Assembly: GCA_035501555.1 (NCBI GenBank)
Contig: DATJWA010000027.1
Span: forward strand, 256,156-320,155
DNA length: 64,000 nt
Direction: 5' to 3'
Source: Thermoplasmata archaeon
Lineage (GTDB): Archaea > Thermoplasmatota > Thermoplasmata > Lutacidiplasmatales > UBA184
The notes under the pieces: generated by a model
The model's database searches: none
What the model was told of the DNA's origin: nothing
What the model saw: only the letters and a program-made list of their open reading frames with translations
In this document: piece by piece, positions 1 through 64,000 of the stretch
Numbering within the stretch: the stretch's first letter is position 1
Layout of the letters: each line of letters opens with the position of its first letter
Made by a program: the position numbers and the translations under genes

Positions 1-1254
1 GACCGCCCCGTCTGCGTCGACGACCGTGAGGGAAAGGGGAGCGAATCCGCTCGCGTTGGGGGCGACGGGAAGTGTCAGCAGCCCGTCCTCGGTCAGGACC
101 TCCTGACCCGACTCGGCGCCGGCCTCGAACGACCAGGCCAGGGTGAACGGCGGCACTCCTCCGGCGATGCGAAGGTCGAAGAGGGCCGGGGCGCCGACCT
201 CCGCCTCGCCGGTGGGCGCGCTCACCTGGACCGATAGCGCCGCGGCCACCGGCTCCTCGAGCGTCTGCGTCAGAACGGGCGCCTCGCTCCCCGCGAGAGC
301 GAGGAGCGAGATCGGGAGGGGTCCGGCGGTTGTCGGGCGACAGGCGAGCTGGGGTTCCCCGCCCGAGTCGTTGGTGGAGGTCTCGCCGCAGCCGGTAAGG
401 CGCGAGTAGGCGTCGGGGGGCAGCCCGAAGAACGCTCCCGTGAACTGCACCGGCCGACCGACCTCCGCGGTCGTCGCCGAGCCGGTCACCGCGGCGGCGG
501 CCGCAGAGCTCACCTGGAGCGGCTGAGAGGTGGACGACGACGCTGCGTTTCCCAGCGAATCGACGACCGCCAGCTCGGGAGTGTACGTCCCCGTCGCAAA
601 GGTATGGGGCCAGCGGAACGGACCGGCCGCCACTCCGCGGTAGATCCCCTGGCTCCCGTCCCCCCATCGGACCGTGACGTCGTAGGGCGGGAGTCCCCCT
701 TCGATGCGACCGCTCAGGTTGGCCTGTCCTCCGTCGAGGAGGGGAGCAGGGGCCGCGGTCAGGCCGTCGACCGCGAGCGCTGCGACCTCGACCACCGAGC
801 CGAAGGCGGTCAGCAAGAGCCCGTCGGTCTGGTTGCCGCACCGGAGCACCGCCGCCGAACGAACCCCGACCGAGGCGCTCCCGGTTCGCGCGCTGGAACC
901 GGTGAAATTGACGGTCGAGACGTTCTGCCCGCTGAGCAGGCCGCCGACGGACCCCACCCCGACGAACCAGTGGAACCAGACCGGGGTGACCTCGCAGGCG
1001 GGGCTCCCGGAATTCCAGAGCGCCTGGAACGTCGTAGCGTTCCCCGCGTCGGCCCACGTCGAGTTCGGGGAAACCGTCAGGTTCGGCGCGGCCGGGAGGG
1101 GAGCTCCCGTCGAGCCCTCCACCGCGAGGGTCGGCGGCGGTGGGAGGGAGGTGGCCCCGAGGCCCGTGGGTCCGCTCAGGAGAACGAGGACGGGCACCAG
1201 GATGCCGAGGGGCGCGGCTCCGGCGCCCGTCGCTCCCCATCCGGACCCCGCCAC
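1..1254 (-). CDS. PKD-domain repeat surface/secreted protein. The N-terminal part is in the window; the gene runs off the left edge.
   Basis: Own translation of the minus strand. N-terminus has a hydrophobic signal/TM stretch (PLGILVPVLVLLSGP) then PPPP. Repeated PKD-like units follow (GGLPPYDVTVRWGDGS...HTFATGTYTPELAVVDSLGN). No in-frame stop to position 1. Putative GTG start ~1254. The gene is absent from the ORF track because it has no stop in the window. Confidence 0.55.
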   Translation of the reverse strand, partial: MAGSGWGATGAGAAPLGILVPVLVLLSGPTGLGATSLPPPPTLAVEGSTGAPLPAAPNLTVSPNSTWADAGNATTFQALWNSGSPACEVTPVWFHWFVGVGSVGGLLSGQNVSTVNFTGSSARTGSASVGVRSAAVLRCGNQTDGLLLTAFGSVVEVAALAVDGLTAAPAPLLDGGQANLSGRIEGGLPPYDVTVRWGDGSQGIYRGVAAGPFRWPHTFATGTYTPELAVVDSLGNAASSSTSQPLQVSSAAAAAVTGSATTAEVGRPVQFTGAFFGLPPDAYSRLTGCGETSTNDSGGEPQLACRPTTAGPLPISLLALAGSEAPVLTQTLEEPVAAALSVQVSAPTGEAEVGAPALFDLRIAGGVPPFTLAWSFEAGAESGQEVLTEDGLLTLPVAPNASGFAPLSLTVVDADGAV

Positions 1255-1336
1255 GAGACCACCGGCTCCTCCGAGCGGCCCCGGGTATTTCGGGCCGCAT
1301 CGCCCCGCGGAGGATGGAAGCTGGGGCGGCCGCCCT

Positions 1337-1999
1337 TCACGGCGCGAAGGTGACGAGGGCCACGTGATCGCGGGCGAACGGCGCGAGCCCGACCTCCTGA
1401 ACGGTCTGGACGCCCGCGCGCGCCAGCTCGGCCCGGGTCTCCCGGACGACCGAGGTCGCGGGGCGTCGTTGCGTGACCGATCGGACCTTCAACATCAGGA
1501 TCCCTCGGCCGCCAGCGGCGAGCGTCGCCCGGGCGTTCTCGACGAAGATCGCGGCCTGGTTTCGCTGGGCAACGTCCTGGTAGAGGAAGTCGACCTCGCC
1601 GACGTCCGCGCGATACCGCTCGGGGAGCTGGGCGTCGGCGAGGATCGGCAGAAGGTTGCGGCGCCGGCGGGCGAGCGCCAGCAGGGGAGCGAACGAGGTC
1701 GGGCTCTTCTCGACCACGAAGATCGGGGCCGGGTCCAGTACGTCCGATAGGTGGCTCGCGGTCGTCCCGTGGGCGCCTCCGAGGTAGAGGGACTTACGCG
1801 CGCCCCGCCAGAGGTCGGCCGGCGCGCCCTTCACGAGCAGCGCCGCGAGCTTGGAGCGAAACGGGTCCCAGTGGCGGTACTCCACCCCCTCGACCGTGCG
1901 GATCGTCTCGCCGTAGACCCGCTCCCCGGGGGGTCCCCGGTTCGGGGTGTAGAGGTCGCGGCCCTCGCGCAGGACCCCGGGCCAGGCGGTCGCCTCCAC
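1337..1999 (-). CDS. flpA: Fibrillarin (rRNA/tRNA 2'-O-methyltransferase).
   Basis: C-terminal 220 aa of ORF 1337..3379 match fibrillarin (VYGE..EYRHWDPFRSKLAA..LYLGGAHGTTASHLSDV..DVAQRNQAAI..FARDHVALV). Likely GTG start at 1999. The upstream remainder of the ORF is Arg-rich junk. Confidence 0.85.
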   Translation of the reverse strand: MEATAWPGVLREGRDLYTPNRGPPGERVYGETIRTVEGVEYRHWDPFRSKLAALLVKGAPADLWRGARKSLYLGGAHGTTASHLSDVLDPAPIFVVEKSPTSFAPLLALARRRRNLLPILADAQLPERYRADVGEVDFLYQDVAQRNQAAIFVENARATLAAGGRGILMLKVRSVTQRRPATSVVRETRAELARAGVQTVQEVGLAPFARDHVALVTFAP

Positions 2000-2007
2000 G
2001 GAAGCCC

Positions 2008-2472
2008 CTAGCCGACCTCGGCGACGAGCTCGACCTCGACCGGTGCGTTCAACGGGAGGGCGGGCACCCCCACGGCAGCCCGGGCCGGACGCCCGGCCTC
2101 CCCGAAGACCTCGACCAGCAGGTCGGTCGCCCCGTTGGCGACCTCGTGCTGCCGGAAGAACCCGGGGGAGGAGGCGACGAAGACCCCCACCCGAAGGATG
2201 CGGACGACCCGGTCGAGCGAGCCGAGAGCGGCGGCCAAGGCACTGAGCGCTTGAAGCGCGGCGCGCCGGGCGAGCTCGCTCGCGACGGCCGCGGGGACGT
2301 CCCGGTCGACGAGGCCGGGGTGCGCGACCCCGTCCCCCTCCGTGACGATCTGACCGGAAACGAAGGCGAGCCCTCCGTGGACCGTGACCGGGACGTACGT
2401 CCCTTTCGGAGTCGGCGGGGGGGGCAGTGTGAGCCCCAACTCTAGGAGCCGGGCGGAGGGAGAAGAGGGCAT
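2008..2472 (-). CDS. ridA: RidA/YjgF family reactive-intermediate deaminase.
   Basis: C-terminal 154 aa of ORF 2008..3012 (…TYVPVTVHGGLAFVSGQ…RPARAAVGVPALPLNAPVEVELVA) match RidA. ATG at 2472. Confidence 0.75.
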   Translation of the reverse strand: MPSSPSARLLELGLTLPPPPTPKGTYVPVTVHGGLAFVSGQIVTEGDGVAHPGLVDRDVPAAVASELARRAALQALSALAAALGSLDRVVRILRVGVFVASSPGFFRQHEVANGATDLLVEVFGEAGRPARAAVGVPALPLNAPVEVELVAEVG

Positions 2473-2555
2473 GGGCGCCTTCAACCCGCGGGACGGAAAA
2501 CGGGTGCGCCTGTGGGTCGGCAGGGCTAAGAACGGGCCTCGGGTGCCACCGGGCG

Positions 2556-2996
2556 ATGTCCTTCTTCCGCCGGCTTCGCCGGGACAAGGAGGAGCCCTCG
2601 GACGAGCCCGCGCCCAAGGCTCCCTCCGAAAAGCCGGCGCCCGCGCCCTCTGAAGCCCCGGCTCCGGCTCCGACCGCTCCCGACGAGAAGGCGGCGAGCC
2701 CGGCTCCAGTCCCTGCACCTGAGGCGGAAGCGGCCCCCGCGCCGGCCTCCCCGCCCGCTGGGCCGGCCGCCCCGGAACCCGTCGTGCCGAGCGGTGAGCC
2801 CGCCACCCCACCACCGGGTCCGGCGCCTTCCCCCGGGCCGCCGGTCTCGGCGGCCCCACCGCCCCTTCCCAGCCCCGGCCCTGTCTCCCCGGTCGCCCCG
2901 GCGGCGCGGATGACCCCCCTGTCGCTCTGCTTCGTCTGCGGGACTCCGCTCGAAGCCAAGTACTGCCCGACCTGCAAGATCGCCTGGGTCGAGTGA
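2556..2996 (+). CDS. Pro/Ala-rich low-complexity protein with C-terminal CxxC…CxxC zinc ribbon.
   Basis: ORF MSFFRRL… ending CFVCGTPLEAKYCPTCKIAWVE. Divergent from ridA. Low complexity, so only modest support. Confidence 0.4.
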   Translation: MSFFRRLRRDKEEPSDEPAPKAPSEKPAPAPSEAPAPAPTAPDEKAASPAPVPAPEAEAAPAPASPPAGPAAPEPVVPSGEPATPPPGPAPSPGPPVSAAPPPLPSPGPVSPVAPAARMTPLSLCFVCGTPLEAKYCPTCKIAWVE

Positions 2997-3059
2997 GACC
3001 CACGCGTCTCATCGGGCGCGTACTGTTTTGACCTCACTCCGCTGAGGACGCATCGTACC

Positions 3060-4691
3060 ATGGGCACCTCCTCGAGCGTTGCGGAGCTCGCCGTCCTCGA
3101 ACGAGCCGTCGTCGACCACGTGTTCGCCCTCCAGCCGGGGTACGCGGTCGGCCTCGGGTTGCACGAGTACGACGGGCGGGTACCGGACCTCTCCCCGGAG
3201 GGGACGGACCGGTGGGCCCGGGGGGCCGACCAGCTGCTGAGCCGGCTCGCGGCCCTGGACGAGGGCGGGTTGCCCGATGGACAGCGCGTGGACCGGTTCC
3301 TCCTCCGCCTGCTCCTCGAGAGTCCCCTCTTCGACCTCCGGGAGTCGTTCCAGCTCGACCGGAACCCGATGTCGTACATGGGCGGGGTGGCGTTGACGCC
3401 CTACCTCGTCCGAGACTACTCCCCCGTGCCCGACCGGGTCCGATCGATCGTCCAGATCCTCGAGCAGATCCCCCACATCCTCGACGTCGGCCGTCGCCGG
3501 CTCGTCGGGCCGATGCCGAAGCCATACGTCGAGCTCGCGATCTCGATGGGGTCCGGACTGCCCGGCCACCTGGACGAGGTGGAAGCGTTTGCGGCCCGGG
3601 CCGGCCTCGAGACGACGGTGCGCACTGCCCGGATCCCGGCCCAGGCAGCGATCGATGGCTTCCGGAACTGGCTGAAGGAGGACGTGCTCCCCCGGTCGGT
3701 CCCCGATTTCGCGCTCGGCGCGGCCCGCTACCAGCGGCTCCTCTTCGTCCGCGAAGGGCTCGAGACGCCGACCGCCGCCCTCCAGAAGGCGGGTGCGGCG
3801 GACCTGGCCCGCAACCAGGCGCGGCTCGCGGAGATCGCCAAAGAGGAGAAGCTCTCCGTCGACGCGCTGCTCGCGCGCCTCGGGGCGGACCATCCGAACG
3901 CCTCCGAGGTGGTCGCCACCGCCTCCCGGTTCGTGACGGAGACTCGGGAGTTCGTCCGGTCGAAGGGCCTCGTCTCGATCCCCGAGTCGGTGATGGTCCG
4001 GGTCGAGGAGACCCCGTTGTGGGGTCGAGCCCTCTCGACGGCGAGCATGGACTCCCCGGGTCCGTTCGACCCGACCCCCGAGGGGGTCTACTACGTGACC
4101 CCCGTCGACGCCGCGTGGAGCCCGACCCAGCAGGAGGAGTGGCTCCGTTCGTTCAACCGGACCCTTCTGCGGAACATCACGGTCCACGAGGTCTTCCCCG
4201 GCCACTACCTCCAGTTCCTCCACCTTCGTGCGGCCGAGGCGAGCCTCACGCGTCGCGTGTTCCGCTCCTCGTCGTTCATCGAAGGGTGGGCGCACTACAC
4301 CGAGCAGCTCGCGATCGAGGCCGGCCTCGGGGCTCCCCGGCACGACGCCGAGGTCGGGGAAATCCACGACGCCCTCCTGCGGGACTGCCGGCTCCTCTCG
4401 TCCATCGGGCTCCACACCGAAGGCTGGTCGGTCGAGCGGTCGACCCAGCTGTTCATGCACGAGGCCCACTTCGACCGCCTGCCGGCCGAGCGCGAGGCGA
4501 TGCGCGGGACGTTCGACCCGGAGTACTTCTGCTACACGCTCGGGAAGCTCGCGATCCTGAGCGCGCGCTCGAAGCTGCTCGCCTCCCACTTCGGGGGGAG
4601 CTTGCTGCGGTTCCACGATACCCTCCTCGCGCTCGGATGCCCGCCCGTGGGTCTCCTCGAAGGCCTGCTCGAAGGCGCGAAGGCCGGCTGA
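3060..4691 (+). CDS. DUF885 family putative metallopeptidase.
   Basis: 543-aa ORF with HEVFPGHYLQ (HExxPGH) and the overall DUF885 pattern. The overlapping minus ORF 3009..5192 is Arg-rich junk. Confidence 0.8.
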   Translation: MGTSSSVAELAVLERAVVDHVFALQPGYAVGLGLHEYDGRVPDLSPEGTDRWARGADQLLSRLAALDEGGLPDGQRVDRFLLRLLLESPLFDLRESFQLDRNPMSYMGGVALTPYLVRDYSPVPDRVRSIVQILEQIPHILDVGRRRLVGPMPKPYVELAISMGSGLPGHLDEVEAFAARAGLETTVRTARIPAQAAIDGFRNWLKEDVLPRSVPDFALGAARYQRLLFVREGLETPTAALQKAGAADLARNQARLAEIAKEEKLSVDALLARLGADHPNASEVVATASRFVTETREFVRSKGLVSIPESVMVRVEETPLWGRALSTASMDSPGPFDPTPEGVYYVTPVDAAWSPTQQEEWLRSFNRTLLRNITVHEVFPGHYLQFLHLRAAEASLTRRVFRSSSFIEGWAHYTEQLAIEAGLGAPRHDAEVGEIHDALLRDCRLLSSIGLHTEGWSVERSTQLFMHEAHFDRLPAEREAMRGTFDPEYFCYTLGKLAILSARSKLLASHFGGSLLRFHDTLLALGCPPVGLLEGLLEGAKAG

Positions 4692-4761
4692 GGCACCGCC
4701 TCGGCCCCCCTGGACGAGGAGCGAACGGTTATTCCGTGGGCGAGCCCTTCCGCTCGCCGAG

Positions 4762-5859
4762 ATGCCCCGGGCCCCCCGAAAGGCGCCGCTGAGCGTCCAG
4801 GTCGCCGCCGTCGTCCCGCTCTCGCGGACCGAGGCGTTCTCGGTCACCGTCGAGGAGCTCAAGGAGGCCCTCGGCCGCCTCGGGGTCGAGTTCTCCCCGG
4901 GCGCGAAGGGCGGGGTGACCGAGCGCGGGACGAAGGTCGGCGAGGTCGAGGCCTGGGTACCCCGGGAGCGCGTACGCCTCGCGTGGCACCCGGCTCCCTG
5001 GAAACCCGACGAGGCGACGACCGTCGAGCTCCGGTTCGAGGACGTGCCGGGGGGAACGAAGGTCACGGTCGAGCACCGGGGAGGGCAGCCCGTGTTCGGG
5101 GAGGCGAACGAGGCCGCGGGGTGGGTCGCCGGCGGCGCCTTCGCACCGTTCCTGAGAAGCCTGACGCCCTCCGCGCTCGGGGACTGGGTCACCGACCGCG
5201 CGGCCCGGCGCCCTTCCGGTCGGCGGGCCCGGGACGTCTACTCCGACCCGGTGTACCATCGCCCGAACTTCGCGCTCCTCCTCGAGGCCCTGGAGCTCGG
5301 GCCGAAGGACCGTCTCCTCGAGGTCGGATGCGGGGGCGGGGCGTTCCTGCACGAGGCGCTCGAGAGCGGCTGCCGCGCCACGGCGGTCGACCACAGCCCC
5401 GAGATGGTCCGACTGGCGCGGGAGGGCAACCGCGAGGCGGTCGACGCCGGCCGTCTCGAGGTGATCGAGGCGGAGGCGAGCCAGTTGCCGGTTCCCGGGG
5501 ATACGTTCACCTGCGCCGTCTCGACCGGGGTCCTCGGGTTCCTCCCCCATCCTCTCGAGACCCTGCAGGAGGTGCACCGGGCGCTCGTGATGGGCGGCCG
5601 GTTCGCGCTCTTCGCGGGTACCCGCGAGCTCGTGGGGACCCCGGGGTGCCCGGAGCCGATCGCCGCGCGGGTCCGCTTCTACGAGGACGACGAGCTCGAG
5701 CAGCTCGCCCGGTCGGCCGGCTTCCGCGACGCCGAGGTGCGGCGCCCGGACCTGACGCGCTACGCGGTGGCCCTCGGACTTCCCGACGAGGTCGTCGCGG
5801 TCTTCCGCGGGAACTCGCGGGGCGGGCAGCTCCTCCTCGGCCACAAGGCCCGGCTCTGA
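4762..5859 (+). CDS. SRPBCC/AHSA1-like domain fused to a class I SAM-dependent methyltransferase.
   Basis: N-terminal Aha1-like fold. C-terminal motif I LLEVGCGGGAF plus the downstream methyltransferase motifs. Confidence 0.75.
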   Translation: MPRAPRKAPLSVQVAAVVPLSRTEAFSVTVEELKEALGRLGVEFSPGAKGGVTERGTKVGEVEAWVPRERVRLAWHPAPWKPDEATTVELRFEDVPGGTKVTVEHRGGQPVFGEANEAAGWVAGGAFAPFLRSLTPSALGDWVTDRAARRPSGRRARDVYSDPVYHRPNFALLLEALELGPKDRLLEVGCGGGAFLHEALESGCRATAVDHSPEMVRLAREGNREAVDAGRLEVIEAEASQLPVPGDTFTCAVSTGVLGFLPHPLETLQEVHRALVMGGRFALFAGTRELVGTPGCPEPIAARVRFYEDDELEQLARSAGFRDAEVRRPDLTRYAVALGLPDEVVAVFRGNSRGGQLLLGHKARL

Positions 5860-5894
5860 CCGGGGCCCCGGGGGGCGACGGACCCTCGCCGACG

Positions 5895-6437
5895 CTAACG
5901 CCGAGCCATCCAGCCCTGGTGTTCGAGCTCGCGGAGGATGTGCTCGGCCGACTCGGCCGGGCGGAGGAGCACCGTGTCGACGATGATGTCGGGGTGGTCC
6001 GGGGCCTCGTACGGGTCGTCGACCCCGGTGAACGCCGTGATCTCGCCGGCTCGCGCCCGGCGGTACAGCCCCTTCACGTCGCGCTCCTCGCAGACGCCGA
6101 CCGGGGTGGAGACGTACACCTCGACAAACCGGCCGATCTCGGCGCGCGCCGCGGCGCGGGAGGTGCGGTACGGGGAGATGAGCGCGACGATGGGGATCGC
6201 CCCGTTCCGGGCGAGGAGCTTGGCGCAGAAGGCGACGCGCCCCGCGTGCGTCTCCCGCGACTTACGGTCGAAGCCGAGGTCGGCGCTGAGGCCCCGTCGG
6301 ACCTCGTCCCCGTCCAGGAGCTCGGCATACCAGCCCCGGTCTACGAGCCGCGGCAGCAGCTCGCGGGCGATCGTCGTCTTTCCGGCGGAGGGAAGCCCGG
6401 TCAGCCAGATGCAGAATCCTGGTGGTCCTCGTGCCAT
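5895..6437 (-). CDS. cysC: Adenylylsulfate kinase (APS kinase).
   Basis: IWLTGLPSAGKTT P-loop, LDGDEVRRGL..DLGFDR..R.ENIRR, ISPY motif. 180 aa. Confidence 0.9.
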   Translation of the reverse strand: MARGPPGFCIWLTGLPSAGKTTIARELLPRLVDRGWYAELLDGDEVRRGLSADLGFDRKSRETHAGRVAFCAKLLARNGAIPIVALISPYRTSRAAARAEIGRFVEVYVSTPVGVCEERDVKGLYRRARAGEITAFTGVDDPYEAPDHPDIIVDTVLLRPAESAEHILRELEHQGWMARR

Positions 6438-6452
6438 CGATGTTCTCCTTCC

Positions 6453-7607
6453 TCAGACGATCGTCACGTTCGGCCGCCGCAGGATCTCCGCGACCTCGGG
6501 TCGGAGGATCTCGGGCGGAAGGGGAGCGCCGGAGGCGAGCGCCTGGCGGATGCGGCTCTGGCTCGTCTCCGCGCGCTCGGAGACCGGATGGGCGCACGTC
6601 TTGCCGCTCGCCATCCAGCCGCACCTCCGACAGAAGAACGACTCGTCGTACCGCGCCGGCACGACGCCGACGTCGAACGCGTCGAAGATCCGGTGGCAGG
6701 CGTACGGCTCGTAGTACTTTCCGACCCCGGCCTGGTCCCGACCCACGATGTAGACCCCACAGCCGTAGTTCCGGCGGACGATCGCGAGGAAGAGCGCCGC
6801 CTTGGGGCCGCCGTAGCGCATCGTGATCGTCAGCGGGGCCATCATCACTCGATTCGCCGGATAGTAGTGGCGGACGAGCGCGTCGTAGGCCTCGAGGATC
6901 ACCTCCGGGCGGTAGTCCCCCTTCTTGAGGCGCCCGACGACCGGGTGGATCAAGAGGCCGTCCACATCCTCCCGCTCGAGCGTCAGGCGCTGGATGTACT
7001 CGTGGGCGGTGTGCGGGGGGTTCCGGCACTGGTAGGCGGCGACGCGCGACCACCCCCGGCGGGAGAACTCTTCCCGCGTCTCGGCCGGGGTCGGCTCGGC
7101 GCGCTCCCAAGGAGGGAGCAGCCGGTGCACGAGGTCGACCCGCCCGGCCCACGCCGTCTCGCCGCCGGCCAGAAGGTCCGCGACGTTGGGATGGGCCGGG
7201 TCCTCGGTGCCGTAGGTGGCCTGAGCGATCGCCCGTCGGTCGAGCGGGAAGACCTCGTCGACGTGGAGGACGGCGATCAACCGGTCTTGGGCGTCGAGCA
7301 GGCCGACCTCGTCGCCGGCCCGCACGGACGCGGCTGCGGGCGAGTCCGAAGGAACCGGGAAGTGGATCGGGATCGACCACGGGAGGCCGTTCGGCAGCCG
7401 TCCGGTGGTCGTCACGGACCGGACGGTCTCCGAGTCCATGAACCCCTCGAGCGGGCTGTAGGCGCCAATCCCGATCTTCTCCGCGTCGTACAGCTGGTCG
7501 ATCGCCGGGTGGACCGTGACGAGCTGGGCGCGCTCGCCGTCCCGACGGTCTCGCGCGGGCTCGGTCAGCTCCCGCTGGACGAGGCGCCCGCCGTACGGGT
7601 CGATCAT
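6453..7607 (-). CDS. sat: Sulfate adenylyltransferase (ATP sulfurylase).
   Basis: Internal start MIDPYGGRLV at 7607. QCRNPPHTAHE (QTRNxxHRAH-type motif) and GRDQAGVG motif. The upstream part of ORF 6453..8336 is junk. Confidence 0.9.
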   Translation of the reverse strand: MIDPYGGRLVQRELTEPARDRRDGERAQLVTVHPAIDQLYDAEKIGIGAYSPLEGFMDSETVRSVTTTGRLPNGLPWSIPIHFPVPSDSPAAASVRAGDEVGLLDAQDRLIAVLHVDEVFPLDRRAIAQATYGTEDPAHPNVADLLAGGETAWAGRVDLVHRLLPPWERAEPTPAETREEFSRRGWSRVAAYQCRNPPHTAHEYIQRLTLEREDVDGLLIHPVVGRLKKGDYRPEVILEAYDALVRHYYPANRVMMAPLTITMRYGGPKAALFLAIVRRNYGCGVYIVGRDQAGVGKYYEPYACHRIFDAFDVGVVPARYDESFFCRRCGWMASGKTCAHPVSERAETSQSRIRQALASGAPLPPEILRPEVAEILRRPNVTIV

Positions 7608-7651
7608 CGAGCTCCCTCTCCCAGAAAGGCGGGCCACTGAGACCTGGGCGC

Positions 7652-8416
7652 TTAAGAGCCCTCGGGAGCGGAGGGCGGCGGCCAGGTCGAGCTGGGCGGG
7701 TGGCCGGCCGTGAGCGAGTGGATCCCGCACTCGAGTTTCCCACGTCCGCGCCAACGCCCCGCGCGTTCCCCTTCGCCGGGGGCGACGGGCGACGTGCAGG
7801 GGGCGCACCCGACGCTCGAGTACCCCCGGGCCCACAGCGGGTGGCGGGGGAGGTCGTGGGCGTCCAGGTACCCCTCGACCTGCTCGAGCGACCAGGCGAC
7901 CAGGGGATTGACCTTGAAGAGACCGACCCCCGCTTCCAGCTCCTGCCACTCGACCACCGGAGTCCCTTGGCGTCCGGCGTGCTGGCTGCGGCGCAGTCCG
8001 GTCATCCACGCCGTGCGACCGTTCAGCGCCCGGTGGAGGGGTTCGACCTTCCGGATCGCGCAGCAGCGGTCGGGGTCGCGGGCGTACAGGTCGGTTCCGT
8101 ACCGAGCCTCCAGTTCGTCGGCAGAGAGGGCCGGCCGCACGTCCACGAGGTTGAGGTCCCACTCGCAGCGCAGCCGGTCCCGGAACGCGAGCGTTTCGGG
8201 GAAGTGGCAGCCGGTCTCGAGGAATAGGACCGGGATGTCGGGTCGGACCCTCCGGGCGATGTCGAGGACCACGAGACCGTCCTTGCCGAACCCCGAGGCG
8301 ATCACGAGCCCGCGGCCGAACTGCCCGCTCGCCCACCGGATGACCTCGTCCGGCCCGCTCCCCTCGAGCCCGCGCGACCAGTTCGCGGCCTCCTCGACGC
8401 GTCCGAGCGATGCCAT
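7652..8416 (-). CDS. cysH: APS/PAPS reductase (thioredoxin-dependent, Fe-S type).
   Basis: Internal start MASLGRVEE at 8416. PAPS_reduct fold, CC…CAPC cysteine pairs, C-terminal KLECGIH. Confidence 0.85.
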   Translation of the reverse strand: MASLGRVEEAANWSRGLEGSGPDEVIRWASGQFGRGLVIASGFGKDGLVVLDIARRVRPDIPVLFLETGCHFPETLAFRDRLRCEWDLNLVDVRPALSADELEARYGTDLYARDPDRCCAIRKVEPLHRALNGRTAWMTGLRRSQHAGRQGTPVVEWQELEAGVGLFKVNPLVAWSLEQVEGYLDAHDLPRHPLWARGYSSVGCAPCTSPVAPGEGERAGRWRGRGKLECGIHSLTAGHPPSSTWPPPSAPEGS

Positions 8417-8576
8417 GACGCCGGGTTCACGGCCGCCGACGGTATTTGGGGGCGGAGGAACGTGCGGAAACCGCACGGCCCGGCAAAACCGGCGCGCCCG
8501 GGGTCCGTGAGCCCGGACCGTCTCCCAACCAGAACGCCTATGTCGGGGAAGACGACTCCCGCTGCGGGTGTCCGCC

Positions 8577-8774
8577 ATGGTGCAGAAAGTGAGCGAGATC
8601 GTGGGAGTTTCGACCGAAGGATTTGCCCGGGCCGCCGAGAATGCGGTGAAGACCGCCGCCAAGACCGTCCGCAACCTGCGCTGGTTCCGGGTGACCGAGC
8701 TCGAAGGGAGCATCAAGGACCAGAAGGTCGTGGAGTACCACGCGACGGTCAAGATCTACTTCGACCTCGAGTAG
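8577..8774 (+). CDS. Dodecin family flavin-binding protein.
   Basis: MVQKVSEIVGVSTEGF…WFRVTELEGSI…TVKIYFDLE, ~66 aa. An alternative GTG start at 8568 is possible. Confidence 0.8.
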   Translation: MVQKVSEIVGVSTEGFARAAENAVKTAAKTVRNLRWFRVTELEGSIKDQKVVEYHATVKIYFDLE

Positions 8775-8821
8775 TCGTTCGGACGTGGGCACGGCCGAGG
8801 TCCCCGGCTCGCGGCCCTCGC

Positions 8822-9223
8822 CTAGACGGCCGTGCTCCCCGGGCGCGCGGCGGCGAGCGCCGCCTCCTGGGCCACGGTGAACAGGTAGTGCAGGTAGGTG
8901 TAGACGCTCTGCACGTCACTGAGCAGGTCGGGCGAGGCCTGGCCCTCCAGCACCTCCATCGCTTCGAGGAGAAAGGCGCGAGCACACCCCGGACCGCAGA
9001 AGACCTCGGCCCGCAATAGCCCGGTGAGCGCCTCGGGCACGGGGGCGAACTCGAAGCAGAGCGTCCCGGCTGGCAACCGGGTGCCGCAGCGGCAGCGGTG
9101 GCGCGCCCCCACGGCTCGCTTCCTCAGCTGGACCGAAGAAGGCAGCTCCGGGACCGTCCCGACCATCGCTCCCTCGAGCGACCCCGACCTCCGCAGAGCG
9201 GTGCCTCCCATGACGGTTTCGAG
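8822..9223 (-). CDS. Small Cys-rich (TRASH/FCS-like zinc-binding) hypothetical protein.
   Basis: C-terminal part of ORF 8822..9406: CRCG…C…FCGPGC. Placed between dodecin and the divergent ABC operon. Start uncertain (9166 or 9223). Confidence 0.35.
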   Translation of the reverse strand, partial: LETVMGGTALRRSGSLEGAMVGTVPELPSSVQLRKRAVGARHRCRCGTRLPAGTLCFEFAPVPEALTGLLRAEVFCGPGCARAFLLEAMEVLEGQASPDLLSDVQSVYTYLHYLFTVAQEAALAAARPGSTAV

Positions 9224-9341
9224 CGCGCGAGCCGGTTCACCGGGAGGGGGGGTGGGGTCACCGGACGTGACCATTCGCCGTGCGTCCGGGCCTTCCGCCC
9301 GGGCGCCGTTCTCCGGTACGAGGACGGGAACCGGAAGGGAG

Positions 9342-10343
9342 ATGGGCGCCGCGGTGACCTGCGAGAACCTCGGGAAGACCTTCCCGGGCGGCGTGGAGGC
9401 GGTCACCTCGGTCAGCCTCGACGTGGCGCACGGCGAGATCTACGGGTTCCTCGGCCCGAACGGCGCGGGGAAGACCACGATGATCTCGATGCTGACCACC
9501 CTGCTCCGGCCCACCCACGGCACGGCCGAGGTCGAGGGGATCGACGTGGTCCGGGAACCCGAGCGGGTCCGTCGACGGATCGGGCTCGTCTTCCAGCGCT
9601 CGACCTCGGACGACGCACTGACCGGGCGCGAGAACCTCGAGATCATCGCCGGGCTGCACGGGATTTCCCCTCGGGCAGCCCGACCGAGGATCCGGGAGCT
9701 CCTCGAGCGGCTCGACCTGGTCGAGGCGGCGGACCGACGGGTCGGCGCCTACTCGGGGGGAATGCGCCGGCGTCTCGAGATCGCGGCCGGCATCGTCCAC
9801 GCGCCGAGCCTCCTGTTCCTGGACGAGCCGACCCTCGGTCTGGACCCGCAGGGCCGGGCCGGTTTCTGGCAGTACATCCGCGAGCTCCGCTCCGAGAACG
9901 GAATGACGATCTTCCTGACAACCCACTACCTCGACGAGGCCGACCAGCTCTCCGACCGGGTGTCGATCATCGACCACGGCCGGGTCCTCCGGACCGACTC
10001 CCCGGTCGCCCTCAAAGAGTCGCTCGGGAGCGACATCGTCCTCGTCCAGCCGAGCGACCCGTCCCGGGACCTGGCCTCGCTCCTCGGGGCCATACCGGGC
10101 GTCGCCTCGGTCGAGCCGAGGTCACCCGAGGGAGCGTATCGGGTCCGCGTCGCACGGAGCGAGTCGTTCGTGCCGGCGGTCGTGCGGGCGTGCGACGCCG
10201 CCGGGGTCGAGCTCGCCGGGGTCTCGACCCGCAAGCCGAGCCTGGACGAGGTGTTCCTCACGCTCACGGGGCGGGAGTACCGGGAAGAGAGCGAGGCCAA
10301 CCACCACGCCGCACCGGGCGCGAGCTCGCCGGGGGGCCGCTGA
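9342..10343 (+). CDS. ABC transporter ATP-binding protein.
   Basis: Internal ATG 9342 (MGAAVTCENLGKTF). Walker A GPNGAGKTT, signature YSGGMRRR, Walker B LLFLDEPT. GGAAGGGAG Shine-Dalgarno-like sequence upstream. Confidence 0.85.
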   Translation: MGAAVTCENLGKTFPGGVEAVTSVSLDVAHGEIYGFLGPNGAGKTTMISMLTTLLRPTHGTAEVEGIDVVREPERVRRRIGLVFQRSTSDDALTGRENLEIIAGLHGISPRAARPRIRELLERLDLVEAADRRVGAYSGGMRRRLEIAAGIVHAPSLLFLDEPTLGLDPQGRAGFWQYIRELRSENGMTIFLTTHYLDEADQLSDRVSIIDHGRVLRTDSPVALKESLGSDIVLVQPSDPSRDLASLLGAIPGVASVEPRSPEGAYRVRVARSESFVPAVVRACDAAGVELAGVSTRKPSLDEVFLTLTGREYREESEANHHAAPGASSPGGR

Positions 10344-11176
10344 TGTACCGCGAGTTCGTCACCGTGCTGCGTCGGGAGGCCCTCAAGTGGGTCCGGGTCC
10401 CGATCTGGGTCGCGTCGTACTTCGTCGTGCCGATCCTCTACCTCGTCCTCTTCGGCCAGGCATTCGACCTCGCCCGCCTCTTTCCCGCGGGAGAGGACGG
10501 CTCCCTCTACGTTCGCGCGGCCCTGCTCGGGGCCCCGAACTACTTCTCCTACTTCGCGGTCGGGATGGTCGCCTTCGTCACGCTCACCGCCTCCCTCTAC
10601 TCCGGCACGGGCATTCTGTTCGACAAGCAGCTCGGGATCCATCCGCGGATGACCGCGACGCCCGCCCCGCGCAGCGCCCTCTTCGCTGGCAGCTTGACGT
10701 TCCGTGCGTTCTCGGCGGCGTGGCCGGCCTTCCTCGCGCTCGGGTTCGCCCTCGCCTTCGAGGGCGTCCCGGGGCTCGCCGGACTCTCGGTCCGCTCCTC
10801 CGTCTCCGCGCTCGGCGTAGGGGAGATCGTGGCCGCCGAAGTGCTCCTCGCCATCATGTTCACCGCTCTGTTCCTCTCCTTCGGCTACGTCCTGAACTCG
10901 AACGAGGCTTACTTCGGGATCACCTCCCTACTGAACCTCCCGATCCTGTTCACCTCCAACGCGATGTTCCCCCAGGGGACGATGCCTCCGTGGCTCCAGA
11001 CCGTGACCGCCTACAATCCGGCGTCCATGGCGACCAACGTGATGCGCGAGAACCTCTTCCAGACGAGCGGGTACCCGTACCCGCCCGAGGTGTACCTGCT
11101 CGGGCTCCTCGCCTGGGCGGTCGTGCTGGTCGCTCTCGGTCTCTACCTATCGGCGCGCTCCCTCCGCGTTCAGTGA
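10343..11176 (+). CDS. ABC-2 type transporter permease.
   Basis: MYREFVTVLRRE…, 6 predicted TM segments. ATGA start/stop overlap with the preceding ATPase gene. Confidence 0.85.
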   Translation: MYREFVTVLRREALKWVRVPIWVASYFVVPILYLVLFGQAFDLARLFPAGEDGSLYVRAALLGAPNYFSYFAVGMVAFVTLTASLYSGTGILFDKQLGIHPRMTATPAPRSALFAGSLTFRAFSAAWPAFLALGFALAFEGVPGLAGLSVRSSVSALGVGEIVAAEVLLAIMFTALFLSFGYVLNSNEAYFGITSLLNLPILFTSNAMFPQGTMPPWLQTVTAYNPASMATNVMRENLFQTSGYPYPPEVYLLGLLAWAVVLVALGLYLSARSLRVQ

Positions 11177-11243
11177 GTGGAGCCGGGCCCCCGCCAGCCA
11201 ATACTAAGCCTGCCGAGGGGATGCCGGACCGGAGCCGCACGGA

Positions 11244-12665
11244 ATGACGGCCCGCCGGACGCTCGTCCTCGCACTGGTCGTCGTGGTCCTCGTAGTCATC
11301 GCCGGAGCGGTCTCGTACTGGGTGCTCAGCCGCTCCTCCTCCCCAAGTTCCCCGTCCGGTCCGACCGGGGTGGCGAGTTGCCCGTCGAACCCGGCGAACG
11401 GTACCTCCGGGAACTGGACCACGTACCACCAGAACAACCTCCGGGACGGAGTGGAGTCCTCCTCCTCGATCGCATCGGTCACGGCTCGATGGCCCGCGCC
11501 CACGGGACTGGACGGTGAGGTCTACGCTGAGCCCCTCGTCTGCGGTGACTCGGTCTTCGTCGCGACCGAGGACGACTCCGTCTACGCCCTCAACGCCACC
11601 TCCGGCGCCATCCTCTGGCACACCCATCTCGGCACGCCGGCCCCGAGCTCCGCCCTCGCCTGCGCGGGGGACATCAACCCGAGCGGGATCACGGGGACCC
11701 CGGTGATCGACATCGCGACCGGAACCCTCTACACGGTCGCCCTCCTGACCTCCGGCAGCTCGGTAGAGCACATGCTGTTCGGGCTGAACGTGGTCAATGG
11801 TTCGATCCGCTCGCAGGTGGTCGTGGACCCCGCGGGCTCGACCCCGAACGCGGAGCAGCAGCGGGGGGCGCTGGCGATCGCGAACGGCTTCGTCTACGTG
11901 GTCTACGGCGGGTTGTACGGGGACTGCGGCAGCTACCACGGGTGGGTGGTCGGAGCGCCCGTGAACGGTTCGCATGCGCTCATCTCCTACCAGGTGCCCA
12001 CACAGCGGGAGGGAGCGATCTGGGGAACCGCCGGCATGGCGATCGCCCCGGACGGGGACCTCTACGTCGCGACGGGCAACGGCGCCTCCAACACCGTCTT
12101 CGACCACGGGGACAGCGTGATCGAACTCTCCCCCGAGCTGACGGAGCTCGGGTACTTCGCCCCGACGAACTGGGTCCAGCTCAACGAGGACGATCTCGAC
12201 CTCGGCTCGGTGGCCCCGACGTACCTGTCCACCGGGGACCTCTTCCAGATCGGGAAGGGGGGGGTCGGCTACCTCCTGTCGGGGACCGACCTCGGGGGGA
12301 TCGGCGGCCAGCTGTACAACGCGAGCGTCTGCGGAGGCGGGGCCTACGGGGGGACGGCCCACGTGGGCCTCTCCATCCTGGTACCGTGCACCGACGGGCT
12401 CTACGACGTCGTCGTCGCCGGCTCCTCCTTCTCCGTCGCCTGGCAGACCGCGGGCTTCGACTCGGGCTCCCCCATCGTCACCGGGAACGTCGCCTGGGCG
12501 GTCAACATCACGACCTCGGTCCTGATGGGGTTCAACCTGTCGAACGGGCACGTCCTCTTCTCGTTCCCCCTCGGCGCGGACGACCACTTCATCACTCCGG
12601 CGGCGGCCCCCGGCGCGCTGTTCGTCGCGGGAGGGGCGGACCTCTACGCCTTCACCCTGAGCTGA
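11244..12665 (+). CDS. PQQ-like beta-propeller repeat protein with N-terminal TM anchor.
   Basis: N-terminal TM LVLALVVVVLVVIAGAV. Repeated 'VYA…G.ILW' PQQ-repeat motifs and Gly/Thr/Ser-rich beta-strand composition. Confidence 0.8.
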   Translation: MTARRTLVLALVVVVLVVIAGAVSYWVLSRSSSPSSPSGPTGVASCPSNPANGTSGNWTTYHQNNLRDGVESSSSIASVTARWPAPTGLDGEVYAEPLVCGDSVFVATEDDSVYALNATSGAILWHTHLGTPAPSSALACAGDINPSGITGTPVIDIATGTLYTVALLTSGSSVEHMLFGLNVVNGSIRSQVVVDPAGSTPNAEQQRGALAIANGFVYVVYGGLYGDCGSYHGWVVGAPVNGSHALISYQVPTQREGAIWGTAGMAIAPDGDLYVATGNGASNTVFDHGDSVIELSPELTELGYFAPTNWVQLNEDDLDLGSVAPTYLSTGDLFQIGKGGVGYLLSGTDLGGIGGQLYNASVCGGGAYGGTAHVGLSILVPCTDGLYDVVVAGSSFSVAWQTAGFDSGSPIVTGNVAWAVNITTSVLMGFNLSNGHVLFSFPLGADDHFITPAAAPGALFVAGGADLYAFTLS

Positions 12666-12811
12666 CCCCACGCGGAGGGTCTCCGTCGGTTCCCGGGTGG
12701 GAGGTGCCGCACCCCTCCGGCTCCTCGCGAAGGGCGCCCGAGCCCGCGCGGGAGGGTCGGCGTTCGGTCGCAAGTAAATAGCCGAGCCTCCCCATCTCCG
12801 GCTGAGGAGCG

Positions 12812-15184
12812 ATGGCGACCGGGGGCGGGGTCGGTCGCCCGTTCGTGGGTCGGCTCGGGACCGTCGAGGCCCTGCGCCGGCAGTTCGAAGACGCTCGGGG
12901 GGGCGCCGGCGGGTTCACGCTGCTGGTCGGCGACACCGGGGTCGGCAAGTCGACCCTCGTCGCCGAGTTGGTCCAGCACATGCGGACCCGAGGGACGCGC
13001 GTCCTCTTCGGCCAGGCCGCCGCCTCGGACGACCCCGCCCCGTTCTCGCTCGTCAACTCCGCTCTCGACCGCGCTCGGGAGGAGGCGGGGTCGGGGGCGG
13101 GCGATGCGGGCCCGCTCGGGCCGGGCCCGGTGATGATCGGCTTCGCGCCCGGCTTCGCGGACTCGTCGTTCCCCCCGCCCACCGACTTTGACGACCGGCT
13201 GCTCGACGCGCTCGGTGGGCTCTCCTCGCAGGGAGGGGTCTCGCGCGAGCGGGTCCTCTCGGAGAAAGCCGCCGAGTTCGTCGAGCTCGCCCGCCACGGC
13301 CCGACCGCCCTCGTCCTGGAGGACGTCCAGCGGGCGGACGACTCGTCACTCGCGGTGCTCGAGTCCCTCGCCGAGCAGCTACCGGGCCACGCGCTCTGGG
13401 TCCTCGCGACGAGCCGCCGGTCCGACTCCCTGAACGAATCGCAACGCACGCGCGTGGAGAAGCTCGAGGCCTCGGCCCGCCCCCGGCGCCTCGTACTGGA
13501 CCCGTTGACCTCGCAGGAGGTCGCGCTGTACCTGCACGCGGTCGACCCGTCCCGGCGGTTCACGCCCGAGGAGATCGCGCGGCGCCATTCCGAGACGGGC
13601 GGTAATCCGCTCCTCCTCGACCAGCTCGACCGGCGCGCCGCCGTCTCGAGCGGCCTCTCCGACGGCATCGGCCGGGCCCCCGTCAACGAGGCGAGCCGAA
13701 GGGTCCTCGAGGCCGCCGCCGTCCTCGGCTCGGCGTTCCCGTTCGGGACGTTGCTCGCCGCCAGTGGGGAGGAGGAGGAACGGCTCGCCGAGGCGGTCGA
13801 CACCCTGGTCGACCACGGCCTTCTCTTCGAGCGGCCCGGAGAACTACTCGAGTTCCCCGACGACCGGATGCGGGAGGAGGCGTACCTGCAGCTCTCCGAC
13901 GAGCGTCGTCGGGCACTCCACCGCCAGGTCGGGGGAGCGCTGGAAGCGACCGGGGGCCGGGACCCGAGCGCGGTCTTCACCCTCGCGCGTCACTTCTACG
14001 TCGGTCAGGAGTACCGCAAGTCGCTCGAGTACAATCGCCTGGCCGCCCAGGCGGCCGAGCACGCGCTCGCGCCCGACGTCGCCTCCGACTTCCTCCTTCG
14101 GGCGCTCGAGAGCCAGCGCCACCTCGACCCCGAGGACCGGGACGGGGAGGCGGCCCTGGTCGTCGAGATGGGCCGCCTCACGTACGACCTCGGTCTCCTC
14201 GACCAGGCCGAGGCGTTCCTTCGCGGCTACCTCGACCTGCGAGGCGACGACCCACGGCTCGGCCCCCGCTTCCGGGCCGCGACCGAGCTCATCCTCGCTC
14301 GGGTCCTCACCTCGCGGGGGGACTCTCCCGGGGCGGTGCGACTCGCCGAACGGATCCTCTCGAGTCCCGGAATCGAGGGCGACCGCCTCCTTCGGATCGG
14401 CGCCCTCCGCCAGCTCGCCATGTCCCGGTACTACGAGGGGCGCTACACCGAATCGTTGACCTACAACGCCGAAGAGTTTCGGCTCGCCCGGGAGCTGGGG
14501 AACGAGCGGCTCACCGCGCTCGCGCTCATCTTCCAGGTCGGCAACCTGGCGATGCTCGGAGAACCGGACCGGGCGGTCGAGGGCGCGCGCGAGGTCGCCC
14601 GGATCTTCGACCGCCTCGGCACTGCCGGGGACTCGGCCCAGGGGCACCTCTTCCTCGGAAACATGCTGGCCGACAACAAGTCGAACCCGGCCTACCGCGC
14701 GGAGGCGCTCGTCGAGCTGGAGCGGACGATCCGCTTGGCGGAGCAGGCGAACGACCTGCGTCGGGTCGGCTGGGCGTTGTACCACAGCGCCGAGGTGCTC
14801 CGGGTGGAGGGTCGGCTCGAGGCCGCCGACCGGAGCGCCCAGCGGGCGTTCGAGACCCTGGGACAGGTCGGAGACCTCGCCGGCCAGGGAGTCGCGATGA
14901 AGGTGCGGGGGCAGGTCGCCACCGCGCGCGCCGACTACCGCCGGGCCGAGCGCGACCTCCTCGAGGCGCACCGGCTCCTCCAGGGGCTCAAGCATACGCT
15001 CGAGGAGACCGAGGTGCTCCTGCGGCTCGCCGAGCTCTCGGCGGCGCGCGGGGACCTCGCGGGCGCGGCTGGACGGGTCGCTGAGCTCACCCGGATGGAC
15101 CTGCCCAAGACCCGACCGGACCTGCTCGCGGAGTTCGACGCGCTTCGGCGAACTGTCGCGGAGAAGGGGACCGGGGGAACGTAG
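12812..15184 (+). CDS. STAND/AAA ATPase with C-terminal TPR-like repeats. Cyclase-less relative of the downstream paralog array.
   Basis: Walker A GDTGVGKST. The ATPase region aligns with the ATPase modules of genes 39927, 44060 and 52198. C-terminal alpha-helical repeats. Confidence 0.8.
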   Translation: MATGGGVGRPFVGRLGTVEALRRQFEDARGGAGGFTLLVGDTGVGKSTLVAELVQHMRTRGTRVLFGQAAASDDPAPFSLVNSALDRAREEAGSGAGDAGPLGPGPVMIGFAPGFADSSFPPPTDFDDRLLDALGGLSSQGGVSRERVLSEKAAEFVELARHGPTALVLEDVQRADDSSLAVLESLAEQLPGHALWVLATSRRSDSLNESQRTRVEKLEASARPRRLVLDPLTSQEVALYLHAVDPSRRFTPEEIARRHSETGGNPLLLDQLDRRAAVSSGLSDGIGRAPVNEASRRVLEAAAVLGSAFPFGTLLAASGEEEERLAEAVDTLVDHGLLFERPGELLEFPDDRMREEAYLQLSDERRRALHRQVGGALEATGGRDPSAVFTLARHFYVGQEYRKSLEYNRLAAQAAEHALAPDVASDFLLRALESQRHLDPEDRDGEAALVVEMGRLTYDLGLLDQAEAFLRGYLDLRGDDPRLGPRFRAATELILARVLTSRGDSPGAVRLAERILSSPGIEGDRLLRIGALRQLAMSRYYEGRYTESLTYNAEEFRLARELGNERLTALALIFQVGNLAMLGEPDRAVEGAREVARIFDRLGTAGDSAQGHLFLGNMLADNKSNPAYRAEALVELERTIRLAEQANDLRRVGWALYHSAEVLRVEGRLEAADRSAQRAFETLGQVGDLAGQGVAMKVRGQVATARADYRRAERDLLEAHRLLQGLKHTLEETEVLLRLAELSAARGDLAGAAGRVAELTRMDLPKTRPDLLAEFDALRRTVAEKGTGGT

Positions 15185-15266
15185 GTCCCTCGCGAGGCGA
15201 AGGGTATACCTTCCGAGACGGCCCTCGCCCCGCGGCCCCGCGACCGTGGGGCGTGGACGGCAACCG

Positions 15267-15608
15267 ATGGGGTACTACGTGGTCGTGAGCGAACAGGGCC
15301 CGGGCTGGCACCCGGGGCGGTCGATGCGGGAGCAGGAGGGCTGGGGTGCCCACGCTACGTTCATGAACGCCCTCGCCGACGAACGGCTGGTCCTGCTCGG
15401 GGGTCCGCTCAAGGGGGCCGCTCATCACCGGGCGTTGCTGGTGACCCAGGCGCCGAGTGAGCCGGCGCTCCGGGACCGGCTCGCCCAGGACCCGTGGATG
15501 GTCTCGGGGGTGCTTCGCGTCGTATCGGTCGAGCCGTGGGAGCTGCTGCTCGGCGAGCTCGAAGCCCCGGCGCCCGAGCTCCCCGGGGGGACGCGGCCAC
15601 CGGTCTAG
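15267..15608 (+). CDS. YciI-like (Dabb/stress-responsive) small protein.
   Basis: MGYYVVVSEQGPGW… pattern. Internal ATG 15267 preferred over GTG 15246. Confidence 0.65.
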   Translation: MGYYVVVSEQGPGWHPGRSMREQEGWGAHATFMNALADERLVLLGGPLKGAAHHRALLVTQAPSEPALRDRLAQDPWMVSGVLRVVSVEPWELLLGELEAPAPELPGGTRPPV

Positions 15609-17212
15609 GTGGTTCCGCTCTCGGCCGAGGGGGACTCGCCCGGCAGCGGCGACACCGGGGCGCTGCTTCCCGCGCGGGCCCGGCGCGGCAGGGTGGGAAG
15701 GTGGGCGAACTTGGGGTGGCGAGAAGGTCCCAGGACCTCCTGGGCGAACACCACGGCCGCGCCTCCCGCGAGCGTGATGACCGCGGCGATCCAGAAGGCA
15801 TACTGGAAGGCGAGATGGGCCGGCACGCCGGCGCCCGCGAAGGGCCCCGAGGTGAGCACGTAGGTCGCCAGGAGCGAGCCGGCGATCGGCGCCCCGACGC
15901 TCCCGCCCACGTTGCGGAAGACGTTGTTCATCGCGGTCGCCTGGCCCATGTCCTTGGGGTCGACGGTCAGGACCAGCAGGTTGATCACGGACGCGTTGAG
16001 GAGGGCCATGCCCGCGCCGATGACGGTCTCGTAGACGAGCGCCTGGGTGAGCGAGGTCGCGATCGAGACCAGGTAGAAGCCGAGGGCCGTCAACGCCGAG
16101 CCCCCGAGGGCCAGTGGCTTGACGCCGGTCGTCGAGACCACGAAGCTCGCGAGGGCCGCGACCGCGATCATCGCCAAGGCGAGCGGGACGATGTCCAGCC
16201 CAGCGCTCAGGATGTTGTAGCTCGGGAAGGCCCCGTTGTACCCGCCGGAGGCGAACGGGAACTCGAACTGGTAGATCAGCGAGAACAGGGCGAGGTACAT
16301 TCCGAGGCCGGCCACGGTGAGGACGATGTTGGTCACGGCGACGTTCCGCTCCCGGAGCATCTTTTGGTCCACGATCGGCTCCCGGGCCCGGCTCTTCCAC
16401 CACGACTCGTACAGCGCGAAGGGGACGAACAGGAAGAGGCCCGCCCCGAGCGCGACGATCGTCGGGATCGACAGCCAGCCCCAGGCTTCCCCCTGCGACA
16501 AGGCCGTGACGACCCCCGCGAGGGCCCCGCCGAGCAGGGCCGCCCCCACGTAGTCCACCCGGGTGTCGGGACGACGGTACGGGGACTCCCGGATGAGCCA
16601 GACCACGAGGCCCGCGAGGAGGACGACGAACGGGATCGCGGAATGGTAGGTGACCCTCCAGCCGTAGTTCTGCGAGACGAACGAGCCGAGCGGCAGGCTG
16701 ATGACGAACCCGACGCCGAACATCGCGCTGAGGAGCCCCTGCGCGCGGGGGACCAGCTCGCGGGGGAACTCTTCCCGCATGAGCGCCATGCCGAGCGGGA
16801 TGATGGTCAGTCCAATCCCCTGGACGGTCCGGGCCGCGACCATGAAGGAGAAGGTCGGGGAGAAGCCGGTGACCGAGACGGCCGCCGCGTAGCCGAGCAT
16901 CACTCCGATGAGGACCTTGCGCTTGCCGTAGATGTCGCCGAGCTTGCCGACCACGGGCGAGAGCGCGACCCCCGCCGCGGCGTAGGCGGAGATGATGAGG
17001 GTGACCTGCGCCGTGTCGACGTTAAAGTCGGATTGGATCGTGGGGAGCGAGGGCGTCAGCATCCCCTCGATGTACAGCACGACGACGACGATCCCCGCGA
17101 GGAGGATCATCACCCGGTTCGCGTAGTGGCGGTCGAAGTTCTCGAGCGTCTTGGGGACGGGACCGGACGGGGAGAGGGGTGCACCGGGCGGACCGTTCGT
17201 TGGTGAATTCAC
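15605..17212 (-). CDS. MFS transporter, DHA2/EmrB-like (14 TM) efflux permease.
   Basis: Hydrophobic periodicity and MFS motifs (LGDIYGKRKVL, QGIG). Start uncertain: GTG 17212 (VNSPTNG…) or upstream. The upstream part of ORF to 17503 is non-membrane junk. The + ORF 15494..17206 is antisense junk. Confidence 0.8.
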   Translation of the reverse strand: MNSPTNGPPGAPLSPSGPVPKTLENFDRHYANRVMILLAGIVVVVLYIEGMLTPSLPTIQSDFNVDTAQVTLIISAYAAAGVALSPVVGKLGDIYGKRKVLIGVMLGYAAAVSVTGFSPTFSFMVAARTVQGIGLTIIPLGMALMREEFPRELVPRAQGLLSAMFGVGFVISLPLGSFVSQNYGWRVTYHSAIPFVVLLAGLVVWLIRESPYRRPDTRVDYVGAALLGGALAGVVTALSQGEAWGWLSIPTIVALGAGLFLFVPFALYESWWKSRAREPIVDQKMLRERNVAVTNIVLTVAGLGMYLALFSLIYQFEFPFASGGYNGAFPSYNILSAGLDIVPLALAMIAVAALASFVVSTTGVKPLALGGSALTALGFYLVSIATSLTQALVYETVIGAGMALLNASVINLLVLTVDPKDMGQATAMNNVFRNVGGSVGAPIAGSLLATYVLTSGPFAGAGVPAHLAFQYAFWIAAVITLAGGAAVVFAQEVLGPSRHPKFAHLPTLPRRARAGSSAPVSPLPGESPSAESGTT

Positions 17213-17481
17213 GGGGGACCCTCCTCTCGACGCGGCTGCCTGCTCGTCCCGCTCGAGGGCGCTCGACCTGGGTCCGTGCGTGTCCCGGGAGTATAGGAGG
17301 TTGACGGAGCGGCTCCGCTGCGGGTGGGGCGGGGTGGCTCGGGGCCTGCCCCGTTCACTCGATGGACCGGCTCCCTTCCCGCGGCATTCCGCCGGCAAGC
17401 TCGCCCGGCCTCGAACCGTTTCGCCCACCCCCGGGGACGGGGATATACCGACCGAGGGCTGCCGACGTCGAGCGGATCGCC

Positions 17482-18486
17482 ATGGAGCGAAAATCGTCGG
17501 CAAAGAACGACGAGCGGGACACGAGGGTGCTGGACTGGCTGCTCGAACCGGACCAGCCGGCCGTTCGGTACCACGCGCTGATCAACCTTCTGGGCCGTCG
17601 ATTGGATGACCCCGAAGTCAAGGCCGCGAGGTCCCGGATCGCCCGCGTCGGCTGGGCCGCCGACCAGCTGCGTCAGCAGGGGCCGGAAGGGTTCTGGGAG
17701 CGCCGCGGCCCGAAGAACGTGTCGGAGTACGTGGACTTCCTGTACTTCCCTCCGTACCTCTCGACGAACTGGAGGGCCCTCGTCCTCGCCGAGTTCGGTC
17801 TAGATTCCACCACTCCGCAGGTCCGCAAGGTCGCGGACCTGATGTTCCAATACAAACTCCGCACCAGTTCGCCGTTCAACTTCTACCACGAAGAGGTTTG
17901 CATCTCCGCGAACTGCGCGCGCATGCTGACGCGATTCGGGTACGGAGACGACCGCCGGGTCCGGCGCCTGTACGACTGGCTGATCGAGGACCAGCGGGAG
18001 GACGGTGGGTGGAACTGTTCCCCGGATACGCCGGGGACGCTCGACGCATGGGAGGCCCTCGCGGCGTTCGCGACGGTTCCGAAGCGGTCGCGTTCACCGC
18101 AGATGGACCGAGCGGTCGAGCGGGGAGCCGAGTTCTACCTCGCGCGCAACCTGTTCAAGGAGGGGAAGCGGTACGACCCGTGGTTCCGCCTCCACTACCC
18201 GAACCACTACCTCTACGACATCCTCGTGGGACTGGACGTCCTCACCCAGCTCGGGTACGGGGGCGACCGACGTCTCGGGCCGGCGCTCGACCTCCTCCGC
18301 AAGAAGCGTCAGGGCAACGGGACGTGGCGGCTCGACCGGCAGCATCCGGACCTAGGGCCGGGCCTCAAGATCTATTCGGACATGAGCAAGGTCCGACCCC
18401 TCGTGATCGAACCCGCGGGCCGGCCGAGCAAATGGATCACGCTCAAGGCGCTCACGGTGCTGAAGAGGGTCGAAGCCGCCGAATAG
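17482..18486 (+). CDS. Prenyltransferase/squalene-cyclase-like alpha/alpha-toroid repeat protein.
   Basis: Internal ATG 17482 (MERKSSAKND…). Repeated aromatic-rich helical hairpins (DGGWN, NGTWRLD). Confidence 0.65.
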   Translation: MERKSSAKNDERDTRVLDWLLEPDQPAVRYHALINLLGRRLDDPEVKAARSRIARVGWAADQLRQQGPEGFWERRGPKNVSEYVDFLYFPPYLSTNWRALVLAEFGLDSTTPQVRKVADLMFQYKLRTSSPFNFYHEEVCISANCARMLTRFGYGDDRRVRRLYDWLIEDQREDGGWNCSPDTPGTLDAWEALAAFATVPKRSRSPQMDRAVERGAEFYLARNLFKEGKRYDPWFRLHYPNHYLYDILVGLDVLTQLGYGGDRRLGPALDLLRKKRQGNGTWRLDRQHPDLGPGLKIYSDMSKVRPLVIEPAGRPSKWITLKALTVLKRVEAAE

Positions 18487-18615
18487 CGGGGGCGACCACC
18501 CGGTCTCGCTCGAGCCGCGATAGAGTGCAGGTGCACGTCGAACTCGCCGAATTCGGTCGGGGAGCAGGGTCCCGGTCCCCAGTAGAGGTGCGTCCCGGTC
18601 GCCACCCAGAGGGCG

Positions 18616-19200
18616 GTGTTATGGGGTCCCCGGGCGATAGAGGGTACCGTGAGTCCAGCCGACAGCGCCCTGGTCGTTCGAACTCGACGCGCGTTTCCGC
18701 GCCCCGCGGGTACGGTCTGGCCCCTGCTGTGCAATTCCAAGATGGACGGGTCGCATCGCCTGCTCTTCCGGCTGGGCGTTCCGCAACCCCTGGAGTGCCG
18801 GCTACCGGACGGCGAAGGAGTGGGGCACGAGAGGGAGTGCGTCTCCGACCAGGGTGTGGTCCACCAACGGATCCTTACGTGGGCACCCGAGACGAAGCTC
18901 TCCTTCCGCATGGAGTCGAACGACCTGCGTTGGTCCCGCCTTGTGGACGGGATCGAGGATACGTTCGACCTGCAGACCACCCCCACCGGAGTTCGTGTCA
19001 CTCGGACCACCCGCGTGCAGGTCCGCCCGACGGCGTCGCTCTTCCAACGGCTCGGGCTGCGGCTCGGGCTGAAACAGGTCCACCGGTACGTGTTTCGAAA
19101 CTGGGCGCGACTTGCGCGTCTCTCGGACCCGAACGGCCGCCCGACCGCCATGAGGTCCCGGGGCCTGTCGGCCGCCACGGGCTCCGCGAAGACGCGATAG
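18616..19200 (+). CDS. SRPBCC (polyketide cyclase/START-like) family protein.
   Basis: ORF composition and SRPBCC-like N-terminus. The overlapping minus ORFs are junk. Confidence 0.55.
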   Translation: MLWGPRAIEGTVSPADSALVVRTRRAFPRPAGTVWPLLCNSKMDGSHRLLFRLGVPQPLECRLPDGEGVGHERECVSDQGVVHQRILTWAPETKLSFRMESNDLRWSRLVDGIEDTFDLQTTPTGVRVTRTTRVQVRPTASLFQRLGLRLGLKQVHRYVFRNWARLARLSDPNGRPTAMRSRGLSAATGSAKTR

Positions 19201-19336
19201 TTCGGCACCCCCCTCCTCCGGGCCGCGCTGTTCGCGCGAGGAGTGTCGGGTCGGGGGTGCGCGAGCGGAACCGATCGGCCCGTGGCTTCACCGCTCGGGG
19301 GGTTACAAGTAGGTCCGTCGACTTCGGCCCCGAGCC

Positions 19337-20443
19337 ATGGCCAAGGCTCCCTCGAAGCTGCAGCGCGACGCCGCGCGCAATATCGTGACCAAGTACCTCA
19401 AGGTCCGCGCGGGGGAAAACGCGATCATCGAGTCGTGGGACCACACGGTGCCGATGGCCTCGGCGATGGTCGATGAGGTCCGCCGGGTGGGCGGCAAGGT
19501 CCTCTTCGTCTACGGCGACGAGGACGCGTGGTGGCGCGCGATCGACCGCAAGCAGAGCAAGCTCCTCGGCGAGTCGAGCGCGCCAGAGTGGGCGGCGCTG
19601 AAAGCCGCGGAGGTGTACGTGAATTTCTGGGGTCCGGGCGACAGCTACCGACTCGAGAAGTTTCCCGACAGCGCCAACGACGCCTTCGACTGGAACTGGC
19701 CCTGGTACGCCATCGCCCGCAGGGCGGGGCTCCGCGGCGTGCGCATGACCACCGGCTTCGTGACGGAGATACGGGCCCGGCAATGGGGCCTGGACCGCGC
19801 GCACTGGGAGGAAGGCGTGCTGCGGGCATCTCTGGTCGATCCGGAGGAGATCGCGCGACGCGGGGCGCGCCTCAGCAAGGCGCTCTCTCGCGGGAAGAAG
19901 GTGCGGATCACCCATTCGAACGGAACGGACCTGGAAGTCGCCCTGGCCGGGGTGGCTCCTCGCCTCTTCGACGGGAGACCCCACCCGTGGGGCAAGGGAG
20001 ACCCCCCCTCCGGCATGCTGCAGCAGGTCCCCGCCGGAACCCTGGACGTGGCCCTCGACTCCAAGACCGCGGAGGGGAGCTTCCACACGAACCGCCGGAC
20101 CAACATCTGGTGGAACTGGCACGCGGGGGGAGCCCTCGAGTTCTCCGAGGGCAAGCTGACCTCGTACTCCCTCGAGGAGGGAGCGGAGGAGTTTGCCCGT
20201 CAGTACGAGAGCGGCACGGCGGGCAGGGACCGTACCAGCGTTCTCAAGCTCGGGCTGAACCCGGCCGTGCGGGACGTCCCCAACTTGGAGACCGTCGAGA
20301 GGGGCAGCGTTTCCCTGCAGATCGGGGGAAACCGGTATCTCAAGGGGGCTAACCGATCGAATTTCTTCAGCTGGTTCACTCTCGCCGGCTCCGAGGTCGC
20401 GATCGACGGGACTCCGGTCATCCGCGCCGGGAAGCTCCTCTGA
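19337..20443 (+). CDS. Aminopeptidase-like protein (M29/thermophilic metalloprotease-like family, tentative).
   Basis: 368-aa ORF with clean codon usage. ITHSNGTDLEV…GRPHPWGKGD…FHTNRR pattern. Product assignment is tentative. Confidence 0.65.
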   Translation: MAKAPSKLQRDAARNIVTKYLKVRAGENAIIESWDHTVPMASAMVDEVRRVGGKVLFVYGDEDAWWRAIDRKQSKLLGESSAPEWAALKAAEVYVNFWGPGDSYRLEKFPDSANDAFDWNWPWYAIARRAGLRGVRMTTGFVTEIRARQWGLDRAHWEEGVLRASLVDPEEIARRGARLSKALSRGKKVRITHSNGTDLEVALAGVAPRLFDGRPHPWGKGDPPSGMLQQVPAGTLDVALDSKTAEGSFHTNRRTNIWWNWHAGGALEFSEGKLTSYSLEEGAEEFARQYESGTAGRDRTSVLKLGLNPAVRDVPNLETVERGSVSLQIGGNRYLKGANRSNFFSWFTLAGSEVAIDGTPVIRAGKLL

Positions 20444-20746
20444 GCAACGATGCCACGTGCGGGTTGGACTCGCCGACGCCGCTCAAGGTCGCGAAGGTAG
20501 ACCGAGCGGCATTCCCGGGGCCGGGTTGCCGGACCTTGGACCATGGATCGAAGTGCACCCGCCCTCGACGACCCTCGGCGTCGCGTCCAGCGACTCAACG
20601 CTCCGCGACCCCGCAGCGGGTCCGGCCACGAGGCGCCACGCCGGAGCGAGTCGTGCGGCCGATGCGTGGGGGTTCGGCCCCTCGCGGGTGTTCCACGACC
20701 TCTCCGTACGACTTTAAGGCCGAAGTCGATGAGACCTCGGGAACCC

Positions 20747-21136
20747 ATGAGCGGCGAGGTCGGACACTTCGAGCTACCCGCGGACAACACCGAACGAGCC
20801 CGCAAATTCTACGCGGCGGCATTTGGTTGGAAAATGACCCAGGCTCCCGGGATGGACTACACGATGGTCCGCACCGGGCCGGCCGACGAGAAGGGCATGC
20901 CGACCGCGCCGGGGTACGTTGGAGGTGGGATCGTCCCGCGGGGTGGGAATGTGACCCACCCGGTCCTGACGATCGTCGTGGAGGAGATCACGGACGCCGA
21001 GAAGCGGATCGAGAAGAACGGCGGAAAGATCCTCCTCCGAAAGCAGCCGATCGGCGACGGCAGCATGGGGTACATGGGGTACTTCCGGGACAGCGAAGGG
21101 AACGTGATCGGCGTCTACCAAGCACCGAGGCCCTGA
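20747..21136 (+). CDS. VOC/glyoxalase family protein.
   Basis: Internal ATG 20747 (MSGEVGHFELPADN…FYAAAFGW…). beta-alpha-beta-beta-beta VOC pattern. Confidence 0.8.
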   Translation: MSGEVGHFELPADNTERARKFYAAAFGWKMTQAPGMDYTMVRTGPADEKGMPTAPGYVGGGIVPRGGNVTHPVLTIVVEEITDAEKRIEKNGGKILLRKQPIGDGSMGYMGYFRDSEGNVIGVYQAPRP

Positions 21137-21279
21137 GCGCCCGCTCCCTCCGCGCTAGCCGTCGACTCCGCCGGCCGGCCGACCGACCGGATCTCGTGCA
21201 GCTGGGCCGGTTCGCTCGCCCTGCCTCCGGTGTCGTCGTTTAAGTCTCCGCCCCGTCTGACCCGGGTGAGGGTGCCGGG

Positions 21280-21747
21280 ATGCCGGTCGCATCGCTTCGG
21301 TACACGTTCCGCCAGCCGTTCCGCGCTCCCGCGAAGGCCGCGTACGAGTGGTGCACGGATTTCGGTCCCAGCGATGGCGGATTCTTCGAACCGAAGTGGC
21401 GCCGGGTGGTCCAGCGGCTCTCGGACGACGCCTTGATCCTGAGGGATACGACCTACCCGGCGGGAAAGCGGCGTGTGATCGAGCGACTGGTGCGCCTGAA
21501 CCCTACGGACCTCGCCTGGACCAACACCCACATCTCCGGTCCGTTCCGGCACTCGCAGTACTGGTACCGCATCGTGGCCGACGGACCTCGACGCTCCCAT
21601 CTCGAGTTTCTCGGGATGCGACTGCTCCGGACCCCGAAGGCCCTCCGTAGCTCCGAGGTCGCCCGCCTCGCCGAAGAGGAGCGCCGGGTCGACTCGAGAC
21701 TCTGGCGGCAACGGCTCGCGCCGGCCCTCGAACGCGACCTAGCGTGA
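21280..21747 (+). CDS. SRPBCC-like hypothetical protein.
   Basis: 155-aa ORF with a TATA-like TTTAAG ~40 nt upstream. Confidence 0.5.
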   Translation: MPVASLRYTFRQPFRAPAKAAYEWCTDFGPSDGGFFEPKWRRVVQRLSDDALILRDTTYPAGKRRVIERLVRLNPTDLAWTNTHISGPFRHSQYWYRIVADGPRRSHLEFLGMRLLRTPKALRSSEVARLAEEERRVDSRLWRQRLAPALERDLA

Positions 21748-21787
21748 AGGTCGCACCCGAAGCGGCGGGCCGGCCGGACCGACCCTC

Positions 21788-22873
21788 CTACGAAGCGGCC
21801 ACGCGCGCGTCGGGCAGACGCCCGGTCGAAGCCGGTCGGGGTATCCCCAGAGCGCGGTCGGTGACCTCGATCGAGGTGGCGGCGTCGGGGGCGAGGTCGA
21901 GCATCGCCCGGATGGCGTCGATGGTCTCCGGGATCACGATCGACTCCTGGTGGATCGCCTGGAAAAAGTACAGGTTGTCCCGCACGAGGTGGATCCCGTG
22001 CTCCCACAGGACGTTCTCCATCACGTCCGGCCGGCCGTTGAGGGCGCGGTCCCGACCGTACTCCATGACTTGCGGGGTCCCCGTCACGCGGTCCCCCTCC
22101 TTGAAGAGGTGGAACCGGGGTGTGGCACGGAACCGGTCGATGACCCCCTGGGTCGACGCGGGGGGCCGCGAGAGACGCACGTGGTTGGAGTGGACGTGCA
22201 TCATCGTGGTCGAGACCGTCAACGCGGTGGTCGTGATCGAGAGCCCCGGGAAGACCGTTTGGACGTCCGGTCCTTGATGCGAGGGAACCTTGAACGACGG
22301 AAGGATGCCATCGATCGGCCCCTTGCCGACCTCCTGCGGGTCCGCGGCACGACGGACCAAGGTCGCCTCCCAGTGGTCGACCCCGAAGGCGGGGAGCAGC
22401 ACGGCGGCGGCTCGGCAGATCGCCGTGGTGTTGCACGAGACGACGCGCACCTGCTTCTTCCCGCGGGCGGCGTCGTAGTTCGCGAGCGCCGAGAAGGAGA
22501 GGCTCGCCACGTCGGCCTTCTCCCCGCCCTGGAAGACGGAAGGGATCCCCGCGTCCTGGTAGATCTTGGCGTTCACCCGGCCGGTGCTTTCCGGCGAGCA
22601 GTCGACGATGATGTCCGAGGCTCGGATCAGGTCCTCGATCCGGCCGGCGACATTCAACCCCTCACCCTCGAACTGGTCGACCGTCCCGTTCCCCGTGACG
22701 AACACCGGGTAGCCCTTGGCCCGCGCGGTCCGAATCTCATAGTTCGGTCGGATATCCGCGACTCCGGCCAGTTTCATGTCCGGCTGCCGGGCGACAGCAT
22801 CGGCCACGCGCTTCCCGATCGTCCCGTAGCCATTCACACCCACACGAGCGGTCATTTTCCCTGCTTCCTTCAC
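21788..22873 (-). CDS. gap: Glyceraldehyde-3-phosphate dehydrogenase, archaeal type II.
   Basis: VNGYGTIGKRVADA…SCNTT…, 361 aa. An archaeal hallmark. Confidence 0.9.
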   Translation of the reverse strand: MKEAGKMTARVGVNGYGTIGKRVADAVARQPDMKLAGVADIRPNYEIRTARAKGYPVFVTGNGTVDQFEGEGLNVAGRIEDLIRASDIIVDCSPESTGRVNAKIYQDAGIPSVFQGGEKADVASLSFSALANYDAARGKKQVRVVSCNTTAICRAAAVLLPAFGVDHWEATLVRRAADPQEVGKGPIDGILPSFKVPSHQGPDVQTVFPGLSITTTALTVSTTMMHVHSNHVRLSRPPASTQGVIDRFRATPRFHLFKEGDRVTGTPQVMEYGRDRALNGRPDVMENVLWEHGIHLVRDNLYFFQAIHQESIVIPETIDAIRAMLDLAPDAATSIEVTDRALGIPRPASTGRLPDARVAAS

Positions 22874-23138
22874 CGTAGAAGGTGTGCCGAGTGTGATAAG
22901 GTCACCATAGGGCCGGATTGACTTCGCCCCCGGTTCGATCGGCCGAGCGGAGCGAAAGGGGGGATTTCATCGAGGAAGCGATCCCCCTTCCCGCCCGCTC
23001 GAGCCGAGCTCGGATTCCCGACACGATAAAGTACGGTCGGACCGGTCCCCCTCGTGGTCCCCGCCGCCCGGCGGCCCCGTCCGCGGCGCCCCCGACTCGC
23101 GGCGGGTACGGCCGGCCGTTCAGCGGGGACAGGGAACT

Positions 23139-24920
23139 ATGGCACGCGCCTCTCGGACTCGGGAGAGGGCCGCGTCGGCGCCCGCGCGCGGGCGGCGAAC
23201 CGCTCCGGAGGGCTCCCGGCCGCGGGCGATTCAGCCCTTCCTTCACCGGACCCACACGGCGTACTTCTCGATGGAGCTGGCGGTCCGACCCGAGATGCAC
23301 ACCTATTGCGGGGGACTCGGACTTCTGGCGGGCGACACGGCCCGAGAGTGCGCAGACCTCGAGCTACCCGTGGTCTTCGTGACGATGCTGAGCCGGCTAG
23401 GGTACCTTCGACAGGAGATCGGTCCGAGCGGGGAGCAGCTCGAGCTTCCGGACCGGTGGGACCCGAAGAGGTGGTGCCTGCCGCTCCCGACCAGGGTCGC
23501 GGTGGAGGTCGAGGGAAGGTCCGTCGTGGTTCGATCCTGGCTGACCGTCCTCACGGGCTCGCAGGGATTCCGGGTGCCGGTGCTCCTGCTCGACACCGAC
23601 CTGAGCGAGAACTCCGAGGCGGACCGGAAACTCACCGACGCCCTCTACGGGGGGGACGTGACCTACCAGCTCAAGCAGGAGATCGTCCTCGGGCTCGGCG
23701 GGCTGAGGGTACTTCGGGCCCTGGGCTTCGACCTGCGGACGTACCACATGAACGAGGGCCACGCCGCCCTCCTGACGCTCGACCTCCTCCGCGACGCAGT
23801 GAGGGGTCCCCGGAAGTCGACCGCTGGGCGTGCGCTCTCCCCGGTGGAAGAGATCCGCCGGCGGTGTGTGTTCACGACGCACACGCCGGTCAAGGCGGGA
23901 CACCACCAGTACGGCTACTCCCTCTTCGAGCAGTTGCTCCCGGGGGAGGTCGACCCCACCACGCTGAGGAGTCTAGCGGGGGCCTCCCGCCTCAACCTGA
24001 CCCTGCTCGGCATGAACCTCTCCGGCTACATCAACGGGGTATCCCGACAACATGCCGACACCGCGCGCCAGATGTTCCCCCGTCACCGCATCCACGCGGT
24101 GACGAACGGCGTCCACCTGGGCACGTGGACGCACCGCTCGTTCGCGCGGCTGTACGACCGGAGAATCCCGAGGTGGCGGGAGGAGCCTGAGCTCCTCGTT
24201 CGGGCGCACCAGCTGGTGGAGCGGGAGGTGTGGGATTGCCACCAGGTCGCCAAGCGAGAGCTCCTCCAGCGTGTCCGCCGAGCGACCGACGTGTCGCTCG
24301 AGCCGGGGGCCATGACGATTGGATTCGCGCGACGGATGACCGCCTACAAGCGCCCCCTCCTGCTCTTCGAGGAGCCCGATCGGCTGGCCCTCTTGGCTTC
24401 CCGGCGGCGCTTTCAGGTGCTCCTCGCCGGGAAGGCTCACCCTCACGACAAGGCGGGCCGGGAGGCCGTGCAGCGGCTCCACGAGCTCGCGCGCAAGCTG
24501 GACGGACGGCTCTCCTGCGTGTTCCTGGCCAACTACGACATGGAGTGGGCGAAAGCCCTCGTGGCGGGGTGCGACGTCTGGCTCAACACTCCCATGCCCC
24601 CGATGGAGGCCTCCGGGACCAGCGGCATCAAGGCGGCCCTCAACGGGGGGCTCAACCTGAGCATCCTGGACGGGTGGTGGGCCGAGGGGTGTGTCGAGGG
24701 GGTCAACGGATGGTCCATCCCCCACTCGAAGGGGACCCACACCGATCGACGGGACGCCGCGTCGCTCTACGACCGACTGGAGAACGTCGTCCTGCCGTGC
24801 TTCTACGACGAGCCCCTACGCTGGCGCGTGATGATGAAGCAGGCCATCGGCCACATGGGTTCGTACTTCAACACCCGGCGGATGCTGCACCAGTACGCCA
24901 CCGAGGCCTACCTCCACTGA
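23139..24920 (+). CDS. glgP: Alpha-glucan phosphorylase (short GT35 'GlgP-like' type).
   Basis: AYFSMELAV…YCGGLGLLAGD…, and the motif HTPV…NGVHLGTW. Start may lie slightly downstream of 23139. Confidence 0.85.
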   Translation: MARASRTRERAASAPARGRRTAPEGSRPRAIQPFLHRTHTAYFSMELAVRPEMHTYCGGLGLLAGDTARECADLELPVVFVTMLSRLGYLRQEIGPSGEQLELPDRWDPKRWCLPLPTRVAVEVEGRSVVVRSWLTVLTGSQGFRVPVLLLDTDLSENSEADRKLTDALYGGDVTYQLKQEIVLGLGGLRVLRALGFDLRTYHMNEGHAALLTLDLLRDAVRGPRKSTAGRALSPVEEIRRRCVFTTHTPVKAGHHQYGYSLFEQLLPGEVDPTTLRSLAGASRLNLTLLGMNLSGYINGVSRQHADTARQMFPRHRIHAVTNGVHLGTWTHRSFARLYDRRIPRWREEPELLVRAHQLVEREVWDCHQVAKRELLQRVRRATDVSLEPGAMTIGFARRMTAYKRPLLLFEEPDRLALLASRRRFQVLLAGKAHPHDKAGREAVQRLHELARKLDGRLSCVFLANYDMEWAKALVAGCDVWLNTPMPPMEASGTSGIKAALNGGLNLSILDGWWAEGCVEGVNGWSIPHSKGTHTDRRDAASLYDRLENVVLPCFYDEPLRWRVMMKQAIGHMGSYFNTRRMLHQYATEAYLH

Positions 24921-25228
24921 GCCGGGCCCACTGTCAGAGCACGGGCACGACGGGTGGGGGCGCAAGGTCGGCGACGTCGGAAGGCCTGTAGGCCGCGGGA
25001 GTGGTGTCTCGTTGCGGCCTTTTCTCGTACCAGCGTCAGGGCGTCACCCCTCCCGGAGATCCCACCAACGCCTCGACCCGGGCGGGATCCTATCGCCGGC
25101 GTGGGGGGAGGTGCGGCTACCGGTGGGCGACCCGTTCGCCGGGCTCCGAACGAAGGACGGCGTGAGGTAGTCGCGGAGACCATCCTACTTTCGTTCCCCA
25201 ACTGAACTATATCCCGCGCTGTCGATGC

Positions 25229-25699
25229 ATGGCACCGAAGCGGAACCCGATGTCTCCTCCAACCAGCCGAGCCGTGAGCCACCAGTACTTCATCCGAGCG
25301 TCGCCCGAGAAGGTCTTCGCCGCCATCACCGAACCGCAGTGGCTGGTCAAGTGGCTCGCCGACCACGCCGAGATCTCTCCTCGGGCGGGAGGCAGCTGCA
25401 CGCTGGGGTGGAAGGACGGGCCGACGCACACCGGGACGATCATCGAATTCGTCCCGGGAAGGAGCATCACGTTCGCCTGGGAGTGGCCCGGCGTCGACCT
25501 GCGCGGGACGGAGTTCAAGCTCTCCGTCGAGGCGAAGGAGGACGGGACCCTCCTCGCCGTCGAGCACACCGGGTTTCCGAAGCTGGCCAAGTGGGTGGAC
25601 CTGTACGGGGGGGCCGAGTGGGGCTGGACCTACTTCGCCGTGAACCTCAAGTCGGTCCTGGAGCAAGGGCACGACCTCCGCTCGAGGTACGACGGGTGA
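25229..25699 (+). CDS. SRPBCC/AHSA1 (Aha1-like) domain protein.
   Basis: IRASPEKVFAAITEPQWLVKW…KLSVEAKEDGTLLAVEHTGF. Confidence 0.8.
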   Translation: MAPKRNPMSPPTSRAVSHQYFIRASPEKVFAAITEPQWLVKWLADHAEISPRAGGSCTLGWKDGPTHTGTIIEFVPGRSITFAWEWPGVDLRGTEFKLSVEAKEDGTLLAVEHTGFPKLAKWVDLYGGAEWGWTYFAVNLKSVLEQGHDLRSRYDG

Positions 25700-25860
25700 C
25701 AGCGGGGTCAGGGGAGGACCGACGCGGGACTCCCGGAATGGCCCGAGTCCCGCGGCCGGCCATACCGGCCCCGACCAGCGGTCCAAGCCATCTCCGCGGG
25801 CTCGCGGGAGGATTCGGCGACGCGCACGGTTAAGTAGCGCGTTGCGCCCGAGGGTGGCAC

Positions 25861-26301
25861 ATGCCGGCCAAACGCGACACCGGGGGGTTCTCGGCCGAAG
25901 AACGCGCCGCGATGCGGGCGCGCGCCCAGGAGCTGAGGGCGCGTCCGAAGGCGGTCGAGACCGAGGGGGAGGCCCCCGTGCTCGCCGCGATCACGAAGAT
26001 GCCAGAACCGTACCGTTCCATGGGGAGGCGACTCCACGCGATCATCACCGCCAATGCCCCGACCCTCTCGCCTAGAACCTGGTACGGGATGCCCGCCTAT
26101 TCCGGCGGAGGCGAGGTCGTCTGCTTCTTCCGCGGAGGGGAGAAGTTCAAGGAGAGATACATGACGCTCGGCTTCAACGATGCAGCAAAGCTCGACGAGG
26201 GTCATATGTGGCCCGTCGTGTTCGCGCTGACGGGGATCACCGAGGCCGACGAAGCAAGGATCGCCGCGCTGGTGAAGCGGGCGATAGGGGAGCGAAGTTG
26301 A
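25861..26301 (+). CDS. DUF1801/YdhG-like protein.
   Basis: 146-aa ORF: …[14 protein letters not shown]…[13 protein letters not shown]…. Confidence 0.6.
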
Positions 26302-26395
26302 CGCCCAGTGTGCGAGGGCCCCGCCCCCGACGACCCCTGCCTGGTTCTTGCCCAGGGAGGAGCTTGATCCCTCCCCGACCGATCCAGGGGTGGCG

Positions 26396-26995
26396 ATGAG
26401 GGGCTCCCGCAATGCCCATCCCGTGGACTACTCCGGCACGGTGATACGACGGGTCGACTGGTCGAAGGAGCTACCGGTCGTCCGTCGACTCTTCCGTGAC
26501 TACCGAGATTGGCTGGCGGAGCACGCAGGCGCGTCGACCGGGTCGACCTCGGCCGTTCCCGTCGGACTCGCTGGGTTGGACCAAGACATTGCGGGCCTGC
26601 CCGGGGTGTTCGGCCCTCCAGCCGGTGACGTCGTTCTCGCCTTCAAGGGCTCGGACCTCGTGGCCTGCGGGGCGGTCCGGGAGCTGGAGCCTCACGTGGG
26701 GGAGATCAAGCGGATCTACGTGCGGGCCGACCACCGCGGACCGGTCTTCGGACCTCGGTTCGCCGACGCGTGCCGCCAGCGGGCGCGCGAGCTCGGCCAC
26801 GACCGAGTTCGAGTCGACGCCTTGCCGACGATGGCGTCCGCGATCCAGTTCTACCAGGAAATAGGGTTCAAACCGATCCCGGCGTACTGGGCTCATCCGG
26901 TCCCCGGGGCGCTCTTCTTCGAGTGGACCGCGGGGGACCGTGCAGCGCCCGACCGTGCCTCGAGACGTGCGAGGCCCCGCCGCGCCGGCCGCTAA
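26396..26995 (+). CDS. GNAT family N-acetyltransferase.
   Basis: Internal ATG 26396. Acetyl-CoA binding-like segment VRADHRGPVFGPRF…LG…. Confidence 0.7.
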   Translation: MRGSRNAHPVDYSGTVIRRVDWSKELPVVRRLFRDYRDWLAEHAGASTGSTSAVPVGLAGLDQDIAGLPGVFGPPAGDVVLAFKGSDLVACGAVRELEPHVGEIKRIYVRADHRGPVFGPRFADACRQRARELGHDRVRVDALPTMASAIQFYQEIGFKPIPAYWAHPVPGALFFEWTAGDRAAPDRASRRARPRRAGR

Positions 26996-27046
26996 CCCCA
27001 GACGGACTGTTGGTACGAACCTCGTCGTGGTCTCGTCCACAGCGAC

Positions 27047-27463
27047 TCACGCCTTGTGTTCCCCCTTTCGGCGTTCGGCCCACCGCCGATCGCGCTCGGC
27101 CAACCACTCGAAGTTCCCTGCGTAGTCGGGTCCCAGTTCTCGACGGTCTTGTTCGATCGTGGGTCGCAGAAAGTCCCAGGGAGCGCGAGTCAGCCAGCGC
27201 TCGTGGACGAGCTCCTCGTTCAACACTCCCAGCTTGACCAAGGTGCCCAACGTTTCGAACAGTTCGATGAACCGCTGGACATGCTCGTACTCGGGAGAGT
27301 CGTGGGGGAAGCGGACCGGAGGTGCCCCCACTACCCCGAGATGATTCTTCCGGAACCAGTCGAGCGCAGCCCTCGTCTCCGGCCTCGCGGCCAGGTCGTC
27401 GATTCGAAGAAGGATGTCGGCGTCTTCCCAGGTGGGCTTCCGCGGCATGGTCGCAGGGGACAT
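27047..27463 (-). CDS. Hypothetical protein.
   Basis: C-terminal 138 aa of ORF 27047..27805 look protein-like (MSPATMPRKPTWEDADILLRIDDLAARPETRAALDWF…). The upstream part of the ORF is junk. Confidence 0.45.
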   Translation of the reverse strand: MSPATMPRKPTWEDADILLRIDDLAARPETRAALDWFRKNHLGVVGAPPVRFPHDSPEYEHVQRFIELFETLGTLVKLGVLNEELVHERWLTRAPWDFLRPTIEQDRRELGPDYAGNFEWLAERDRRWAERRKGEHKA

Positions 27464-27659
27464 CTGCAGGTCTATTGGACCTTGGGGGGGAGGCCGCACC
27501 ACACCCCCCCATCCAATCCCGGCCCACCGAAGGGCCAGGGCAGCGGCCCTCCCGACCGGGAGCGCGCTCCAGAGAACACACAACCGAGCGTGCGAACGCT
27601 CCTTGGGCGAGTCCACGCGCTGAACCTTCGTAGCGGTACATAACCCAACGGGCTCCTCG

Positions 27660-28460
27660 GTGAAACTTGCGGGTGGGGACCATGTCGACATTGAAGAGTC
27701 CCGCGGAGTTGTCGTGACGACCGGAGCGGCCGTGGTACCTGCGAGTGAGGACGACGGCGACCGGCGAGCCCGGTCCACGGAGCGGGGGTCCGAGAACGCG
27801 GTCACCTCGGGCGTCGCGCTTCTGAGCCACGCCGCGGACCGGGCGTTGACGTTCCAGAGCTACTTGATCCGTCGTGCGTGGGGAGTCTACTACGCGATCT
27901 GGGCCGCGGCGCTGGTGACTTTCTTCGTATTCCCCGCTCTCGTCGCCGAAGCCTACCCCTCGTTGTCGTTCCTCGGAGAGATCACCTACTACGCGCTCAT
28001 CCTCGCGGTCCTCGGCCTCGCGACGTGGGCGACCTCCTGGTCGTTCGGCCAGACCTTCCGCGCCCTGAATTTTCGTAGAGCTGTCCACCGGGAAGGCCCC
28101 CACCACTGGCACTTCTACCTCTTCCTCACGATTGGACTGGCAACCTTCGTCGCCATCCTCGCGGTTGCCTACCTGAGCTCCTTTGCCGGGCTGTTGGCCC
28201 TCGATGCTGCTCTTGCGGTCATCAACATCTGGATCCTCGTCGCGGTACGGGACACGTTCGCGCGGGTCCCGCCGGAGGGTTCCATCGCGGTGGGCACGTA
28301 CGCCGTGAGCGTCGTGGGCTCCGCGACCGCGCTCGTCCTCACGCACAGTCAGAGCTGGTTCGGTGCCTTCTGGGTCGTGGCGATCATCGGGTGGTCGTTC
28401 AGCGCGGTCTACGCCCTCTACCATGCACCCGAGGAGATGACCCTTGAGTCCGACTTCTGA
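27660..28460 (+). CDS. Polytopic membrane protein (hypothetical), first gene of an ABC module.
   Basis: Multiple TM helices. Start uncertain: GTG 27660 or TTG 27846 (MTFQSYLIRRAW…). Confidence 0.55.
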   Translation: MKLAGGDHVDIEESRGVVVTTGAAVVPASEDDGDRRARSTERGSENAVTSGVALLSHAADRALTFQSYLIRRAWGVYYAIWAAALVTFFVFPALVAEAYPSLSFLGEITYYALILAVLGLATWATSWSFGQTFRALNFRRAVHREGPHHWHFYLFLTIGLATFVAILAVAYLSSFAGLLALDAALAVINIWILVAVRDTFARVPPEGSIAVGTYAVSVVGSATALVLTHSQSWFGAFWVVAIIGWSFSAVYALYHAPEEMTLESDF

Positions 28461-28833
28461 GGGGGAGTCGTCCATCCGGGGCGACCTCAAGGTCCTCGGA
28501 GACTTTCTGCGCCAAGAGCCCCTGAAGAACTCGGTGAGGGTGCTGATTCTGATGTCGTTGGGCATGAATCGGCATCTCGGATTCACCGACCTGCTCGAAC
28601 TCACCAGCGTCTCGAAAGGGAGTCTCAGCCATCACCTGGACCAATTGGCGGCGGCCGGGTATGTCCGCTCGCGAATGGTCTTCACCCTAGCGGGTCCGCG
28701 CCTGCGTGTGGAGATCACGGCTCAGGGTCTCGAGGTCTTCGAGCGCCTCACTCAATCCCTCTCCCAGGTCGCCTCGCACGATGGCGGCGAACGGGAGTCA
28801 GCAGGTTCAGCGACTGAACCTTCGTCGCGATAG
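28444..28833 (+). CDS. Winged-helix transcriptional regulator (ArsR/PadR-like).
   Basis: VRVLILMSLGMNRHLGFTDLLELTSVSKGSLSHHLDQLAAAGYV. TTG start overlapping the stop of the upstream membrane gene. Confidence 0.6.
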   Translation: MSPTSEGESSIRGDLKVLGDFLRQEPLKNSVRVLILMSLGMNRHLGFTDLLELTSVSKGSLSHHLDQLAAAGYVRSRMVFTLAGPRLRVEITAQGLEVFERLTQSLSQVASHDGGERESAGSATEPSSR

Positions 28834-28860
28834 ATACCGCGGGACGTCCATCGGGTCTTC

Positions 28861-29646
28861 GTGCTACGGGTCGAGCGCCTGTCGGTGCAGTTTGCCGAGA
28901 CGAAGTCCCCCGCTCTTCGAGGGGTCGACCTCACGCTGCAGAACGAGAAGATGGTCGTAGTCGGCGCCAACGGGAGCGGGAAGACGACACTGCTCCGGGC
29001 GATCCTTGGGTTCGTCCGAGCCCAGTCCGGACGGGTGAGCGTATTCGGCGAGGAAGTTCCCTCGATCCGCGGCATGGCGGGGGTCACGACGAACCTTCCG
29101 GAGGTGTACCGGCTGATCTCCCTGCCCGTTCGGGACCTGGTCGCGCTCTACGCGCGAATCAAGGGCGCCGCGGAGACCGAGTTGCTCGAGCGCCTCCACG
29201 AGTTCGAGCTGGACGAGACCCTCGGAAGGAAGAGCTACCAGCTCTCGACCGGCCAGCAGAAGATGCTCGGCAACCTGTTCTCCGTATGCTTCGCACCGAA
29301 GCTAGTCCTTCTGGACGAGCCGTTCGACAACGTTGACTTCACTCGGCGGCGTCGCTTCGTGCGCCTCCTGCGCGAGCTACCAGCCGAGATCCTGCTCAAC
29401 ACGCATGAGCTCGACCTCCTCCCTCAGTTCATCGGTTGGCGTCTGGCGTTCATGTTCGACGGCCAGTTGTTCGGGCCGTTCGGAGTTGAGGACCTCGACC
29501 GACTGTATCTCTCGAGGGGAAGGGTTCCCGGGGCCGTCTCGGTCCTCGAGACCAGCCTCGGGGAGTTCTCGATCACTCTGGACGGCGGTGACCGCCCGAT
29601 CAAGAGCGCCACCAGCATGAGTTCGCTCGTGGAGGCCCTCGCATGA
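28861..29646 (+). CDS. ABC transporter ATP-binding protein.
   Basis: GTG start. Walker A GANGSGKTT, signature LSTGQQK, Walker B LVLLDEPF. Confidence 0.8.
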   Translation: MLRVERLSVQFAETKSPALRGVDLTLQNEKMVVVGANGSGKTTLLRAILGFVRAQSGRVSVFGEEVPSIRGMAGVTTNLPEVYRLISLPVRDLVALYARIKGAAETELLERLHEFELDETLGRKSYQLSTGQQKMLGNLFSVCFAPKLVLLDEPFDNVDFTRRRRFVRLLRELPAEILLNTHELDLLPQFIGWRLAFMFDGQLFGPFGVEDLDRLYLSRGRVPGAVSVLETSLGEFSITLDGGDRPIKSATSMSSLVEALA

Positions 29647-30449
29647 ACGTCCTGAAATGGTACGCGAAGGCGATGCTCACGAACCGGTCGATCTGGTCGT
29701 GGGGCGTTGGGTTCATGCTGTTCTGGCTCGTGATCGGTGCGTTCGTGGAGTCCCAGGGCCAGGACCTCAGCGGGTCCGGAACGGTTGTCTACACCGCATC
29801 GTGGTTCGTTGTCATCGTGCTCTTCTCACTGAGCATGTTCGCGGTGGCCGTCGCGAACTCCCTCACCTACGGGTCGGCGGCCCTCTCGTACTCGTTCCGG
29901 TTCTCCAATCTCACCCCGCGCAGCTTCTTCGGGTCGGTCGTGGGCGGCTCCGCGTTGGTTGGTACCGTCCTCTCCTTTGTCATGCTGGGGAGCACGGTGG
30001 CGGTCTTCGGAGCGAAGTTCGACACCCGGTTCACGCCCGCCAACCTACCCGCGCTGGTCGGGACCTCGGTCGGGGCCGGCGTGTTCTACATGGCGTGCTC
30101 GATGACGCTGATGCTGGTGGTGATCAACTACCTCGGACTGAAGAGCGCGTCCTTCGCGGGCTTTCTCCCTCTGCTCTTGTCGTACACCTTCGGGCTCGGA
30201 CAGATTTACGTGCAGCTGCCCGCGTGGTTGGTTTACGGGTCTCCGTACAATGACATCGCCTCGCTCCTCTACCAGGGATTCACGGGACACCCCGCCGCGA
30301 TCCAGCTCGCCGGTTCGGGAGCCGAAGTTCTCGCCTGGCCCTACCTCGCGGCGGGGCTCGTCGTGTGGACCCTCCTCCTGTCCACTTCCGCCGCTTGGCT
30401 GCTGGGCAGGGTAAGGGTGCGCCAGATCGAGGAGGGGCGCCAGATCTAG
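29643..30449 (+). CDS. ABC transporter permease (membrane).
   Basis: ATGA overlap with the preceding ATPase gene. 6 predicted TM segments. Confidence 0.75.
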   Translation: MNVLKWYAKAMLTNRSIWSWGVGFMLFWLVIGAFVESQGQDLSGSGTVVYTASWFVVIVLFSLSMFAVAVANSLTYGSAALSYSFRFSNLTPRSFFGSVVGGSALVGTVLSFVMLGSTVAVFGAKFDTRFTPANLPALVGTSVGAGVFYMACSMTLMLVVINYLGLKSASFAGFLPLLLSYTFGLGQIYVQLPAWLVYGSPYNDIASLLYQGFTGHPAAIQLAGSGAEVLAWPYLAAGLVVWTLLLSTSAAWLLGRVRVRQIEEGRQI

Positions 30450-30712
30450 CGGAGCACGGTGGTCGACTGACCTGGGCTCGTCTGAGGCGGTGTTGGAAGG
30501 GGGCACGCTTGGATCGTCCACGCAACCGGCTTGGCGCGCCGATGCCCCTCCCGCTTCGGCTCGTGGGCCCCTCCGGCGGCAGGCAGCGATCCTGTGCTGA
30601 CACCGGAGACGTCGTCGGGAGTTCCTCAGGAGGACCCGAGAGTGCTCCTTCGCTAGAGCACCTTGCAACGTACTAACCGTCCGTTTAAGGCCGACCTCCG
30701 AATCCAACCGCG

Positions 30713-31171
30713 ATGCCTCCGCGCCGGACCTGGCTCACGCTGGTCCTGGTCGTCGCCGGGGTCGAGATGGTCCTCCTCGTGGCCCAGTACTTTCTGGGCC
30801 TCTGGGCGAACGTCTACGCCCCCTCGATGTTCACGTCCAACTCGTCGTTTCCGTCGCTCGACTGGCACTACAACCTTGGCTTCATCCTCTTCTTTGCCGG
30901 AATAGCCCTACTGATTCTCACAGCGCTCGCCCGAGACTGGCGCCTCGTCCTCTGCGGCATCGTGGTGGTCGGTGCGGTGTACGGCGCCGGGCAATTCGGG
31001 GCAGCCTACGTGAGCAGCACCCCGAACAACCCCCTCGACTCCTTCGGCATGGGCGCGTTGTTCCTCGTCGCGCTGTTCGCGAACTCCGCGACCCTGATGC
31101 TTGCCTCGCGGGCTCGTCGTCCAACGGGGTGGCCCGTGCCGGTCTCCCGAGCCGAGCCCGGTCCCGCGTGA
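30713..31171 (+). CDS. Small membrane protein (4 TM), hypothetical.
   Basis: Hydrophobic helices. TTTAAG TATA-like ~28 nt upstream. Confidence 0.55.
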   Translation: MPPRRTWLTLVLVVAGVEMVLLVAQYFLGLWANVYAPSMFTSNSSFPSLDWHYNLGFILFFAGIALLILTALARDWRLVLCGIVVVGAVYGAGQFGAAYVSSTPNNPLDSFGMGALFLVALFANSATLMLASRARRPTGWPVPVSRAEPGPA

Positions 31172-31215
31172 GTGCCGGGCGGGGCACCGGGGGACGGGCG
31201 ACCGCCCAGCCACGG

Positions 31216-31593
31216 CTACCGGGAAGGCACCGTGGGCACGGCCCGTTGGTGGTACTTCAGTCCGTACTTCAGGAACGCGAGCAGGACAAAGATGGCGTCC
31301 TGACCCCGGGGGGTTAGGGCGTAGCCGATGTTGCGGCCGGTCCCCGAACGGACGATCAGACCCTCCAGCTGCATCTCTTTGAGACGACGGGAGAGCACTC
31401 GCGGGGTGAGCCCGGGATTGTTGCGGAGCAGGTCCGAGAAGCGCCCCAGCTTGAGAAATGCCATGTCCCTCAGGAGCAGCAAAGTCCACTTCGTGCTGAG
31501 GGCACGGAGGCTGCGTCGCAGCGGGTCGGTCTGGTAGGCGAGGCGGGCCGGAGGATTGGACCGAAGCCAGGCCGGCCGCGACTCCCCGTCCAT
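31216..31593 (-). CDS. HxlR-family winged-helix transcriptional regulator.
   Basis: Internal ATG 31593. TKWTLLLLRDMAFLKLGRFSDLLR…GLTPRVLSRRLKEMQLEGLI…. Confidence 0.8.
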   Translation of the reverse strand: MDGESRPAWLRSNPPARLAYQTDPLRRSLRALSTKWTLLLLRDMAFLKLGRFSDLLRNNPGLTPRVLSRRLKEMQLEGLIVRSGTGRNIGYALTPRGQDAIFVLLAFLKYGLKYHQRAVPTVPSR

Positions 31594-31641
31594 CGATATC
31601 CTTCGTGACCCTGCCCGGTATATAATATCCAAAGGATATCG
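31594..31641. promoter_or_regulatory. Divergent promoter/operator between the HxlR regulator and the VOC gene. It contains GATATCC … GGTATATAATATCC … GGATATC half-sites and a TATA box.
   Basis: Read directly from the sequence. The inverted GATATCC (31595–31601) and GGATATC (31634–31640) repeats flank TATATAATAT (31619–31628). Confidence 0.6.
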
Positions 31642-32081
31642 TGCTCGCTGGAGGAGTTTCGCCCTTGGCCGATCCGGCTTCGGGGAGACCGCCCGACGAG
31701 GGCGGGCTGGCATTCACCGAACTCGCCAGTGAGGACCCGGCCGCCACCCGACGATTCCTCGAGAAGGTCTTCGGGTGGAGGTTCCGGTCGATCCAGATGC
31801 CGATGGGGGAGTATCTCGCCTACGAGACGCCCGACGGGCGCGGAGGGGTCCGCCCCGTCCAACCGGCCGAACGGCCGTCCAGCCTCTCGTACATCCGGGT
31901 CCGCGACATCGAGGAGGCCCGGATGCGTATCCAATCGGCCGGCGCCCAGATCGTCCTCCCTCGGGTCGACGTTCCGGGCATGGGGTGCTTCTTCTGGTTC
32001 CGGGTCCCGGGAGGACCCCTGCTAGCGTGCTGGCAGGACGTTGCCCCAGGCTCCGGAACCGAGAAGGAGGAACCTCGATGA
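31641..32081 (+). CDS. VOC/glyoxalase family protein, divergent from HxlR.
   Basis: LAFTELASEDPAATRRFLEKVFGW… VOC fold. The real start may be TTG ~31665, given the TATA position. Confidence 0.75.
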   Translation: MLAGGVSPLADPASGRPPDEGGLAFTELASEDPAATRRFLEKVFGWRFRSIQMPMGEYLAYETPDGRGGVRPVQPAERPSSLSYIRVRDIEEARMRIQSAGAQIVLPRVDVPGMGCFFWFRVPGGPLLACWQDVAPGSGTEKEEPR

Positions 32082-32434
32082 AGCAGGCGAAGGACGTTGT
32101 GATGGGCTACCAAGAGGCGATGGGGAACGGCGATTGGAAGAAGGCCCGGGCCTTCCTGAAGGACGACCTCGAGTTTCACGGGCCGCTGGACACGTTCCAC
32201 AAAGCGGACGACTACATCGCGGCGCTGCACCGTCTCTACCCGATGGTGGAGAAGGTCGACGTCAAGCGGGTCTTCGCGGAGGGAAACGACGTGGCCATCC
32301 TCTGTGACCTGCATTTCAAGCCACCGATGCCCACGATGTACGTCGTGGAGTGGTACTCTGTCGCGGGAGAGAAGATTTCCCGGGTCCAGGTCGTCTTCGA
32401 CCCACGGCCGATGGCCGCCATGCAACCCAAGTAG
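32078..32434 (+). CDS. NTF2/SnoaL-like small protein.
   Basis: MKQAKDVVMGYQEAMGNGDW… ATGA overlap with the VOC gene. GAGAAGGAGG Shine-Dalgarno-like sequence upstream. Confidence 0.7.
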   Translation: MKQAKDVVMGYQEAMGNGDWKKARAFLKDDLEFHGPLDTFHKADDYIAALHRLYPMVEKVDVKRVFAEGNDVAILCDLHFKPPMPTMYVVEWYSVAGEKISRVQVVFDPRPMAAMQPK

Positions 32435-32455
32435 GGGAACTCGGGCTCACCCTCG

Positions 32456-33145
32456 ATGACGGACCGCCGGATCTTCGAACCCGACCTGCTTCGCTTCCTC
32501 GGCGAGCTGCGGACCCACAACAACAAGGCGTGGTTCGAGAGGAATCGGCCGCGGTACGAACGGGTCTACAAGGAGGCCTTCGCATCGTTCATCACGGAGT
32601 TCGGACCCCGTCTGAGTCGCATCAGTCCGTACCTCGTCGCCGACCCTCGGCCGGTGGGGGGCTCGGTCATGAGGATCTTTCGTGACACCCGGTTCTCGAA
32701 GGACAAGTCCCCGTACCGCAGCTATACGGTAGTGCACTTTGGTCACCAGGAGAGCGGCGAAGGCCGAGCGCCGGGACTCTTCCTCTACGTGGCCCCCGAC
32801 GAGATATCCGCCGGAGGCGGGCTGTGGCACCCGGAGCCGGCAGTGGCGGCCAAGATCCGAACGGCGATCGCGCGCGAACCCCGCGGATGGCTTGACGCGA
32901 CGGCATCCCCGTCCTTTCGGAAGCGATTCGAGCTCACCGGCGAATCGCTGAAGAGGCCCCCGCCTGGGTTCGCTCGGGACCATCCCCAGATCGCCGAGTT
33001 GATGCGGCGAGACTTCGTGGCCTCGACGGACGTTCCCCGGTCCGAGTTCACTTCGGCCCGCTTCCTGGGGTACTTCGAGACGGTCGGCCGAGACCTGCGA
33101 CCCCTCCTAAAGTTCCTGTGCGACGCGGTGGGGCTCCCCTTCTGA
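32456..33145 (+). CDS. DUF2461 (TIGR02453) family protein.
   Basis: MTDRRIFEPDLLRFLGELRTHNNKAWFERNRPRYE… is a typical DUF2461 N-terminus. Confidence 0.8.
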   Translation: MTDRRIFEPDLLRFLGELRTHNNKAWFERNRPRYERVYKEAFASFITEFGPRLSRISPYLVADPRPVGGSVMRIFRDTRFSKDKSPYRSYTVVHFGHQESGEGRAPGLFLYVAPDEISAGGGLWHPEPAVAAKIRTAIAREPRGWLDATASPSFRKRFELTGESLKRPPPGFARDHPQIAELMRRDFVASTDVPRSEFTSARFLGYFETVGRDLRPLLKFLCDAVGLPF

Positions 33146-33202
33146 GTTGGGATCGCCCCGATGGGCCCGGTCGGCCGCGATGGGGCGTAGGTCGAGTCAG
33201 GT

Positions 33203-33242
33203 CCCGGAGGGTGGAATTGCGAGAATGTTGAAATCCGCCACG
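33203..33242 (+). repeat. tRNA-3'-end-like hairpin repeat, degenerate copy.
   Basis: cggagggtggaattgcgagaatgttgaaatccgcca, compared against the consensus rTGTCGGAGGGGGrAC…GAATTsTTCAwATCCCCgAC. Confidence 0.45.
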
Positions 33243-33266
33243 CGGCCGCCGAGCGTGCCCTCAGGG

Positions 33267-33302
33267 CGGGATTAATCTAACAGGTGTCGGTTACAGCCCG
33301 TG
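33267..33302 (+). promoter_or_regulatory. Conserved paralog promoter block GGGCGGGATTAATCTAAC, 18 nt before the GTG start of cyclase A.
   Basis: The same block occurs upstream of five other paralogs at identical spacing. Confidence 0.6.
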
Positions 33303-35231
33303 GCCGAGACTCGGCGGCTCGCTGCCATCATGTTCACCGACATGGTGGGATTCACCGCGCTGGGCCAACGGAACGAAACGCTCTCGCTGGAGCTGCTCGA
33401 GGAGCAGCGAGCACTGCTCCGACCGATCTTCTCGCGGCACGGGGGCAAGGAGGTCAAGACCCTCGGAGATGGCTTCCTCGTGGAGTTCACGAATGCGCTC
33501 GAGGCGGTGCGGTGCGCCTACGAGATTCAGCGAGTAAGTCGCGAGTCAAACTACTCTCGTCCCTCGGACCGGCGGGTACTCCTCCGGGTCGGGGTCCATC
33601 TGGGAGACGTGGTGGAGGCGGACGGCGACATCTCCGGGGACGCAGTGAACGTTGCGTCGCGGATAGAGCCTCTCGCGGAAGCCGGAGGGGTTTGTATCAG
33701 TCGCCAGGTTTACGACCAAGTCCACAACAAGTTCGAGCTGCCACTAATGAGCCTGGGTCCACGCCGGCTCAAGAACGTAAGTACGCCCATCGAACTGTTC
33801 AAAGTGGGGATGCCCTGGACGGAAGGGGGTGGCGCCGGATTGTCCGAAGCCGACCGGAACCGGATTGCGATCCTTCCTCTCGCCAACTTCAGCCCAGCCC
33901 CCGGCGACGACTACTTCGCCGATGGCATGACAGATGAGATCATCTCCACCGTGTCGGGGATCAGTGGCCTCAGCGTGATCTCGCGCACCTCCGCGATGCG
34001 CTACAAGCAGTCCACGAAGAGTATGACCGAGATCGGACGCGAACTGAAGGCAGGAAAGCTGCTGGAAGGGAGTGTTCGGAAGTCCGGAAACCGGGTTCGG
34101 ATCACCGTCCAGCTGATCGACAGCGAAAGCGATGCCCATCTCTGGGCCAAGAGCTACGACGGCAGCTTGGACGACGTCTTCGAGACCCAGTCGGACATCG
34201 CGCGCAAGATCGCCGAGGCGCTGAAACTGCCCTCCCCTCGACCGGGGGGTCGGGCCACGAGTCCCGAGGTGCTTGCCCTCTGCCTTCAGGCACGCACGTT
34301 ATGGAACCGGTTCACCCCGGAAGCGAACGAGCAGGCGATCGTCCTGTACGAGGACGCGCTGAAGATCGACCCGGAATCCGCCCGTGCGATCGCCGAGCTT
34401 GCGGACTGTTACGCTTCCGCGGCGAACATCGGCTGGATGGACAAGAAAGAGGGTTACGAGAAGGCCCGGTCGCTGGCACGCCGTGCTCTCGAGCTGGACG
34501 AGTCGCTGCCCGAGGCCCACTTCGCCCTAGCTCACATGTTGATGGACGACGACTACCCCGCGGCGGAGATCGAGCTCAAGAAAGTCCTCTCACTGAACCC
34601 GAGCCACGCCGACGCCCATGAATGGTACGGAAGTGTTCTGCGGGGCCTCGGCCGCCTGGAGGAGTCGCTGGAGGAAGCCAGGAAAGCCTACGAACTGGAC
34701 CCGCTTCCGCCGGCGCGCGCCTTTTTCCTGGCCACAGAGTACTTCTTTGCCGGACGGAACGACGAAGCGCTCGCCATCTGCCAGAAGGTCATTCAGACCG
34801 AGCCCGGATACTCCCCGGCGTACTACGGCCGGGCCATTCTGAATGCCATCCGGGGATTGAGAGAGGAGGCCTACCGGGACCTGCGCAGTTACCGGAGGCT
34901 TACCAACGACATCCAGCACAAGAGCATCCAGGCCCGGATCGAAGCTCACCTGGGGAACAAGCAAGAAGCAACCCGGCTCATCGAGGAGACGCTGGCGCTC
35001 GTCGCCGCGAGCAACTCCCCGAAGGCTTGGAGCGACAGCGACCAGCTGTCGTACACCTATGCCCTAATCCAGGATCGAGAGCGGTTCTTTCCGTTCGTGG
35101 AATATTTGATTGATCACAAACTCATGAGCCCCGGTGAACTTCGGGACCCCTCGTACCAGAACATGGCGGGGGATCCTCGGTTTCCGGAACTGCGCAGAAA
35201 GCTTCGGGCGTCGTATGGGATCCCCGACTGA
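33300..35231 (+). CDS. Class III adenylate/guanylate cyclase (CHD) – TolB-N-like – TPR protein (paralog A, C-terminal subtype 1).
   Basis: GTG start. RRLAAIMFTDMVGFT, KTLGDGFL and GDAVNVASR cyclase motifs. ILPLANFS…YFADGMTDE TolB-N-like segment, then TPR repeats. Confidence 0.9.
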   Translation: MAETRRLAAIMFTDMVGFTALGQRNETLSLELLEEQRALLRPIFSRHGGKEVKTLGDGFLVEFTNALEAVRCAYEIQRVSRESNYSRPSDRRVLLRVGVHLGDVVEADGDISGDAVNVASRIEPLAEAGGVCISRQVYDQVHNKFELPLMSLGPRRLKNVSTPIELFKVGMPWTEGGGAGLSEADRNRIAILPLANFSPAPGDDYFADGMTDEIISTVSGISGLSVISRTSAMRYKQSTKSMTEIGRELKAGKLLEGSVRKSGNRVRITVQLIDSESDAHLWAKSYDGSLDDVFETQSDIARKIAEALKLPSPRPGGRATSPEVLALCLQARTLWNRFTPEANEQAIVLYEDALKIDPESARAIAELADCYASAANIGWMDKKEGYEKARSLARRALELDESLPEAHFALAHMLMDDDYPAAEIELKKVLSLNPSHADAHEWYGSVLRGLGRLEESLEEARKAYELDPLPPARAFFLATEYFFAGRNDEALAICQKVIQTEPGYSPAYYGRAILNAIRGLREEAYRDLRSYRRLTNDIQHKSIQARIEAHLGNKQEATRLIEETLALVAASNSPKAWSDSDQLSYTYALIQDRERFFPFVEYLIDHKLMSPGELRDPSYQNMAGDPRFPELRRKLRASYGIPD

Positions 35232-35369
35232 GCTCGCGATCGGTCATCCGTAACCAGACCGAGACGCTCCGAGAGGATCCGGATTCGACGCGGAGTAGAC
35301 TTCGGGATGTTATACACCGAGAGTGCCTAGCACGTAGGGGCCGGCAACGGTCTCAGGGGCAGTGCCACC

Positions 35370-35651
35370 ATGTCGGCATACTTGGTCGCGGACGTCGAGT
35401 GGAAGGACGAGGAGCAGTTGGCAAAGTACGGCGAGGGGCATTCCGAGCTCCTCGCCAGGTACGGTGGCCGGATCTTGGTCGGGTCTAAGGACGTCGAAGT
35501 TGTCGAGGGTAGCTGGAAGCCTCGCCAGCTGGTGATCTTCGAGTTCCCAACTCGGGAGGCGTTCCACGCTTGGTACGACTCGGCCGAGTATGCCCCTCAA
35601 CTCGCCCGACGCAAGCAGCATGCGGACTCGAACGTTGTAGTGGTCGAGTGA
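35370..35651 (+). CDS. DUF1330 family protein.
   Basis: MSAYLVADVEWKDEEQLAKYGEGH…, 93 aa. Confidence 0.8.
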   Translation: MSAYLVADVEWKDEEQLAKYGEGHSELLARYGGRILVGSKDVEVVEGSWKPRQLVIFEFPTREAFHAWYDSAEYAPQLARRKQHADSNVVVVE

Positions 35652-35684
35652 TGGGGTCGATCGAACGGCGACGATTGCCGAAAC

Positions 35685-35725
35685 GTGTCGGAGAGGGACC
35701 CAACTGAGTTCTTCCGCCTCCTAAG
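35685..35725 (+). repeat. tRNA-3'-end-like hairpin repeat.
   Basis: gtgtcggagagggacccaactgagttcttccgcctcc. Confidence 0.5.
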
Positions 35726-35841
35726 AGCGCGGCGCGGACGGATTCTGGGAGGGCTGAGACCCGGCCCAGTCTCCCTCGTCCGGTGCGGCGTCGGCGTGGA
35801 CGACCCAGGGGCGAACTGCCGATCCGGGCCAAACTGCCCAC

Positions 35842-35850
35842 TTTTATATT
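35842..35850 (+). promoter_or_regulatory. TATA box (TTTTATATT) 22 nt upstream of the peroxiredoxin ATG, implying a leaderless transcript.
   Basis: Seen in the sequence. The position is the archaeal −26/−27 convention relative to a transcription start site at or near the ATG. Confidence 0.55.
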
Positions 35851-35871
35851 GGAAAGCCCAAGGCGGACCTA

Positions 35872-36387
35872 ATGACGAACGCCGGCGGGAGCCGAACGAT
35901 CTCGATCTTGAAGCCGGGGATCCGGGCACCTGATTTCACGCTCAAGAGTACTCCTGATCAGAGCGTGTCTCTTCGAGATTTCCGGGGCCGGCCGGTCGTG
36001 ATCGCCTTCTATCCTGCCGACTGGAGCCCAGTCTGCAGCGACCAGATGGGACTTTACGCGCAGGTCATGCCCGAGTTCAAAAAATTCAATGCAGAAGTAC
36101 TGGGGATTTCCGTCGACGGTATATGGACCCATCTCGCCTTCGCGAAGGACCGCAAGCTGAACTTCCCGCTCCTCTCTGACTTCGAACCGAAGGGTGCGGT
36201 TTCCCGTTCGTACGGGGCATACGAGGCGCACGTCGGCGAGTCCGCGCGAGCTCTCTTCGTGGTTGATGCAAGAGGCTCCATCGCGTGGAGCATGCTCTCT
36301 CCCGACGGCGTCAATCCCGGAGCGGACGGGATTCTCTCCGCGCTCGAACGGCTCGAGCGAGACGCCCCTCGGAGTAAGTCCGCATGA
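35872..36387 (+). CDS. Peroxiredoxin (AhpC/TSA family).
   Basis: FYPADWSPVC peroxidatic Cys motif. 171 aa. Confidence 0.85.
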   Translation: MTNAGGSRTISILKPGIRAPDFTLKSTPDQSVSLRDFRGRPVVIAFYPADWSPVCSDQMGLYAQVMPEFKKFNAEVLGISVDGIWTHLAFAKDRKLNFPLLSDFEPKGAVSRSYGAYEAHVGESARALFVVDARGSIAWSMLSPDGVNPGADGILSALERLERDAPRSKSA

Positions 36388-36938
36388 CGCAGCAATACCA
36401 AGCGCCGCGACTCACGGTGCCCGTCGGGGCCAGGGACCATGCGGAGGGCCCACCGGGGGCCCGGGTAGTTCTCCTCGAGTACGGGGACTATCAGTGCCCG
36501 TACTGCGGGGCAGCCTACCCCATCGTGAAACGGATCCAGAAGCACCTGGGGGAGAGGCTGCGATTCGTCTTCCGGAATTTTCCGATCACGAACGCCCACC
36601 CCCAGGCGCAGTGGGCAGCAGAACATGCGGAGGCGTCGGCCGCTCAGGGTAGGTTCTGGCAGATGCACGACTACCTCTACGAGCACCAGGATTCGTTAGG
36701 GGACGAGGCGTTCTTCGCCCGGTTCGAACAAAAGCTCAAGCTCGACCTGGCCCGACTCGACCGGGAAGTCGCCCAGCATGTCCACCTGGACCGGATCCAG
36801 GAGGACTTCATGAGCGGGGTACGAAGCGGCGTGAACGGAACGCCAACGTTCTTCATCAACGGCGTGAGGTACGACGGATATCCCGAGTTCGCACCTCTGG
36901 TTTCCGCGCTCGAGACGGCCGAAAAGGGGTCGCGATAA
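36384..36938 (+). CDS. DsbA-like thioredoxin-fold thiol:disulfide oxidoreductase.
   Basis: CPYC active site. ATGA overlap with the peroxiredoxin gene. Confidence 0.85.
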   Translation: MTQQYQAPRLTVPVGARDHAEGPPGARVVLLEYGDYQCPYCGAAYPIVKRIQKHLGERLRFVFRNFPITNAHPQAQWAAEHAEASAAQGRFWQMHDYLYEHQDSLGDEAFFARFEQKLKLDLARLDREVAQHVHLDRIQEDFMSGVRSGVNGTPTFFINGVRYDGYPEFAPLVSALETAEKGSR

Positions 36939-37194
36939 CCTCGAGTCCACCGGCCGGGATACCGCCCCCTTTCAACGAGCGGGGCCGGCGGAGTCTGTCG
37001 GAGGGGGGCGACGTGATTTTTAAACCCTCCACTTAGGGGTGCCGGGGTTCAGACGAGTTGGGACCGGCACTGGGCGAGCGAGGGCTAACACCCCTGACGA
37101 TCGACGGAGCCGCTCCCGTCTTCCCGGCGGCGCGACGGGGAGCGATCGTCGGCCCGGGGTCGGAGTATTAACGAAGATTTCGGTGGCCTCGGCC

Positions 37195-37833
37195 ATGAGT
37201 TCACCCCCGACGGGCGGAACCCATGAGTCGAGGTTCTCCGCCCAGGACTACGCGCAAGCGATCCGAGCGGACTACATCGCGGGAGAGACCCCATGGGACA
37301 CAGGAGTCCCCAACCCCGAACTTATTCGGGTGGTCGAGAAGGGAGGATTCCCGGGAACCGCTGTACTCGAAATGGGTTGCGGAACGGGGACGAACTCGGT
37401 CGAGCTTGCTCGACGAGGTTATCGCGTCACCTCGGTGGACCTCGCGGACGTCGCGATCTTCAAGGCGCGGGAAAAGGCGAAAAGCGCGGGCGTGAACGTC
37501 GACTTCCGCGTCGGCGACCTCACGCAGACGGAACTCGGCGGTCCGTACGATTGTCTTCTCGACATTGGCGTCTATCATGGGATCCGGAATCGAGACCTGA
37601 CTGGATTTCTGCGCGCCGTGGTGCGTCTGTCTCGACCGGGAACGAGGTGGCTATGTATCGCCGGGAGCGCCAACTCACCCCAGCGAGATGGCCCGCCAAT
37701 GGTCCGGGAAGAAGAGTTTCGCGCGGAGCTCGGGTCGGCCTTCAAGATCCTCGACGCGCACGAGTTCACCTATCTGGAGCTCGCACCGAACTTTCGACCG
37801 CCGTTCTGGTCGATCCTGATGGAACGTCGTTGA
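37195..37833 (+). CDS. Class I SAM-dependent methyltransferase.
   Basis: Internal ATG 37195. VLEMGCGTGTN motif I and the DIGVYH motif. Confidence 0.75.
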   Translation: MSSPPTGGTHESRFSAQDYAQAIRADYIAGETPWDTGVPNPELIRVVEKGGFPGTAVLEMGCGTGTNSVELARRGYRVTSVDLADVAIFKAREKAKSAGVNVDFRVGDLTQTELGGPYDCLLDIGVYHGIRNRDLTGFLRAVVRLSRPGTRWLCIAGSANSPQRDGPPMVREEEFRAELGSAFKILDAHEFTYLELAPNFRPPFWSILMERR

Positions 37834-37965
37834 GGAAACCTGGGAGTTCCGACGCTTCTCGAGGCGTGAGCGCTCTCCGGCTCGGTGACAGGTCGAGCTG
37901 GGCGCCTGGCGGGACCCGTCTCCCGACCGAATCTCCCGACGGGCTTGCACCCGCTCGGAGCGGAC

Positions 37966-38463
37966 CTACTTCCGATTCTCGGGGAGCTCTCGTGCGGCGC
38001 GTTCGAGGCTGCCCAGGCACTCGGTCCAGCCGGCGACGAGCCGAACATAGATGTGCGGAGCGCCGCGCTGGAGTTCCTCCAGCTTCTCGTGGACGACGTA
38101 GACGTGCGTCCGACCCTCGGACTCCGGTCGAAGTCGGATCGTGACCAGCGTGTCGAAGTACTCTCCCTCCTTCTCCGGTTCGGTCCCCACAAACGCCCAG
38201 CGGTACACAAGTTCCCGCGGCGGGTCGATCTTAAGGAAAAGTCCTTCGAACTTTCCCGTGCTGACTCCATTCTGTGAGTGCCAGACCTCGATCCGGCCAC
38301 CTACCCTGGGCTCTACCGTGACCTGCTCAACGATGAGGTCGCTGGGCGCGATCCACTGGCGGAGCAGGTCCGGTTCAAGAAAGGCACGGAAGACCTGATC
38401 GGGCGGTGCGTGCAGGATCCGCTCCACACGAACGACGGCCGTCGGCTCGTCCGCTTGGATCAT
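37966..38463 (-). CDS. SRPBCC/AHSA1-like protein, co-transcribed with ArsR.
   Basis: Internal ATG 38463 (MIQADEPTAVVRVERILHAPPDQVFRAF…). Confidence 0.8.
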   Translation of the reverse strand: MIQADEPTAVVRVERILHAPPDQVFRAFLEPDLLRQWIAPSDLIVEQVTVEPRVGGRIEVWHSQNGVSTGKFEGLFLKIDPPRELVYRWAFVGTEPEKEGEYFDTLVTIRLRPESEGRTHVYVVHEKLEELQRGAPHIYVRLVAGWTECLGSLERAARELPENRK

Positions 38464-38789
38464 CGCGTTTCCCGCCCTTCCGGGCGGGCCCCTTTCGTGA
38501 GGACCTCGTCCATCCGGGTCAGGCCCTCGTCCCAGAACCGCTGGTAGTACGAGAGCCACTCGGAAGCCTCTCGAAGCGGCCGGCCCTGAATCGAGTACAA
38601 GTGCTGACGCCCCGCCTTTCGAAGACTGACCACGCCCGAGTCCAGGAGCAGCCGCAGCTGCTTCGAGACGGAGGGCTGGGACATGCGGGTCCGACCCACC
38701 AGGTCGTTGACCGACCGCTCACCTTGACGGAGGGCCTCGAGGAGGTGGCGCCGCGACGGTTCTGCGAGGATCTGGAAGACGTCGCTCAC
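38460..38789 (-). CDS. ArsR/SmtB family transcriptional regulator.
   Basis: LAEPSRRHLLEALRQGERSVNDLV…MSQPSVSKQLRLL. Its stop overlaps the start of the SRPBCC gene. Confidence 0.9.
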   Translation of the reverse strand: MSDVFQILAEPSRRHLLEALRQGERSVNDLVGRTRMSQPSVSKQLRLLLDSGVVSLRKAGRQHLYSIQGRPLREASEWLSYYQRFWDEGLTRMDEVLTKGARPEGRETR

Positions 38790-38890
38790 AGAAAACGAAT
38801 GCCTAAAGGGATATATGTCCTTTTGTACATGTGTTCGACCGGGGCGGGGTACCGGTATCGCGAACCGCCGAAGACTGGGGTGTCAGGAAG

Positions 38891-39481
38891 ATGCGAAAAG
38901 TGACGGCGAATGTGTACATGACTCTGGACGGCCGCGGCGAGTTTCCGAAGTACCCGGAGAAGAAACGGAAGCTGACGGAGCCCAACGCGCTCTTCCGCTA
39001 CATGTGGTACGACCGGTTCGACGATGTCACGACGGTCGTCATGGGCCGTCGATCCTTCCTAGGTCACCAGCGCACCTGGAGCGAGAAGGCGGTAAAGCCC
39101 GGTGAGGCGACCTGGCTACTCGACTACCGACGGTATCTTGACCGCGTGGAGAAGATTTGCCTCTCCCACCGCCTCAAGTCCACCGACTGGGAGAACTCGA
39201 GGATCCTGAGCGGAGACCTTGCCAAGATCCTGAGCAAACTGAAGCGGGAGAAAGGCGGAAACATCATGCTGGAAGGCGGACCCGCGGTGGTCCGTGAATG
39301 CCTGAGGCGCAATCTCGCCGACGACTACTGGTTCTTCGTCATGCCCGTGGTGTACGGGAGAGGTCCTCGATATTGGGACCCGATGAAGACCCAGACCACG
39401 CTCAACCTCATCGAAACGAAGCCCGGAGAGGACAAGGAGATCATGCTCCACTACGAGGCGGTCAAGGGATTCTCGCCCTAA
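38891..39481 (+). CDS. Dihydrofolate reductase family (RibD_C-like) protein.
   Basis: Internal ATG 38891 (MRKVTANVYMTLDGRGEF…). Divergent from arsR. Confidence 0.8.
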   Translation: MRKVTANVYMTLDGRGEFPKYPEKKRKLTEPNALFRYMWYDRFDDVTTVVMGRRSFLGHQRTWSEKAVKPGEATWLLDYRRYLDRVEKICLSHRLKSTDWENSRILSGDLAKILSKLKREKGGNIMLEGGPAVVRECLRRNLADDYWFFVMPVVYGRGPRYWDPMKTQTTLNLIETKPGEDKEIMLHYEAVKGFSP

Positions 39482-39711
39482 GCGGTCCTCAGCCCTCCGC
39501 AACTGCTCCGGTCCAACCTCTTCACCGCCCCCCCCCCAGTTGCATCGTTCGGGGACGATCCGGTTGACAATCTCGAGGCCTTCCGTCGCAGCGTCGCGGG
39601 ATGTGCCCTGGACGGGCTCCCGCAGGGTGGATTTCGGTCGCGCTGCCAACCCGGCCGCACGGGCAGGAGGCTGGAACGGTAGTTGCGACCCCTCGACCTC
39701 GAGTCACCATA

Positions 39712-39752
39712 GTGTCGGAGGGGGACACTGCTAAACTGCTCACATCCCCGAT
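39712..39752 (+). repeat. tRNA-3'-end-like hairpin repeat.
   Basis: gtgtcggagggggacactgctaaactgctcacatccccgat. Confidence 0.6.
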
Positions 39753-39893
39753 CTGACCGAGACCGGGAACACGCGAGTACAGGGCCGCACGTGATCAAGA
39801 CATCGCGATGGCAAGACGACCCGACGCGGTCGGGATTTCTGGCCGCCAGGTATGCCTGATCAGGTAGCCCGCCCGGCGCCGCCTCGATGAACT

Positions 39894-39929
39894 GGGGCTT
39901 AATCTAACCGAAGACGGTTACGCCCTGTG
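39894..39929 (+). promoter_or_regulatory. Conserved paralog promoter block GGGGCTTAATCTAAC upstream of cyclase B.
   Basis: Identical motif and spacing as in the other paralogs. Confidence 0.6.
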
Positions 39930-42900
39930 GCCGAAACCCGACGACTCGCCGCCATCATGTTCACCGACATGGTGGGGTACTCGGCTCTCGCCCAGCGGGA
40001 TGAATCCCTGGCCCTTCGGCTCTTAGACGAACACCGAGGGCTCCTTCGCACCATCTTTGGTGCCTATGCGGGTCGCGAGGTCAAGACCATCGGAGACGCG
40101 TTCCTCGTGGAGTTTCCAAGCGCCCTCCAGGCGATGGAGTGCGCCGTGGCCATTCAAAGAGAGCTTCGAGAGCGCAACGAACAATCCGGGGGAGGGCACA
40201 TCGAGCTCCGGATCGGTATTCACCTCGGAGACGTCATTGAACGGGCCGGGGACCTTCTCGGCGACGCCGTCAACATAGCCTCGCGCATCGAACCCCTGGC
40301 CGAAACCTCGGGGATCTGCATCAGCGGCCCGGTCTTCGACCAAGTCCGAAACAAGGTGCCCTACTCCTGCACCCAGCTCGAGCACGCGTTCCTGAAGAAC
40401 ATCGATACGCCCATGTCCGTGTACAGCCTGGATCTCCCGTGGGTCGTTCCTCCCGCAGCTCGGCTCACCCCGTGGACTGACCGAGAGTCGGAACTCGGAA
40501 CGATAGAGCGCATCATCGAAGCGGCCGCCCGCGGCCAGGGCAATGTCGTCGCGTTCACCGGCGAATCGGGAATCGGCAAGACCCGCCTCGCGGACGAAGG
40601 GATCCGCAAAGCGGAAGGGAAGGGATTCCGCACCCTACGAGGTCGGGGTCATCAGGACGAGCAACCGATTCCCTACTCACTGTGGGTCCAAGTGGCCCGA
40701 GGCGTGCTCCGGGACATTCCGGCCCCCCTCCTCTACAAGCTCTCCGCCGGTTGCGCGGCATCGCTCGTGAAGCTCGTTCCCGAGGTGGGCGAACGACTTG
40801 GCCAACTCCCTTCGGCGGGGGAGAATATTCCCGATGCTGCGCGACTCCAGTTCTTTGAGGGGATCGCCCAATTCCTGATCAACCTGAGCCGTGAGTCTCC
40901 ACTCCTGGTTCTGCTCGACGATCTGCAGTGGGCTGACCCCGGGTCGCTCCGACTGCTGGATTACTTGGCCGAACCTATCCGGAGCCAGTCGGTACTGCTG
41001 TTCCTCACGTTTCGAGACTCCTTGGAGGATGAAACCCCGCTATTGAAGACGGTCATTCAGGATCTCACCCACTCGCGGGCAGTCGTTCGGATCCCCGTGA
41101 GGCGCATGGAGGGGGGTCCCGCTCGCCAATTAGTGGGGGCCATCCTCGGAACCAAGGATCCTCCACCCGAACTCGTGGGTCTGGTTCGGCAGAAGACCGG
41201 CGGGAACCCACTCTTCGTGGAGGAACTCCTCCGGTCGTTGACGGAAGAGCGCCAACTGGTCCGTCGGGGCGAGAACTGGGACTCCTCGGCGATCGCCGAT
41301 GTAGGAGTCCCCTCCACCATGCGGGATGTTATTCTCAAGAGGGCGGCTCGCGCCGGCGAGCAAGCCAAGGACGTCCTCTCCGTCGCCGCGGTGCTGGGGA
41401 TGGAGTTCGACTTCGAGCTCCTCCAACGGGTGAGCGGTGTGGACCCCGATCGCTTGCTGGCGCAGGTCGAGGGTCTTCTCCGGGCCCGGCTCCTGCGAGA
41501 GCGGGAGATCGCTCCGGGTCGGTCGGTCTACACGTTCGCCGACGATCAGACGAGAGAGGTCCTCTACCGCGAGCTCTCACTGGTCCGACGTCAACGCTAC
41601 CACCTCAAAACGGCCCAAGCACTCGAAGGGCGGTTCGCGCGTGGGGGCGACGCAGTTGCGGGAGAACTCTCCCTGCACTATCATCGGGGCAACGACCTTT
41701 CGAGCGCGCTCAAGTGGACCCTCTTGGCGGGCGAGAACTCAGCCAGTAGCTACGCGCGGGAGCAGGCCGTCATGTACTACCGTACGGCGCTCGAAATCCT
41801 GAAGGAGGCTCCCAACGAGCGTACTCGGGCCGAAGTTCTCGAGAGATTGGGGACCGAGTTGGAGATCCTCGGGCAGTACGAGGAGTCGGTACGTAGAAGG
41901 ACCGAGGCGTCGGAGGTGTACGAACGGCTGGGAGATCGACTGCGCGCCGGGGCGGCCCTCCACCAAGCCGCGTCCCACTCGGGCTGGACGCTCCTCGGTG
42001 AGTTTCCCTTCGCGGAGGCGCCGCTCACCAAGGCCAAGGAGCTGCTGGAGTCCGTTCCTCCCAGTCCGGAACTCGCGAGGTTGTACCTGGACTACGCGGC
42101 GTACTTGGGAGGAGCCGGCCGGACGAAGGAGGCCCGGGCCCTGTGGTCCCGGTCCCTGGAGCTCGCCGATAGCGTGGGAGCCCCGGTCGTGAAGGCCGCC
42201 ATATGCCTCGAACTCGCGAAGACCGCTCCCTCCGGGGCCCGAGACGAGGTCCGACGCAACATTGACCTGGCCCTCGAGATCGGCCTCGAGCACGACCCTC
42301 CGACGGCGCTGGAGGCGTACTTTCACGGGGCTTGGTACGCCGCGACGGGACTGGGCGACATGGACGGCTGTCAAGAGTGGATTCGAAGGGCGGTCGAGTA
42401 CGCCCGGAAGGTGAAGGCCCCGAACTTCGAGGTGGCGATCCAGGGAAGCCTCGGCTCGTTCGCCCGGATATGGGTCTCGGACCTCGACGAGTCGCTCCGC
42501 TTGGCGGTGGAGCATCAAAAGTCCATTCGAGCACTCAACCAGGCACAAACGGCACACAATCTCTATCACCTCATCGCAGTCCCGTTGCTTCGGGGAGAGC
42601 TCGACGGTTTGCCGGACCTGCTCCACCAGGCCGAGGAAATCCTTTCGAAGGAGATGGCGTTGTATCAGGAGATCTGGTTCTCCTTCATTTCCGGGCTGAT
42701 AGGCCTCGTGAGCGGAGATCCCTCCGGCGGCGAGAAGCAATTGCTGCGAGGTATGAAGGCCCTCCGAAAGCGGGGAGAGGTAGAGTTCGACGGCTTCATT
42801 CCGATCTGGCTCCAGACGCTGCTCTTCGATGCCGCCATTTCTCAACAGGCATTGCAGCGAGCCGAAGACTACCTGGCGGGGCTCGCCGGATCGGTCGAGC

Positions 42901-43217
42901 GCGTGGGGGGAGCTCCGGCGCTCGCATACCTCGCTCGCGCACGAGGTCTGCTTGCCCTGCACACCGGCCGCGAGCCAGAAGCCTTCGAACGACTCCTGGA
43001 GAGCACCCAACTCTGGCGGAAGGCCGGTTGGAAGATCGAATTGGCCCGGACCTGCGTGGACCTTGCGGGGGTCGAGATTAAGCGTGGCTCGCTTGACCGT
43101 GCGACTTCTCTCCTCGACGAAGCCATCGGGCAATTCCGTTCCCAGGGCGCCGATAGAGCAGTACACCAGCTCCTAGAGCTTCGCCAGAGCCTCGGAACGA
43201 GCCCGATCTCTTCCTAG
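39927..43217 (+). CDS. Class III cyclase (CHD) – STAND/AAA ATPase – TPR protein (paralog B, Rv0386-like architecture without an obvious LuxR HTH).
   Basis: GTG start. Cyclase motifs. Walker A FTGESGIGKTRL. Long C-terminal TPR/helical repeat region. 1096 aa. Confidence 0.9.
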   Translation: MAETRRLAAIMFTDMVGYSALAQRDESLALRLLDEHRGLLRTIFGAYAGREVKTIGDAFLVEFPSALQAMECAVAIQRELRERNEQSGGGHIELRIGIHLGDVIERAGDLLGDAVNIASRIEPLAETSGICISGPVFDQVRNKVPYSCTQLEHAFLKNIDTPMSVYSLDLPWVVPPAARLTPWTDRESELGTIERIIEAAARGQGNVVAFTGESGIGKTRLADEGIRKAEGKGFRTLRGRGHQDEQPIPYSLWVQVARGVLRDIPAPLLYKLSAGCAASLVKLVPEVGERLGQLPSAGENIPDAARLQFFEGIAQFLINLSRESPLLVLLDDLQWADPGSLRLLDYLAEPIRSQSVLLFLTFRDSLEDETPLLKTVIQDLTHSRAVVRIPVRRMEGGPARQLVGAILGTKDPPPELVGLVRQKTGGNPLFVEELLRSLTEERQLVRRGENWDSSAIADVGVPSTMRDVILKRAARAGEQAKDVLSVAAVLGMEFDFELLQRVSGVDPDRLLAQVEGLLRARLLREREIAPGRSVYTFADDQTREVLYRELSLVRRQRYHLKTAQALEGRFARGGDAVAGELSLHYHRGNDLSSALKWTLLAGENSASSYAREQAVMYYRTALEILKEAPNERTRAEVLERLGTELEILGQYEESVRRRTEASEVYERLGDRLRAGAALHQAASHSGWTLLGEFPFAEAPLTKAKELLESVPPSPELARLYLDYAAYLGGAGRTKEARALWSRSLELADSVGAPVVKAAICLELAKTAPSGARDEVRRNIDLALEIGLEHDPPTALEAYFHGAWYAATGLGDMDGCQEWIRRAVEYARKVKAPNFEVAIQGSLGSFARIWVSDLDESLRLAVEHQKSIRALNQAQTAHNLYHLIAVPLLRGELDGLPDLLHQAEEILSKEMALYQEIWFSFISGLIGLVSGDPSGGEKQLLRGMKALRKRGEVEFDGFIPIWLQTLLFDAAISQQALQRAEDYLAGLAGSVERVGGAPALAYLARARGLLALHTGREPEAFERLLESTQLWRKAGWKIELARTCVDLAGVEIKRGSLDRATSLLDEAIGQFRSQGADRAVHQLLELRQSLGTSPISS

Positions 43218-43344
43218 CCACCGATGCTTAGCGTCGAACTTTGAATGTCGGAGCCCGTGACAGGCGAGAGACCACTCCGCTCCGAACCGAGTAGGTGGGT
43301 TGCTCAGGATTTCCTCAATACCGACCGCGTTGGCTCGGCGGGAC

Positions 43345-43385
43345 GTGTCGGAGGGGGACACTACGGAATTCTTCGTATCATCACC
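43345..43385 (+). repeat. tRNA-3'-end-like hairpin repeat.
   Basis: gtgtcggagggggacactacggaattcttcgtatca. Confidence 0.55.
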
Positions 43386-43907
43386 ATACGGCGGGCGGAC
43401 GGCCGCTCCGTCCCTATGGCTCGAAGCAAGAAGGCGGGCGCTCGGGGCCACCCAATCTCAAATGCCCTCGACTTTAGATCTGCGTGATTGAAAGCAGCGC
43501 GGGTTCGCTTCCCACATTCCGGGTTGAGTGACCTTTCCCGGAAGTGTCTTCCAGAATGGCAAAGTCCCCTGTCGCGAAACGTCGCCCCTCTCCGTCACTG
43601 GCCTTAACCTCGAGAGTTTCTCGGAGCACGGAAAATATCTGGCGGGTTGGCGATGGGTGCGGTTGCCCGTACCAACCCACCGGCACCACGAGAAACAGGT
43701 GGCGCTCGGCCTTCATCGGAGGCGAGACGCAGAGGGGAGGCGCTGGTGGGGCGAAATCCACGGAAGAAGTAGTAACCACGACCTCGGCAAAATGGGACTC
43801 GCTTTGCGCGTCCGAGACCAACCGACCCATCGTGATATCCGGACATTGCGGCATGCTATGCTCCGAGCCGATTGTGCTCGACCCGGCAGCGAAGGCGGGC
43901 CAAGAAG

Positions 43908-43947
43908 GTGTCGGAGGGGGGAACTACGAATGGTTCAAATCCCTCAC
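43908..43947 (+). repeat. tRNA-3'-end-like hairpin repeat.
   Basis: ggtgtcggaggggggaactacgaatggttcaaatccctcac. Confidence 0.6.
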
Positions 43948-44026
43948 AGGGCAAATGCGGCCCAGTGGCCACTTTCGACCCGCGAATGAACCCGGTCTGA
44001 GTACGTGGCCAGAGCCCTCCGTGAAG

Positions 44027-44062
44027 GGGTCTTAATCTAACGAATGCCCTTCTCGCGCCGTG
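44027..44062 (+). promoter_or_regulatory. Conserved paralog promoter block GGGGTCTTAATCTAAC upstream of cyclase C.
   Basis: Same motif and spacing. Confidence 0.6.
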
Positions 44063-47000
44063 GCCTCCCGCCGACGACTTGCTGCCATCATGTTCACTGA
44101 CCTCGTGGATTTCTCCGCCCTCGCCCAGCAAGACGAGGCGCTCGCGCTTCGGACCGTGGACGAAATCTCGAGCCTTCTGCGGCCCCTCTTTGCCGCCCAC
44201 GACGGGCGTGAGGTGAAAGCCCTCGGCGATGGATTCCTGGTGGAGTTCGACAGCGCGCTCGACGCGACCGAGTGCTCGATTGAGATTCAGCGTCGTCTGT
44301 TTCACCGAAATCAATCGGCCGGTGTCCGGCCCGCGGAGATGCGGATCGGCATTCACCTCGGAGACGTCGTTCGGAAGGACGGGGACATCCTCGGGGACGC
44401 GGTCAACATCGCCTCGCGGATCGAACCGCTCGCCGAGGCGTCGGGGATCTGCATCAGCGGGCCGGTCTTCGAACAAGTGAGCAACAAGATTCCCTACCTG
44501 TGTGTGCAACTGGACCACGCATTTCTCAAGAACATCGGCACCCCCATCACGGTCTTCAGCGTGGACCTTCCGTGGCACGCTCCCCCGGCCGCGAGGGTCA
44601 CCCCGTGGACCGACCGAACCGCGGAGCTCGGGAGCCTCCGGGAAGCTCTTCGAGGGGCTGCCCACGGCGAGGGAGCCATCATCGCTCTCGGTGGCGAGTC
44701 CGGCATCGGAAAGACCCGACTGGCGGAGGAGGCCGTACGCAAAGCAGAGAGCACGGGAGTTCGAGTTCTTCGAGGGCGGCGGTTCCAGGAGGAGCTCAAC
44801 GCCCCCTATTCCCACTGGGCCCAGGCCGCGCGGTTCTTCGTGCGCGAGGCGCCGCCATCCATGGTCTTCAAGGTCTGTGACGGGTGCCAGCGAGAGGCGA
44901 TAGGGCTCGTTCCCGAACTGTCGGACCGGCTCGGCCCGCAACCTCCGGCCCCCTCGCTAGGACCGAAGCAAACCCGCCTCCGATTCTTCGAAGGGGTCGC
45001 TCGGTTCTTTCAAAACCTTGCCAAAGAAACGCCCCTCGTGCTCCTGCTGGACGACTTCCAATGGGCCGATCCCGACTCGGTCTCGCTCCTCGAGTACTTC
45101 GGTGCCCAAATCAAGGAACGGCCGATTCTCGTGATCCTAACGTATCGAGATACCGAGCTGGACCCCCGGGGAGCCCTCGGAAAGGCACTGTTCGACCTCC
45201 GACGGCATGGGATCCTTCGAGAAATCTCGTTGAAGCGCTTCGACCCAGACAATAGTCGGGACTTGGTCGGGGCAGTCCTCGGGGGGACGACTCCACCCCG
45301 CGACGTGATCGAGCCTCTTCTCGAAAAGACCGGAGGCAATCCCCTCTTCGTCGAGGAGCTGTGCCGGTCTCTCGTAGAGGACCGATCGTTAGTACGCACG
45401 TTCGACGGCTGGCAGGCAAAACCCGACGCACGCATTGAAGTTCCCCCGACGGTTCGGGAGGTGATTCGGCGGCGGGTTGACTGGATCGGCCCCGAGGCCG
45501 AGAGCGTCCTCGCGATTGCATCTGTCTTTGGGAACGAGTTCGAATTCGAGCGCCTCAAGGAAGTGAGTGAGGTCGATTCCGACCGGCTGCTGCTCCTGGT
45601 CGAGGCGATGCTGCGCGCCCGGTTGCTCCGGGAGAAGGAGACCGCGCCCGGGCGGTCGATCTACCAGTTCGGCGACGAGCAGACTCGGGACGTCCTTTAT
45701 GCCGGGCTTTCTCTCGTCCGGCGCCAACGGTACCACCTCAGGGCCGGCCAGGTGCTGGAGCGGGCCTGGGGGAACCTCGCAAATGAGCGCGCGGAGGAGC
45801 TCGCTTACCATTTCCGGCAAGGAAATGCCCCGGACCGGGCGCTGGAGTACTACGTTCGGGCCGGGGACCGCGCCAACCAGGTGTACGCCCGTGAGGACGC
45901 TGCGTCGGCGTATGAGAAGGCGCTCAACCTCCTGGAGGAAGCCATCGCCCACAAGGAGGACGAGCGGGCGCTCCGGGAACGCGCTCTCAGTGTTTCCGGA
46001 CGATTGGGAGATACCCAATGGAACCTCGGTCGGCATTCCGATTCGATTGCGACGTACTTGCGAGGGACCCGGCTTGCCGCTGGACTGGACTCCATTACGC
46101 AGGCCAAGGCCTGGGTCACCCTAGGATGGGGCTACGATGGGAACCACGACTACGACGCTGCGCTCGCGAGCTGTGACGCGGCCGAGCGGGCACTCGGAGC
46201 TCCCCCACCCGCCCTAGAAGCAGACCCCTGGTCGGCGGAGTGGATCGGGATTCAGCGGCTCCGGATGGACGTGTACTACTGGAGCCCGGACCGGCACAGA
46301 AACGCCGCGCGTTACGCGGAGACGCTCGCTCGCATTCGGCCGATCCTCGAGCACAGCCCCAACCCCCTCGACCGGGTCCGCCTCTACCATGACCTACGGA
46401 GCCTGGACTGGATGCAGAATCGCGGTTGGATTTCCGACGAGGGTCTGGCGTACGACCGTATGGCCCTCGCGGCCGCGAATGAATCCGGAGACCCCGAGTG
46501 GATCAACGGCTCCGTCTTCTGCGTGGGCTTTAGTCACTTCTGGCGCGGTGAAGTGGAACAGGCTCGCGCACATCTCACTACATCCCTCCGAGAATCCGAG
46601 AGGATGGGTCTGACTACCGAACGCTCCCGGGCGATCACCTACCTGATGGCGACGGAGCGACGGTCGGGCGACGTGATGGCCGCCGAACGACTCATCCCCG
46701 GGGTCCTCTCGGCTGCCGAGGCTGCCGAACTTCCGGAGTACGTGGCGATGGCCCTCGCAACGGCCTCCTGGGTGGCATGGCGCGCGGGCGACCTGAATAG
46801 GGCCGCCGCGGAGGGGGAAAGGGCGCTCAAGATCTGGCACGAGATCCCGAACTCCTACCCCTGCGACTGGATGGCGATCTGGCCGCTCATCGGAGTGGCT
46901 ATCCGGCGGGGAGAGATTCCGCGGGCGGTCCACCTCGCACGGGGGTTGCTCCCCCTGTCACAAAATCCCCTTCCCCCCGAGCTCGAAGGGCTGGTCCGCC

Positions 47001-47095
47001 AAGCGATTGCCAGCGAGGAGGTCGGTGACACGAAAGCCGCCGCACGGTCTGTCGAGATGGCGTTGCAAAGAGCGCGCGGACTGAACTATGCATAG
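44060..47095 (+). CDS. Class III cyclase (CHD) – STAND/AAA ATPase – TPR protein (paralog C).
   Basis: GTG start. RRLAAIMFTDLVDFS, Walker A LGGESGIGKTRL. 1011 aa. Confidence 0.9.
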   Translation: MASRRRLAAIMFTDLVDFSALAQQDEALALRTVDEISSLLRPLFAAHDGREVKALGDGFLVEFDSALDATECSIEIQRRLFHRNQSAGVRPAEMRIGIHLGDVVRKDGDILGDAVNIASRIEPLAEASGICISGPVFEQVSNKIPYLCVQLDHAFLKNIGTPITVFSVDLPWHAPPAARVTPWTDRTAELGSLREALRGAAHGEGAIIALGGESGIGKTRLAEEAVRKAESTGVRVLRGRRFQEELNAPYSHWAQAARFFVREAPPSMVFKVCDGCQREAIGLVPELSDRLGPQPPAPSLGPKQTRLRFFEGVARFFQNLAKETPLVLLLDDFQWADPDSVSLLEYFGAQIKERPILVILTYRDTELDPRGALGKALFDLRRHGILREISLKRFDPDNSRDLVGAVLGGTTPPRDVIEPLLEKTGGNPLFVEELCRSLVEDRSLVRTFDGWQAKPDARIEVPPTVREVIRRRVDWIGPEAESVLAIASVFGNEFEFERLKEVSEVDSDRLLLLVEAMLRARLLREKETAPGRSIYQFGDEQTRDVLYAGLSLVRRQRYHLRAGQVLERAWGNLANERAEELAYHFRQGNAPDRALEYYVRAGDRANQVYAREDAASAYEKALNLLEEAIAHKEDERALRERALSVSGRLGDTQWNLGRHSDSIATYLRGTRLAAGLDSITQAKAWVTLGWGYDGNHDYDAALASCDAAERALGAPPPALEADPWSAEWIGIQRLRMDVYYWSPDRHRNAARYAETLARIRPILEHSPNPLDRVRLYHDLRSLDWMQNRGWISDEGLAYDRMALAAANESGDPEWINGSVFCVGFSHFWRGEVEQARAHLTTSLRESERMGLTTERSRAITYLMATERRSGDVMAAERLIPGVLSAAEAAELPEYVAMALATASWVAWRAGDLNRAAAEGERALKIWHEIPNSYPCDWMAIWPLIGVAIRRGEIPRAVHLARGLLPLSQNPLPPELEGLVRQAIASEEVGDTKAAARSVEMALQRARGLNYA

Positions 47096-47238
47096 AGATG
47101 GTTTCCCGGCCTCTTCCCCTACGTTGGGCCGGGCGTCCCGATCCTGATAGTTCGAAGTGGAGAATAGTTCTCAGCAGTAAGGTCCCCGGCCGGCAGGCGG
47201 GGTCCGACGAACGTTCCTCGGTGAGACATCGGCCGAAG

Positions 47239-47279
47239 ATGTCGGAGGGGGGAACTCTGGAATTGTTCAAATCCCCCAC
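47239..47279 (+). repeat. tRNA-3'-end-like hairpin repeat.
   Basis: atgtcggaggggggaactctggaattgttcaaatcccccac. Confidence 0.6.
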
Positions 47280-47414
47280 GTGAGGTCGGGGGTCGGTCGG
47301 AACCCCCCCGTACACAAGTCCATCGCTAGAAACCGGTCCGACCAGCCGGATCCAAGCCGGCCGTCGGGGAACCCGCCTAATTCGAACCCTTCTTCAAAAG
47401 GAGCGGAAGGTATG

Positions 47415-47450
47415 GGAGTTTAATCTAACTGAAGCAGCTCTCGACTCGTG
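47415..47450 (+). promoter_or_regulatory. Conserved paralog promoter block GGGAGTTTAATCTAAC upstream of cyclase D.
   Basis: Same motif and spacing. Confidence 0.6.
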
Positions 47451-49364
47451 GCCTCCACTCGGCGCCTCTCCGCCATCATGTTTACGGACATGGTTGGTTC
47501 GACGGCATCGGCCCAGGCCAACGAGGCCCAGGCCCTCAAGCTCAGGGACGAGCAGGCGGCTCTCCTCCGGCCTCTATTCGCCGTTCATCAGGGGCGCGAA
47601 GTCAAGTCGATGGGCGACGGGTTTCTCACGGAGTTCGACAGTGCGCTCCGGGCCGTTCAGTGCTCCATCGACATCCAGCAACATCTGCACGAGCGAAATT
47701 CGCAACCCGGGGTGGCCCCGATTCGGCTTCGAATCGGGATCCACCTCGGCGATGTCGAGCAGCGCGAGAGCGACATTTTTGGAGACGCGGTGAACATCGC
47801 CTCACGAATCGAATCGATCGCCGAGCCCAGCGGCATTTGTGTCTCAGGAGCCGTCCACGAGCAGGTACGGAACAAGATTGCCGACCGGTTCGAGAAGCTC
47901 CCGCCCACGCTGCTCAAGGGATTGGAACGCTCGATGGACCTGTACCGGGTTCTCCTGCCCTGGACCCGTGGCGAAGCCCCCGTGAGGGGCACCGGACCTC
48001 CACGACTGGCGGTGCTTCCGTTCTCCAACATCAGCCCGGACCTGAAGGACGAGTACTTCGCAGACGGTCTTACGGAGGAACTGATCACCGTCCTCTCGCA
48101 GTTGCGCGAGATTCGAGTCATTGCCCGAACCTCAGTCGCCCAGTACAAATCGACGAACAAGTCGGCGGCCCAGATCGGGGCCGAGTTGGGCGTCGATGCT
48201 ATTTTGGAGGGCAGCGTCAGAAAGTCAGGGGATGATCTCCGTATCACCGTCCAACTCATCGATGGTGCGACGCAGGAGCACACGTGGGCGAACACCTACG
48301 ACCGGAAGCTCGAGAAAGTATTCGCGGTCCAGGCAGAGATTGCGAAGCAGGTGGCGGAAGGGCTCAGAATCAAGCTTCGGCCAACGGAGACGGCGCGGCT
48401 CGAGAGTCAATCCCCGGTGATGCCGGATTCCTACCTCGCGTATCTTAGAGGCCGTTCCCTACTGGTATCACAATGGTCCGACAAGGGCTTCAGAGCGGCA
48501 AAACAACACTTCGAGGTTGCGCTTTCAATAGACGAGACAAACGCGAGGGCCCACTCCGGATTGGCGGATGCACTCAAGCATATCGCGTGGGCTGAGAACG
48601 AACCTCTAACCAACGACCAGGAGTCCGTGGTTAGGGACCACGTCGCTCGGGCCCTGCAACTCGACCCCAACCTTGCGGAGGCTCACTGCTCGCTCGGACT
48701 GATTCTCTGGGACGAGAATGATCACCGGGGCGCCGCGAAGGAGATGGAACTCGCCCTGTCCATCAATCCGAGTTTGTCCTACGCGCACTTCGAGTACGCG
48801 CTCATCCTCCTGTGCTTTGCCCGATCCGAGGACGGCCTCCGAGAGCTCGCGCTGGCCGAGGAACTGGACCCGATCTCGGTGCAGTACGCGGATTGGCACG
48901 CGTTTTTGCTCATCATGCTTCGAAGACTCGACGAGGCGGCGGTCAGACTGGACAGGCTCAAGGAGTTGGATAAAGCCGGCATCGTCTACAGCGGCACACT
49001 CAGCTACTATCTGTGGGCGAGGGGCGATTTCGATGGCGCCCTTCAGGCATGTGACCGACTCGCAGAGCTCAGAGGCGAACCCGCATGGACCGGCCGCGTC
49101 ATGTCACTTTCGAGTATGGGCAAGAAAGAGGAGGCTTGGAAGTTAATCCGGGAAGCGGAAGCATTGCCGAAAAAGCCACTCCTAGAAGAACGGGCGATGT
49201 GGCGGGCGTTTGTCGGTGATGTCGATGGCTGTTTCCAGTACCTGGATGAGTCATTCGAGAGTCACCAGCTCACCACTCAGGTCTGGATGTTCGAACCGGC
49301 GCTCGGACCAATTCGGTCTGACCCCAGGTTCGCTCAACTCCTGAAGAAGCTGAATCTCGCGTAA
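47448..49364 (+). CDS. Class III cyclase (CHD) – TolB-N-like – TPR protein (paralog D, C-terminal subtype 2).
   Basis: GTG start. Cyclase motifs. LAVLPFSNISPDLKDEYFADGLTEE segment. TPR repeats. Confidence 0.9.
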   Translation: MASTRRLSAIMFTDMVGSTASAQANEAQALKLRDEQAALLRPLFAVHQGREVKSMGDGFLTEFDSALRAVQCSIDIQQHLHERNSQPGVAPIRLRIGIHLGDVEQRESDIFGDAVNIASRIESIAEPSGICVSGAVHEQVRNKIADRFEKLPPTLLKGLERSMDLYRVLLPWTRGEAPVRGTGPPRLAVLPFSNISPDLKDEYFADGLTEELITVLSQLREIRVIARTSVAQYKSTNKSAAQIGAELGVDAILEGSVRKSGDDLRITVQLIDGATQEHTWANTYDRKLEKVFAVQAEIAKQVAEGLRIKLRPTETARLESQSPVMPDSYLAYLRGRSLLVSQWSDKGFRAAKQHFEVALSIDETNARAHSGLADALKHIAWAENEPLTNDQESVVRDHVARALQLDPNLAEAHCSLGLILWDENDHRGAAKEMELALSINPSLSYAHFEYALILLCFARSEDGLRELALAEELDPISVQYADWHAFLLIMLRRLDEAAVRLDRLKELDKAGIVYSGTLSYYLWARGDFDGALQACDRLAELRGEPAWTGRVMSLSSMGKKEEAWKLIREAEALPKKPLLEERAMWRAFVGDVDGCFQYLDESFESHQLTTQVWMFEPALGPIRSDPRFAQLLKKLNLA

Positions 49365-49403
49365 CACGACCCGATTGTGCCCCCGTTCGGCAAGCGACCC
49401 TTT

Positions 49404-49440
49404 TTCGGAAGGGGGGTTGACGGGTTCAAATCCCCGCCAG
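49404..49440 (+). repeat. Divergent T-arm-like element (GGGTTCAAATCCCCGCC) after a T-run. It lies between convergent genes D and H.
   Basis: ctttttcggaaggggggttgacgggttcaaatccccgccagagagg. It carries a GTTCAAATCC T-loop signature on the plus strand. Confidence 0.4.
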
Positions 49441-49461
49441 AGAGGAGGCGGGGTCCAGGAA

Positions 49462-50814
49462 TCACCGCGATACCGCGAGGAACGTCTCCCAGTTCCCCTC
49501 CACGCCCTTGAACCGGCGGGACCCCCGTTCCTCAAACCGCACCTCTGAGCCTACGGATAGGTCACGGACAGTTCGTGAGGTCACGATCTCGCCGCCGCCA
49601 GCGGAATCGCAGATCCGGGACGCAAGGTGGACCGCCATCCCGACGACGTCGTTGTCTGCCACGAGGCACTCACCGGTGTGAACTCCGGCCCGAAGCTCGA
49701 GGCCCCGTTGTTTCGCCTGGTCCCGAGCGGATTGTGCGAAGCGTACCGCCCGGGTCGGTCCGTCGAAGGTGGCGAGGAACCCATCGCCAGTCGTCTTCAC
49801 CAATCGACCCCGGAAGCGGGTGATTTCGGCGCGGGACCCAGCGAGGAAGGACTCCAGAATCTCCCTCCAACTGTGATCACCCAGCCGGGAGGCGAGTCGG
49901 GTCGAATCGACGATGTCGGCGAAGACTACGGTCTTGAGTACTCGGTCCTCGTCAGGCAAACCCGATGGTAGGCTGGTGAGGAACGATTTCTGGGCACGGA
50001 GGGAGGCGGCGCTCGCTTCGGGGTTCGCCCAGAAGAAGTGGTCTCGTCCCGGAATGGAAACAATCCGAGACCCAGCCACGCGGGAGGCGACGTAATCCGC
50101 GTTCTCCTCACGAACGGCCCTGTCGCCCGGGCATTTCAGGATGAGCGTCGGGACGTGAACCGCCGGAAGAGTCGCCCGAACGTCAATTTCAAGGTTCATC
50201 CGCGCGAGGGAGGCGGCCGCGGAGGGCGACGAACCAAACCGGATCACCCGCCCGTACCATCGTTTGAAATCGGGATCCGCTACCCGGCTCGGGGCCTGTG
50301 TCGACAAAAGTCGGTCGATGTGCGGAGGCGTCCCCCAATCCTCGTCCGAAAGTCGGATGGACTCCTCCACCTCTTCGCGCGTGGGGGCGAAGGCGAAGTC
50401 GGGAGCCCACGCACCTCGGACCGTCGGAGCGATAAGGATGAGGCCCAAGGTTCGTTCCGGGTAGGTCGCCGCGAACAGGAGGGCCATCGCCGCCGTGTCG
50501 GTGGCTCCAAAAATCACCGCACGATGACTCTTCGCCGCGTCCATGACGGCCCGGAGATCATCCATCCGGTCCTCGAGCGTCGGCGTCCCAACCGCTCGGT
50601 CCGAGAGACCCACACCGCGCTTGTCCCACAGGATCACCCGGGCGGCGCTCCCTAGATCCCGGAAGTATCCCGCGACCGCTGGCTGCTCCCAGACGAGTTC
50701 GAGATGAGAGATTGCCGTACGACCGTAGACCAGGTCGACGGGACCCGCCCCGAACACCTCGTAGGCGATGCGAAGGTCGCCGCTACGGGCGTACCGGACT
50801 TCGGGAACCTCCAT
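49462..50814 (-). CDS. Alpha/beta-hydrolase – class III cyclase fusion (LipJ/Rv1900c-like, paralog H).
   Basis: N-terminal alpha/beta-hydrolase fold. C-terminal CHD (FADIVDSTRLASRLGD…KTTGDGFLATF…GECLVADNDVVGMAVHLASRI). Confidence 0.9.
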   Translation of the reverse strand: MEVPEVRYARSGDLRIAYEVFGAGPVDLVYGRTAISHLELVWEQPAVAGYFRDLGSAARVILWDKRGVGLSDRAVGTPTLEDRMDDLRAVMDAAKSHRAVIFGATDTAAMALLFAATYPERTLGLILIAPTVRGAWAPDFAFAPTREEVEESIRLSDEDWGTPPHIDRLLSTQAPSRVADPDFKRWYGRVIRFGSSPSAAASLARMNLEIDVRATLPAVHVPTLILKCPGDRAVREENADYVASRVAGSRIVSIPGRDHFFWANPEASAASLRAQKSFLTSLPSGLPDEDRVLKTVVFADIVDSTRLASRLGDHSWREILESFLAGSRAEITRFRGRLVKTTGDGFLATFDGPTRAVRFAQSARDQAKQRGLELRAGVHTGECLVADNDVVGMAVHLASRICDSAGGGEIVTSRTVRDLSVGSEVRFEERGSRRFKGVEGNWETFLAVSR

Positions 50815-50925
50815 CGCCCACCGGCCGGAATCGAACGCGAACGGGGTATATCGACTGTCCGGGGGGCCGATGCGAAGAGACCTTTGGCCCCCGTGCGAAG
50901 ACGACCCCTCGGAAATCTCAAAAGA

Positions 50926-50964
50926 GGTCGGAGGGGGGAACTCCCAGTTTGTTCAAGTCCCCCA
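50926..50964 (+). repeat. tRNA-3'-end-like hairpin repeat.
   Basis: ggtcggaggggggaactcccagtttgttcaagtcccccac. Confidence 0.55.
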
Positions 50965-50975
50965 CCGAAGTACGG

Positions 50976-51713
50976 TCACTCAATCTCCTTCGCTGACCCG
51001 TCGCGCGCGCGGAAGGAATTCCATCCATCGGTAGCGTCCAAACTGAGCGTCCCCTTCAACAGCGCTCGCTTCGTACCGTTCGAGACGGCGAACTCGACCT
51101 CCAGCGGGTGTGAGAGGGCCTCGTGACCGGCCGCTTGGAGGAGACCGTCCCGGATCGCCGGATTGCGGGTCCAATGAATCTCAGTGAAGGCGCCGGCCAA
51201 AAGCGCCGGCTCGTAGGCCACCTCCACCCCTCCCACTTTGGCCCGAAGTTCCCGCACGACCTCAGCGGAACAGTTGTAGAGGAACAATCGATGGGAAGCG
51301 CGCCGAGAGCTCGCGCGAGCGATGTACGAGGATTCGACGGCCTCGCGTTGCTTCTCGCCCATCGGCCAGAGGAAGGTGTAGGCGAGTCGTGTCCGGGGGG
51401 ATCGTCCGCCCCCACGCGACCCACTCCGCCATCGCTGCACCTGGCGCAAGCGGGCGCGAAGGTTCGGAGTGTCGGCTTTCCAGCTACCGTGGGAGGCCGG
51501 CGCCCATTCGGCGAGCCCGCGTTCGATGTCGCTCGCGGACCAGTCGGGATGCTGCCGCTCAAGAACAAAGACAAGTCGCTCTAACTCCGCCCGGTCCGCC
51601 TTCGTCACGGCCCGCCCTGCGACAGTTGTCGCACTCCTTCTGGAGCGCCGGAACGCGTTCCCTCCGATAAGAAGCCCGTTGGTCGCGCGACAGCCGGACC
51701 GAAACGTCGACAC
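50976..51713 (-). CDS. Hypothetical protein (weak support).
   Basis: ORF with partly protein-like composition in its C-terminal half. No recognisable domain. Confidence 0.3.
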   Translation of the reverse strand: MSTFRSGCRATNGLLIGGNAFRRSRRSATTVAGRAVTKADRAELERLVFVLERQHPDWSASDIERGLAEWAPASHGSWKADTPNLRARLRQVQRWRSGSRGGGRSPRTRLAYTFLWPMGEKQREAVESSYIARASSRRASHRLFLYNCSAEVVRELRAKVGGVEVAYEPALLAGAFTEIHWTRNPAIRDGLLQAAGHEALSHPLEVEFAVSNGTKRALLKGTLSLDATDGWNSFRARDGSAKEIE

Positions 51714-52197
51714 AATTGGTTGTTGTGGCTAGAATGCCACGAAGAGAGAGAACATGGAGGCGAAAGCGGTGGTGGACGCGGCGGGGGCGATCGTGGGACT
51801 GTGCCGAATGGGCGTGGTGGCGGCGATGACCGACACCCTCCGGGGGACGGAGGTAGTTTTGGGCATGGCCCGAGGATTCCTGGCAACGACGATCGGGGGG
51901 AGATGTGGTCCGGCCAGCTCCTGCCCGAGATTCCCGTATTAAACGACCGAGACTCCCTCGTCGGTCCGGGGCCCCTCGCCGAAGCGAGGGGCCCCGATGC
52001 AGCCGGTCGACGTACTCGAGGAAGGGAGAGGCGTACAGCCGGCGGCGCTAGGGCGCTTAATGCTGTGAAGGCTATTCATGGGATGTGCTCCCGACTCCCG
52101 CTCCCGGTCGATTGGCCGCCTTCCTCGGGCGTCGAGCCTGGCGGTTTCCGGCGTCCGATGACTTCCCCTCCCTGATTGCTCCTCCGGCGGTTGGGTC

Positions 52198-54660
52198 ATG
52201 CGAGACCCCGTGTGGTTCTCGGTTCTCCATCGCCGGACCTTGTCGCGCCCGTCCAAACGCATGAGGCCCGCAGGTCAACAGTCAGACTCGGCGAACGGCA
52301 CGACTTCGTCCACGACCCGCATTGAAGGGATCTCTTCCCCGTCGGCCCCGCCCGCCGATATCGGTGTCCCGACCCGGACGGTCGGCCGGGAAGGCGAAAT
52401 CCGCACAATCGCCGACTTTCTTGGACGAATTGAAAGGAGGTCGGAGAGCGTTCTTCTCTTCTCCGGAGAAGCCGGGGTCGGTAAAACACGTCTCCTCCGT
52501 GAGGCCGAGTCGAGGGCCACGAAGATCGGAATGACGGTCCTCTCGGTCGATTGTGGTGCCCTGGACCACGGGGTCGCCTACGGTCCATGGGTCGAATTGC
52601 TTCGGCACTACCTTGAAACGACTCCTCGGAAGCAGGCGTATTCAACGGTCCAGCCGCACCTGCGTGCCCTCAGCTCCATCGCGCCGGGGTTGAACGACCT
52701 TGTGTGGCTCTTTGACCCGAGCCACAGGTCCGGCACCGACGGGCGTGAGACTCGGGTCGAACCGATTGGCCGTTTCTTTGTCGCCATCGCGGACGAACGT
52801 CCGCTGCTGCTCGCGATAGACGACCTCGGCAGTGCGGACAACTCTTCGCTAGAGCTCTTGGGGAGTGTCGCGCGCTTGGGTCGACCGTTCCCCCTCGGAA
52901 TCGTGGGCACCTATCGCGACACGCAACCGGAGGAGAACAAACCGCTGCGGCACCTGCTGTCGAACCTCGAGAGTCAGAAGTCTTGCACCACCGTGACTGT
53001 CCGCCCCCTCGACCGAGATCACCTGGGTGTGCTCATCGGCGAGGTGCTCCAAACGAAGGAGGTCCCGACCGCGTTGCGGGATGCCGTGTTCGAGAAGTCC
53101 CGAGGCAACCCGTACTATGCCGCGGAGATTGCCCAATGGCTGCTGGAGGCGGGTACCCTCCGTGCGACGTCCGCGGGCCGGTCGTGGGACTCGGACTCGA
53201 AATTGGAGCTACCCGCCCCCTTCGAGCGAGCGATCGAGGTCCGTCTCGGTCGGACCCCGAGCCTGAACCTCCCCGTCGGGAGTATCCAGGATCGACTTGC
53301 GATTCTGCCGTTTGCCAACCTCAGTCCGGACCCGGGTGACGCGTATTTCGCCGACGGACTCACCGAGGAGATGATTGGCGTGGTCTCCCAGGTGAAGGGG
53401 TTCCAGGTGATTGCCCGCACCTCAGTGATGCCCTACAAATCTGCCTCGAAAGGGGTCTTCCAGATCGGGCTCGAACTGGGCGTCTCATCGATCCTCGAAG
53501 GAAGCGTTCGTCGAGCCGGAGATCGGTTGCGGATCGCGGTGCAATTGATCGACGTACGATCCCAGGCCCACCTCTGGGCGCACACCTTCGAGCGCGCGCT
53601 CGGCGACGTGTTTGCCGTGCAGTCCGAGATCGCGAGAAAGGTGGCGAATGCACTCAAGATCAAATTGGGCCCGGCCGAGAGGAGTCGGCTGGAATCCAGA
53701 CGCTCGGTGCGGCCGGATTCGTACCTTGCCTACCTGAGGGGCCGGATCTCGTTGCATACCCATACCCAGGCATCCTTGGAGACCGCGAAGAACGAATTCG
53801 AACGGTCCATTTCGCTCGACCCGATGAACGCCGCCGCTCATGCCGGACTCGCCGCTGTAACGGAGATGATAGCGTGGTGGTTCCCAGGACCAGGCTTCAA
53901 GAGATCGACCCGAGGGAGCCGGGGATTGGCGGCGCGGGCGCTCGACCTCGACCCAGACCTCGCGGAGGCGCATGAGGCGGTCGCGTTGGTCCTGGAAGCC
54001 GAGTACGACTATCGGGGGGCGGAAAAGGAATTCAAGTTGGCTCTGGAGCTGAGTCCGAGCTACTCGATCGCGCACCATAACTACGCCTCTATTCTGGAGG
54101 AGATGGGACGGCCCGAAGAAGCGCTCTTGCAGTACTCACTCGCCGAGGGAGCCGACCCTCTTTGGGCGAGGAACCTCTTCTGGTTCGCCACCTTACTCGT
54201 CTGGTCGGGTCGGCCGGACGAAGCTCTCGTGAAGATCCGAGCGCTCGGCCAACTGGAACCCGACGGGGTGGACTATCACGCCGCCCTCACCACCTACTAC
54301 CTTTCCCAGTCCAAACCCCAGGAAGCTCTCGACGAGCTTCGTAAGGTCGTCGAGCTGGAGCCAGAACCTCGTCGCAAGTCGGTCTATCGGGCTCGCTACC
54401 TCGCGCTTTCGGGCAGGAAGAAGGAGGCCGAGGCCCAACTTCGGCACGAAGAATCGTTGCCCGTAGTTGGCGTCATCACGTGGGCCATCGCGCTGACGTA
54501 CGCCGAAATGGGGAACCTCGATGACTGTTTTCGTCTGATGGAGCAGGCCGCCGACGCTGGGTACGTTGCGTTCCAGCAACCGAGGCTGAATCCGATTTAC
54601 GAAAACGTCCGAACCGACCCGAGACTCCAGCAATTGTTAGCAAAGTTGGGCATCCCATGA
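52198..54660 (+). CDS. STAND/AAA ATPase – TolB-N-like – TPR protein lacking the cyclase domain (paralog E).
   Basis: Walker A FSGEAGVGKTRL. ILPFANLSPDPGDAYFADGLTEE segment. TPR repeats. No CHD and no TTAATCTAAC promoter block. Start uncertain: 52198 or 52261. Confidence 0.8.
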   Translation: MRDPVWFSVLHRRTLSRPSKRMRPAGQQSDSANGTTSSTTRIEGISSPSAPPADIGVPTRTVGREGEIRTIADFLGRIERRSESVLLFSGEAGVGKTRLLREAESRATKIGMTVLSVDCGALDHGVAYGPWVELLRHYLETTPRKQAYSTVQPHLRALSSIAPGLNDLVWLFDPSHRSGTDGRETRVEPIGRFFVAIADERPLLLAIDDLGSADNSSLELLGSVARLGRPFPLGIVGTYRDTQPEENKPLRHLLSNLESQKSCTTVTVRPLDRDHLGVLIGEVLQTKEVPTALRDAVFEKSRGNPYYAAEIAQWLLEAGTLRATSAGRSWDSDSKLELPAPFERAIEVRLGRTPSLNLPVGSIQDRLAILPFANLSPDPGDAYFADGLTEEMIGVVSQVKGFQVIARTSVMPYKSASKGVFQIGLELGVSSILEGSVRRAGDRLRIAVQLIDVRSQAHLWAHTFERALGDVFAVQSEIARKVANALKIKLGPAERSRLESRRSVRPDSYLAYLRGRISLHTHTQASLETAKNEFERSISLDPMNAAAHAGLAAVTEMIAWWFPGPGFKRSTRGSRGLAARALDLDPDLAEAHEAVALVLEAEYDYRGAEKEFKLALELSPSYSIAHHNYASILEEMGRPEEALLQYSLAEGADPLWARNLFWFATLLVWSGRPDEALVKIRALGQLEPDGVDYHAALTTYYLSQSKPQEALDELRKVVELEPEPRRKSVYRARYLALSGRKKEAEAQLRHEESLPVVGVITWAIALTYAEMGNLDDCFRLMEQAADAGYVAFQQPRLNPIYENVRTDPRLQQLLAKLGIP

Positions 54661-54745
54661 CAATCCGTTGATTTCGACCTCCCGTCGACGGTGAACCCCC
54701 CCTTTCGGAGAGGAGACCGGGATTGCGAAGGGCGTTGCACGATGA

Positions 54746-54786
54746 ATGTCGGAGGGGGACATTACTGAATTGTTCATATCCCCGAC
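54746..54786 (+). repeat. tRNA-3'-end-like hairpin repeat.
   Basis: atgtcggagggggacattactgaattgttcatatccccgac. Confidence 0.65.
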
Positions 54787-54927
54787 TTGGGGGTCAGCGA
54801 GAAAGCACGATTGCGAGACCACCGGTAGTCGGGTTATCGCGGTTACCGGACTACCCGGAGCGGCTGGGCTCCCGACACGCCAGATGCCCACAGTCGACCA
54901 GGTAAATCGCGGGCTTTTCCGCGAACC

Positions 54928-54963
54928 GGGGCTTAATCTAACGAATACCGTTTCCGGGCCATG
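54928..54963 (+). promoter_or_regulatory. Conserved paralog promoter block GGGGCTTAATCTAAC upstream of cyclase F.
   Basis: Same motif and spacing. This gene uses an ATG start. Confidence 0.6.
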
Positions 54964-56892
54964 GCCTCCAGTCGCCGACTCGCCGCCATCATGTTCACGG
55001 ACATGGTCGGCTCCACGGCTTCAGCGCAGGCCAATGAGGCAAGGGCCCTCCGGTTGCGGGACGAGCAGGCCGGACTGGTCCGTCCCCTCTTCGCCGCCCA
55101 TCAAGGGCGCGAAGTCAAGTCAATGGGCGATGGCTTCCTAGCCGAGTTCGATAGCGCACTCCGAGCCGTGCAGTGTGCGATTGACATCCAACAGCATTTG
55201 CACGAACGGAATTCCCAGCCAGGCGTGGCACCGATTCAACTTCGTATTGGAGTTCATTTGGGGGACGTCGAAGAACGCGAGCGCGACATCTTCGGCGACG
55301 CAGTCAACATCGCCTCACGCATCGAGCCGCTCGCGCCCCCCGGAGGCGTCTGCATCTCGGGAGAGGTATCCAGTCAGATCAGAAACAAGATCCCGAACCG
55401 GCTCGAGAAACTGCCGCCGACGGCGCTGAAGGGGTTGCAGGCATCGATCGACATCTATCAAGTGGTATTGCCTTGGACGGAAGCGGGCGGCGCTGGGTTG
55501 TCCGAAGTCAATCGGAACCGGATCGCGATCCTTCCCCTCGCCAACTTCAGTCAAGCCGCCGGCGACGAGTACTTCGCGGACGGGATGACAGACGAGATCA
55601 TTTCGACGGTGTCAGGGATCAGCGGCCTCAGCGTGATCTCGCGGACATCTGTAATGAGATACAAACAGACCTCCAAGAGCATGACCGAGATCGGACGCGA
55701 ACTAAAGGCAGGAAAGCTCCTGGAAGGGAGCGTTCGGAAGTCCGGAAATCGGGTGCGGATCACCGTCCAACTGATCGACGCCGAGAGCGACGCCCATCTC
55801 TGGGCCCAGAGCTACGACGGGAGCATCGACGACGTCTTCGAGACCCAGTCCGAAATCGCTCGCAAGATTGCAGAGGCGCTGAAGCTACCCTCGCCTCGGG
55901 GCGGAGGCCGGGCTGAGAGTCCTGAGGTCTACCCGCTCTGCCTCCAGGCCCGCACATTGTGGCATAAGTTCACCCGCGAAGCGAACGAGCAGGCGATGCT
56001 CCTGTTGGAAGGCGCCCTAAAGATCGATCCCGAGTCCGCTCGGGCGACGGCCGGGCTCGCGGATTGTTACGTTACCGCAGCTAACGCCGATTGGGTTGAG
56101 AAGGACGAAGGTTACGGCAAAGCTAGAACGCTGGCCAGACGTGCGCTCGAGCAGGACGCCTCGCTGCCCGAGGCCCATTTCGCCCTAGGCCATGTGTTGA
56201 TAGTGGACGACTACCCCGCAGCCGAGGCCGAACTCAAAAAAGCGCTCACGCTGAACCCCAGTCACGCGGACGCCCACGAGTGGTACGCGGAAATCCTGCG
56301 AGGCATGGGTCGAGTGGCTGAGGCGACGCGGGAAGTCGAGAGGGCCCTCGAACTGGACCCGCTCCCGCCCAGTCGGGCGTTTTTCTTGGCGACCCAATAC
56401 TACTTCGAAGGGCGTAATGACGAGGCGATCGCAGTCTGCAACAAGATCATCCAGACGGAGCCGGGGTATGCCTGGGCGTATGCCGGGCGGGCCGTGCTGA
56501 CTTCCATCAACGGAGAGAGGGAGAGAGCCTACCGGGATTTGCAAACCTACAGACGACTACAGCGGGACGAGATCGCGTACAAGAGCCTCCAGGCTCGGAT
56601 CGAAGCTCACCTGGGAAACAAGGAAGAAGCGTCACGCCTCATCGATGAGGTGCTCGCGCTCGAGGCAGCGAGTGAATCCCCGAATGCGCGAAGCGAAACT
56701 TACCAGCTATCCTTTGCGTATGCCCTCATCGATGATCGAGCGAGATTCTTTCCGTTCGTGGAAGGTCTGATCGACCACAATAAGATGGATCCCGGTGAAC
56801 TTCGGGACCCCGCGTACCAAAACATGGCGAGTGATCTTCGATTCGCATCCCTCCTCCAGAAACTCCGCAAATCCTACGGCATTTCCAACTGA
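54961..56892 (+). CDS. Class III cyclase (CHD) – TolB-N-like – TPR protein (paralog F; mosaic of a D-like CHD and an A-like C-terminus).
   Basis: The CHD is ~85% identical to paralog D. The C-terminal 450 aa are ~80% identical to paralog A. Confidence 0.9.
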   Translation: MASSRRLAAIMFTDMVGSTASAQANEARALRLRDEQAGLVRPLFAAHQGREVKSMGDGFLAEFDSALRAVQCAIDIQQHLHERNSQPGVAPIQLRIGVHLGDVEERERDIFGDAVNIASRIEPLAPPGGVCISGEVSSQIRNKIPNRLEKLPPTALKGLQASIDIYQVVLPWTEAGGAGLSEVNRNRIAILPLANFSQAAGDEYFADGMTDEIISTVSGISGLSVISRTSVMRYKQTSKSMTEIGRELKAGKLLEGSVRKSGNRVRITVQLIDAESDAHLWAQSYDGSIDDVFETQSEIARKIAEALKLPSPRGGGRAESPEVYPLCLQARTLWHKFTREANEQAMLLLEGALKIDPESARATAGLADCYVTAANADWVEKDEGYGKARTLARRALEQDASLPEAHFALGHVLIVDDYPAAEAELKKALTLNPSHADAHEWYAEILRGMGRVAEATREVERALELDPLPPSRAFFLATQYYFEGRNDEAIAVCNKIIQTEPGYAWAYAGRAVLTSINGERERAYRDLQTYRRLQRDEIAYKSLQARIEAHLGNKEEASRLIDEVLALEAASESPNARSETYQLSFAYALIDDRARFFPFVEGLIDHNKMDPGELRDPAYQNMASDLRFASLLQKLRKSYGISN

Positions 56893-56929
56893 GATCTCGT
56901 TCGGTGGTTCGGCGCCCTGGCTTGGAAGG

Positions 56930-56970
56930 GTGTCGGAGGGGGACACTACTGAATTCTTCATATCCCCGAC
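56930..56970 (+). repeat. tRNA-3'-end-like hairpin repeat.
   Basis: gtgtcggagggggacactactgaattcttcatatccccgac. Confidence 0.65.
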
Positions 56971-57114
56971 AACCCCCGTTTCTCGATGAAAGCCCGATTA
57001 CGCAACTACCTGTAGTCGGGAAAGTGCGATTGTGAGACTACACGAAGCGCTCGGCCTTCTAGGGGTTTGGATACATCAAATCAACTGGGCGGAACAAGAC
57101 CTCCGCGTTGAGCC

Positions 57115-57150
57115 GGGGCTTAATCTAACAAGTGCCGTTCCCGGGGAGTG
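57115..57150 (+). promoter_or_regulatory. Conserved paralog promoter block GGGGCTTAATCTAAC upstream of cyclase G.
   Basis: Same motif and spacing. Confidence 0.6.
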
Positions 57151-59073
57151 GCCGCGACCCGCCGCCTTGCCGCCATCATGTTCACCGACACAGTCGGCTA
57201 CACCGCCTCCGCGCAGGCGGACGAGGGCCGAACGCTCGACCTGCTCCGACAGCAGGCGGAGCTGGTTCGTCCGCTCCTGGTGGTCCACCAGGGCCGAGAG
57301 ATCAAGACAACCGGGGACGGTTTCCTGGTCGAGTTCGACAGCGCACTCAAGGCTACCCAGTGTGCGGTGAGCATTCAGCGACGAATCTACGAGCGAAACT
57401 CCGAAGGCGGCCTCGCCCCGATCCAGATCCGGATCGGCATCCACTTGGGAGATGTCGTGCAGAGTGGCGCGGACATCCTCGGAGACGCGGTGAACATCGC
57501 GGCTCGGATCGAACCGATTGCCGAGCCCGGGGGCATCTGCCTGTCGGGCGCCGTTTACGAGCAAGTCCGGAACAAGGTACTCGAGAAGTTCGAGAAGCTC
57601 CCACCTGCCGCGCTCAAGGGGGTGGAGGCGCAGATCGACCTTTACCGAGTGGCGCTGCCGTGGAACGCTCTTCCGTCCTCAGCACACGACCTGGTTCCCG
57701 CGGGGATTGCCGTCCTCCCATTCTCCAACATCAGTCCGGATCCGAACGACGCCTACTTCGCAGACGGGCTGACCGAGGAATTAATCTCCGTGCTCTCTCA
57801 GTTTCGAGAGCTTCGGGTGATTGCGCGGACCTCGGTGACGCCCTACAAATCCACCTCAAAGGGGGTCAGTCAAATCGGGGCTGAGCTGGGCGTTTCCTCG
57901 ATCCTGGAAGGGAGTGTGCGAAAGGCGGGGAATCAGCTTCGGATTACTGCACAGCTGATCGATGTGCCTTCCCAGGGACACGTCTGGGCCAACTCCTACA
58001 ACCGAGAGCTCGATGATGTTTTCGTGGTCCAAGCCGAGCTCGCGAAGCAAGTCGCGGAGGCGCTGAAGATCGAACTCCAAGCCACCGAGAGGGCGAAACT
58101 CGAAGCGCGGCCGGCGGTGAGGCAGGACTCGTATCTCGCCTATCTGAAAGGACGCACGCTCCTGCACCGGTGGTCGCCGGAGACACTCAAGGCGGCGAAA
58201 GAGCAGTTCGAGCTTGCGATATCTCTGGATGGCCGAAATGCGTCGGCTTATTCAGGACTATCCGAGGTAATTCTACTGGACGGACTTTGGTTTTCTAGCA
58301 GTCCCCGAGTGGAGTGGAACGACTCAAGCCGGAAACTCGCCACTCGGGCGTTAGAAATCGACCCGAATCTCGCGGAAGCCCACTGCTCGCTCACCTTGGT
58401 TTTGTGGGACGAGTACCAATATGTGGAGTCCGAAACAGAGTTCAATCGAGCAACAGCTCTCAACCCCAGCCTCGCCGTAGCACACCGACACTACGGCCTC
58501 TTCCTGGCGGAGGAAGCTCGACCCGACGAGGCCCTACGCGAATTCGAGCTGGCCGAGGCCTTGGACCCGCTGTCAATAATCGTCCTCGCCAATCATGGCA
58601 TGTTGCTCATTCGTCTCCGGCAGCTGGACAAAGCGAGAGTCGCGATTGAGAAGCTGGGCCGGTTGGACGAATCCACCAGAGCATACCACGCCCTCCTGGG
58701 TGACTACTTCTGGGCGAAGGGCGATCACGCAGCGCAAATCGAACAACTTGACCTTACAATCAGAAGTTCGCCACAAGACCCACTGAATCCGATGTTTCGC
58801 GCGGCGGTCTATGCCTCGGCGGGCCGAGCGGACCAAGCACGGGAGTTGCTTCCCTTAGTAGAAGCGATGCCAGAAACCGCTCTCAAGTTCGCTACTCTTA
58901 TGGAAATCCACGCGGACCTGAACGACCTAGATGAATGCTTTAGGGTCATCGAGAAGGCAGTCGACGCTCACAAGTTCGGTGCGATCATATTGTTCCGGCT
59001 GGACCCCAGCTACGAGCAGGTGCGTCAGGACCCAAGGTTCAAGAGGATTCTTCAGAGGATGCACCTCGCCTGA
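57148..59073 (+). CDS. Class III cyclase (CHD) – TolB-N-like – TPR protein (paralog G, subtype 2).
   Basis: GTG start. Cyclase motifs. IAVLPFSNISPDPNDAYFADGLTEE segment. TPR repeats. Confidence 0.9.
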   Translation: MAATRRLAAIMFTDTVGYTASAQADEGRTLDLLRQQAELVRPLLVVHQGREIKTTGDGFLVEFDSALKATQCAVSIQRRIYERNSEGGLAPIQIRIGIHLGDVVQSGADILGDAVNIAARIEPIAEPGGICLSGAVYEQVRNKVLEKFEKLPPAALKGVEAQIDLYRVALPWNALPSSAHDLVPAGIAVLPFSNISPDPNDAYFADGLTEELISVLSQFRELRVIARTSVTPYKSTSKGVSQIGAELGVSSILEGSVRKAGNQLRITAQLIDVPSQGHVWANSYNRELDDVFVVQAELAKQVAEALKIELQATERAKLEARPAVRQDSYLAYLKGRTLLHRWSPETLKAAKEQFELAISLDGRNASAYSGLSEVILLDGLWFSSSPRVEWNDSSRKLATRALEIDPNLAEAHCSLTLVLWDEYQYVESETEFNRATALNPSLAVAHRHYGLFLAEEARPDEALREFELAEALDPLSIIVLANHGMLLIRLRQLDKARVAIEKLGRLDESTRAYHALLGDYFWAKGDHAAQIEQLDLTIRSSPQDPLNPMFRAAVYASAGRADQARELLPLVEAMPETALKFATLMEIHADLNDLDECFRVIEKAVDAHKFGAIILFRLDPSYEQVRQDPRFKRILQRMHLA

Positions 59074-59202
59074 CCCGCCACACTCCGCGCCTTGCCACCA
59101 GTACACAACCCACCCGTTTCCGGAGGGGCAGATGGCGGGTTCAAATCCCTTACACCCGTAGGGTCAAGTGTTGGCGTTTCTCGGCGAGAAATTGCCAAAG
59201 GA

Positions 59203-59304
59203 TGTCGGAGGGGGGATTTGAACCCCCGACCCCAGGATCTCTCCCGGGACGCCCGCGGCGGCCCGCTATGAGTCCCGTGCTCTACCAGGCTGAGCCACTC
59301 CGAC
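59203..59304 (-). tRNA. tRNA with CAU anticodon (elongator Met or Ile2). It contains a ~16-nt intron in the anticodon loop and an unusually long region before the T-arm, possibly a second intron.
   Basis: Minus-strand read: GTCGGAG-TG-GCTCAGCCTGGTAGAGC-A-CGGGA-CTCATA[GCGGGCCGCCGCGGGC]G-TCCCG-…-GGGGGTTCAAATCCCCC-CTCCGAC-A. Canonical acceptor, D-arm and T-arm are present. No CCA is encoded. Confidence 0.6.
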
Positions 59305-59330
59305 AGGGATCGGAGGCACCACGGCCGCAC

Positions 59331-60059
59331 CTACGCGCCCGCGTCCTCGTCGCCGCCCGCGGTCGCCGCGACCGGAGGCGGGCCCGACGGACCTTCCGGG
59401 GCCGGGCTCTCGGTCGGGGGCGGGCTGGTGGGGATTTCCTCCGCGATCGCCCCGAGGACCTCGGAGCGGCGGATCTCGATCTTCTTCAGCGGGTACAGGG
59501 TGCGGACCCCGTGAGCCAGGATCTTCGACAGTTCCCCCTGGATCATCTCGCGGACGAACTCGGGGGCGGTCCGCTGGGCCGCCTCCTCCCGGAGGATGTC
59601 GACCATCTTGTGCCGCAGTTCCGCGCGCAGCCGCGTCTGGAGGCGTTGCTCGCCGACCGCGACCGGCTTGAGCACGATCTCGATCCCGTCCTTCGTCGTC
59701 ACGTGGAGCGAGGTGTCGATCTTGGAGCGCTTGCGACGGGCGAGGCGTCGGACGTAATCGGAGGTAAGGTCGTGGCCGATGAACCGGGTCTCGGCGACCC
59801 CGTCCCCGCCCACGCGCTCCACGCGGAACCGCATCTTGATGTGGGCCTTGCCGGCGTCTTGGCCCCCCGAGAGCTCGGGGACCGTCATCTCGAGCGTCCG
59901 GCCGATCAACTGCTCGGGTTCGGTCGCCACGGTCTCCCCGAGGTCGGCGTGCTGGAAGAGGCCCGGCGCACGGACCTTGTAAAAGTGCTTGGCCCTCCAC
60001 TTGTCCTTGACGGTCCGGGCGACCGTGGTCTTCTTCCCGGACGTCTCCTTCTCGGCCAT
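59331..60059 (-). CDS. rps3ae: 30S ribosomal protein S3Ae (S1e family).
   Basis: Internal ATG (MAEKETSGKKTTVARTVKDKWRAKHFYKVRAP…). The upstream TTG-initiated part of the ORF is spurious. Confidence 0.85.
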   Translation of the reverse strand: MAEKETSGKKTTVARTVKDKWRAKHFYKVRAPGLFQHADLGETVATEPEQLIGRTLEMTVPELSGGQDAGKAHIKMRFRVERVGGDGVAETRFIGHDLTSDYVRRLARRKRSKIDTSLHVTTKDGIEIVLKPVAVGEQRLQTRLRAELRHKMVDILREEAAQRTAPEFVREMIQGELSKILAHGVRTLYPLKKIEIRRSEVLGAIAEEIPTSPPPTESPAPEGPSGPPPVAATAGGDEDAGA

Positions 60060-60190
60060 GGGTCGCGGGGCCGCCGAGCGGGGTACCCTACTTAACCGTG
60101 TCGAGGCGGCGGAGGTCGATTCCCTGACGGAGGCTCCCGCGGAGCGCTCCCGTTGGCAAAGTACATAACCCGAGCCCAACTCCGCGCGCC

Positions 60191-61720
60191 GTGGCGGCGG
60201 CCAAGGAACCGGCGAAGGGTGCGCGGTCGACCGCGGCCGAGCTCCGCACCCTCCATCCGGCGGCCGAGTCCCCCGGGGAGCGCTTCCGGGGCGAGGTCCT
60301 CCGCCGGCTCGACGCGGCCCGAACCCGAGGTCTTTCCCGGGACGAGGCGATCCGGTCCCTCTTCCCGCACACGGTCCTCCCGTCCCAGACCTACGAGGAC
60401 GTGGTCGCGGCGGTCGTCTCGGGCGCGCACGTCCTCTTCTTCGGCCCGTCCGGCGCGGGCAAGACGAGCCTCGCCAAGGACCTCTGGGGCCTCTTCCCGA
60501 AGGGAGCCTGGGTGGTCGACGGCTGCCCGGTCCTGGACGACCCTCTCTCGATCATCGACCCGGCATCGGCCGACCGGTTCCCCCCGTGCCCGATCTGCAC
60601 CCGTCGCTTCGCTCCGGGCGGGGACCCGGTCCGCTTCGAACCCGCGGCCGTGGACGGCACCAAGGTCCCGGCCCAGTACGTGCACCTGCACGAAGGGTTC
60701 GGGTTCGCCCGGCTCCAGGGGAGCTCGGAGGTCTTTCCCGACCATCTGACCGGCAACATCAACCTCCGAAAGCTCGAGGAGGTCGGGGACCCGATGAGCC
60801 CCCTGGTCCTCGAACCGGGCAAGCTCCTCCAGGCGAACCGGGGGTTCCTCCTCGTCGATGAGATTGGGAAGCTGCCGCTCGGCACCCAGAACGTGCTCCT
60901 CCAGGCCCTCCAGGAGGGGGTGGTCACCCCCTCGAAGTCCCGGGAGAGCTTCCCCGGCTCGTTCGTCGCGGTCGGGACCTCGAACCTCTCCGACCTCGAC
61001 AACATCAACGACCCGCTCTCCGACCGCCTCACCAGCCTGTACGTCGGGTACAACGAACGGCACGCCGACAACCGACGGATCGTCGCGCTGGCGCGGGTGG
61101 AGGAAGGGGGCGGGTGGGTCCCCGAGATCCTCACGGACGCCGGCGTGCGGGTCATCGAGGCGTGGCGGCTGAGGACGAGCGACGACAACCCGGACATCGG
61201 GGAGGTCGGCTCGAACCGCACCCTGCTCGACGTCGCCAGCCGGACCCACGCGATCGCCACGCTCGCCGAGCGGACGATCCCCGTCTCGGCCGACCTCAAG
61301 GCGGGCCTGTTGCATGCGATGCGGGGCCGACTGCGCGCCCGCAGCGGAGAGTCGTTCCGCCAGAACGAGAAGCGGGTCGGCGAGTTCATCGAGCAGTACC
61401 TGGGCCCCTCGCTGAAGCGGAGTGCGGGCGTCTACTGGTGCCGCTACTACCGGGACTCACTGAAGGAGAGCGCCACCGAGGCCGAGGCGCTGGTCGGGGA
61501 GGGTCGTCGCCTGAAGGACGACGCGGCCCTGCTCACGCAGTCGGCGGGCGACCCCACCCTCTTCCCCCGCTTCCGCTCCTTCGCCCGATTCGTGGGCGAG
61601 CGCGAGCACCCCGGGGACGGGGTCGCCCCGTTCGACGCGGCGCTGGGCGTCTTCCGCCTCCTGGAGGAGCACTCCCTCTTCTCGTGCCGCGACGAGGACG
61701 ACGACGACGCCCCCGTCTAG
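60191..61720 (+). CDS. MoxR/ChlI-like AAA+ ATPase.
   Basis: Walker A FFGPSGAGKTSL, Walker B GFLLVDEIGKLP, sensor region QNVLLQALQEGVVT. Confidence 0.8.
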   Translation: MAAAKEPAKGARSTAAELRTLHPAAESPGERFRGEVLRRLDAARTRGLSRDEAIRSLFPHTVLPSQTYEDVVAAVVSGAHVLFFGPSGAGKTSLAKDLWGLFPKGAWVVDGCPVLDDPLSIIDPASADRFPPCPICTRRFAPGGDPVRFEPAAVDGTKVPAQYVHLHEGFGFARLQGSSEVFPDHLTGNINLRKLEEVGDPMSPLVLEPGKLLQANRGFLLVDEIGKLPLGTQNVLLQALQEGVVTPSKSRESFPGSFVAVGTSNLSDLDNINDPLSDRLTSLYVGYNERHADNRRIVALARVEEGGGWVPEILTDAGVRVIEAWRLRTSDDNPDIGEVGSNRTLLDVASRTHAIATLAERTIPVSADLKAGLLHAMRGRLRARSGESFRQNEKRVGEFIEQYLGPSLKRSAGVYWCRYYRDSLKESATEAEALVGEGRRLKDDAALLTQSAGDPTLFPRFRSFARFVGEREHPGDGVAPFDAALGVFRLLEEHSLFSCRDEDDDDAPV

Positions 61721-61727
61721 CGACGCC

Positions 61728-63521
61728 GTGCGCCTTCCGGATTGCTCGACGTACGACGACGACGTCGGCTCGGACGACCTGGTGGACGCCCTCGACGCGG
61801 GCGCGCTCGTCCGGGCGCTCGCTGAGGAAGGGGTCGACGGGGCCCGGCGCCTCCTCCAGTCGAAGGCCGCGGAGGATGCCGAGCTGCGGGCCCGCCTGGA
61901 CCGGCTCCGTGCCCAGCTGCGCCGGCAGGACCAGCGCCGGGTGGGCCGGGTCAGGGCCGAGTACGACCGGCAGGTCGAGGCGCTCGACGAGGTCCGAATG
62001 CGGTCCGACGTGGAGGTGCAGCAGCGTCTCGCCGCGCTCGAAGCCCGACTCGCGGCCGCGCGCCAGGTCGACTGGTCCCGGTTGCCACCCTCCGACCTCC
62101 TGAGCGACGTTTCCGCGGCGCTCCTACTTCCGGACGCCTCGTGGAACCAGCCCCCGCCGCGGCCGGGGCTCGGGGCGCGCATCCGTGCGTTCTTTGCACG
62201 GATCGCGGCCTGGTTCCGCTCCCTCTTCTCCCGGAAGCGCGGCTCCGGAAAGGCCGCCCCTCCCGAGGGACGAACGGTCGCATTCGCCTACGCGAGCCCC
62301 GACGGTCGGGGCCTCGGGGCCTCGGAGCTCGGGGAGGCGCTCGCCCGGCTGTCGCCCGCCCAGCAGCAGGAGCTCTCAGGCAGCGTCGCGAACTCTCTCA
62401 AGGCCAAGGAGCGGGCCCTCGAGCGGGAGGCCGAGGAGAAGCGGAAGGCGGTCGAGGCCCAGCGGCGACGGCTCGAGGAGGAACGGGCCGAGGCGGCCCG
62501 CCGGGCCGCGGCCGAGACCGAGAACCGGGTGAAGGAGGGGGAGGCGCGCCGCCTCGAGCGGGAGCTCAAGGAGCGCGGGTTCGTGGCGGAGCGGGGCGAG
62601 AGCCTGGTCGTGACGTTCGGCCTCGTCCAGCGGTTCGCCCGCCTCCTGCTCGAGGAGGAGACGAAGCGCCTGCCGACCGACGTGCGGCTCTCGCTCAAGG
62701 GCGAGGGAGCGACCGGGGTCTACGAGAAGGCCCGGCTGCGCCGGGCCGAGGAGATCGCACACCTCGACGTGCCCGGCTCGCTCCTGGCCGCGCGAATGGC
62801 CGGCCAGCGCCACATCGAGGAGTCCACCAGCTACGTCTACCGGGAGGTGACGAGCGAGCGCGTCCACGTGGTGCTCGCCTTCGACCGCTCGGGCAGCATG
62901 GCCGAGGCCGGCAAGCTCGACGCGGCGAAGAAGGCCCTCCTCGCGCTCTACGTGGCGATCCGGCGCCGGTACCCGGACGCCACGATCGACCTCCTCGCGT
63001 TCGACAACGAGGTCGAGGTGCTCGACCTGGTGACGCTCTGGGAGTGCCGGGCGGGGTCGTTCACGAACACCGCGGAGGCGCTCCGGGCGGCCCACCTGCT
63101 CCTCCAAACCTCCCGGGCGAACCGGCGCGAGCTCTACCTCATCACGGATGGGTTGCCGGAGGCGTACACGGGGGAGGACGGACGGGTCCATTCTGGCCAA
63201 CTGGACCGGGCGATGGAGCAGGCGCTCGTCCGGGCGACCGAGGTCGCGACCGTGCGGCCCCTGCGCAGCACGATGATCCTCCTCAAGTCCCCGAACCCCG
63301 AGTACGAGCCGGCGGCCCGCCTCATCGCACGGACGATGGGCGGCGAGCTCGTCGTGACCGACCCGGGCCGCCTCGGGGTCGAGCTGCTGGTCCGGTGGGC
63401 CCACGGGGTCGAGACCGAACGGCGCCTGATGCCTCCGGCCCCGGCGGTCGTCGCGACCCCCCCGGGCTCCCCGGGAGGGCGGGGCCGCCGGCGGCGGGCC
63501 GACCGTCGGATGGGCGGCTGA
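61728..63521 (+). CDS. von Willebrand factor A (VWA) domain protein with N-terminal coiled-coil, partner of the MoxR ATPase.
   Basis: MIDAS motif VLAFDRSGSM. Long Glu/Arg/Ala coiled-coil. GTG start 7 nt after the ATPase stop. Confidence 0.75.
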   Translation: MRLPDCSTYDDDVGSDDLVDALDAGALVRALAEEGVDGARRLLQSKAAEDAELRARLDRLRAQLRRQDQRRVGRVRAEYDRQVEALDEVRMRSDVEVQQRLAALEARLAAARQVDWSRLPPSDLLSDVSAALLLPDASWNQPPPRPGLGARIRAFFARIAAWFRSLFSRKRGSGKAAPPEGRTVAFAYASPDGRGLGASELGEALARLSPAQQQELSGSVANSLKAKERALEREAEEKRKAVEAQRRRLEEERAEAARRAAAETENRVKEGEARRLERELKERGFVAERGESLVVTFGLVQRFARLLLEEETKRLPTDVRLSLKGEGATGVYEKARLRRAEEIAHLDVPGSLLAARMAGQRHIEESTSYVYREVTSERVHVVLAFDRSGSMAEAGKLDAAKKALLALYVAIRRRYPDATIDLLAFDNEVEVLDLVTLWECRAGSFTNTAEALRAAHLLLQTSRANRRELYLITDGLPEAYTGEDGRVHSGQLDRAMEQALVRATEVATVRPLRSTMILLKSPNPEYEPAARLIARTMGGELVVTDPGRLGVELLVRWAHGVETERRLMPPAPAVVATPPGSPGGRGRRRRADRRMGG

Positions 63522-63586
63522 CCCCCGTTGCCGCTGGCGCCGAAGGTTTATCTTGCGAACCCGCGGTCGTTCGCCCGGTGGACACC

Positions 63587-63994
63587 ATGAGCGACGGTTC
63601 AGACCAGGCCCGGTTCCGCGAACACCTGGCCCAGATGCGCCAGGCGGCCCGCGGTCTCGGCGGGGATTTCGTTTCGGAGTTCAGCGACCTCGACACGAAG
63701 ATCGAGCGGTTCGGCCACGCGACGGCCCGGGACGCGCGGGAGCTCGGCTCGGAGATCGAGGACGGGATCTCCCACCTCGGTAAGCAGATCGACGACCAGA
63801 TGCGGCGCCTTCCCGGACGGATCGCCGACGGGGCCTCCCGCGCGGGCGGGGCGACCCGGGACGCCTTCGTCGCGGTCGGTCACAAGACGAAGGAAGGAAC
63901 GAAGAACGCGCTCGCCTCGGCCGCGGGGGTCAACCGCAAGCCGATCAAGACCTGGAGCCCCCCCGAGGGGCCGGACGAGAACCGACCCTCGTAG
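63587..63994 (+). CDS. Small hypothetical protein (helical, DUF883/LEA-like composition).
   Basis: The last 135 aa of the long junk ORF 62141..63994 start at ATG 63587 (MSDGSDQARFREHLAQMRQAARGL…). TTTATCT ~34 nt upstream. Confidence 0.5.
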   Translation: MSDGSDQARFREHLAQMRQAARGLGGDFVSEFSDLDTKIERFGHATARDARELGSEIEDGISHLGKQIDDQMRRLPGRIADGASRAGGATRDAFVAVGHKTKEGTKNALASAAGVNRKPIKTWSPPEGPDENRPS

Positions 63995-64000
63995 GAGGGG

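Follow-up and report, generated by a model that had tools for sequence, protein, structure and literature searches.

Cyclase genes and their archaeal host

The window analysed here (the whole stretch of DNA, 64,000 nucleotides) carries six paralogous genes, all on the plus strand, whose products begin with a class III cyclase domain: paralogs A (33300–35231, 643 aa), B (39927–43217, 1096 aa), C (44060–47095, 1011 aa), D (47448–49364, 638 aa), F (54961–56892, 643 aa) and G (57148–59073, 641 aa). Membership of PF00211 was judged by a catalytic domain above the gathering score of 21.9, and in all six proteins this N-terminal domain scores 53–61 bits. The FTD, GDGF and GDAVNxAxR motifs are conserved in the cyclase alignment, so that by sequence the six paralogs are class III nucleotidyl cyclases with predicted activity. 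What follows the cyclase domain varies: A, D, F and G (~640 aa) continue into TPRs, in A by way of a TolB-like middle region, and B and C contain an AAA_16 domain and then TPRs. This order of domains (N-terminal cyclase, TolB-like or AAA_16, TPR) is that of the bacterial receptor-type class III cyclases, such as CyaD1, CyaD2 and CyaK of Sinorhizobium meliloti and the Rv0386-type enzymes of Mycobacterium, which come in many paralogs per genome. The present family differs from them in that its copies are archaeal (Thermoplasmata, Nitrososphaerales and Bathyarchaeia) and stand behind putative archaeal promoters. It represents a large family of class III cyclase sensors expanded in soil members of these three groups; a literature search found no paper on cyclases in Thermoplasmata.

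What kind of organism reads these genes? The window holds a gene for ribosomal protein S3Ae (eS1) at 59331–60179 and a tRNA(CAT) gene at 59203–59304, both on the minus strand. ARAGORN reported no tRNA in the window, and Rfam recovered this one, which has an intron of ~30 nt in its anticodon loop. The best homologues of the cyclases, up to 85% identical, come from Thermoplasmata MAGs and carry the motif described below at the same 18-nt spacing. From S3Ae, the intron-containing tRNA and these closest relatives, the host is an archaeon with archaeal transcription machinery, most probably one of the high-GC Thermoplasmata of soil or peat.

A shared block upstream of the cyclase starts

Upstream of the paralogs the window contains six copies of TTAATCTAAC, all on the plus strand, at 33272, 39899, 44032, 47420, 54933 and 57120. 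Shuffling the window gave a mean of 0.20 matches per shuffle, and none of 100 shuffles reached six. The preliminary description, made from the letters of the sequence, had six paralogs sharing an identical block that ends 18–19 nt before the start. The sharing is confirmed and the 10-mer is indeed exact in all six, but the identity does not extend to the G-rich part 5' of it, where only B, F and G have an exact GGGC. The distance from the end of the motif to the first in-frame start after the stop is exactly 18 nt in every copy, so the 19 has to be dropped. The putative promoters of B (39894–39926), F (54928–54960) and G (57115–57147) thus consist of an exact GGGCTTAATCTAAC followed by the 18-nt spacer. 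Those of A, C and D have one or two mismatches across GGGCTTAATCTAAC: the C promoter (44027–44059) reads GGTCTTAATCTAAC and the D promoter (47415–47447) GAGTTTAATCTAAC, each with its 18-nt spacer, and in the A promoter (33267–33299) a G-rich BRE-like segment (33267–33271) precedes the TATA-type box TTAATCTAAC (33272–33281) and an 18-nt spacer whose final base is C(−1). All six lie on the plus strand.

The block also fixes where the proteins begin. The upstream stop that closes the reading frame is a TAA within TTAATCTAAC itself, and consequently the codon behind the spacer is the sole possible start 5' of the conserved RRLAAIMFTD. As had been described, five of the genes (A, B, C, D and G) open with GTG at this first in-frame start, and F opens with ATG at the homologous position. 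The source gene calling starts paralog B 10 codons too late, at an internal ATG; motif-anchored starts correct such errors of automatic callers. The motif is missing, again as described, upstream of the cyclase-less paralog E (52198), of H (50814, minus strand) and of the gene at 12812, and tblastn found no cyclase remnant 5' of E.

Nucleotide similarity among the paralogs continues into the first ~17 codons. Is there a second signal inside the genes? In columns with invariant residues, 57% of codons are identical over the first 20 codons and 49% over the rest of the domain. An additional nucleotide constraint on the first 17–20 codons is rejected on these synonymous sites, and the early-codon conservation, real as it is, is explained by protein constraint plus codon bias.

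The block belongs to one gene family

The obvious objection, raised by the preliminary description against itself, is that the motif might be a generic promoter consensus found upstream of most genes in this genome. It stands before none of the ~43 other called genes in the window. Among 119 copies of TTAATCT in 960 kb, 101 precede cyclase family members and two precede an adjacent DUF1330 gene, and in 231 kb of Thermoplasmata loci every match with at most one mismatch lies ahead of a family member. A generic genome-wide consensus is thereby rejected, and the motif reads as family-specific, on the basis of the ~43 called genes and of ~1 Mb of DNA chosen for containing cyclases.

The TATA-like boxes of the other window genes vary (TTAAGTA, TTATATA, TTTAAGG, ATAGATA) and begin at −27 to −44 from the start of the gene. 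In ~9 non-cyclase genes the box lies at −27 to −33, as for the cyclases, and where the box is more distant a GGAGG-like Shine-Dalgarno (SD) sequence is often present. G-rich sequence precedes AT-rich boxes of other window genes as well. When the sequences upstream of 45 non-family genes were searched by Gibbs sampling for a generic motif, the sampler settled on G-rich noise. AT content 5' of 478 'first start' ORFs (~1 Mb) gave too noisy a profile for placing the TATA box across the lineage, since many of these first starts are not genuine; the description of the generic promoter is accordingly no more than qualitative and draws on the ~43 called genes.

Outside this lineage, archaea of a different phylum have their own family-specific block, AACGGNTTTATC, with 18 of 18 occurrences in 755 kb placed before family members. 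Each archaeal group has a family-specific promoter block of its own at its cyclases. The bacterial family homologues that were recovered carry neither motif.

Architecture of the putative promoter

But what does the block do? A logo was built from 95 non-redundant homologous promoters of metagenomic origin, aligned solely by the coding start, with the G of GTG as +1 and the start codon as proxy for the transcription start. It shows a G-rich stretch at −33 to −30, TTAATCTAA at −28 to −20, a T-rich stretch at −10 to −7 and C−1/G+1. The best kept positions include T−27 (92/95), A−25 (87/95), C−1 (86/95), C−23 (72/95), G−32 (70/95) and T−9 (68/95). T occupies −10 to −7 in 49–68 of the 95 promoters. 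G is found at −33 to −31 in 57–70 of them at a low information content, and this BRE-like part is only moderately conserved (0.2–0.55 bits per position). Further upstream, from −80 to −40, the 95 promoters are randomised (~0 bits). The whole module contains ~23 bits, of which ~12 are in the 9-bp box. A TAATC core is present in 79 promoters, with a spacing of 18 nt in 65 and of 17 nt in 12, and in the remaining 16 an alternative AT-rich box takes its place at an unchanged position. TTAAT is the most conserved part of the motif and its AAC end the least (~60%). An SD-like sequence occurs in three promoters.

This layout can be compared with that of published archaeal promoters, in which an 8-bp TATA box lies between −30 and −20 with the BRE ~5 bp upstream, an A/T-rich element lies near −10 and a pyrimidine–purine pair at −1/+1, and leaderless mRNAs lack an SD (PMC5316973). 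Here, an AT-rich box of ~8 bp occupies −28 to −20 from the GTG, fixed in position and variable in sequence, and the 95 promoters have both the A/T-rich −10 element and the pyrimidine–purine pair. With the G of GTG as +1 the box is centred at about −24.5, within the published −30 to −20. The textbook centre of the archaeal TATA box is about −27, some 2 nt further upstream. The block is very probably the core promoter (BRE/TATA) of each cyclase gene, and the mRNA is predicted to be leaderless. As an archaeal BRE/TATA/proximal-element/initiator promoter it is of the ordinary kind; its strictness across one gene family is unusual. The three proposals of the preliminary description concerning the promoter hold up well: the box lies where an archaeal TATA box is expected (PMC5316973) and the host is archaeal, a G-rich BRE-like segment does lie 5' of it, though moderately conserved, and the near absence of SD sequences and the geometry of the logo fit a start at the GTG.

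How would transcription and translation proceed from here? Going by position and published geometry, TTAATCTA(AC) at −28 to −19 would be the TATA box bound by TBP, the G-rich −33 to −29 the BRE contacted by TFB, the T-rich −10 to −7 the proximal promoter element and C(−1)/G(+1) the initiator. RNA polymerase would start at the G of GTG, or within ~1 base of it, giving a leaderless mRNA whose 5' end is the GUG start codon and on which an SD would be unneeded. Such a start is poorly regarded elsewhere: leaderless mRNAs begin with AUG in 94.9% of cases in Thermococcus onnurineus (PMC5316973), GUG accounts for just 6% in Haloferax volcanii, and in tests on archaea leaderless mRNAs with a 5'-terminal GUG initiated poorly (PMC4983044). 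Its use by a whole family is thus unusual and, if the leaderless GUG start is true, would show across one family a type of start that is considered inefficient in studied archaea. From the shared promoter and the weak GUG start, the family would have one common, probably modest, expression setting. The sequences themselves show the archaeal origin, the exact positions, the family specificity, the position-specific conservation between randomised flanks and the lack of an SD and of RNA structure; where transcription starts, that TBP and TFB bind, that GUG is translated weakly and that the genes are co-regulated is inferred.

Compared with the leaderless promoters of T. onnurineus (PMC5316973) and H. 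volcanii (PMC4983044), the cyclase promoters have in common an AT-rich box of 8–9 bp within −30 to −20, a candidate purine-rich segment upstream of it, an A/T-rich −10, a pyrimidine–purine pair at −1/+1, the lack of an SD and a start codon at the (predicted) 5' end. They differ in four respects: the BRE-like part is G-rich, and not A-rich (as is the BRE of Thermococcus and haloarchaea) or CGAAA; a C is conserved inside the box; nearly all members start with GUG; and the family shows near-sequence identity, not a loose consensus. The known understanding of how archaeal promoters work is unchanged by these results, which give a concrete promoter model (TATA, BRE-like segment, −10, initiator and predicted +1) for archaea without a cultured representative.

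A bacterial interpretation was weighed as well. TAATCT resembles the −10 hexamer of σ70 promoters, the genome shares its high GC and frequent GTG starts with Actinobacteria, and cyclase–AAA–TPR proteins are common in bacteria, so the motif might be such a −10 element or else an element of a 5' UTR (an S1-binding A/U-rich enhancer or a riboswitch). However, the window is archaeal, the bacterial family homologues lack the motif, and there is no conserved −35 or other upstream element, with none 17 bp upstream. At the RNA level, no conserved structure or covariation was detected (0 covarying pairs, and none involving the motif or spacer) and the motif region has no Rfam match at E≤1. A riboswitch or other cis-regulatory RNA is rejected on these grounds, and the bacterial interpretation as a whole is extremely improbable.

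Old promoters or recent copies?

Six identical 10-mers in one array may also mean recent copying. The preliminary description had considered that the promoter and 5' gene end spread by duplication or gene conversion, and concerted evolution of this kind would account for the six-copy identity: the exact 10-mer is found in all six window copies versus 36 of the 95 metagenome promoters, and the genes form one array of uniform orientation. Against it, the paralog proteins are just 38–71% identical, the −80 to −40 region and most of the spacer differ among the copies, and the synonymous sites of the first 20 codons (57% against 49%) are not homogenised. A neighbour-joining (NJ) tree of 115 cyclase domains also speaks against it: the paralogs of the window are distributed over distinct clades that each include close, motif-bearing orthologues from elsewhere, and the exact 10-mer is scattered across the whole tree. 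Recent spread is largely refuted by these data and we consider it very improbable.

The motif is better read as an ancestral TATA box maintained by selection than as a product of gene conversion. Three features of the sequences point this way: the region from −80 to −40 is randomised, the 10-mer occurs throughout the tree, and members that lost it have another AT-rich box at the same place. The ~33-nt module would then be ancestral to the cyclase family within the lineage, and purifying selection would have retained it in every old paralog.

A second layer of regulation?

Is a TATA box enough to explain such conservation? The ~23 bits of the module exceed the information expected of a generic TATA box. 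C−23 inside the box and the strong conservation of CTAA go beyond what TBP binding alone would lead one to expect, and part of the signal may thus belong to another factor. It is possible, though we hold it to be the less probable case, that ATCTAAC and the conserved spacer GGAAGCGGTTTTCGGGCC form the operator of a dedicated transcription factor or a site for a TBP/TFB variant. Such an operator would add to the promoter and not replace it, and its factor would switch the cyclase family and the DUF1330 gene together. The high information content, with ~12 bits in 9 bp, speaks for it, as does the conservation of C−23, T−22, A−21 and A−20 when other window genes use quite different boxes. The DUF1330 gene, which is not homologous to the cyclases and lies beside A orthologues, has the same module with a similar spacer at the same 18-nt distance in two contigs (L158 and L164). 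This makes co-regulation of the family members plausible. The separate block of the different phylum, confined to family members in all 18 cases, favours an operator too. On the other side, 16 of the 95 members have an unrelated AT-rich box at the same position and the AAC end is weak, a pattern more easily reconciled with a TATA function than with a strict operator. Moreover, the block lacks a clear dyad symmetry, the examined loci show no consistent linkage to a regulator gene, and DUF1330 may have acquired its module when the promoter beside it was duplicated locally. A parallel is offered by regulon-specific elements that overlap archaeal core promoters, such as the glycolytic motif of Thermococcales, which is bound by TrmB-family regulators for coordinated control. 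Both are sequences common to a functional gene group and placed at or beside the BRE/TATA; the cyclase block differs in lacking dyad symmetry and in that the conserved sequence is the TATA box with its flanks.

The surrounding island

The paralogs lie within a low-GC island whose cassettes are linked by repeats that stem from a tRNA 3' end; the cores of these junction repeats are TGTCGGAGGGGG. The direct repeats match the 3' end of the adjacent tRNA in their core, coincide with synteny breakpoints and are also common to the window and the nearest Thermoplasmata MAGs. They are restricted to one lineage, whereas the promoter motif is not so restricted. The scanned ORFs, both of the window and of the related locus L003, include no integrase. 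Tycheposons are tRNA-targeting integrative elements that form tandem arrays with partial-tRNA repeats (bioRxiv 10.1101/2020.12.28.424599), and archaeal integrons are arrays of cassettes (PMC9668308). The surrounding island, and not the motif, is the object of this comparison. In common with these systems, the low-GC island lies beside a tRNA gene and is made of equally oriented units of one or a few genes, set apart by repeats that have the tRNA 3' end as their core, and the order of its cassettes varies between related genomes. It differs from them in that the window has no integrase, the repeats are not attC-like and every island cassette has its own promoter.

Does the motif itself mark a cassette boundary? 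The inverse core of an integron attC site is RYYYAAC and its core GTTRRRY. ATCTAAC fits the former and its reverse complement GTTAGAT the latter, the genes form a cassette-like array bounded by repeats, and the homology of the A cassette between the window and L003 begins at 33268, that is at −32. Several observations speak against a recombination site. There is no inverted partner (L'/R') within reach and no hairpin, the junction repeats lie ~186 nt upstream of the motif, and the motif occurs in ~100 contigs without them. Conservation is also the wrong way round, AAC being least and TTAAT most conserved, and a degenerate 7-mer match within a 10-mer arises by chance in ~1% of cases (a rough estimate). 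An integron attC is rejected: the motif is a single half-site-like heptamer with neither partner nor fold, and it lies upstream of the ORF where attC lies downstream. That the motif is a recombination site of any sort is highly unlikely, and the core promoter is the reading that we retain for it.

A bolder combination, to which we give a rather low probability, is that the ~33-nt module is a dedicated regulon signature of uncultured soil and peat archaea and that, in this lineage, the genes also travel as self-expressing cassettes. If so, a specific factor, either a regulator or a variant of TBP/TFB, would read TTAATCTAAC and the spacer, switching dozens of leaderless, GUG-initiated cyclase sensors together with DUF1330. 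Recombination sites that stem from the tRNA(CAT) 3' end would delimit the single-gene cassettes, and the island would represent a cassette platform served by an integrase in trans and distinct from integrons.

A probable core promoter at a fixed distance from the start codon

The motif TTAATCTAAC has six exact copies in the 64-kb window, all on the + strand (33272, 39899, 44032, 47420, 54933 and 57120), against 0.2 matches in shuffles. As the preliminary description held, these precede the six class III cyclase paralogs A, B, C, D, F and G, which start with GTG except for F, which starts with ATG. Two details needed correction. The spacing, given as 18–19 nt, is indeed fixed, but it is exactly 18 nt from motif end to start codon in all six (first in-frame start after the stop); and the block described as identical is so for TTAATCTAAC, whereas the longer GGGCTTAATCTAAC, which adds the G-rich prefix, is exact only in B, F and G and deviates at 1–2 positions in A, C and D. 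Could translation begin farther upstream? The TAA inside the motif is an in-frame stop that closes each cyclase frame upstream, so this is impossible. The gene caller of the public contigs misplaced the starts of B and C at an internal ATG (39957 vs 39927 and 44090 vs 44060); this ATG is the M of AAIMFTD, 10 codons 3' of the conserved GTG, and its use loses the conserved residues RRLAAI.

All six proteins have an N-terminal PF00211 class III cyclase domain followed by TPR or by AAA_16 and TPR; their overall identity is 38–71%, and that of the cyclase domain 50–60%. The motif is absent upstream of the family members E, H and the gene at 12812, as had been noticed. E (52198-54660) lacks a cyclase domain, and tblastn found no remnant of one upstream; it has AAA_16 and then a TolB-like region and TPR, these last two sharing homology with D and G. 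H (49462-50814, −) combines an α/β-hydrolase with a cyclase at its C terminus that shares only 32% identity with the other cyclases.

In Thermoplasmata MAGs, (G)GGnyTTAATCTAAC lies upstream of family members, again with 18 nt between its end and GTG (for example L003, twice, and L004, L048, L049, L051, L061 and L069); a few have weaker variants. A wider promoter set was collected by scanning metagenome contigs with a coding-start pattern only, GTGG-N8-CGNCGNCTNNCNGCNATCATGTTCACNGA, which avoids selection on the motif, and comprised 95 promoters non-redundant at 85% identity. Numbered with the G of GTG as +1, the logo is G-rich at −33 to −30 (G in 48–70 of 95), has C at −29 (60/95) and TTAATCTAA at −28 to −20 (T−27 in 92, A−25 in 87, T−24 in 74 and C−23 in 72), followed by AA at −16/−15 (51 and 50), G at −11 (66), a T-rich stretch at −10 to −7 (49–68), C, G and G at −6, −5 and −3 (72, 71 and 69) and C at −1 (86/95). 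Information is close to zero from −80 to −40; unconstrained sequence has thus been randomised, and the positions still conserved are under selection. A TAATC core is present in 79 promoters, 65 of them with 18-nt and 12 with 17-nt spacing, and the remaining 16 of the 95 have a different AT-rich box in the same place (TTTTTTAGTC, CTTAAGG, TTATTC and others). A box fixed in position and replaceable by other AT-rich sequence behaves like a TATA element and not like a strict operator. About 12–16 of the 95 promoters (e.g. L147, L125, L138 and L089) also have in common CCCGTTTCGAAC, a near-palindrome around TTCGAA at −70 to −64 from GTG, ~40 nt 5' of the TATA box, found in D of the window at ~47385; it may be an upstream regulator site of one subfamily.

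Archaeal TATA boxes are 8 bp long and centred ~27 nt upstream of the transcript start, between −30 and −20, with a BRE ~5 bp farther upstream, an A/T-rich proximal element near −10 and a pyrimidine–purine step at −1/+1, and leaderless mRNAs have no SD sequence (PMC5316973). Every one of these elements is matched by the family logo, the BRE tentatively, if the G of GTG is +1, and an SD-like sequence occurs in 3 of the 95 promoters. The BRE-like part is G-rich and weak, and the TATA centre, at ~−24.5 with the start codon as proxy for +1, is ~2 nt short of the textbook distance. The logo supports the earlier suggestion of a TATA box and BRE-like segment: the block is probably an archaeal BRE/TATA core promoter placed so that the mRNA starts leaderless at its GUG, a known kind of element in a well-defined new case. 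Neither conserved RNA structure or covariation over motif, spacer and first codons nor an Rfam family matching the motif region was found.

Other window genes have varied TATA-like boxes (TTAAGTA, TTATATA, TTTAAGG, ATAGATA, TACATAA), usually with G-rich sequence 5' of them. In about nine the box begins at −27 to −33, as in the cyclases, and genes with more distant boxes often have a GGAGG-like sequence near −8, so leaderless and SD-led initiation seem to coexist in this organism, the cyclases falling in the leaderless class. An HxlR gene (31216-31593, −) and a gene for 138 aa (31665-32081, +) diverge from the intergenic region 31594-31664, where an AT-rich TATATAAT box adjoins an inverted repeat, GATATCCTTTGGATATT; the arrangement resembles a typical autoregulated operator.

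Homologues in another archaeal phylum (Nitrososphaerales, Bathyarchaeia; loci L005-L071) have a block of their own, CAyAACGGnTTTATC, which is related to that of the Thermoplasmata; within 755 kb, AACGGNTTTATC occurs 18 times, each time before a family member. Their start is TTG in 44 of 63, and the box begins ~37±2 nt 5' of it with variable spacing, which points to a short leader. Neither block is present in bacterial homologues.

What would a GUG at the very 5' end mean for expression? GUG opens 6% of the leaderless mRNAs of H. volcanii, and these are weakly expressed; in a short-leader reporter, changing AUG to GUG lowers translation by 83% (PMC4983044). Of the leaderless mRNAs of T. onnurineus, 94.9% begin with AUG (PMC5316973). 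As a 5'-terminal GUG initiates weakly in the archaea that have been tested (PMC4983044, PMC5316973), its family-wide use (TTG in the other phylum) may reflect selection for low protein output, a plausible setting for signalling enzymes that occur in many copies.

Family specificity and ancestry

A generic promoter consensus, the possibility raised against a family-specific block, is not what was found in the window or in the sampled DNA, which was chosen for containing cyclases. No other window gene is preceded by the motif with up to one mismatch, and all 17 such matches in 231 kb of Thermoplasmata loci precede family members, one with 17-nt spacing. In 960 kb of Thermoplasmata-type DNA, 101 of 119 TTAATCT heptamers precede cyclase N-termini; otherwise the heptamer stands at the right distance only before two genes encoding DUF1330 (L158 5773-6087 and L164 11834-12148; 93 aa). 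Both have the complete module, made up of GGGGCTTAATCTAAC, an 18-nt spacer and ATG, and lie directly upstream of an orthologue of cyclase A, their syntenic partner; the window's DUF1330 gene (35370-35651) is just downstream of A and has a promoter different from the cyclase module. Is the block also read by a dedicated factor? The internal C and the CTAA extension are more conserved than TBP binding alone is expected to need, and together with the module of the DUF1330 gene they make such a factor possible; the evidence does not require it, and we consider it rather improbable.

The preliminary description offered, as an alternative to co-regulation or a shared transcription factor, that the promoter and 5' end spread by duplication or gene conversion. 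A neighbour-joining tree of 115 cyclase domains points to an ancestral motif instead. It assigns the window paralogs A, B with C, D with F, and G to clades of their own, and all of these include close orthologues from other contigs (distance ~0.1) that have the exact 10-mer, so gene conversion is unneeded. The exact motif occurs all over the tree and its variants are scattered derived states, which argues that it is ancestral to this expanded family in the lineage and retained by purifying selection. Nucleotide similarity does continue through the first ~17 codons. In columns of invariant residues, codons are identical in 57% of pairs for codons 2–20 vs 49% for codons 21–175, GC3 is 0.71–0.80, and the similarity is explained by the conserved β1 strand with its metal-binding Asp (RRLAAIMFTD) and by GC3.

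Host and surrounding island

The window is archaeal, as shown by ribosomal protein S3Ae (59331-60179, −), a tRNA(CAT) with a ~30-nt anticodon-loop intron (59203-59304, −; Rfam match of 57 bits, missed by ARAGORN) and mostly archaeal homologues. With one genome per species scanned, the best matches to the six N-terminal domains are in Thermoplasmata (85% and 81% identity), and the scan returned mainly archaeal MAGs (Thermoplasmata, Nitrososphaerales, Bathyarchaeia, Conexivisphaerales) and fewer bacteria. Orthologous cassettes and a 40-nt repeat are common to the window and the Thermoplasmata MAG contig L003, so the source is most likely a related high-GC soil Thermoplasmata archaeon.

This ~40-nt hairpin-like element, consensus TGTCGGAGGGGGACACTACTGAATTCTTCATATCCCCGAC, always lies in gene orientation (39713-39752, 43346-43385, 43909-43948, 47240-47279, 50926-50965, 54747-54786 and 56931-56970; degenerate copies at 33202, 35686 and 36997) and separates one- or few-gene units: A + DUF1330; AhpC + thioredoxin; B; C; D + H; E; F; G. 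Over its first 12–14 nt it is identical to the reverse complement of the 3' end of tRNA(CAT), the gene with which the array ends at 59203. It recurs in L003 (1674, 9788, 12475 and 14734), L069 and L051. L003 cassettes include alcohol dehydrogenase, AhpC–Trx–MFS–TetR–MBL and two cyclases; homology blocks between window and L003 stop at element cores, and cassette order differs. Hardly any of the other ~116 metagenome promoters have the element, which is therefore an island feature of the lineage, independent of the promoter motif. A scan of the ORFs found no integrase in the window or L003. The island looks like an array of tRNA-att-flanked cassettes, an arrangement closer to tRNA-targeting integrative element arrays (tycheposons, bioRxiv 10.1101/2020.12.28.424599) than to integrons (PMC9668308). 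The resemblance of the motif to an integron attC inverse core (ATCTAAC fits RYYYAAC; e.g. 33275-33281) was judged fortuitous, since a partner site is lacking, AAC is its least conserved part, and the motif is also present where cassette repeats are absent.

The tRNA sits precisely where the low-GC island gives way to the 72%-GC flank. GC falls from ~72% in the flanks to 60–65% over ~28000-60000, which holds the cyclase array and other accessory genes, and public assemblies of the region break at ~21960 and ~39040 of the window; drop and breaks are consistent with a variable island. A 62-nt block, ~80–140 nt 5' of the TATA box, lies upstream of F (54801-54862), G (56988-57049), B (~39770-39830) and L003 cassettes (~9840-9900); it contains the palindrome-like ACCACCGGTAGT / ACTACCTGTAGT and could be a protein-binding site or part of a cassette arm.

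Follow-up and report, generated by a model that had tools for sequence, protein, structure and literature searches.

How did a gene with the architecture of the mycobacterial protein LipJ (Rv1900c) come to lie, on the opposite strand, inside an array of cyclase genes in a Thermoplasmata archaeon, and what might its protein do there? cAMP has been found in archaea; a 2023 review nevertheless knows of no characterised archaeal protein for its synthesis, degradation or binding, and identifies the archaeal proteins annotated as "class IV cyclase" as triphosphatases (PMC10249747). Our analysis of the window (the whole 64,000-nucleotide stretch of metagenome-assembled DNA studied here) leads us to think it probable that the gene encodes a class III adenylyl cyclase of LipJ/Rv1900c architecture with a regulatory hydrolase-like domain, that it is a long-standing, vertically inherited member of a Thermoplasmata branch, and that the array has changed around it.

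The ORF listing of the window contains a single 450-aa minus-strand ORF with an ATG start at this place (Table 1), in which the motifs VVFADIVDSTRL and VKTTGDGFLATF are both present. Its division into an N-terminal hydrolase fold and a C-terminal cyclase homology domain (CHD), as described in an earlier note on this DNA, is confirmed by Pfam, AlphaFold2 and Foldseek. Full-length homologues fall into more than 100 clusters, an identical protein is found on public Thermoplasmata contigs, and dN/dS against close orthologues is low (0.09–0.15) in both halves, which are under equal purifying selection; these findings together show that this is a genuine coding gene. No clear membrane segment is present in the protein (the maximum Kyte-Doolittle 19-residue mean is 1.6, in a core strand). 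A TATA-box-like element is the putative promoter, and a block AGTCGATATA(C/T)CCCGT upstream of the gene is kept upstream of its orthologue in the relative L093 (below). The gene is convergent with a plus-strand CHD-TPR gene (47448–49364) across a gap of 97 nt, and the surrounding array of six CHD genes and one AAA_16-TPR gene is entirely on the plus strand, so the description "convergently inside the array" is accurate. The GC-rich hairpin in the 97-nt spacer is a possible terminator; the fold energies of the spacer and of the repeats discussed below are no better than those of shuffled sequences (hairpin z-score not significant).

Table 1. Features of the LipJ-like gene and its surroundings (positions in the window)
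Feature	Position	Strand	Remarks and evidence
LipJ-like gene	49462..50814	-	450 aa; alpha/beta-hydrolase-fold domain and class III CHD; ORF, Pfam, NCBIfam, AlphaFold2
Alpha/beta-hydrolase-fold half, aa 1–285	49960..50814	-	helical lid (helices aa ~146–218); Pfam, phmmer, Foldseek, dN/dS
Class III CHD, aa 290–446	49477..49947	-	Pfam, phmmer to 1YBT, Foldseek
Thr105 codon ACC, nucleophile elbow	50500..50502	-	G-A-T-D-T-A where hydrolases have G-x-S-x-G
Asp231 (50122–50124) and His259 (50038–50040), triad acid and base	50038..50124	-	aligned to 4UHC; both retained
GATATAC, TATA-box-like element	50846..50852	-	~35 nt upstream of ATG; putative promoter
GC-rich hairpin CCCCGCC/GGCGGGG	49432..49453	-	immediately 3' of stop codon, then ATTT on transcript
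Repeat copy D7 upstream of LipJ-like gene	50926..50965	+	repeat search, motif count, three-way junction alignment
8.3-kb segment between LipJ-like gene and tRNA, absent in L093	50941..59203	+	blastn synteny, junction alignment, Pfam, repeats
orf245	50976–51713	-	in 8.3-kb segment
AAA_16-TPR gene	52198–54660		in 8.3-kb segment
CHD-TPR genes	54961–56892 and 57148–59073		in 8.3-kb segment
D7 copies separating genes of 8.3-kb segment	54747, 56931		
12.5-kb segment downstream of LipJ-like gene, absent in L092	36997..49459	+	blastn synteny, junction alignment, Pfam, repeats
Methyltransferase, AHSA1-like and RibD_C genes			in 12.5-kb segment
CHD-AAA_16-TPR genes	39927–43217 and 44060–47095		in 12.5-kb segment
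CHD-TPR gene	47448–49364		in 12.5-kb segment
D7 copies in 12.5-kb segment	36997, 39713, 43346, 43910, 47240; degenerate copy ~49395		
tRNA-Met(CAU) gene with intron	59203..59304	-	anchor of variable block; Rfam tRNA 57 bits, ARAGORN intron option
Ribosomal protein S3Ae gene (archaeal/eukaryotic)	59331..60059	-	Pfam 187 bits; conserved neighbour

The C-terminal half matches Pfam Guanylate_cyc (PF00211) over aa 295–446 with 43 bits (cut-off 21.9), and phmmer aligns it residue by residue with the CHD of Rv1900c (1YBT, E = 3e-37). In an AlphaFold2 model of the whole protein (pLDDT 92.7, pTM 0.92, from an alignment of 98 homologues) Foldseek places this half on the Rv1900c CHD 1YBU with TM 0.95 and an rmsd of 1.1 Å. 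The cyclase catalytic positions, as aligned to Rv1900c, are all in place (D300, K340, D344, D389, H396 and R400). D300 and D344 are the metal-binding residues (opposite the Asp of FTDIV and GDGF in Rv1900c), each present in 118/118 members of the archaeal clade described below, and the adenine-selecting pair K340/D389 is nearly as constant (K 118/118, D 116/118). At the transition-state positions the Arg is kept (R400), and His396 stands where Asn is usual, a substitution also seen in the Rv1900c chain; Rv1900c, with the same His, is reportedly an active cyclase. The complete hexad DKDDHR is found in 111 of the 118 archaeal clade members versus 66 of 229 bacterial relatives. We think that the protein most probably works as a soluble adenylyl cyclase dimer that carries a hydrolase-like regulatory domain. 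Two C-terminal domains would pair head to tail, as to our knowledge they do in all bacterial class III enzymes, and each active site would span the dimer interface, with D300/D344 for the metal, K340/D389 for adenine and H396/R400 for the transition state, and would convert ATP to cAMP and pyrophosphate. A diversified clade under purifying selection with a near-invariant cyclase set makes the gene a candidate archaeal cAMP synthase that is open to direct test.

The N-terminal half is covered over aa ~41–269 by Pfam Hydrolase_4 (42 bits, cut-off 27) and Abhydrolase_6; phmmer matches it to the esterase 4UHC and to KAI2-type proteins, and Foldseek finds it similar to lid-bearing alpha/beta hydrolases (KAI2/HTL, aryl esterase; TM ~0.8). 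The fold is thus as the earlier note had it, and the acid and base of the catalytic triad, Asp231 and His259, are present, but the usual nucleophile (Ser, or else Cys or Asp) is missing: at the elbow G103-A-T105-D-T107 the residue opposite the catalytic Ser of 4UHC and of KAI2 is Thr105, which lies between a strand (99–104) and a helix (106–117) of the AlphaFold2 model. In the archaeal clade the nucleophile column is occupied by Thr (39), Ser (34 of 118), Leu (22) or Arg (13), compared with Ser in 153 of the 229 bacterial relatives, while the acid and base are more widely kept (D 79/118, H 109/118). Thr is conserved throughout the 39 sequences of the gene's own sub-branch, so Thr105 could have a catalytic or ligand-contacting role. 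Purifying selection on this half despite the missing Ser indicates that the Ser-less domain is maintained, and to judge from these residue patterns the domain is most likely a ligand-binding or regulatory module and not an esterase. Repeated loss of the Ser with retention of the domain makes this a clean natural case of an enzyme domain becoming a probable sensor.

The protein matches the NCBIfam model NF058673.1 ("bifunctional lipase/adenylate cyclase LipJ") collinearly and from end to end (aa 2–444 to model positions 6–446 of 449, E = 1.9e-102), and among solved structures its CHD is nearest to that of Rv1900c, both of which uphold the LipJ-like architecture. The score of 343 bits is far below the 800-bit cut-off of this equivalog model, so the protein is a homologue within the fusion family and not a LipJ orthologue. 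Rv1900c itself (Mycobacterium tuberculosis; PDB 1YBT, 1YBU) has the same domain order, a length of ~450 aa and a CHD that is 44% identical in the structural alignment, but its host is a mycobacterium and not an archaeon, and at the substrate-Lys position it has Asn (VNTAGDG) where the archaeal protein has the canonical K340 (VKTTGDG). In genome annotation the name "LipJ-like" stands here for a shared architecture and implies neither mycobacterial origin nor lipase function. A search of 5.8 billion proteins with the LipJ CHD yielded only short fragments of Mycobacterium CHDs (best 87%), and full-length LipJ was not among them. Among the matches listed, the nearest relatives outside the archaea are full-length bacterial alpha/beta-hydrolase–CHD proteins of the same architecture from soil Actinomycetota, Proteobacteria, Chloroflexota and others (43–49% identical), of which PDB 3MR7 ([quoted passage not shown]) is an example. 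These mostly keep the Ser-Asp-His triad (SDH in 139 of 229, SEH in 10) and are variable in the substrate pair (K/D, D/K, N/D), whereas in the archaeal clade K/D is fixed and the Ser is often lost. The KAI2/D14/HTL (RsbQ-like) receptors are among the closest folds and sequence matches to the N-terminal half, at TM ~0.8 and only 18–22% identity. They offer a functional analogy, an alpha/beta-hydrolase domain used as a small-molecule sensor in signalling, but they keep the catalytic Ser, work through partner proteins and have no fused cyclase, and we do not claim that the N-terminal half belongs among them.

Two other functions deserve consideration. The protein might be a bifunctional enzyme, an active esterase or lipase (with Thr105 or some other residue as nucleophile) joined to an adenylyl cyclase; this would agree with the name of the NCBIfam family, with the retention of Asp231 and His259, with the constancy of Thr105 in the sub-branch, with the purifying selection on the hydrolase half, and with the listing of LipJ among characterised esterases (PMC10865251). 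We nevertheless consider it unlikely, in that sister sub-branches have Leu, Arg, Ala, Gln or Tyr at this position, none of them capable of acting as a nucleophile, and since the domain is conserved there too, its conserved role needs no catalysis. The elbow of the window protein also lacks the second small residue of G-x-S-x-G, and we know of no alpha/beta hydrolase in which Thr is an established nucleophile. Alternatively the CHD might make no cAMP, being either a Pycsar-like defence cyclase with some other cyclic nucleotide as product or an inactive scaffold, which is quite improbable. PADLOC PycC models do match it weakly (best E 3.5e-7), the gene's surroundings are a variable, island-like block that includes STAND-type AAA_16-TPR proteins, and the transition-state Asn is a His; but the PycC matches are partial (18–28 bits over ~70 residues of the common CHD core) and far below the adenylyl cyclase match, the adenine-selecting Lys/Asp pair is near-invariant in the archaeal clade, both metal-binding Asp residues and the Arg are retained, no Pycsar effector gene is adjacent, and the L093 orthologue lies outside any island-like context. 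We rejected the Pycsar assignment, and regard a regulated adenylyl cyclase as the better description.

The 118 nearest homologues (48–100% identical) form one clade, which comprises no fewer than 118 protein clusters (90% identity), in every replicate of the full-length neighbour-joining (NJ) tree (bootstrap 50/50). The earlier note had proposed phylogenies of the separate halves; in NJ trees the clade is well recovered with the hydrolase half (42/50) and less well with the CHD half (23/50). All homologues for which the source names an organism fall in this clade, and all are Thermoplasmata. Nine of nine sampled sub-branches are tied to Thermoplasmata, either by archaeal marker genes nearby (thermopsin; Spt4 with Rpb7-type RpoE; LonB; HTH_10; S3Ae with fibrillarin) or by flanking genes 51–73% identical to those of marker-bearing loci (bacterial control loci give ~35%), and it is from these nine gene contexts that we infer the archaeal origin of most clade members. 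The bacterial relatives come from many phyla and are, among the matches listed, at most 49% identical to the LipJ-like protein. By far most of the family is bacterial, with the archaeal clade nested within it, which makes an ancient bacterial origin of the clade plausible.

The archaeal host assumed in the earlier note is borne out by the S3Ae gene, the intron-containing tRNA-Met gene (missed by default ARAGORN, found by Rfam and by ARAGORN with its intron option) and an archaeal-type GAPDH gene on the same contig. In the relative L093, whose LipJ-like orthologue is 87% and whose S3Ae is 77% identical to that of the window, the gene order is VWA, PrkA, S3Ae, tRNA-Met, LipJ-like gene, with the same tRNA-Met between the last gene and S3Ae and without any of the array genes. 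In the relative L092 (89% identical orthologue) the gene has different neighbours, and its neighbourhood differs also in L083, L085, L087, L089 and L090. The dS of the LipJ-like gene against L093 is 0.55, near that of the flanking core genes (0.62–0.64). The usual place of the gene would be beside tRNA-Met and S3Ae, with vertical inheritance in the Thermoplasmata branch of an otherwise bacterial family, and unrelated cyclase and STAND-type genes would have been gained on both of its flanks (or lost in the relatives), which is why it would now lie convergently inside the array. The third-position GC content (GC3) is 0.75 in this gene, lower than the 0.885 of its L093 orthologue and the 0.93 of the flanking core genes, so it may be that recombination with a lower-GC Thermoplasmata relative, and not strict vertical descent, brought in the window allele.

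Given that the LipJ-like fusion family is mostly bacterial and that the window comes from a metagenome-assembled genome, one might suspect bacterial contamination through a mis-binned or chimeric contig. There is next to no chance of this. S3Ae and the intron-containing tRNA gene lie on the same DNA as the LipJ-like gene, at distances of up to 250 bp in L093 and up to 8.5 kb in the window, and assemblies made independently (ENA, Logan, JGI, NCBI) have this gene or an orthologue in archaeal contexts; such physical linkage on several independent contigs has already refuted the idea. The history proposed in the earlier note was another, acquisition of the LipJ-like gene and Rv0386-like cyclases as one block from an actinobacterium followed by local expansion. 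Apart from the LipJ-like architecture itself, it can draw on the observed NJ sister of the archaeal clade, an Actinomycetota sequence (L009), and on a GTDB genome scan for T[VI][LM]F[TAV]D[IV]V[DGE]S (the window protein's own TVVF motif does not fit this pattern, and the scan took in bacterial relatives but no close archaeal ones), in which Actinomycetota supply about 50 of at least 80 bacterial loci among the matches listed. But the best homologues form the large Thermoplasmata clade, a result that the earlier note itself had named as refuting its proposal, and the sister group is unstable, being Actinomycetota in 15 of 60 bootstraps, Proteobacteria in 9, unlabelled sequences in 25 and others in 11; neither this nor the 343 bits against a LipJ cut-off of 800 supports an actinobacterial donor. 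Arrival as a block does not agree with the L093 orthologue adjoining S3Ae/tRNA-Met without an array gene, with the other neighbours in L092, or with a dS like that of core genes. The GC3 of the 33–59 kb block is indeed below that of its flanks (0.72–0.79 vs 0.88–0.94), as a comparison of composition suggested in the note reveals, but this composition and the 85% nucleotide identity of the block to L092, a lower-GC Thermoplasmata relative, point to that relative. Candidate actinobacterial donors such as Solirubrobacterales and Gaiellaceae are high-GC and would not explain the drop in GC3.

Nor do the neighbouring genes favour that history. Some were duplicated recently (33300 and 54961 share 71% identity), as local expansion would have it, but the LipJ-like gene is not one of its products: the six CHDs of the array share 54–59% identity with one another and only 29–37% with the CHD of the LipJ-like protein. 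Genes 39927–43217 and 44060–47095 have the order CHD, AAA_16, TPR of the Rv0386-type CHD-AAA/STAND-TPR cyclases, but no LuxR-type HTH was detected in either, and their CHDs are 32–34% identical to that of the LipJ-like protein; the best named homologues of the "Rv0386-like" gene 44060 are again Thermoplasmata proteins, which speaks against its actinobacterial origin. En-bloc acquisition is thus largely refuted and very improbable, and we prefer long residence of the LipJ-like gene in Thermoplasmata with changes around it. A hidden CHD in the AAA_16-TPR protein 52198 was considered and rejected (a BLAST extension over aa 217–365 shows no real identity; homology begins at about aa 365), and no cAMP receptor or phosphodiesterase was found within the 64-kb window.

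The boundaries of the variable segments are marked by same-orientation, ~40-nt imperfect palindromes. The core of the D7 copy upstream of the LipJ-like gene, in its minus-strand reading, is TCCCCCCTCCGAC, identical to the 13 nt that precede the final A of the tRNA-Met gene, and the junction of the 8.3-kb segment missing from L093 is marked by this copy; the synteny junctions with both L093 and L092 fall at repeats. The motif was observed 11 times in the window (0.94 expected); 10 of these copies are plus-strand and lie within 35.7–59.2 kb, and L092 has six further copies, while other loci have none. Gains or losses of genes on either side of the LipJ-like gene probably came about by recombination at these short copies of the tRNA 3' end. 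No recombinase gene was found in the window, nor an integrase among its scanned ORFs. In a search of viral contigs for a mobile-element carrier of the repeat, a bacterial-type tRNA-Leu was the sole match to the 22-nt tRNA end and the 16-nt repeat core gave three chance matches in low-GC contigs, and a mobile-element source was rejected.

Integron cassette arrays, including attC clusters without integrase (CALINs), have been reported in Archaea (PMC9668308). The present array is like CALINs in having short imperfect palindromic repeats in one orientation between genes, and in a gene content that differs at the repeats between close relatives. It is unlike integrons in that its ~40-nt repeat starts with the last 13–14 nt of a tRNA gene and does not fit the attC R''/R' consensus, that the "cassettes" are 2–4 kb long and have their own promoter-like motif, and that no integrase was found; we do not claim that it is an integron or a CALIN. 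It is possible, though we are doubtful, that the LipJ-like gene is a conserved member of a tRNA-Met-anchored cassette array of soil Thermoplasmata, a shuffling platform unlike canonical integrons that gathers cAMP-signalling genes, in which each cassette would be preceded by a same-orientation ~40-nt palindrome starting with the reverse complement of the tRNA's last 13–14 nt, and the LipJ-like protein, as an adenylyl cyclase gated by a ligand, would have a hydrolase domain turned into a non-catalytic sensor. If so, it would be among the first concrete candidates for regulated cAMP synthesis in an archaeon.

The minus-strand gene at 49462-50814 is a single open reading frame with exactly these bounds, an ATG start and a 450-aa product. 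Its motifs and its convergent position inside the array of cyclase genes, where it meets a CHD-TPR gene (47448-49364), were correctly described in the earlier note. Pfam finds Hydrolase_4/Abhydrolase_6 at about amino acids 41-269 and Guanylate_cyc at 295-446, all three above the curated cut-offs, and an AlphaFold2 model built with 98 homologues as input is confident throughout (pLDDT 92.7, pTM 0.92). When the model was searched with Foldseek, the C-terminal cyclase homology domain (CHD) was best placed on that of mycobacterial LipJ, Rv1900c (1YBU; TM 0.95, rmsd 1.1 Å, 44% identity), and the N-terminal half resembled lid-bearing α/β hydrolases (KAI2/HTL, aryl esterase, bromoperoxidase; TM about 0.8). 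The NCBIfam LipJ equivalog model NF058673.1 matches amino acids 2-444 collinearly (E 1.9e-102), but with 343 bits against a cut-off of 800. The LipJ-like architecture claimed for the protein is thus borne out; judged from its sequence, it is a full-length LipJ homologue in an archaeal branch of the fusion family and not a LipJ orthologue. The architecture itself is already well known, and NCBI covers it with this equivalog model. No clear membrane segment is evident in the protein sequence. A GATATAC about 35 nt 5' of the ATG, kept in the 87% identical orthologue at locus L093, may be a TATA-like element, and a GC-rich hairpin 3' of the stop codon could also be functional.

Residue-level alignment to the Rv1900c chain assigns the catalytic positions of the CHD: D300 and D344 as the two metal-binding aspartates, K340 and D389 as the substrate-selecting pair (the first of them is Asn in Rv1900c), R400 as the transition-state arginine, and H396 where most cyclases carry Asn and Rv1900c likewise has His. 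Adenylyl cyclase is the most likely identity of the protein, since every catalytic position is present and the K/D pair is of the adenine-selecting kind. The bacterial class III cyclases are homodimers with active sites at the interface, including Rv1900c, whose dimer is asymmetric (PMC4174876), and the archaeal CHD would act in the same manner. In an alignment of 347 sequences, the hexad DKDDHR is present in 111 of the 118 members of the archaeal clade versus 66 of 229 bacterial relatives, in which the K/D pair is often varied or swapped. A charge-swapped pair, with Asp in place of the Lys and Lys in place of the Asp, is frequent in these bacterial sequences (L003-L082, P0121-P0270); the hexad DDDKHR occurs in 24/229, plus further D/K variants, and the swap co-varies. 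Pfam and profile scans of the ORFs in the 64-kb window found no gene for a cAMP receptor or phosphodiesterase. Among soil archaea, class III cyclases are on record for the Nitrososphaeraceae (PMC13577086). According to a 2023 review, no enzyme that makes cAMP had been characterised from archaea (PMC10249747), and our literature search found no paper on Thermoplasmata cyclases.

The N-terminal half has the expected hydrolase fold with a changed nucleophile. HMMER alignment to esterase 4UHC and KAI2-type proteins places Asp231 at the catalytic acid, His259 at the base and Thr105 (codon ACC, in the elbow motif G-A-T-D-T-A) at the catalytic Ser. In the AlphaFold2 model, Thr105 is the elbow that links strand 99-104 to helix 106-117. 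This column holds T in 39, S in 34, L in 22 and R in 13 of the 118 archaeal clade members, with a few Q, Y or A; the bacterial relatives have S in 153/229 and a complete S-D-H triad in 139/229. Comparison with orthologues of 82-88% identity gives the hydrolase half a dN/dS of 0.09-0.15, like that of the CHD (0.125-0.128), so the Ser-less domain is not decaying. Since the fold, lid, Asp and His are kept under CHD-like selection, the Ser is gone, and the position is Leu, Arg or Ala in sister branches, a conserved role in ligand binding or regulation seems more likely than hydrolysis, and the domain would be a ligand-binding or regulatory module on the cyclase. The KAI2/D14/RsbQ-type receptor hydrolases provide a functional analogy only. 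The gene belongs to an archaeal sub-family whose cyclase catalytic set is fixed and whose hydrolase domain often lacks the Ser.

An identical protein is recorded under "MAG TPA: Thermoplasmata archaeon", and genes for ribosomal protein S3Ae (187 bits) and an archaeal-type GAPDH are found by Pfam on the same DNA, which also carries the intron-containing tRNA-Met(CAU). Orthologues lie from a few hundred bases to a few kb from archaeal markers: S3Ae and fibrillarin (L093), Spt4 and Rpb7-type RpoE (L089), LonB (L090), Thermopsin (L083) and HTH_10 (L092). As these come from independent assemblies, bacterial contamination of the contig is excluded. At three loci on basal branches that have no marker genes (L098, L099, L091), the flanking genes are 51-73% identical to genes of Thermoplasmata loci, versus only about 35% for three bacterial control loci.

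The earlier note had proposed that an actinobacterial cAMP toolkit was acquired en bloc and then expanded locally. A full-length search returned 7047 proteins at E <= 1e-5; the best 120 of these all have the same architecture (48-100% identity), and those with an organism name, a minority, are all Thermoplasmata. In neighbour-joining trees of the 347 sequences, our only trees, the 118 top matches form one clade nested within bacterial sequences (bootstrap 50/50 with the full length, 42/50 with the hydrolase half, 23/50 with the CHD). Its recovery with each half indicates that the two share a history. With archaeal proteins as the best homologues, the evolutionary proposal is not supported and, by the test that the earlier note itself set, is refuted. 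An exhaustive search of representatives gave 3736 with E below 1e-30, 48% being the highest identity. A GTDB scan, whose peptide pattern leaves out the TVVF motif of our protein and samples the bacterial side only, gave at least 80 named loci (43-49% identity); among those listed are about 50 Actinomycetota (Acidimicrobiia, Solirubrobacterales, Gaiellaceae), 16 Proteobacteria, and Chloroflexota, Gemmatimonadales, Armatimonadetes, Myxococcales, Methylomirabilota and one Nitrososphaerales-binned contig. The trees do not show an actinobacterial donor. The sister of the archaeal clade changed among the 60 bootstraps: 25 gave an unlabelled one, 15 Actinomycetota, 9 Proteobacteria, 8 the Nitrososphaerales-labelled contig (by itself or together with Proteobacteria) and 3 another. 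That contig (L056, 5.9 kb) carries a 44% identical hydrolase-CHD gene at 4208-5512, and a CHD-AAA_16-TPR homologue (P0512) is named Thaumarchaeota; such cyclases may occur in other soil archaea, or else the contigs may be mis-binned.

Base composition does not point to Actinobacteria either. GC is 0.70-0.73 in both flanks versus 0.60-0.65 across about 27-59 kb, and GC3 is 0.75 in the LipJ-like gene and 0.72-0.79 in the array genes versus 0.88-0.94 in flanking genes; the compositional island, with GC3 0.70-0.81 inside, runs from about 33000 to 59200, against flanks at 1-26000 and 59300-64000. The low GC3 matches that of a Thermoplasmata relative, L092, whose region has GC 0.64 and GC3 0.65-0.83 throughout, core haem genes included, and whose LipJ-like and DSBA/redoxin genes are 85% identical to ours in nucleotide sequence. 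This match suggests exchange between archaeal relatives, and the present block was possibly exchanged among Thermoplasmata of differing GC. L093 is like the window flanks (GC 0.725, GC3 0.89-0.96), and in other relatives the LipJ-like and other accessory genes likewise fall below core genes in GC3. The window and L093 differ by a dS of 0.55 in the LipJ-like gene and of 0.62-0.64 in S3Ae, PrkA and VWA; the simplest reading is that the gene has long resided in this archaeal lineage.

Nor did the gene arrive together with the array. In L093 the order is VWA, PrkA-type AAA, S3Ae, tRNA-Met, LipJ-like gene, with nothing in between; by blastn, L093 1795-6578 corresponds to window 63930-59192 and 6628-8044 to 50865-49449, and the intervening 8.3 kb of the window (orf245, AAA_16-TPR and two CHD-TPR genes) is missing from L093. 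A three-way junction alignment shows TCCCCCCTCCGAC, the 13 nt preceding the final A of the tRNA, upstream of the window gene, and after it sequence homologous to the L093 spacer between tRNA and LipJ-like gene; the intact tRNA, which here separates S3Ae from the array, has another, similar copy of this spacer after it. In L092 (89% orthologue, NCBI Thermoplasmata assembly) the LipJ-like gene is followed by DSBA/redoxin genes that correspond to window 35872-36957 (85% identity), so a further 12.5 kb with three cyclase genes is extra in the window. The segments may have been gained in the window, or lost in the relatives by recombination between repeats, and in both cases the linkage of the LipJ-like gene to the array is not conserved. 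L087 and L089 have a single CHD-TPR gene a few kb away, L085 has no cyclases nearby, and L083 carries a second hydrolase-CHD gene as a partner of the first. This tandem (7768-9051 and 10001-11353 of a 686-kb contig; 427 and 450 aa), with a stand-alone α/β hydrolase and a TetR gene just upstream, shows that in another genome the LipJ-like gene itself has been duplicated locally. For orf245, Pfam, NCBIfam and PADLOC give no confident match, and gene callers differ on its length (245 versus 128 aa); its absence from L093 and L092 makes it part of the variable segment.

Synteny breaks against both relatives coincide with copies of a repeat, TGTCGGAGGGGG(G/A)(A/C)A...TTC.AATCCCC, the left junction against L092 being at a copy of the same core (36997). 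It is an imperfect palindrome of about 40 nt (TGTCGGAGGGGGGAAC...GTTCAAATCCCC) found in one orientation in nearly every intergenic gap of the 33-59 kb block, and it opens with 13-14 nt that equal the tRNA-Met 3' end in reverse complement. The motif occurs 11 times in the window versus 0.94 expected, 10 of them on the plus strand, all within 35.7-59.2 kb; a repeat search added the plus-strand copy at 33202. A profile scan of the relatives added six copies in L092, where they separate unrelated genes such as glyoxalase, methyltransferase and DinB, and found none in the other loci. The repeat looks like an att-type or cassette recombination site, and no integrase or recombinase that might account for it was found among the scanned window ORFs. 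This tRNA-anchored cassette pattern is a more unusual feature than the LipJ-like gene itself. The tRNA was missed by default ARAGORN and recovered by Rfam and by ARAGORN with introns allowed.

Features of the array region and of the L092 locus (array genes are labelled by start coordinate)
Feature	Position	Strand	Remarks
CHD genes around LipJ-like gene (n=6)	33300, 39927, 44060, 47448, 54961, 57148	+	Pfam
AAA_16-TPR gene	52198-54660	+	Pfam
orf245	50976-51713	-	245-aa ORF directly upstream of and co-oriented with LipJ-like gene, 161-nt gap
tRNA-Met(CAU), intron-containing	59203-59304	-	Rfam 57 bits; ARAGORN intron mode
Repeat copies, window	33202, 35686, 36997, 39713, 43346, 43910, 47240, ~49395, 50926, 54747, 56931, ~59110, 59204		~49395 and ~59110 degenerate; 59204 is the tRNA end itself
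Repeat copies, L092	996-1040, 4096-4134, 4721-4763, 6401-6443, 8817-8856, 9848-9889		

Local expansion holds for the array genes and not for the LipJ-like gene. The pairs 33300/54961, 47448/57148 and 39927/44060 are 71%, 52% and 50% identical, and the six array CHDs share 54-59% identity among themselves versus 29-37% with the LipJ-like CHD. The best named homologues of gene 44060, called Rv0386-like in the earlier note, are also Thermoplasmata proteins. The C-terminal 455 or so amino acids of the AAA_16-TPR protein, a conserved LAILPF(A/S)N(L/I)SPDP... module plus TPR, are common to the CHD-TPR paralogues (38-45% identity), and its AAA_16 NTPase occupies the place of their cyclase domain, an N-terminal module swap within the array. 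The motif GGGGCTTAATCTAAC is conserved about 25 nt 5' of the start codons at 33300, 39927, 47448, 54961 and 57148, a spacing that points to a BRE/TATA promoter serving mRNAs with a short leader or none; the cassettes would then carry their own archaeal promoter. Outside the repeat-bounded block, in the high-GC flank, a plus-strand AAA_16/MalT-like TPR (STAND-type) gene at 12812-15184 (GC3 0.91) lacks a cyclase domain and shares 28-29% identity with the STAND part of the array CHD-AAA_16-TPR genes.

Follow-up and report, generated by a model that had tools for sequence, protein, structure and literature searches.

Paralog F, one of seven paralogs (A to G) that all lie on the forward strand of the 64,000-nucleotide stretch of soil Thermoplasmata DNA analysed here (the window; Table 1), is a real mosaic in which a D-like cyclase domain is followed by an A-like C-terminus, with a single sharp breakpoint between the two. 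The mosaic stems from an exchange of modules that is old, recurs in the family and takes place at a domain boundary, i.e. from ordinary domain shuffling. The explanation that we favour, and that as a whole (retained function included) we consider about 80% probable, is that F is an evolutionary chimera with an old join whose donors were not the A and D copies of the window.

Table 1. Window positions of the array genes, the modules of F and the elements around them
Feature	Position	Strand	Description
Paralog A	33300-35231	+	A-type cyclase domain and AF-type C-terminus; followed by DUF1330 (35370-35651)
Left border repeat	35664-35724	+	Left end of the 23.5-kb segment absent from L092
Paralogs B and C	39927-47095	+	B, 39927-43217; C, 44060-47095; cyclase domain, AAA_16 and TPR (Pfam)
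Paralog D	47448-49364	+	D/F/X-type cyclase domain and D/E/G-type C-terminus
Paralog E	52198-54660	+	AAA_16 and TolB-like/TPR (D/E/G type), without cyclase domain
Repeat element upstream of F	54726-54791	+	tRNA-3'-end-like core and conserved arm; model R1, 55.7 bits
TATA-like motif TTAATCTAAC	54933-54942	+	28 nt 5' of the F start codon; common to A, B, C, D and G
Paralog F	54961-56892	+	643 aa; class III cyclase domain (CHD), TolB-N-like domain and TPR; chimeric gene
F cyclase module	54961-55470	+	Residues 1-170, ending VVLPW; D/F/X type; 84-90% aa identity to external X-type, 80-81% to D, 55% to A
Recombination junction	55459-55494	+	Residues 167-178, at or just after the LPW codons; maximum chi-square with several parent pairs, codon view
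F C-terminal module, A/F type	55471-56889	+	Linker, TolB-N-like domain (~residues 182-306) and TPR region; 77% aa identity to A, 35% to D
Repeat element downstream of F, upstream of G	56908-56972	+	Model R1, 57.9 bits
Paralog G	57148-59073	+	G-type cyclase domain and D/E/G-type C-terminus
Right border repeat	59177-59218	+	tRNA 3' end and flank
Intron-containing tRNA(CAU)	59203-59304	-	Rfam RF00005, 57 bits; 3' end faces the array

Mosaic structure of paralog F

At the protein level, F was 80% identical to D over residues 1-172 (80-81% across comparisons of the cyclase domain) and 77% identical to A from residue 173 to the end. The reciprocal identities were low, at 55% between the cyclase domains of F and A and 35% between the C-termini of F and D. 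The earlier note on this DNA, which had put the two identities at ~85% (residues 1-170) and ~80% (residues ~180-643) and had called A's own cyclase domain and D's own C-terminus clearly different from those of F, was right in substance, with both identities a few points high. When the gene was followed in windows of 40 aa, identity to D amounted to 82-93% over residues 1-120 and to 64-72% over residues 101-180, and identity to A fell from 88-97% over the TolB-like stretch to 62-79% over the TPR region. Nucleotide identity was ~78% on both sides of the breakpoint, to D on the left and to A on the right.

A maximum chi-square test was run on the codon alignment of A, D and F. The observed maximum of 217.7 was reached in none of 10,000 permutations, the highest of which gave 25.8. 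To the left of the breakpoint F agreed with D at 123 sites and with A at 40, and to the right of it with D at 100 and with A at 508. Windowed identity, the breakpoint test and a comparison of synonymous sites across the breakpoint, all named as checks by the earlier note, gave one picture: divergence is not uniform along the gene, the nearest relative switches from D to A, and the switch is visible at the synonymous as well as the nucleotide level. The chi-square maximum fell at F residue ~167 (window position ~55459), and at the protein level the change lies between residues 170 and 174. With external parents instead, e.g. P0110 and P0008, the breakpoint was reproduced at chi-square values of 184-215. 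No significant second breakpoint was found when the two sub-segments were subjected to the maximum chi-square test (p = 0.06 and 0.03). An A-like patch at residues 120-140 (GGVCISGEV) was considered as a second breakpoint and rejected (p = 0.06); the patch is X-type sequence.

The cyclase domain of PDB entry 3mr7 aligned to F residues 3-167, which places the breakpoint at the domain boundary. About 12-15 nt, encoding V-V-L/M-P-W, are shared at the junction. Only the A/F type has the F linker, TEAGGAGLSEVNRNR; in D an unrelated sequence, TRGEAPVRGTGPPR, takes its place. Of the proposal that the breakpoint lies in a conserved linker, the position near LPW was confirmed, but the join borders VVLPW, the last motif conserved in the cyclase domain, and D does not share the linker.

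Genomic setting of the array

The 23.5-kb array segment adjoins an intron-containing tRNA(CAU) gene, which was missed by ARAGORN and found by Rfam, and every gene of the segment is flanked on both sides by repeats that share one orientation and stem from the tRNA 3' end. The related complete chromosome L092 is without the whole segment; it aligns at ~85% to window positions 33309-35697 and 59182-63998, and the 32-nt overlap in this alignment is duplicated at both segment ends in the window. As in a tRNA-targeted island, direct repeats of the tRNA 3' end thus stand at both borders and the segment is present or absent between relatives. The TATA-like motif occurs six times in the window against 0.2 expected, always 5' of a cyclase gene, and in related loci 37 of its 48 matches precede a cyclase N-terminus. 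The repeat element gave no matches on viral contigs. Its interpretation as a structured RNA was dismissed, with 5 predicted pairs, 1 compensatory change and no matching Rfam family besides tRNA itself.

It is possible, if on balance unlikely, that F was assembled in another Thermoplasmata lineage and came by horizontal transfer as a single-gene unit beside tRNA(CAU). This proposal is compatible with the favoured explanation and differs from it only in the place of the event. F lies inside the segment that is missing from L092 and bounded by tRNA 3'-end repeats, the same co-oriented element brackets every gene of that segment, and the halves of F are without a close parent in the window. The GC content of the block (0.63 vs 0.70-0.72) points in the same direction, but in all genomes examined the family genes have a lower GC content than the DNA around them. 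Likewise, a deletion in the L092 lineage through recombination between repeats would explain the presence/absence pattern equally well. Moreover, a scan of ORFs between 15 and 52 kb for an integrase (tyrosine recombinase) of the island turned up no recombinase domain. A search with F yielded 7,884 homologues at E <= 1e-20, mainly from MAGs of Thermoplasmata, Nitrososphaerales and Bathyarchaeia. In no other genome was an F orthologue found.

A further reading, which we regard as rather doubtful, is that the array is an accretion platform at the 3' end of tRNA(CAU) and not a simple tandem-duplication cluster, with single-gene units captured, lost and reordered by site-specific recombination. The unit may then consist of the conserved arm, ~185 nt, the TATA-like motif and the gene, and the site may be a 45-75-nt copy of the tRNA 3' end plus flank, used by a recombinase encoded elsewhere in the genome. 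If true, this would be an integron-like gene-cassette system in Thermoplasmata with F as one cassette, and intragenic module swaps would form a second layer of the same combinatorial diversification. Should site-specific capture of cassettes lie behind it, the tRNA-anchored, repeat-bounded layout could prove important.

Age of the join and its donors

Judged by sequence divergence, the window copies A and D were not the donors of F. It is very improbable that F arose from the array's own A and D by gene conversion or unequal crossover, whether recent or still under way, even though A, D and F lie on the same strand within 24 kb and the best matches of the two halves of F inside the window are A and D. 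Intra-locus exchange is physically plausible because in the related MAG L013 an A-type gene directly adjoins a gene with an F-like cyclase domain. However, the dS between the cyclase domains of F and D was ~1.8-2.0, a saturated value with an imprecise bootstrap interval of 1.13 to infinity, and dS of the F cyclase domain was >= 1.26 to every sequence sampled, the synonymous sites being saturated or nearly so. For the tail, dS to A was 0.86, which is not below the values of 0.63-0.96 to AF-type genes of other MAGs (P0004, P0005, P0003 and L013). External proteins are nearer to the F cyclase domain than D is, with amino acid identities of 84-90% for external X-type domains and 86-87% for D' of L013 compared with 81% for D. 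The C-terminus of A falls into a clade with P0009, P0002, P0018 and P0022 at 100% support, and F is outside it. The halves of F are also unequal in age relative to A and D, which is unexpected from a single event between these two genes, and no near-identical converted tract was found within the array (~78% nucleotide identity on both sides, dS 0.86 and ~1.8).

In the earlier note, F had been taken as direct evidence that recombination or gene conversion shuffles modules among array members. What stands is that F is a recombination mosaic at the cyclase/linker boundary, but dS values and clades argue against the array's A and D as its parents. The suggestion that gene conversion is shuffling array members now could not be upheld, given the saturated or near-saturated synonymous sites and the purifying selection on both halves. 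Both halves of F are under purifying selection, with dN/dS of 0.07 in the cyclase domain and 0.19 in the C-terminus (up to 0.37 for the tail).

The best matches to F reached 90% aa identity for the cyclase domain and 80% for the tail, and the parental lineages are of the X/D' type for the cyclase and the AF type for the tail. A search for a closer donor with the cyclase domain only returned short fragments, none above 86% identity, and no pseudogene fragments of cyclase domain or tail were found in the array spacers. The join is apparently old, on divergences measured against the window copies and the sampled external homologues; a closer donor elsewhere in the same genome, if present, could make the exchange far younger than these divergences.

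Two other routes to the parent of F were followed and given up. There was no support for F as an X-type gene native to this site with its 3' part replaced there, as X-type genes are singletons at another conserved locus in three genomes, where X is followed by a luciferase-like oxidoreductase and a metallo-beta-lactamase. The 5' flanks were non-diagnostic, since all paralogs and orthologues share only two conserved blocks.

F is the recombinant gene

The direction of the swap is not fixed by the window's paralogs taken alone, and the family was compared in a set of 120 homologues from other archaeal MAGs. An A-type cyclase domain was paired with an AF-type tail in 38 proteins and a D/F/X-type domain with a D/E/G(/X)-type tail in 34, whereas a D/F/X-type domain with an AF-type tail occurred only in F and P0004. 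This module pairing across the homologues identifies F, and not A, as the recombinant; the architecture of A is the canonical, widespread pairing. There is only a very slight chance that the ancestral A/F gene had a D/F/X-type cyclase domain and that A later gained a foreign one: the counts stand at 38 proteins to 2, and A-type genes hold a conserved locus with DUF1330 downstream, a synteny kept in several MAGs.

Neighbour-joining trees (Kimura distances, bootstrap) were calculated for both segments. In the cyclase-domain tree, F grouped with D and the X-type sequences (85.5% bootstrap), and the A-type clade received 89.5%. In the C-terminal tree, F was inside the AF-type group and a D/E/G-type clade without F received 100%. 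Phylogenetic incongruence between the two segments of F is thus well supported by bootstrap. Resolution along the backbone of the AF-type C-terminal tree was poor (support 15-59%), which leaves the exact sister of the F tail uncertain.

Besides F, the family contains at least three chimeras (P0002, P0003/P0005 and P0004) with the same junction, and module exchange is recurrent in it. The breaks in P0004, P0002, P0003 and P0005 lie at positions equivalent to F residues 167-176. Nucleotide identity of P0002 to A rose from 0.3-0.7 to 0.82-0.95 at window position ~33810, with a C-terminal dS to A of 0.56. P0003 and P0005 occupy the A locus, with DUF1330 next to them, yet carry G-type cyclase domains. 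The P0004 chimera was recovered from an NCBI MAG and also, separately, from a Logan assembly of a sequencing run; F and P0004 could share one origin.

Two non-biological or non-recombinant accounts have practically negligible probability. Unequal rates or convergence between domains without recombination would draw on the slower cyclase domain (dN/dS 0.07 vs 0.19-0.37) but cannot switch the nearest relative from D (80% vs 55%) to A (77% vs 35%) at one point (chi-square 218), a switch that also appears at the synonymous and nucleotide level and with independent external parents, and the maximum chi-square results with in-window and external parents refute it. A metagenome assembly chimera is conceivable in a short-read MAG assembly with several paralogs, but the identical F, flanked by the same genes, was recovered in two ENA assemblies independent of each other (142,891- and 118,547-bp contigs) and on an NCBI contig of a Thermoplasmata MAG, only ~15 nt are common at the junction, both halves of F are >20% diverged at the nucleotide level from every other copy on the contig, and the analogous P0004 was likewise recovered twice.

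Origin and likely function of F

According to the favoured explanation, the promoter and the cyclase catalytic domain of F would come from the D/F/X lineage, which normally bears a D/E/G-type sensor tail, and would have been joined after VVLPW to an A/F-lineage C-terminus (linker, TolB-N-like domain and TPR tail), which normally occurs with an A-type cyclase domain. DNA recombination between two diverged paralogs would have made the join, the donors being relatives of A and D that are unsampled or lost. The crossover was probably guided by the short shared sequence encoding V-V-L/M-P-W, and the same pattern is expected from random breakage with selection for linker junctions. Selection would have retained the join, which cuts exactly between two modules presumed to fold independently, and F would then have evolved under purifying selection. 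Repeated use of one junction across the family makes module exchange at this point a lasting means for these soil archaea to combine cyclase domains and sensor tails anew.

The assignment of F to class III is clear from a match to PF00211 of 53.3 bits (cut-off 21.9; A, B, C, D and G, 52-61 bits). Pfam placed Guanylate_cyc at residues 8-162 and found TPR families in addition. The 3mr7 match had E = 3.6e-28, and the closest solved structures were 3mr7, 1ybt (Rv1900c of M. tuberculosis) and 4wp9 (Ma1120 of M. avium). Canonical class III residues comprise two metal-binding Asp, a substrate-specifying Lys and Asp, and a transition-state Asn and Arg. The catalytic motifs FTD, VKSMGDG and RDIFGDAVNIASR were present in A, B, C, D, F and G according to sequence and the 3mr7 alignment, a residue set that fits ordinary cAMP signalling proteins. 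Since all six canonical adenylate-cyclase residues are retained, F would most likely make cAMP as a homodimer, with the A/F-type sensor module setting its activity.

An AF2 model of F residues 175-325 (pLDDT 77.5, pTM 0.72) was compared with PDB entries by Foldseek. The best matches were TolB chains (4r40, 2w8b and 1c5k; ~128 columns, E 8e-7 to 3e-6, TMq 0.54-0.59), and PelC, GNA1162 and CadC matched as well. Fold and size suggest that the match falls in the TolB N-terminal domain; Pfam TolB_N gave no match on F at E <= 0.01.

Nothing links the F mosaic to immunity. The likeness to immune gene families drawn in the earlier note did not hold up: the only PADLOC matches of the cyclase domain were to PycC, weak (22-32 bits) and generic, the canonical cyclase residues are kept, and no cyclic-nucleotide-activated effector was identified beside the array among the neighbouring ORFs with Pfam matches. 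These were other cyclases, AhpC, a DsbA-like thioredoxin, a methyltransferase, AHSA1 and RibD_C; several further ORFs had no match. Identity as a Pycsar anti-phage system was rejected on the generic PycC matches and the lack of an adjacent effector.

As an example of paralog recombination, F is unremarkable for evolutionary biology. The point after LPW is a permissive fusion site, used in evolution on at least three or four occasions, and in the natural chimeras the cyclase domain and TolB-like/TPR tail prove to be exchangeable modules, which aids reasoning on the control of the catalytic dimer by sensor tails and the design of chimeric cyclases. Archaea contain cAMP, but their proteins annotated as class IV cyclases differ in function from true cyclases, and none of the annotated archaeal cAMP phosphodiesterases has a demonstrated function (PMC10249747). 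Class III cyclases are abundant in soil archaea, and archaeal cAMP synthesis is without a characterised enzyme (PMC10249747).

Comparison with known systems

Like archaeal tRNA-targeted integrated elements, the array segment abuts a tRNA 3' end and shows border direct repeats and presence/absence between relatives. Such elements prefer the tRNA 3' end, may have an attB that extends outside the tRNA, integrate in tandem and lose their integrases (PMC8371274). Unlike them, the array units measure only 0.6-3.8 kb, consist mostly of one cellular-type gene with its own promoter and were seen without an integrase, and the array repeat has a conserved ~28-nt arm that is not tRNA sequence.

With integron cassette arrays the segment shares co-oriented single-gene units that are split by a conserved, imperfectly palindromic site. 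In contrast to integrons, no IntI was found, the units carry their own TATA-like promoters and the anchor is a tRNA gene instead of attI; moreover, the array element is unlike the attC R'/R'' consensus. The array was not classed as an integron, considering the promoters, the integrase search and the weak support for an RNA or ssDNA hairpin (5 pairs, 1 compensatory change).

The cyclase fold is common to Pycsar PycC and the array genes, whereas the substrate residues of the array are of the Lys/Asp adenine type and the matches reflect generic cyclase-domain homology only.

Chimeras of tandem families, such as plant NLR clusters and bacterial antigen-variation loci, likewise arise where diverged paralogs recombine, with breakpoints at module boundaries and with recurrence. 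In contrast to those families, the F event appears ancient and is fixed, both halves are under purifying selection, and the array has no silent donor cassettes, no sign of ongoing homogenisation and neighbours that were not the donors.

Class III cyclases of Actinobacteria offer a further comparison. Mycobacterium tuberculosis Rv0386, Rv1358 and Rv2488c combine a cyclase domain with NB-ARC/AAA, TPR and HTH. The array genes resemble them in a class III domain with the canonical residues (D,D; K,D; N,R), and B and C also in the succession of cyclase domain, AAA_16 and TPR. Unlike these proteins, the array belongs to an archaeal host (Thermoplasmata) and has no HTH output domain, and A, D, F and G have a TolB-N-like domain and TPR with no ATPase. 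Lineage-specific expansion of cyclases with varied domain partners is a theme of earlier work (PMC2447327), and the array shares this pattern.

Architecture of the array

ORF and Pfam analysis revealed seven co-oriented paralogs, the signalling genes A to G, between 33.3 and 59.1 kb of the window, which stems from a high-GC Thermoplasmata archaeon MAG (see the table below). All cyclase domains retained the canonical motifs FTD, K-x-x-GDG and D-x-x-GDAVN-x-A-x-R; such class III cyclase motifs predict adenylate cyclases. The middle domain gave no match in the Pfam search. Since the top Foldseek matches of its AlphaFold2 model (pLDDT 77.5) were TolB chains (~128 columns, E ~1e-6, TMq 0.59), the label ‘TolB-like’ of the earlier note holds at the fold level; judging from the model, we take the match to be the TolB N-terminal domain. 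Paralog E and the minus-strand hydrolase-cyclase gene, the latter similar in architecture to Rv1900c, represent two more module combinations in the array. In their ATPase regions, B and C were 28-29% identical to a further AAA_16-like gene outside the array. The GC content was 0.63 at ~28000-59100 vs 0.70-0.72 in the flanks and changed sharply between G and the S3Ae gene. This is partly a property of the family, because cyclase genes elsewhere are also below their flanks in GC.

Features of the array and its surroundings (window coordinates)
Feature	Position	Strand	Remarks
AAA_16-like gene	12812-15184	+	outside the array
Paralog A	33300-35231	+	~640 aa; N-terminal class III cyclase domain (CHD), ~125-aa middle domain, TPR tail
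DUF1330 gene	35370-35651		directly downstream of A
Paralog B	39927-43217	+	cyclase domain, AAA_16, TPR
Paralog C	44060-47095	+	cyclase domain, AAA_16, TPR
Paralog D	47448-49364	+	as A
Eighth cyclase domain	49462-50814	-	alpha/beta hydrolase fused to C-terminal cyclase domain
Paralog E	52198-54660	+	AAA_16, TolB-like middle domain, TPR; no cyclase domain
Paralog F	54961-56892	+	as A
Paralog G	57148-59073	+	as A
Intron-containing tRNA(CAU), Met or Ile2	59203-59304	-	Rfam 57 bits; missed by ARAGORN
Repeat, degenerate copy	~33215	+	
Repeat, more diverged copy	35664-35724 (35687)	+	
Repeat, more diverged copy	36997	+	
Repeat, clear copy	39702-39757 (39714)	+	
Repeat, clear copy	43322-43386 (43347)	+	
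Repeat, clear copy	43887-43952 (43910)	+	
Repeat, clear copy	47214-47284 (47241)	+	
Repeat, clear copy	50901-50966 (50927)	+	
Repeat, clear copy	54726-54791 (54748)	+	
Repeat, clear copy	56908-56972 (56932)	+	

Paralog F is a mosaic with a single breakpoint

Domain-wise and sliding-window comparisons bore out what had been called by eye, a D-like cyclase domain on an A-like tail: at the amino acid level, the cyclase domain of F was 80% identical to that of D and 55% to that of A, and for the tail the values were 35% (D) and 77% (A). Applied to the aligned codons, the maximum-chi-square test located a single breakpoint, at residue ~167 of F (window ~55459), where the ratio of informative sites F=D to F=A changed from 123:40 to 100:508 (chi2 217.7 vs 25.8 as the largest value in 10,000 permutations). 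In the protein sequence, the change from D-like to A-like occurs between residues 170 and 174, directly after the LPW that closes the cyclase fold. The linker that comes after LPW, TEAGGAGLSEVNRNR, is part of the A/F-type module and has no conserved counterpart in D. The breakpoint therefore marks the border of the final conserved cyclase motif and does not, as the note had proposed, fall inside a conserved linker. The mosaic cannot be an artefact of assembly: an NCBI protein labelled ‘MAG TPA: Thermoplasmata archaeon’ matches F with 100% identity, the gene was recovered with identical neighbours in two ENA assemblies made independently, and each half is more than 20% divergent in nucleotides from all other copies on the contig.

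As the window by itself cannot tell which gene is recombinant, the 120 best database homologues were typed separately for the cyclase domain and the C-terminus. An A-type cyclase with an AF-type C-terminus was present in 38 of these proteins and a D/F/X-type cyclase (X-type denoting external proteins) with a D/E/G/X-type C-terminus in 34; D/F/X-type cyclase and AF-type C-terminus were combined in only two, F itself and P0004. In separate neighbour-joining trees of cyclase domain and tail (200 bootstraps), F was a member of the D/F/X clade in the cyclase-domain tree (85.5%), and the tail tree placed it outside the D/E/G-type clade (100%). Thus, F is the recombinant and A the bearer of the canonical combination. 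A DUF1330 gene directly downstream marks a conserved locus of A-type genes, shared by the window and the related loci L013, L014 and L092.

Donors and age of the F mosaic

The donors of F were not A and D of the window. The F tail was as distant from A (dS 0.86, dN 0.16) as from AF-type genes in other MAGs (dS 0.63-0.96, dN 0.15-0.17), and the A tail grouped with P0009, P0002, P0018 and P0022 from other MAGs in a subclade with 100% support that left F outside. The F cyclase domain was closer to external X-type proteins (84-90% identity) and to gene D' of L013 (86-87%) than to D (81%). Synonymous sites were saturated in each of these comparisons (dS at least 1.26; 1.8-2.0 for F-D), and a homology search with the cyclase domain alone revealed nothing closer. 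As the divergences of the two halves from the in-window copies are unequal and large, recent gene conversion between A and D is ruled out. The event is not recent, although, with the true donors unsampled, it is the split of each half from its sampled relatives that can be dated and not the exchange itself. With dN/dS of 0.07 in the cyclase domain and 0.19 in the tail, purifying selection acts on both halves, so F is a maintained gene.

Cyclase-domain replacement recurs in the family

Four other proteins were chimeric, with junctions at F-equivalent residues 167-176 (chi2 55-249, 0/2000 permutations). In P0002 (L091), the cleanest of them, the tail belongs to A's own subclade (94% amino acid identity to A, dS 0.56) and the cyclase domain is G-like and unrelated to that of A (55%); along the gene, its nucleotide identity to A jumps at window ~33810, from 0.3-0.7 to 0.82-0.95. 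In P0003 (L007) and P0005 (L005) the cyclase domain is of the G type (85-86% to G; clade 100%) and the tail of the AF type, the two tails belonging to separate subclades (83.5% and 96.5%); both genes occupy the A locus, because DUF1330 comes next downstream. P0004 (L003) has an AF-type tail and a D-like cyclase domain that groups with D in the tree (84.5%). At least three independent cyclase-domain replacements on the AF-type backbone are needed; one replacement might be common to F and P0004. Of the module shuffling suggested earlier, the recombinant nature of F and the recurrence in the family thus stand, and A and D as parents, recency and immune-type diversification do not.

In all chimeras the donor cyclase domain is kept through V-V-L-P-W and followed by the complete AF-type linker; at the junction the lineages share only the ~12-15 nt coding for this motif. 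In the simplest reading, paralogs would have recombined at the LPW microhomology, or random breakage would have been filtered by selection, and either would place the join precisely where two modules that fold independently meet. In the related MAG L013 (10001-14610), only DUF1330 separates an A-type gene from one whose cyclase domain is F-like (87%) and whose tail is D-like (59%). Genes placed like this could give rise to F-like chimeras if they crossed over unequally at the LPW codons.

A variable, repeat-bounded region next to a tRNA gene

The 3' end of the tRNA(CAU) gene faces and abuts G, the last cyclase gene. The tRNA-S3Ae(-PrkA) junction with adjoining cyclase genes was also found in L015, L040, L092 and L096, and L015, L040 and L096 carry one or two cyclase genes each against the tRNA-S3Ae junction. 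A repeat element of ~45-75 nt occurred at least nine times in the window, always on the plus strand (10 matches observed vs 1.2 expected), and was co-oriented with the genes in 39 of 40 profile matches in related loci. In its 5' part the element repeats the tRNA gene's 3' end together with the downstream flank (TTTCTCGGCGAGAAATCGGCGAAAAG-TGTCGGAGGGGG); its 3' part is a conserved arm of non-tRNA sequence (ACAYTACTGAATTSTTCATATCCCCGAC). Copies are 93-95% identical to each other, whereas the array genes are saturated at synonymous sites. Co-oriented repeats bracket every array gene and also flank non-cyclase units (AhpC and DsbA; methyltransferase, AHSA1 and RibD_C). The element is present in L007, L013/L027, L015, L040, L086, L092 and four metagenome contigs, and gave no matches on viral contigs. 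As support for an RNA structure was weak, the repeat points to a DNA-level site, which may serve either recombination, in the manner of an att site, or regulation.

The repeat lies 179-188 nt upstream of the motif TTAATCTAAC, found on the plus strand at 33272, 39899, 44032, 47420, 54933 and 57120, exactly 28 nt 5' of the start codons of A, B, C, D, F and G. The motif also precedes orthologues elsewhere (37 of 48 matches in 2.6 Mb precede a cyclase N-terminus) and looks like a family-specific TATA-like promoter, which would imply leaderless mRNAs. The B-C spacer (43218-44059, 842 nt) contains two repeats between which neither a gene nor a family fragment could be detected, and may be an emptied unit. 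Forward fragments resembling a tRNA T-arm (GGGTTCAAATCCC) were seen downstream of D and G (49405-49439 and ~59133-59155, plus strand); similar fragments precede repeat elements in L040, L093, L094 and L095.

The related complete chromosome L092 (OY970259.1) matched the window with ~85% nucleotide identity at 33309-35697 (A and DUF1330) and 59182-63998 (tRNA, S3Ae, PrkA-like, VWA). The 23.5 kb between (35698-59181; AhpC, DsbA-like, methyltransferase, AHSA1, RibD_C, B, C, D, hydrolase-CHD, E, F and G) were missing, and a 32-nt junction sequence is repeated at both ends of this segment in the window. Tandem accretion or site-specific capture of units at the tRNA, a known mode for archaeal integrated elements (PMC8371274), may explain this pattern; no integrase was found among the ORFs scanned between 15 and 52 kb. 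Equally, the segment may have been lost from L092 by repeat-mediated deletion. Either reading shows the array as a variable, repeat-bounded region and leaves the verdict on F the same; this tRNA-anchored, cassette-like organisation is the most worthwhile lead.

Functional implications

The diversification typical of immune genes that the note had envisaged found no link here: PADLOC returned only generic PycC matches (22-32 bits), and no effector-like gene was present among the neighbouring genes with Pfam matches. We infer that F acts as a cAMP-producing dimer controlled by an AF-type sensor tail. F is a fresh example of an already known phenomenon, domain shuffling among paralogous signalling proteins.
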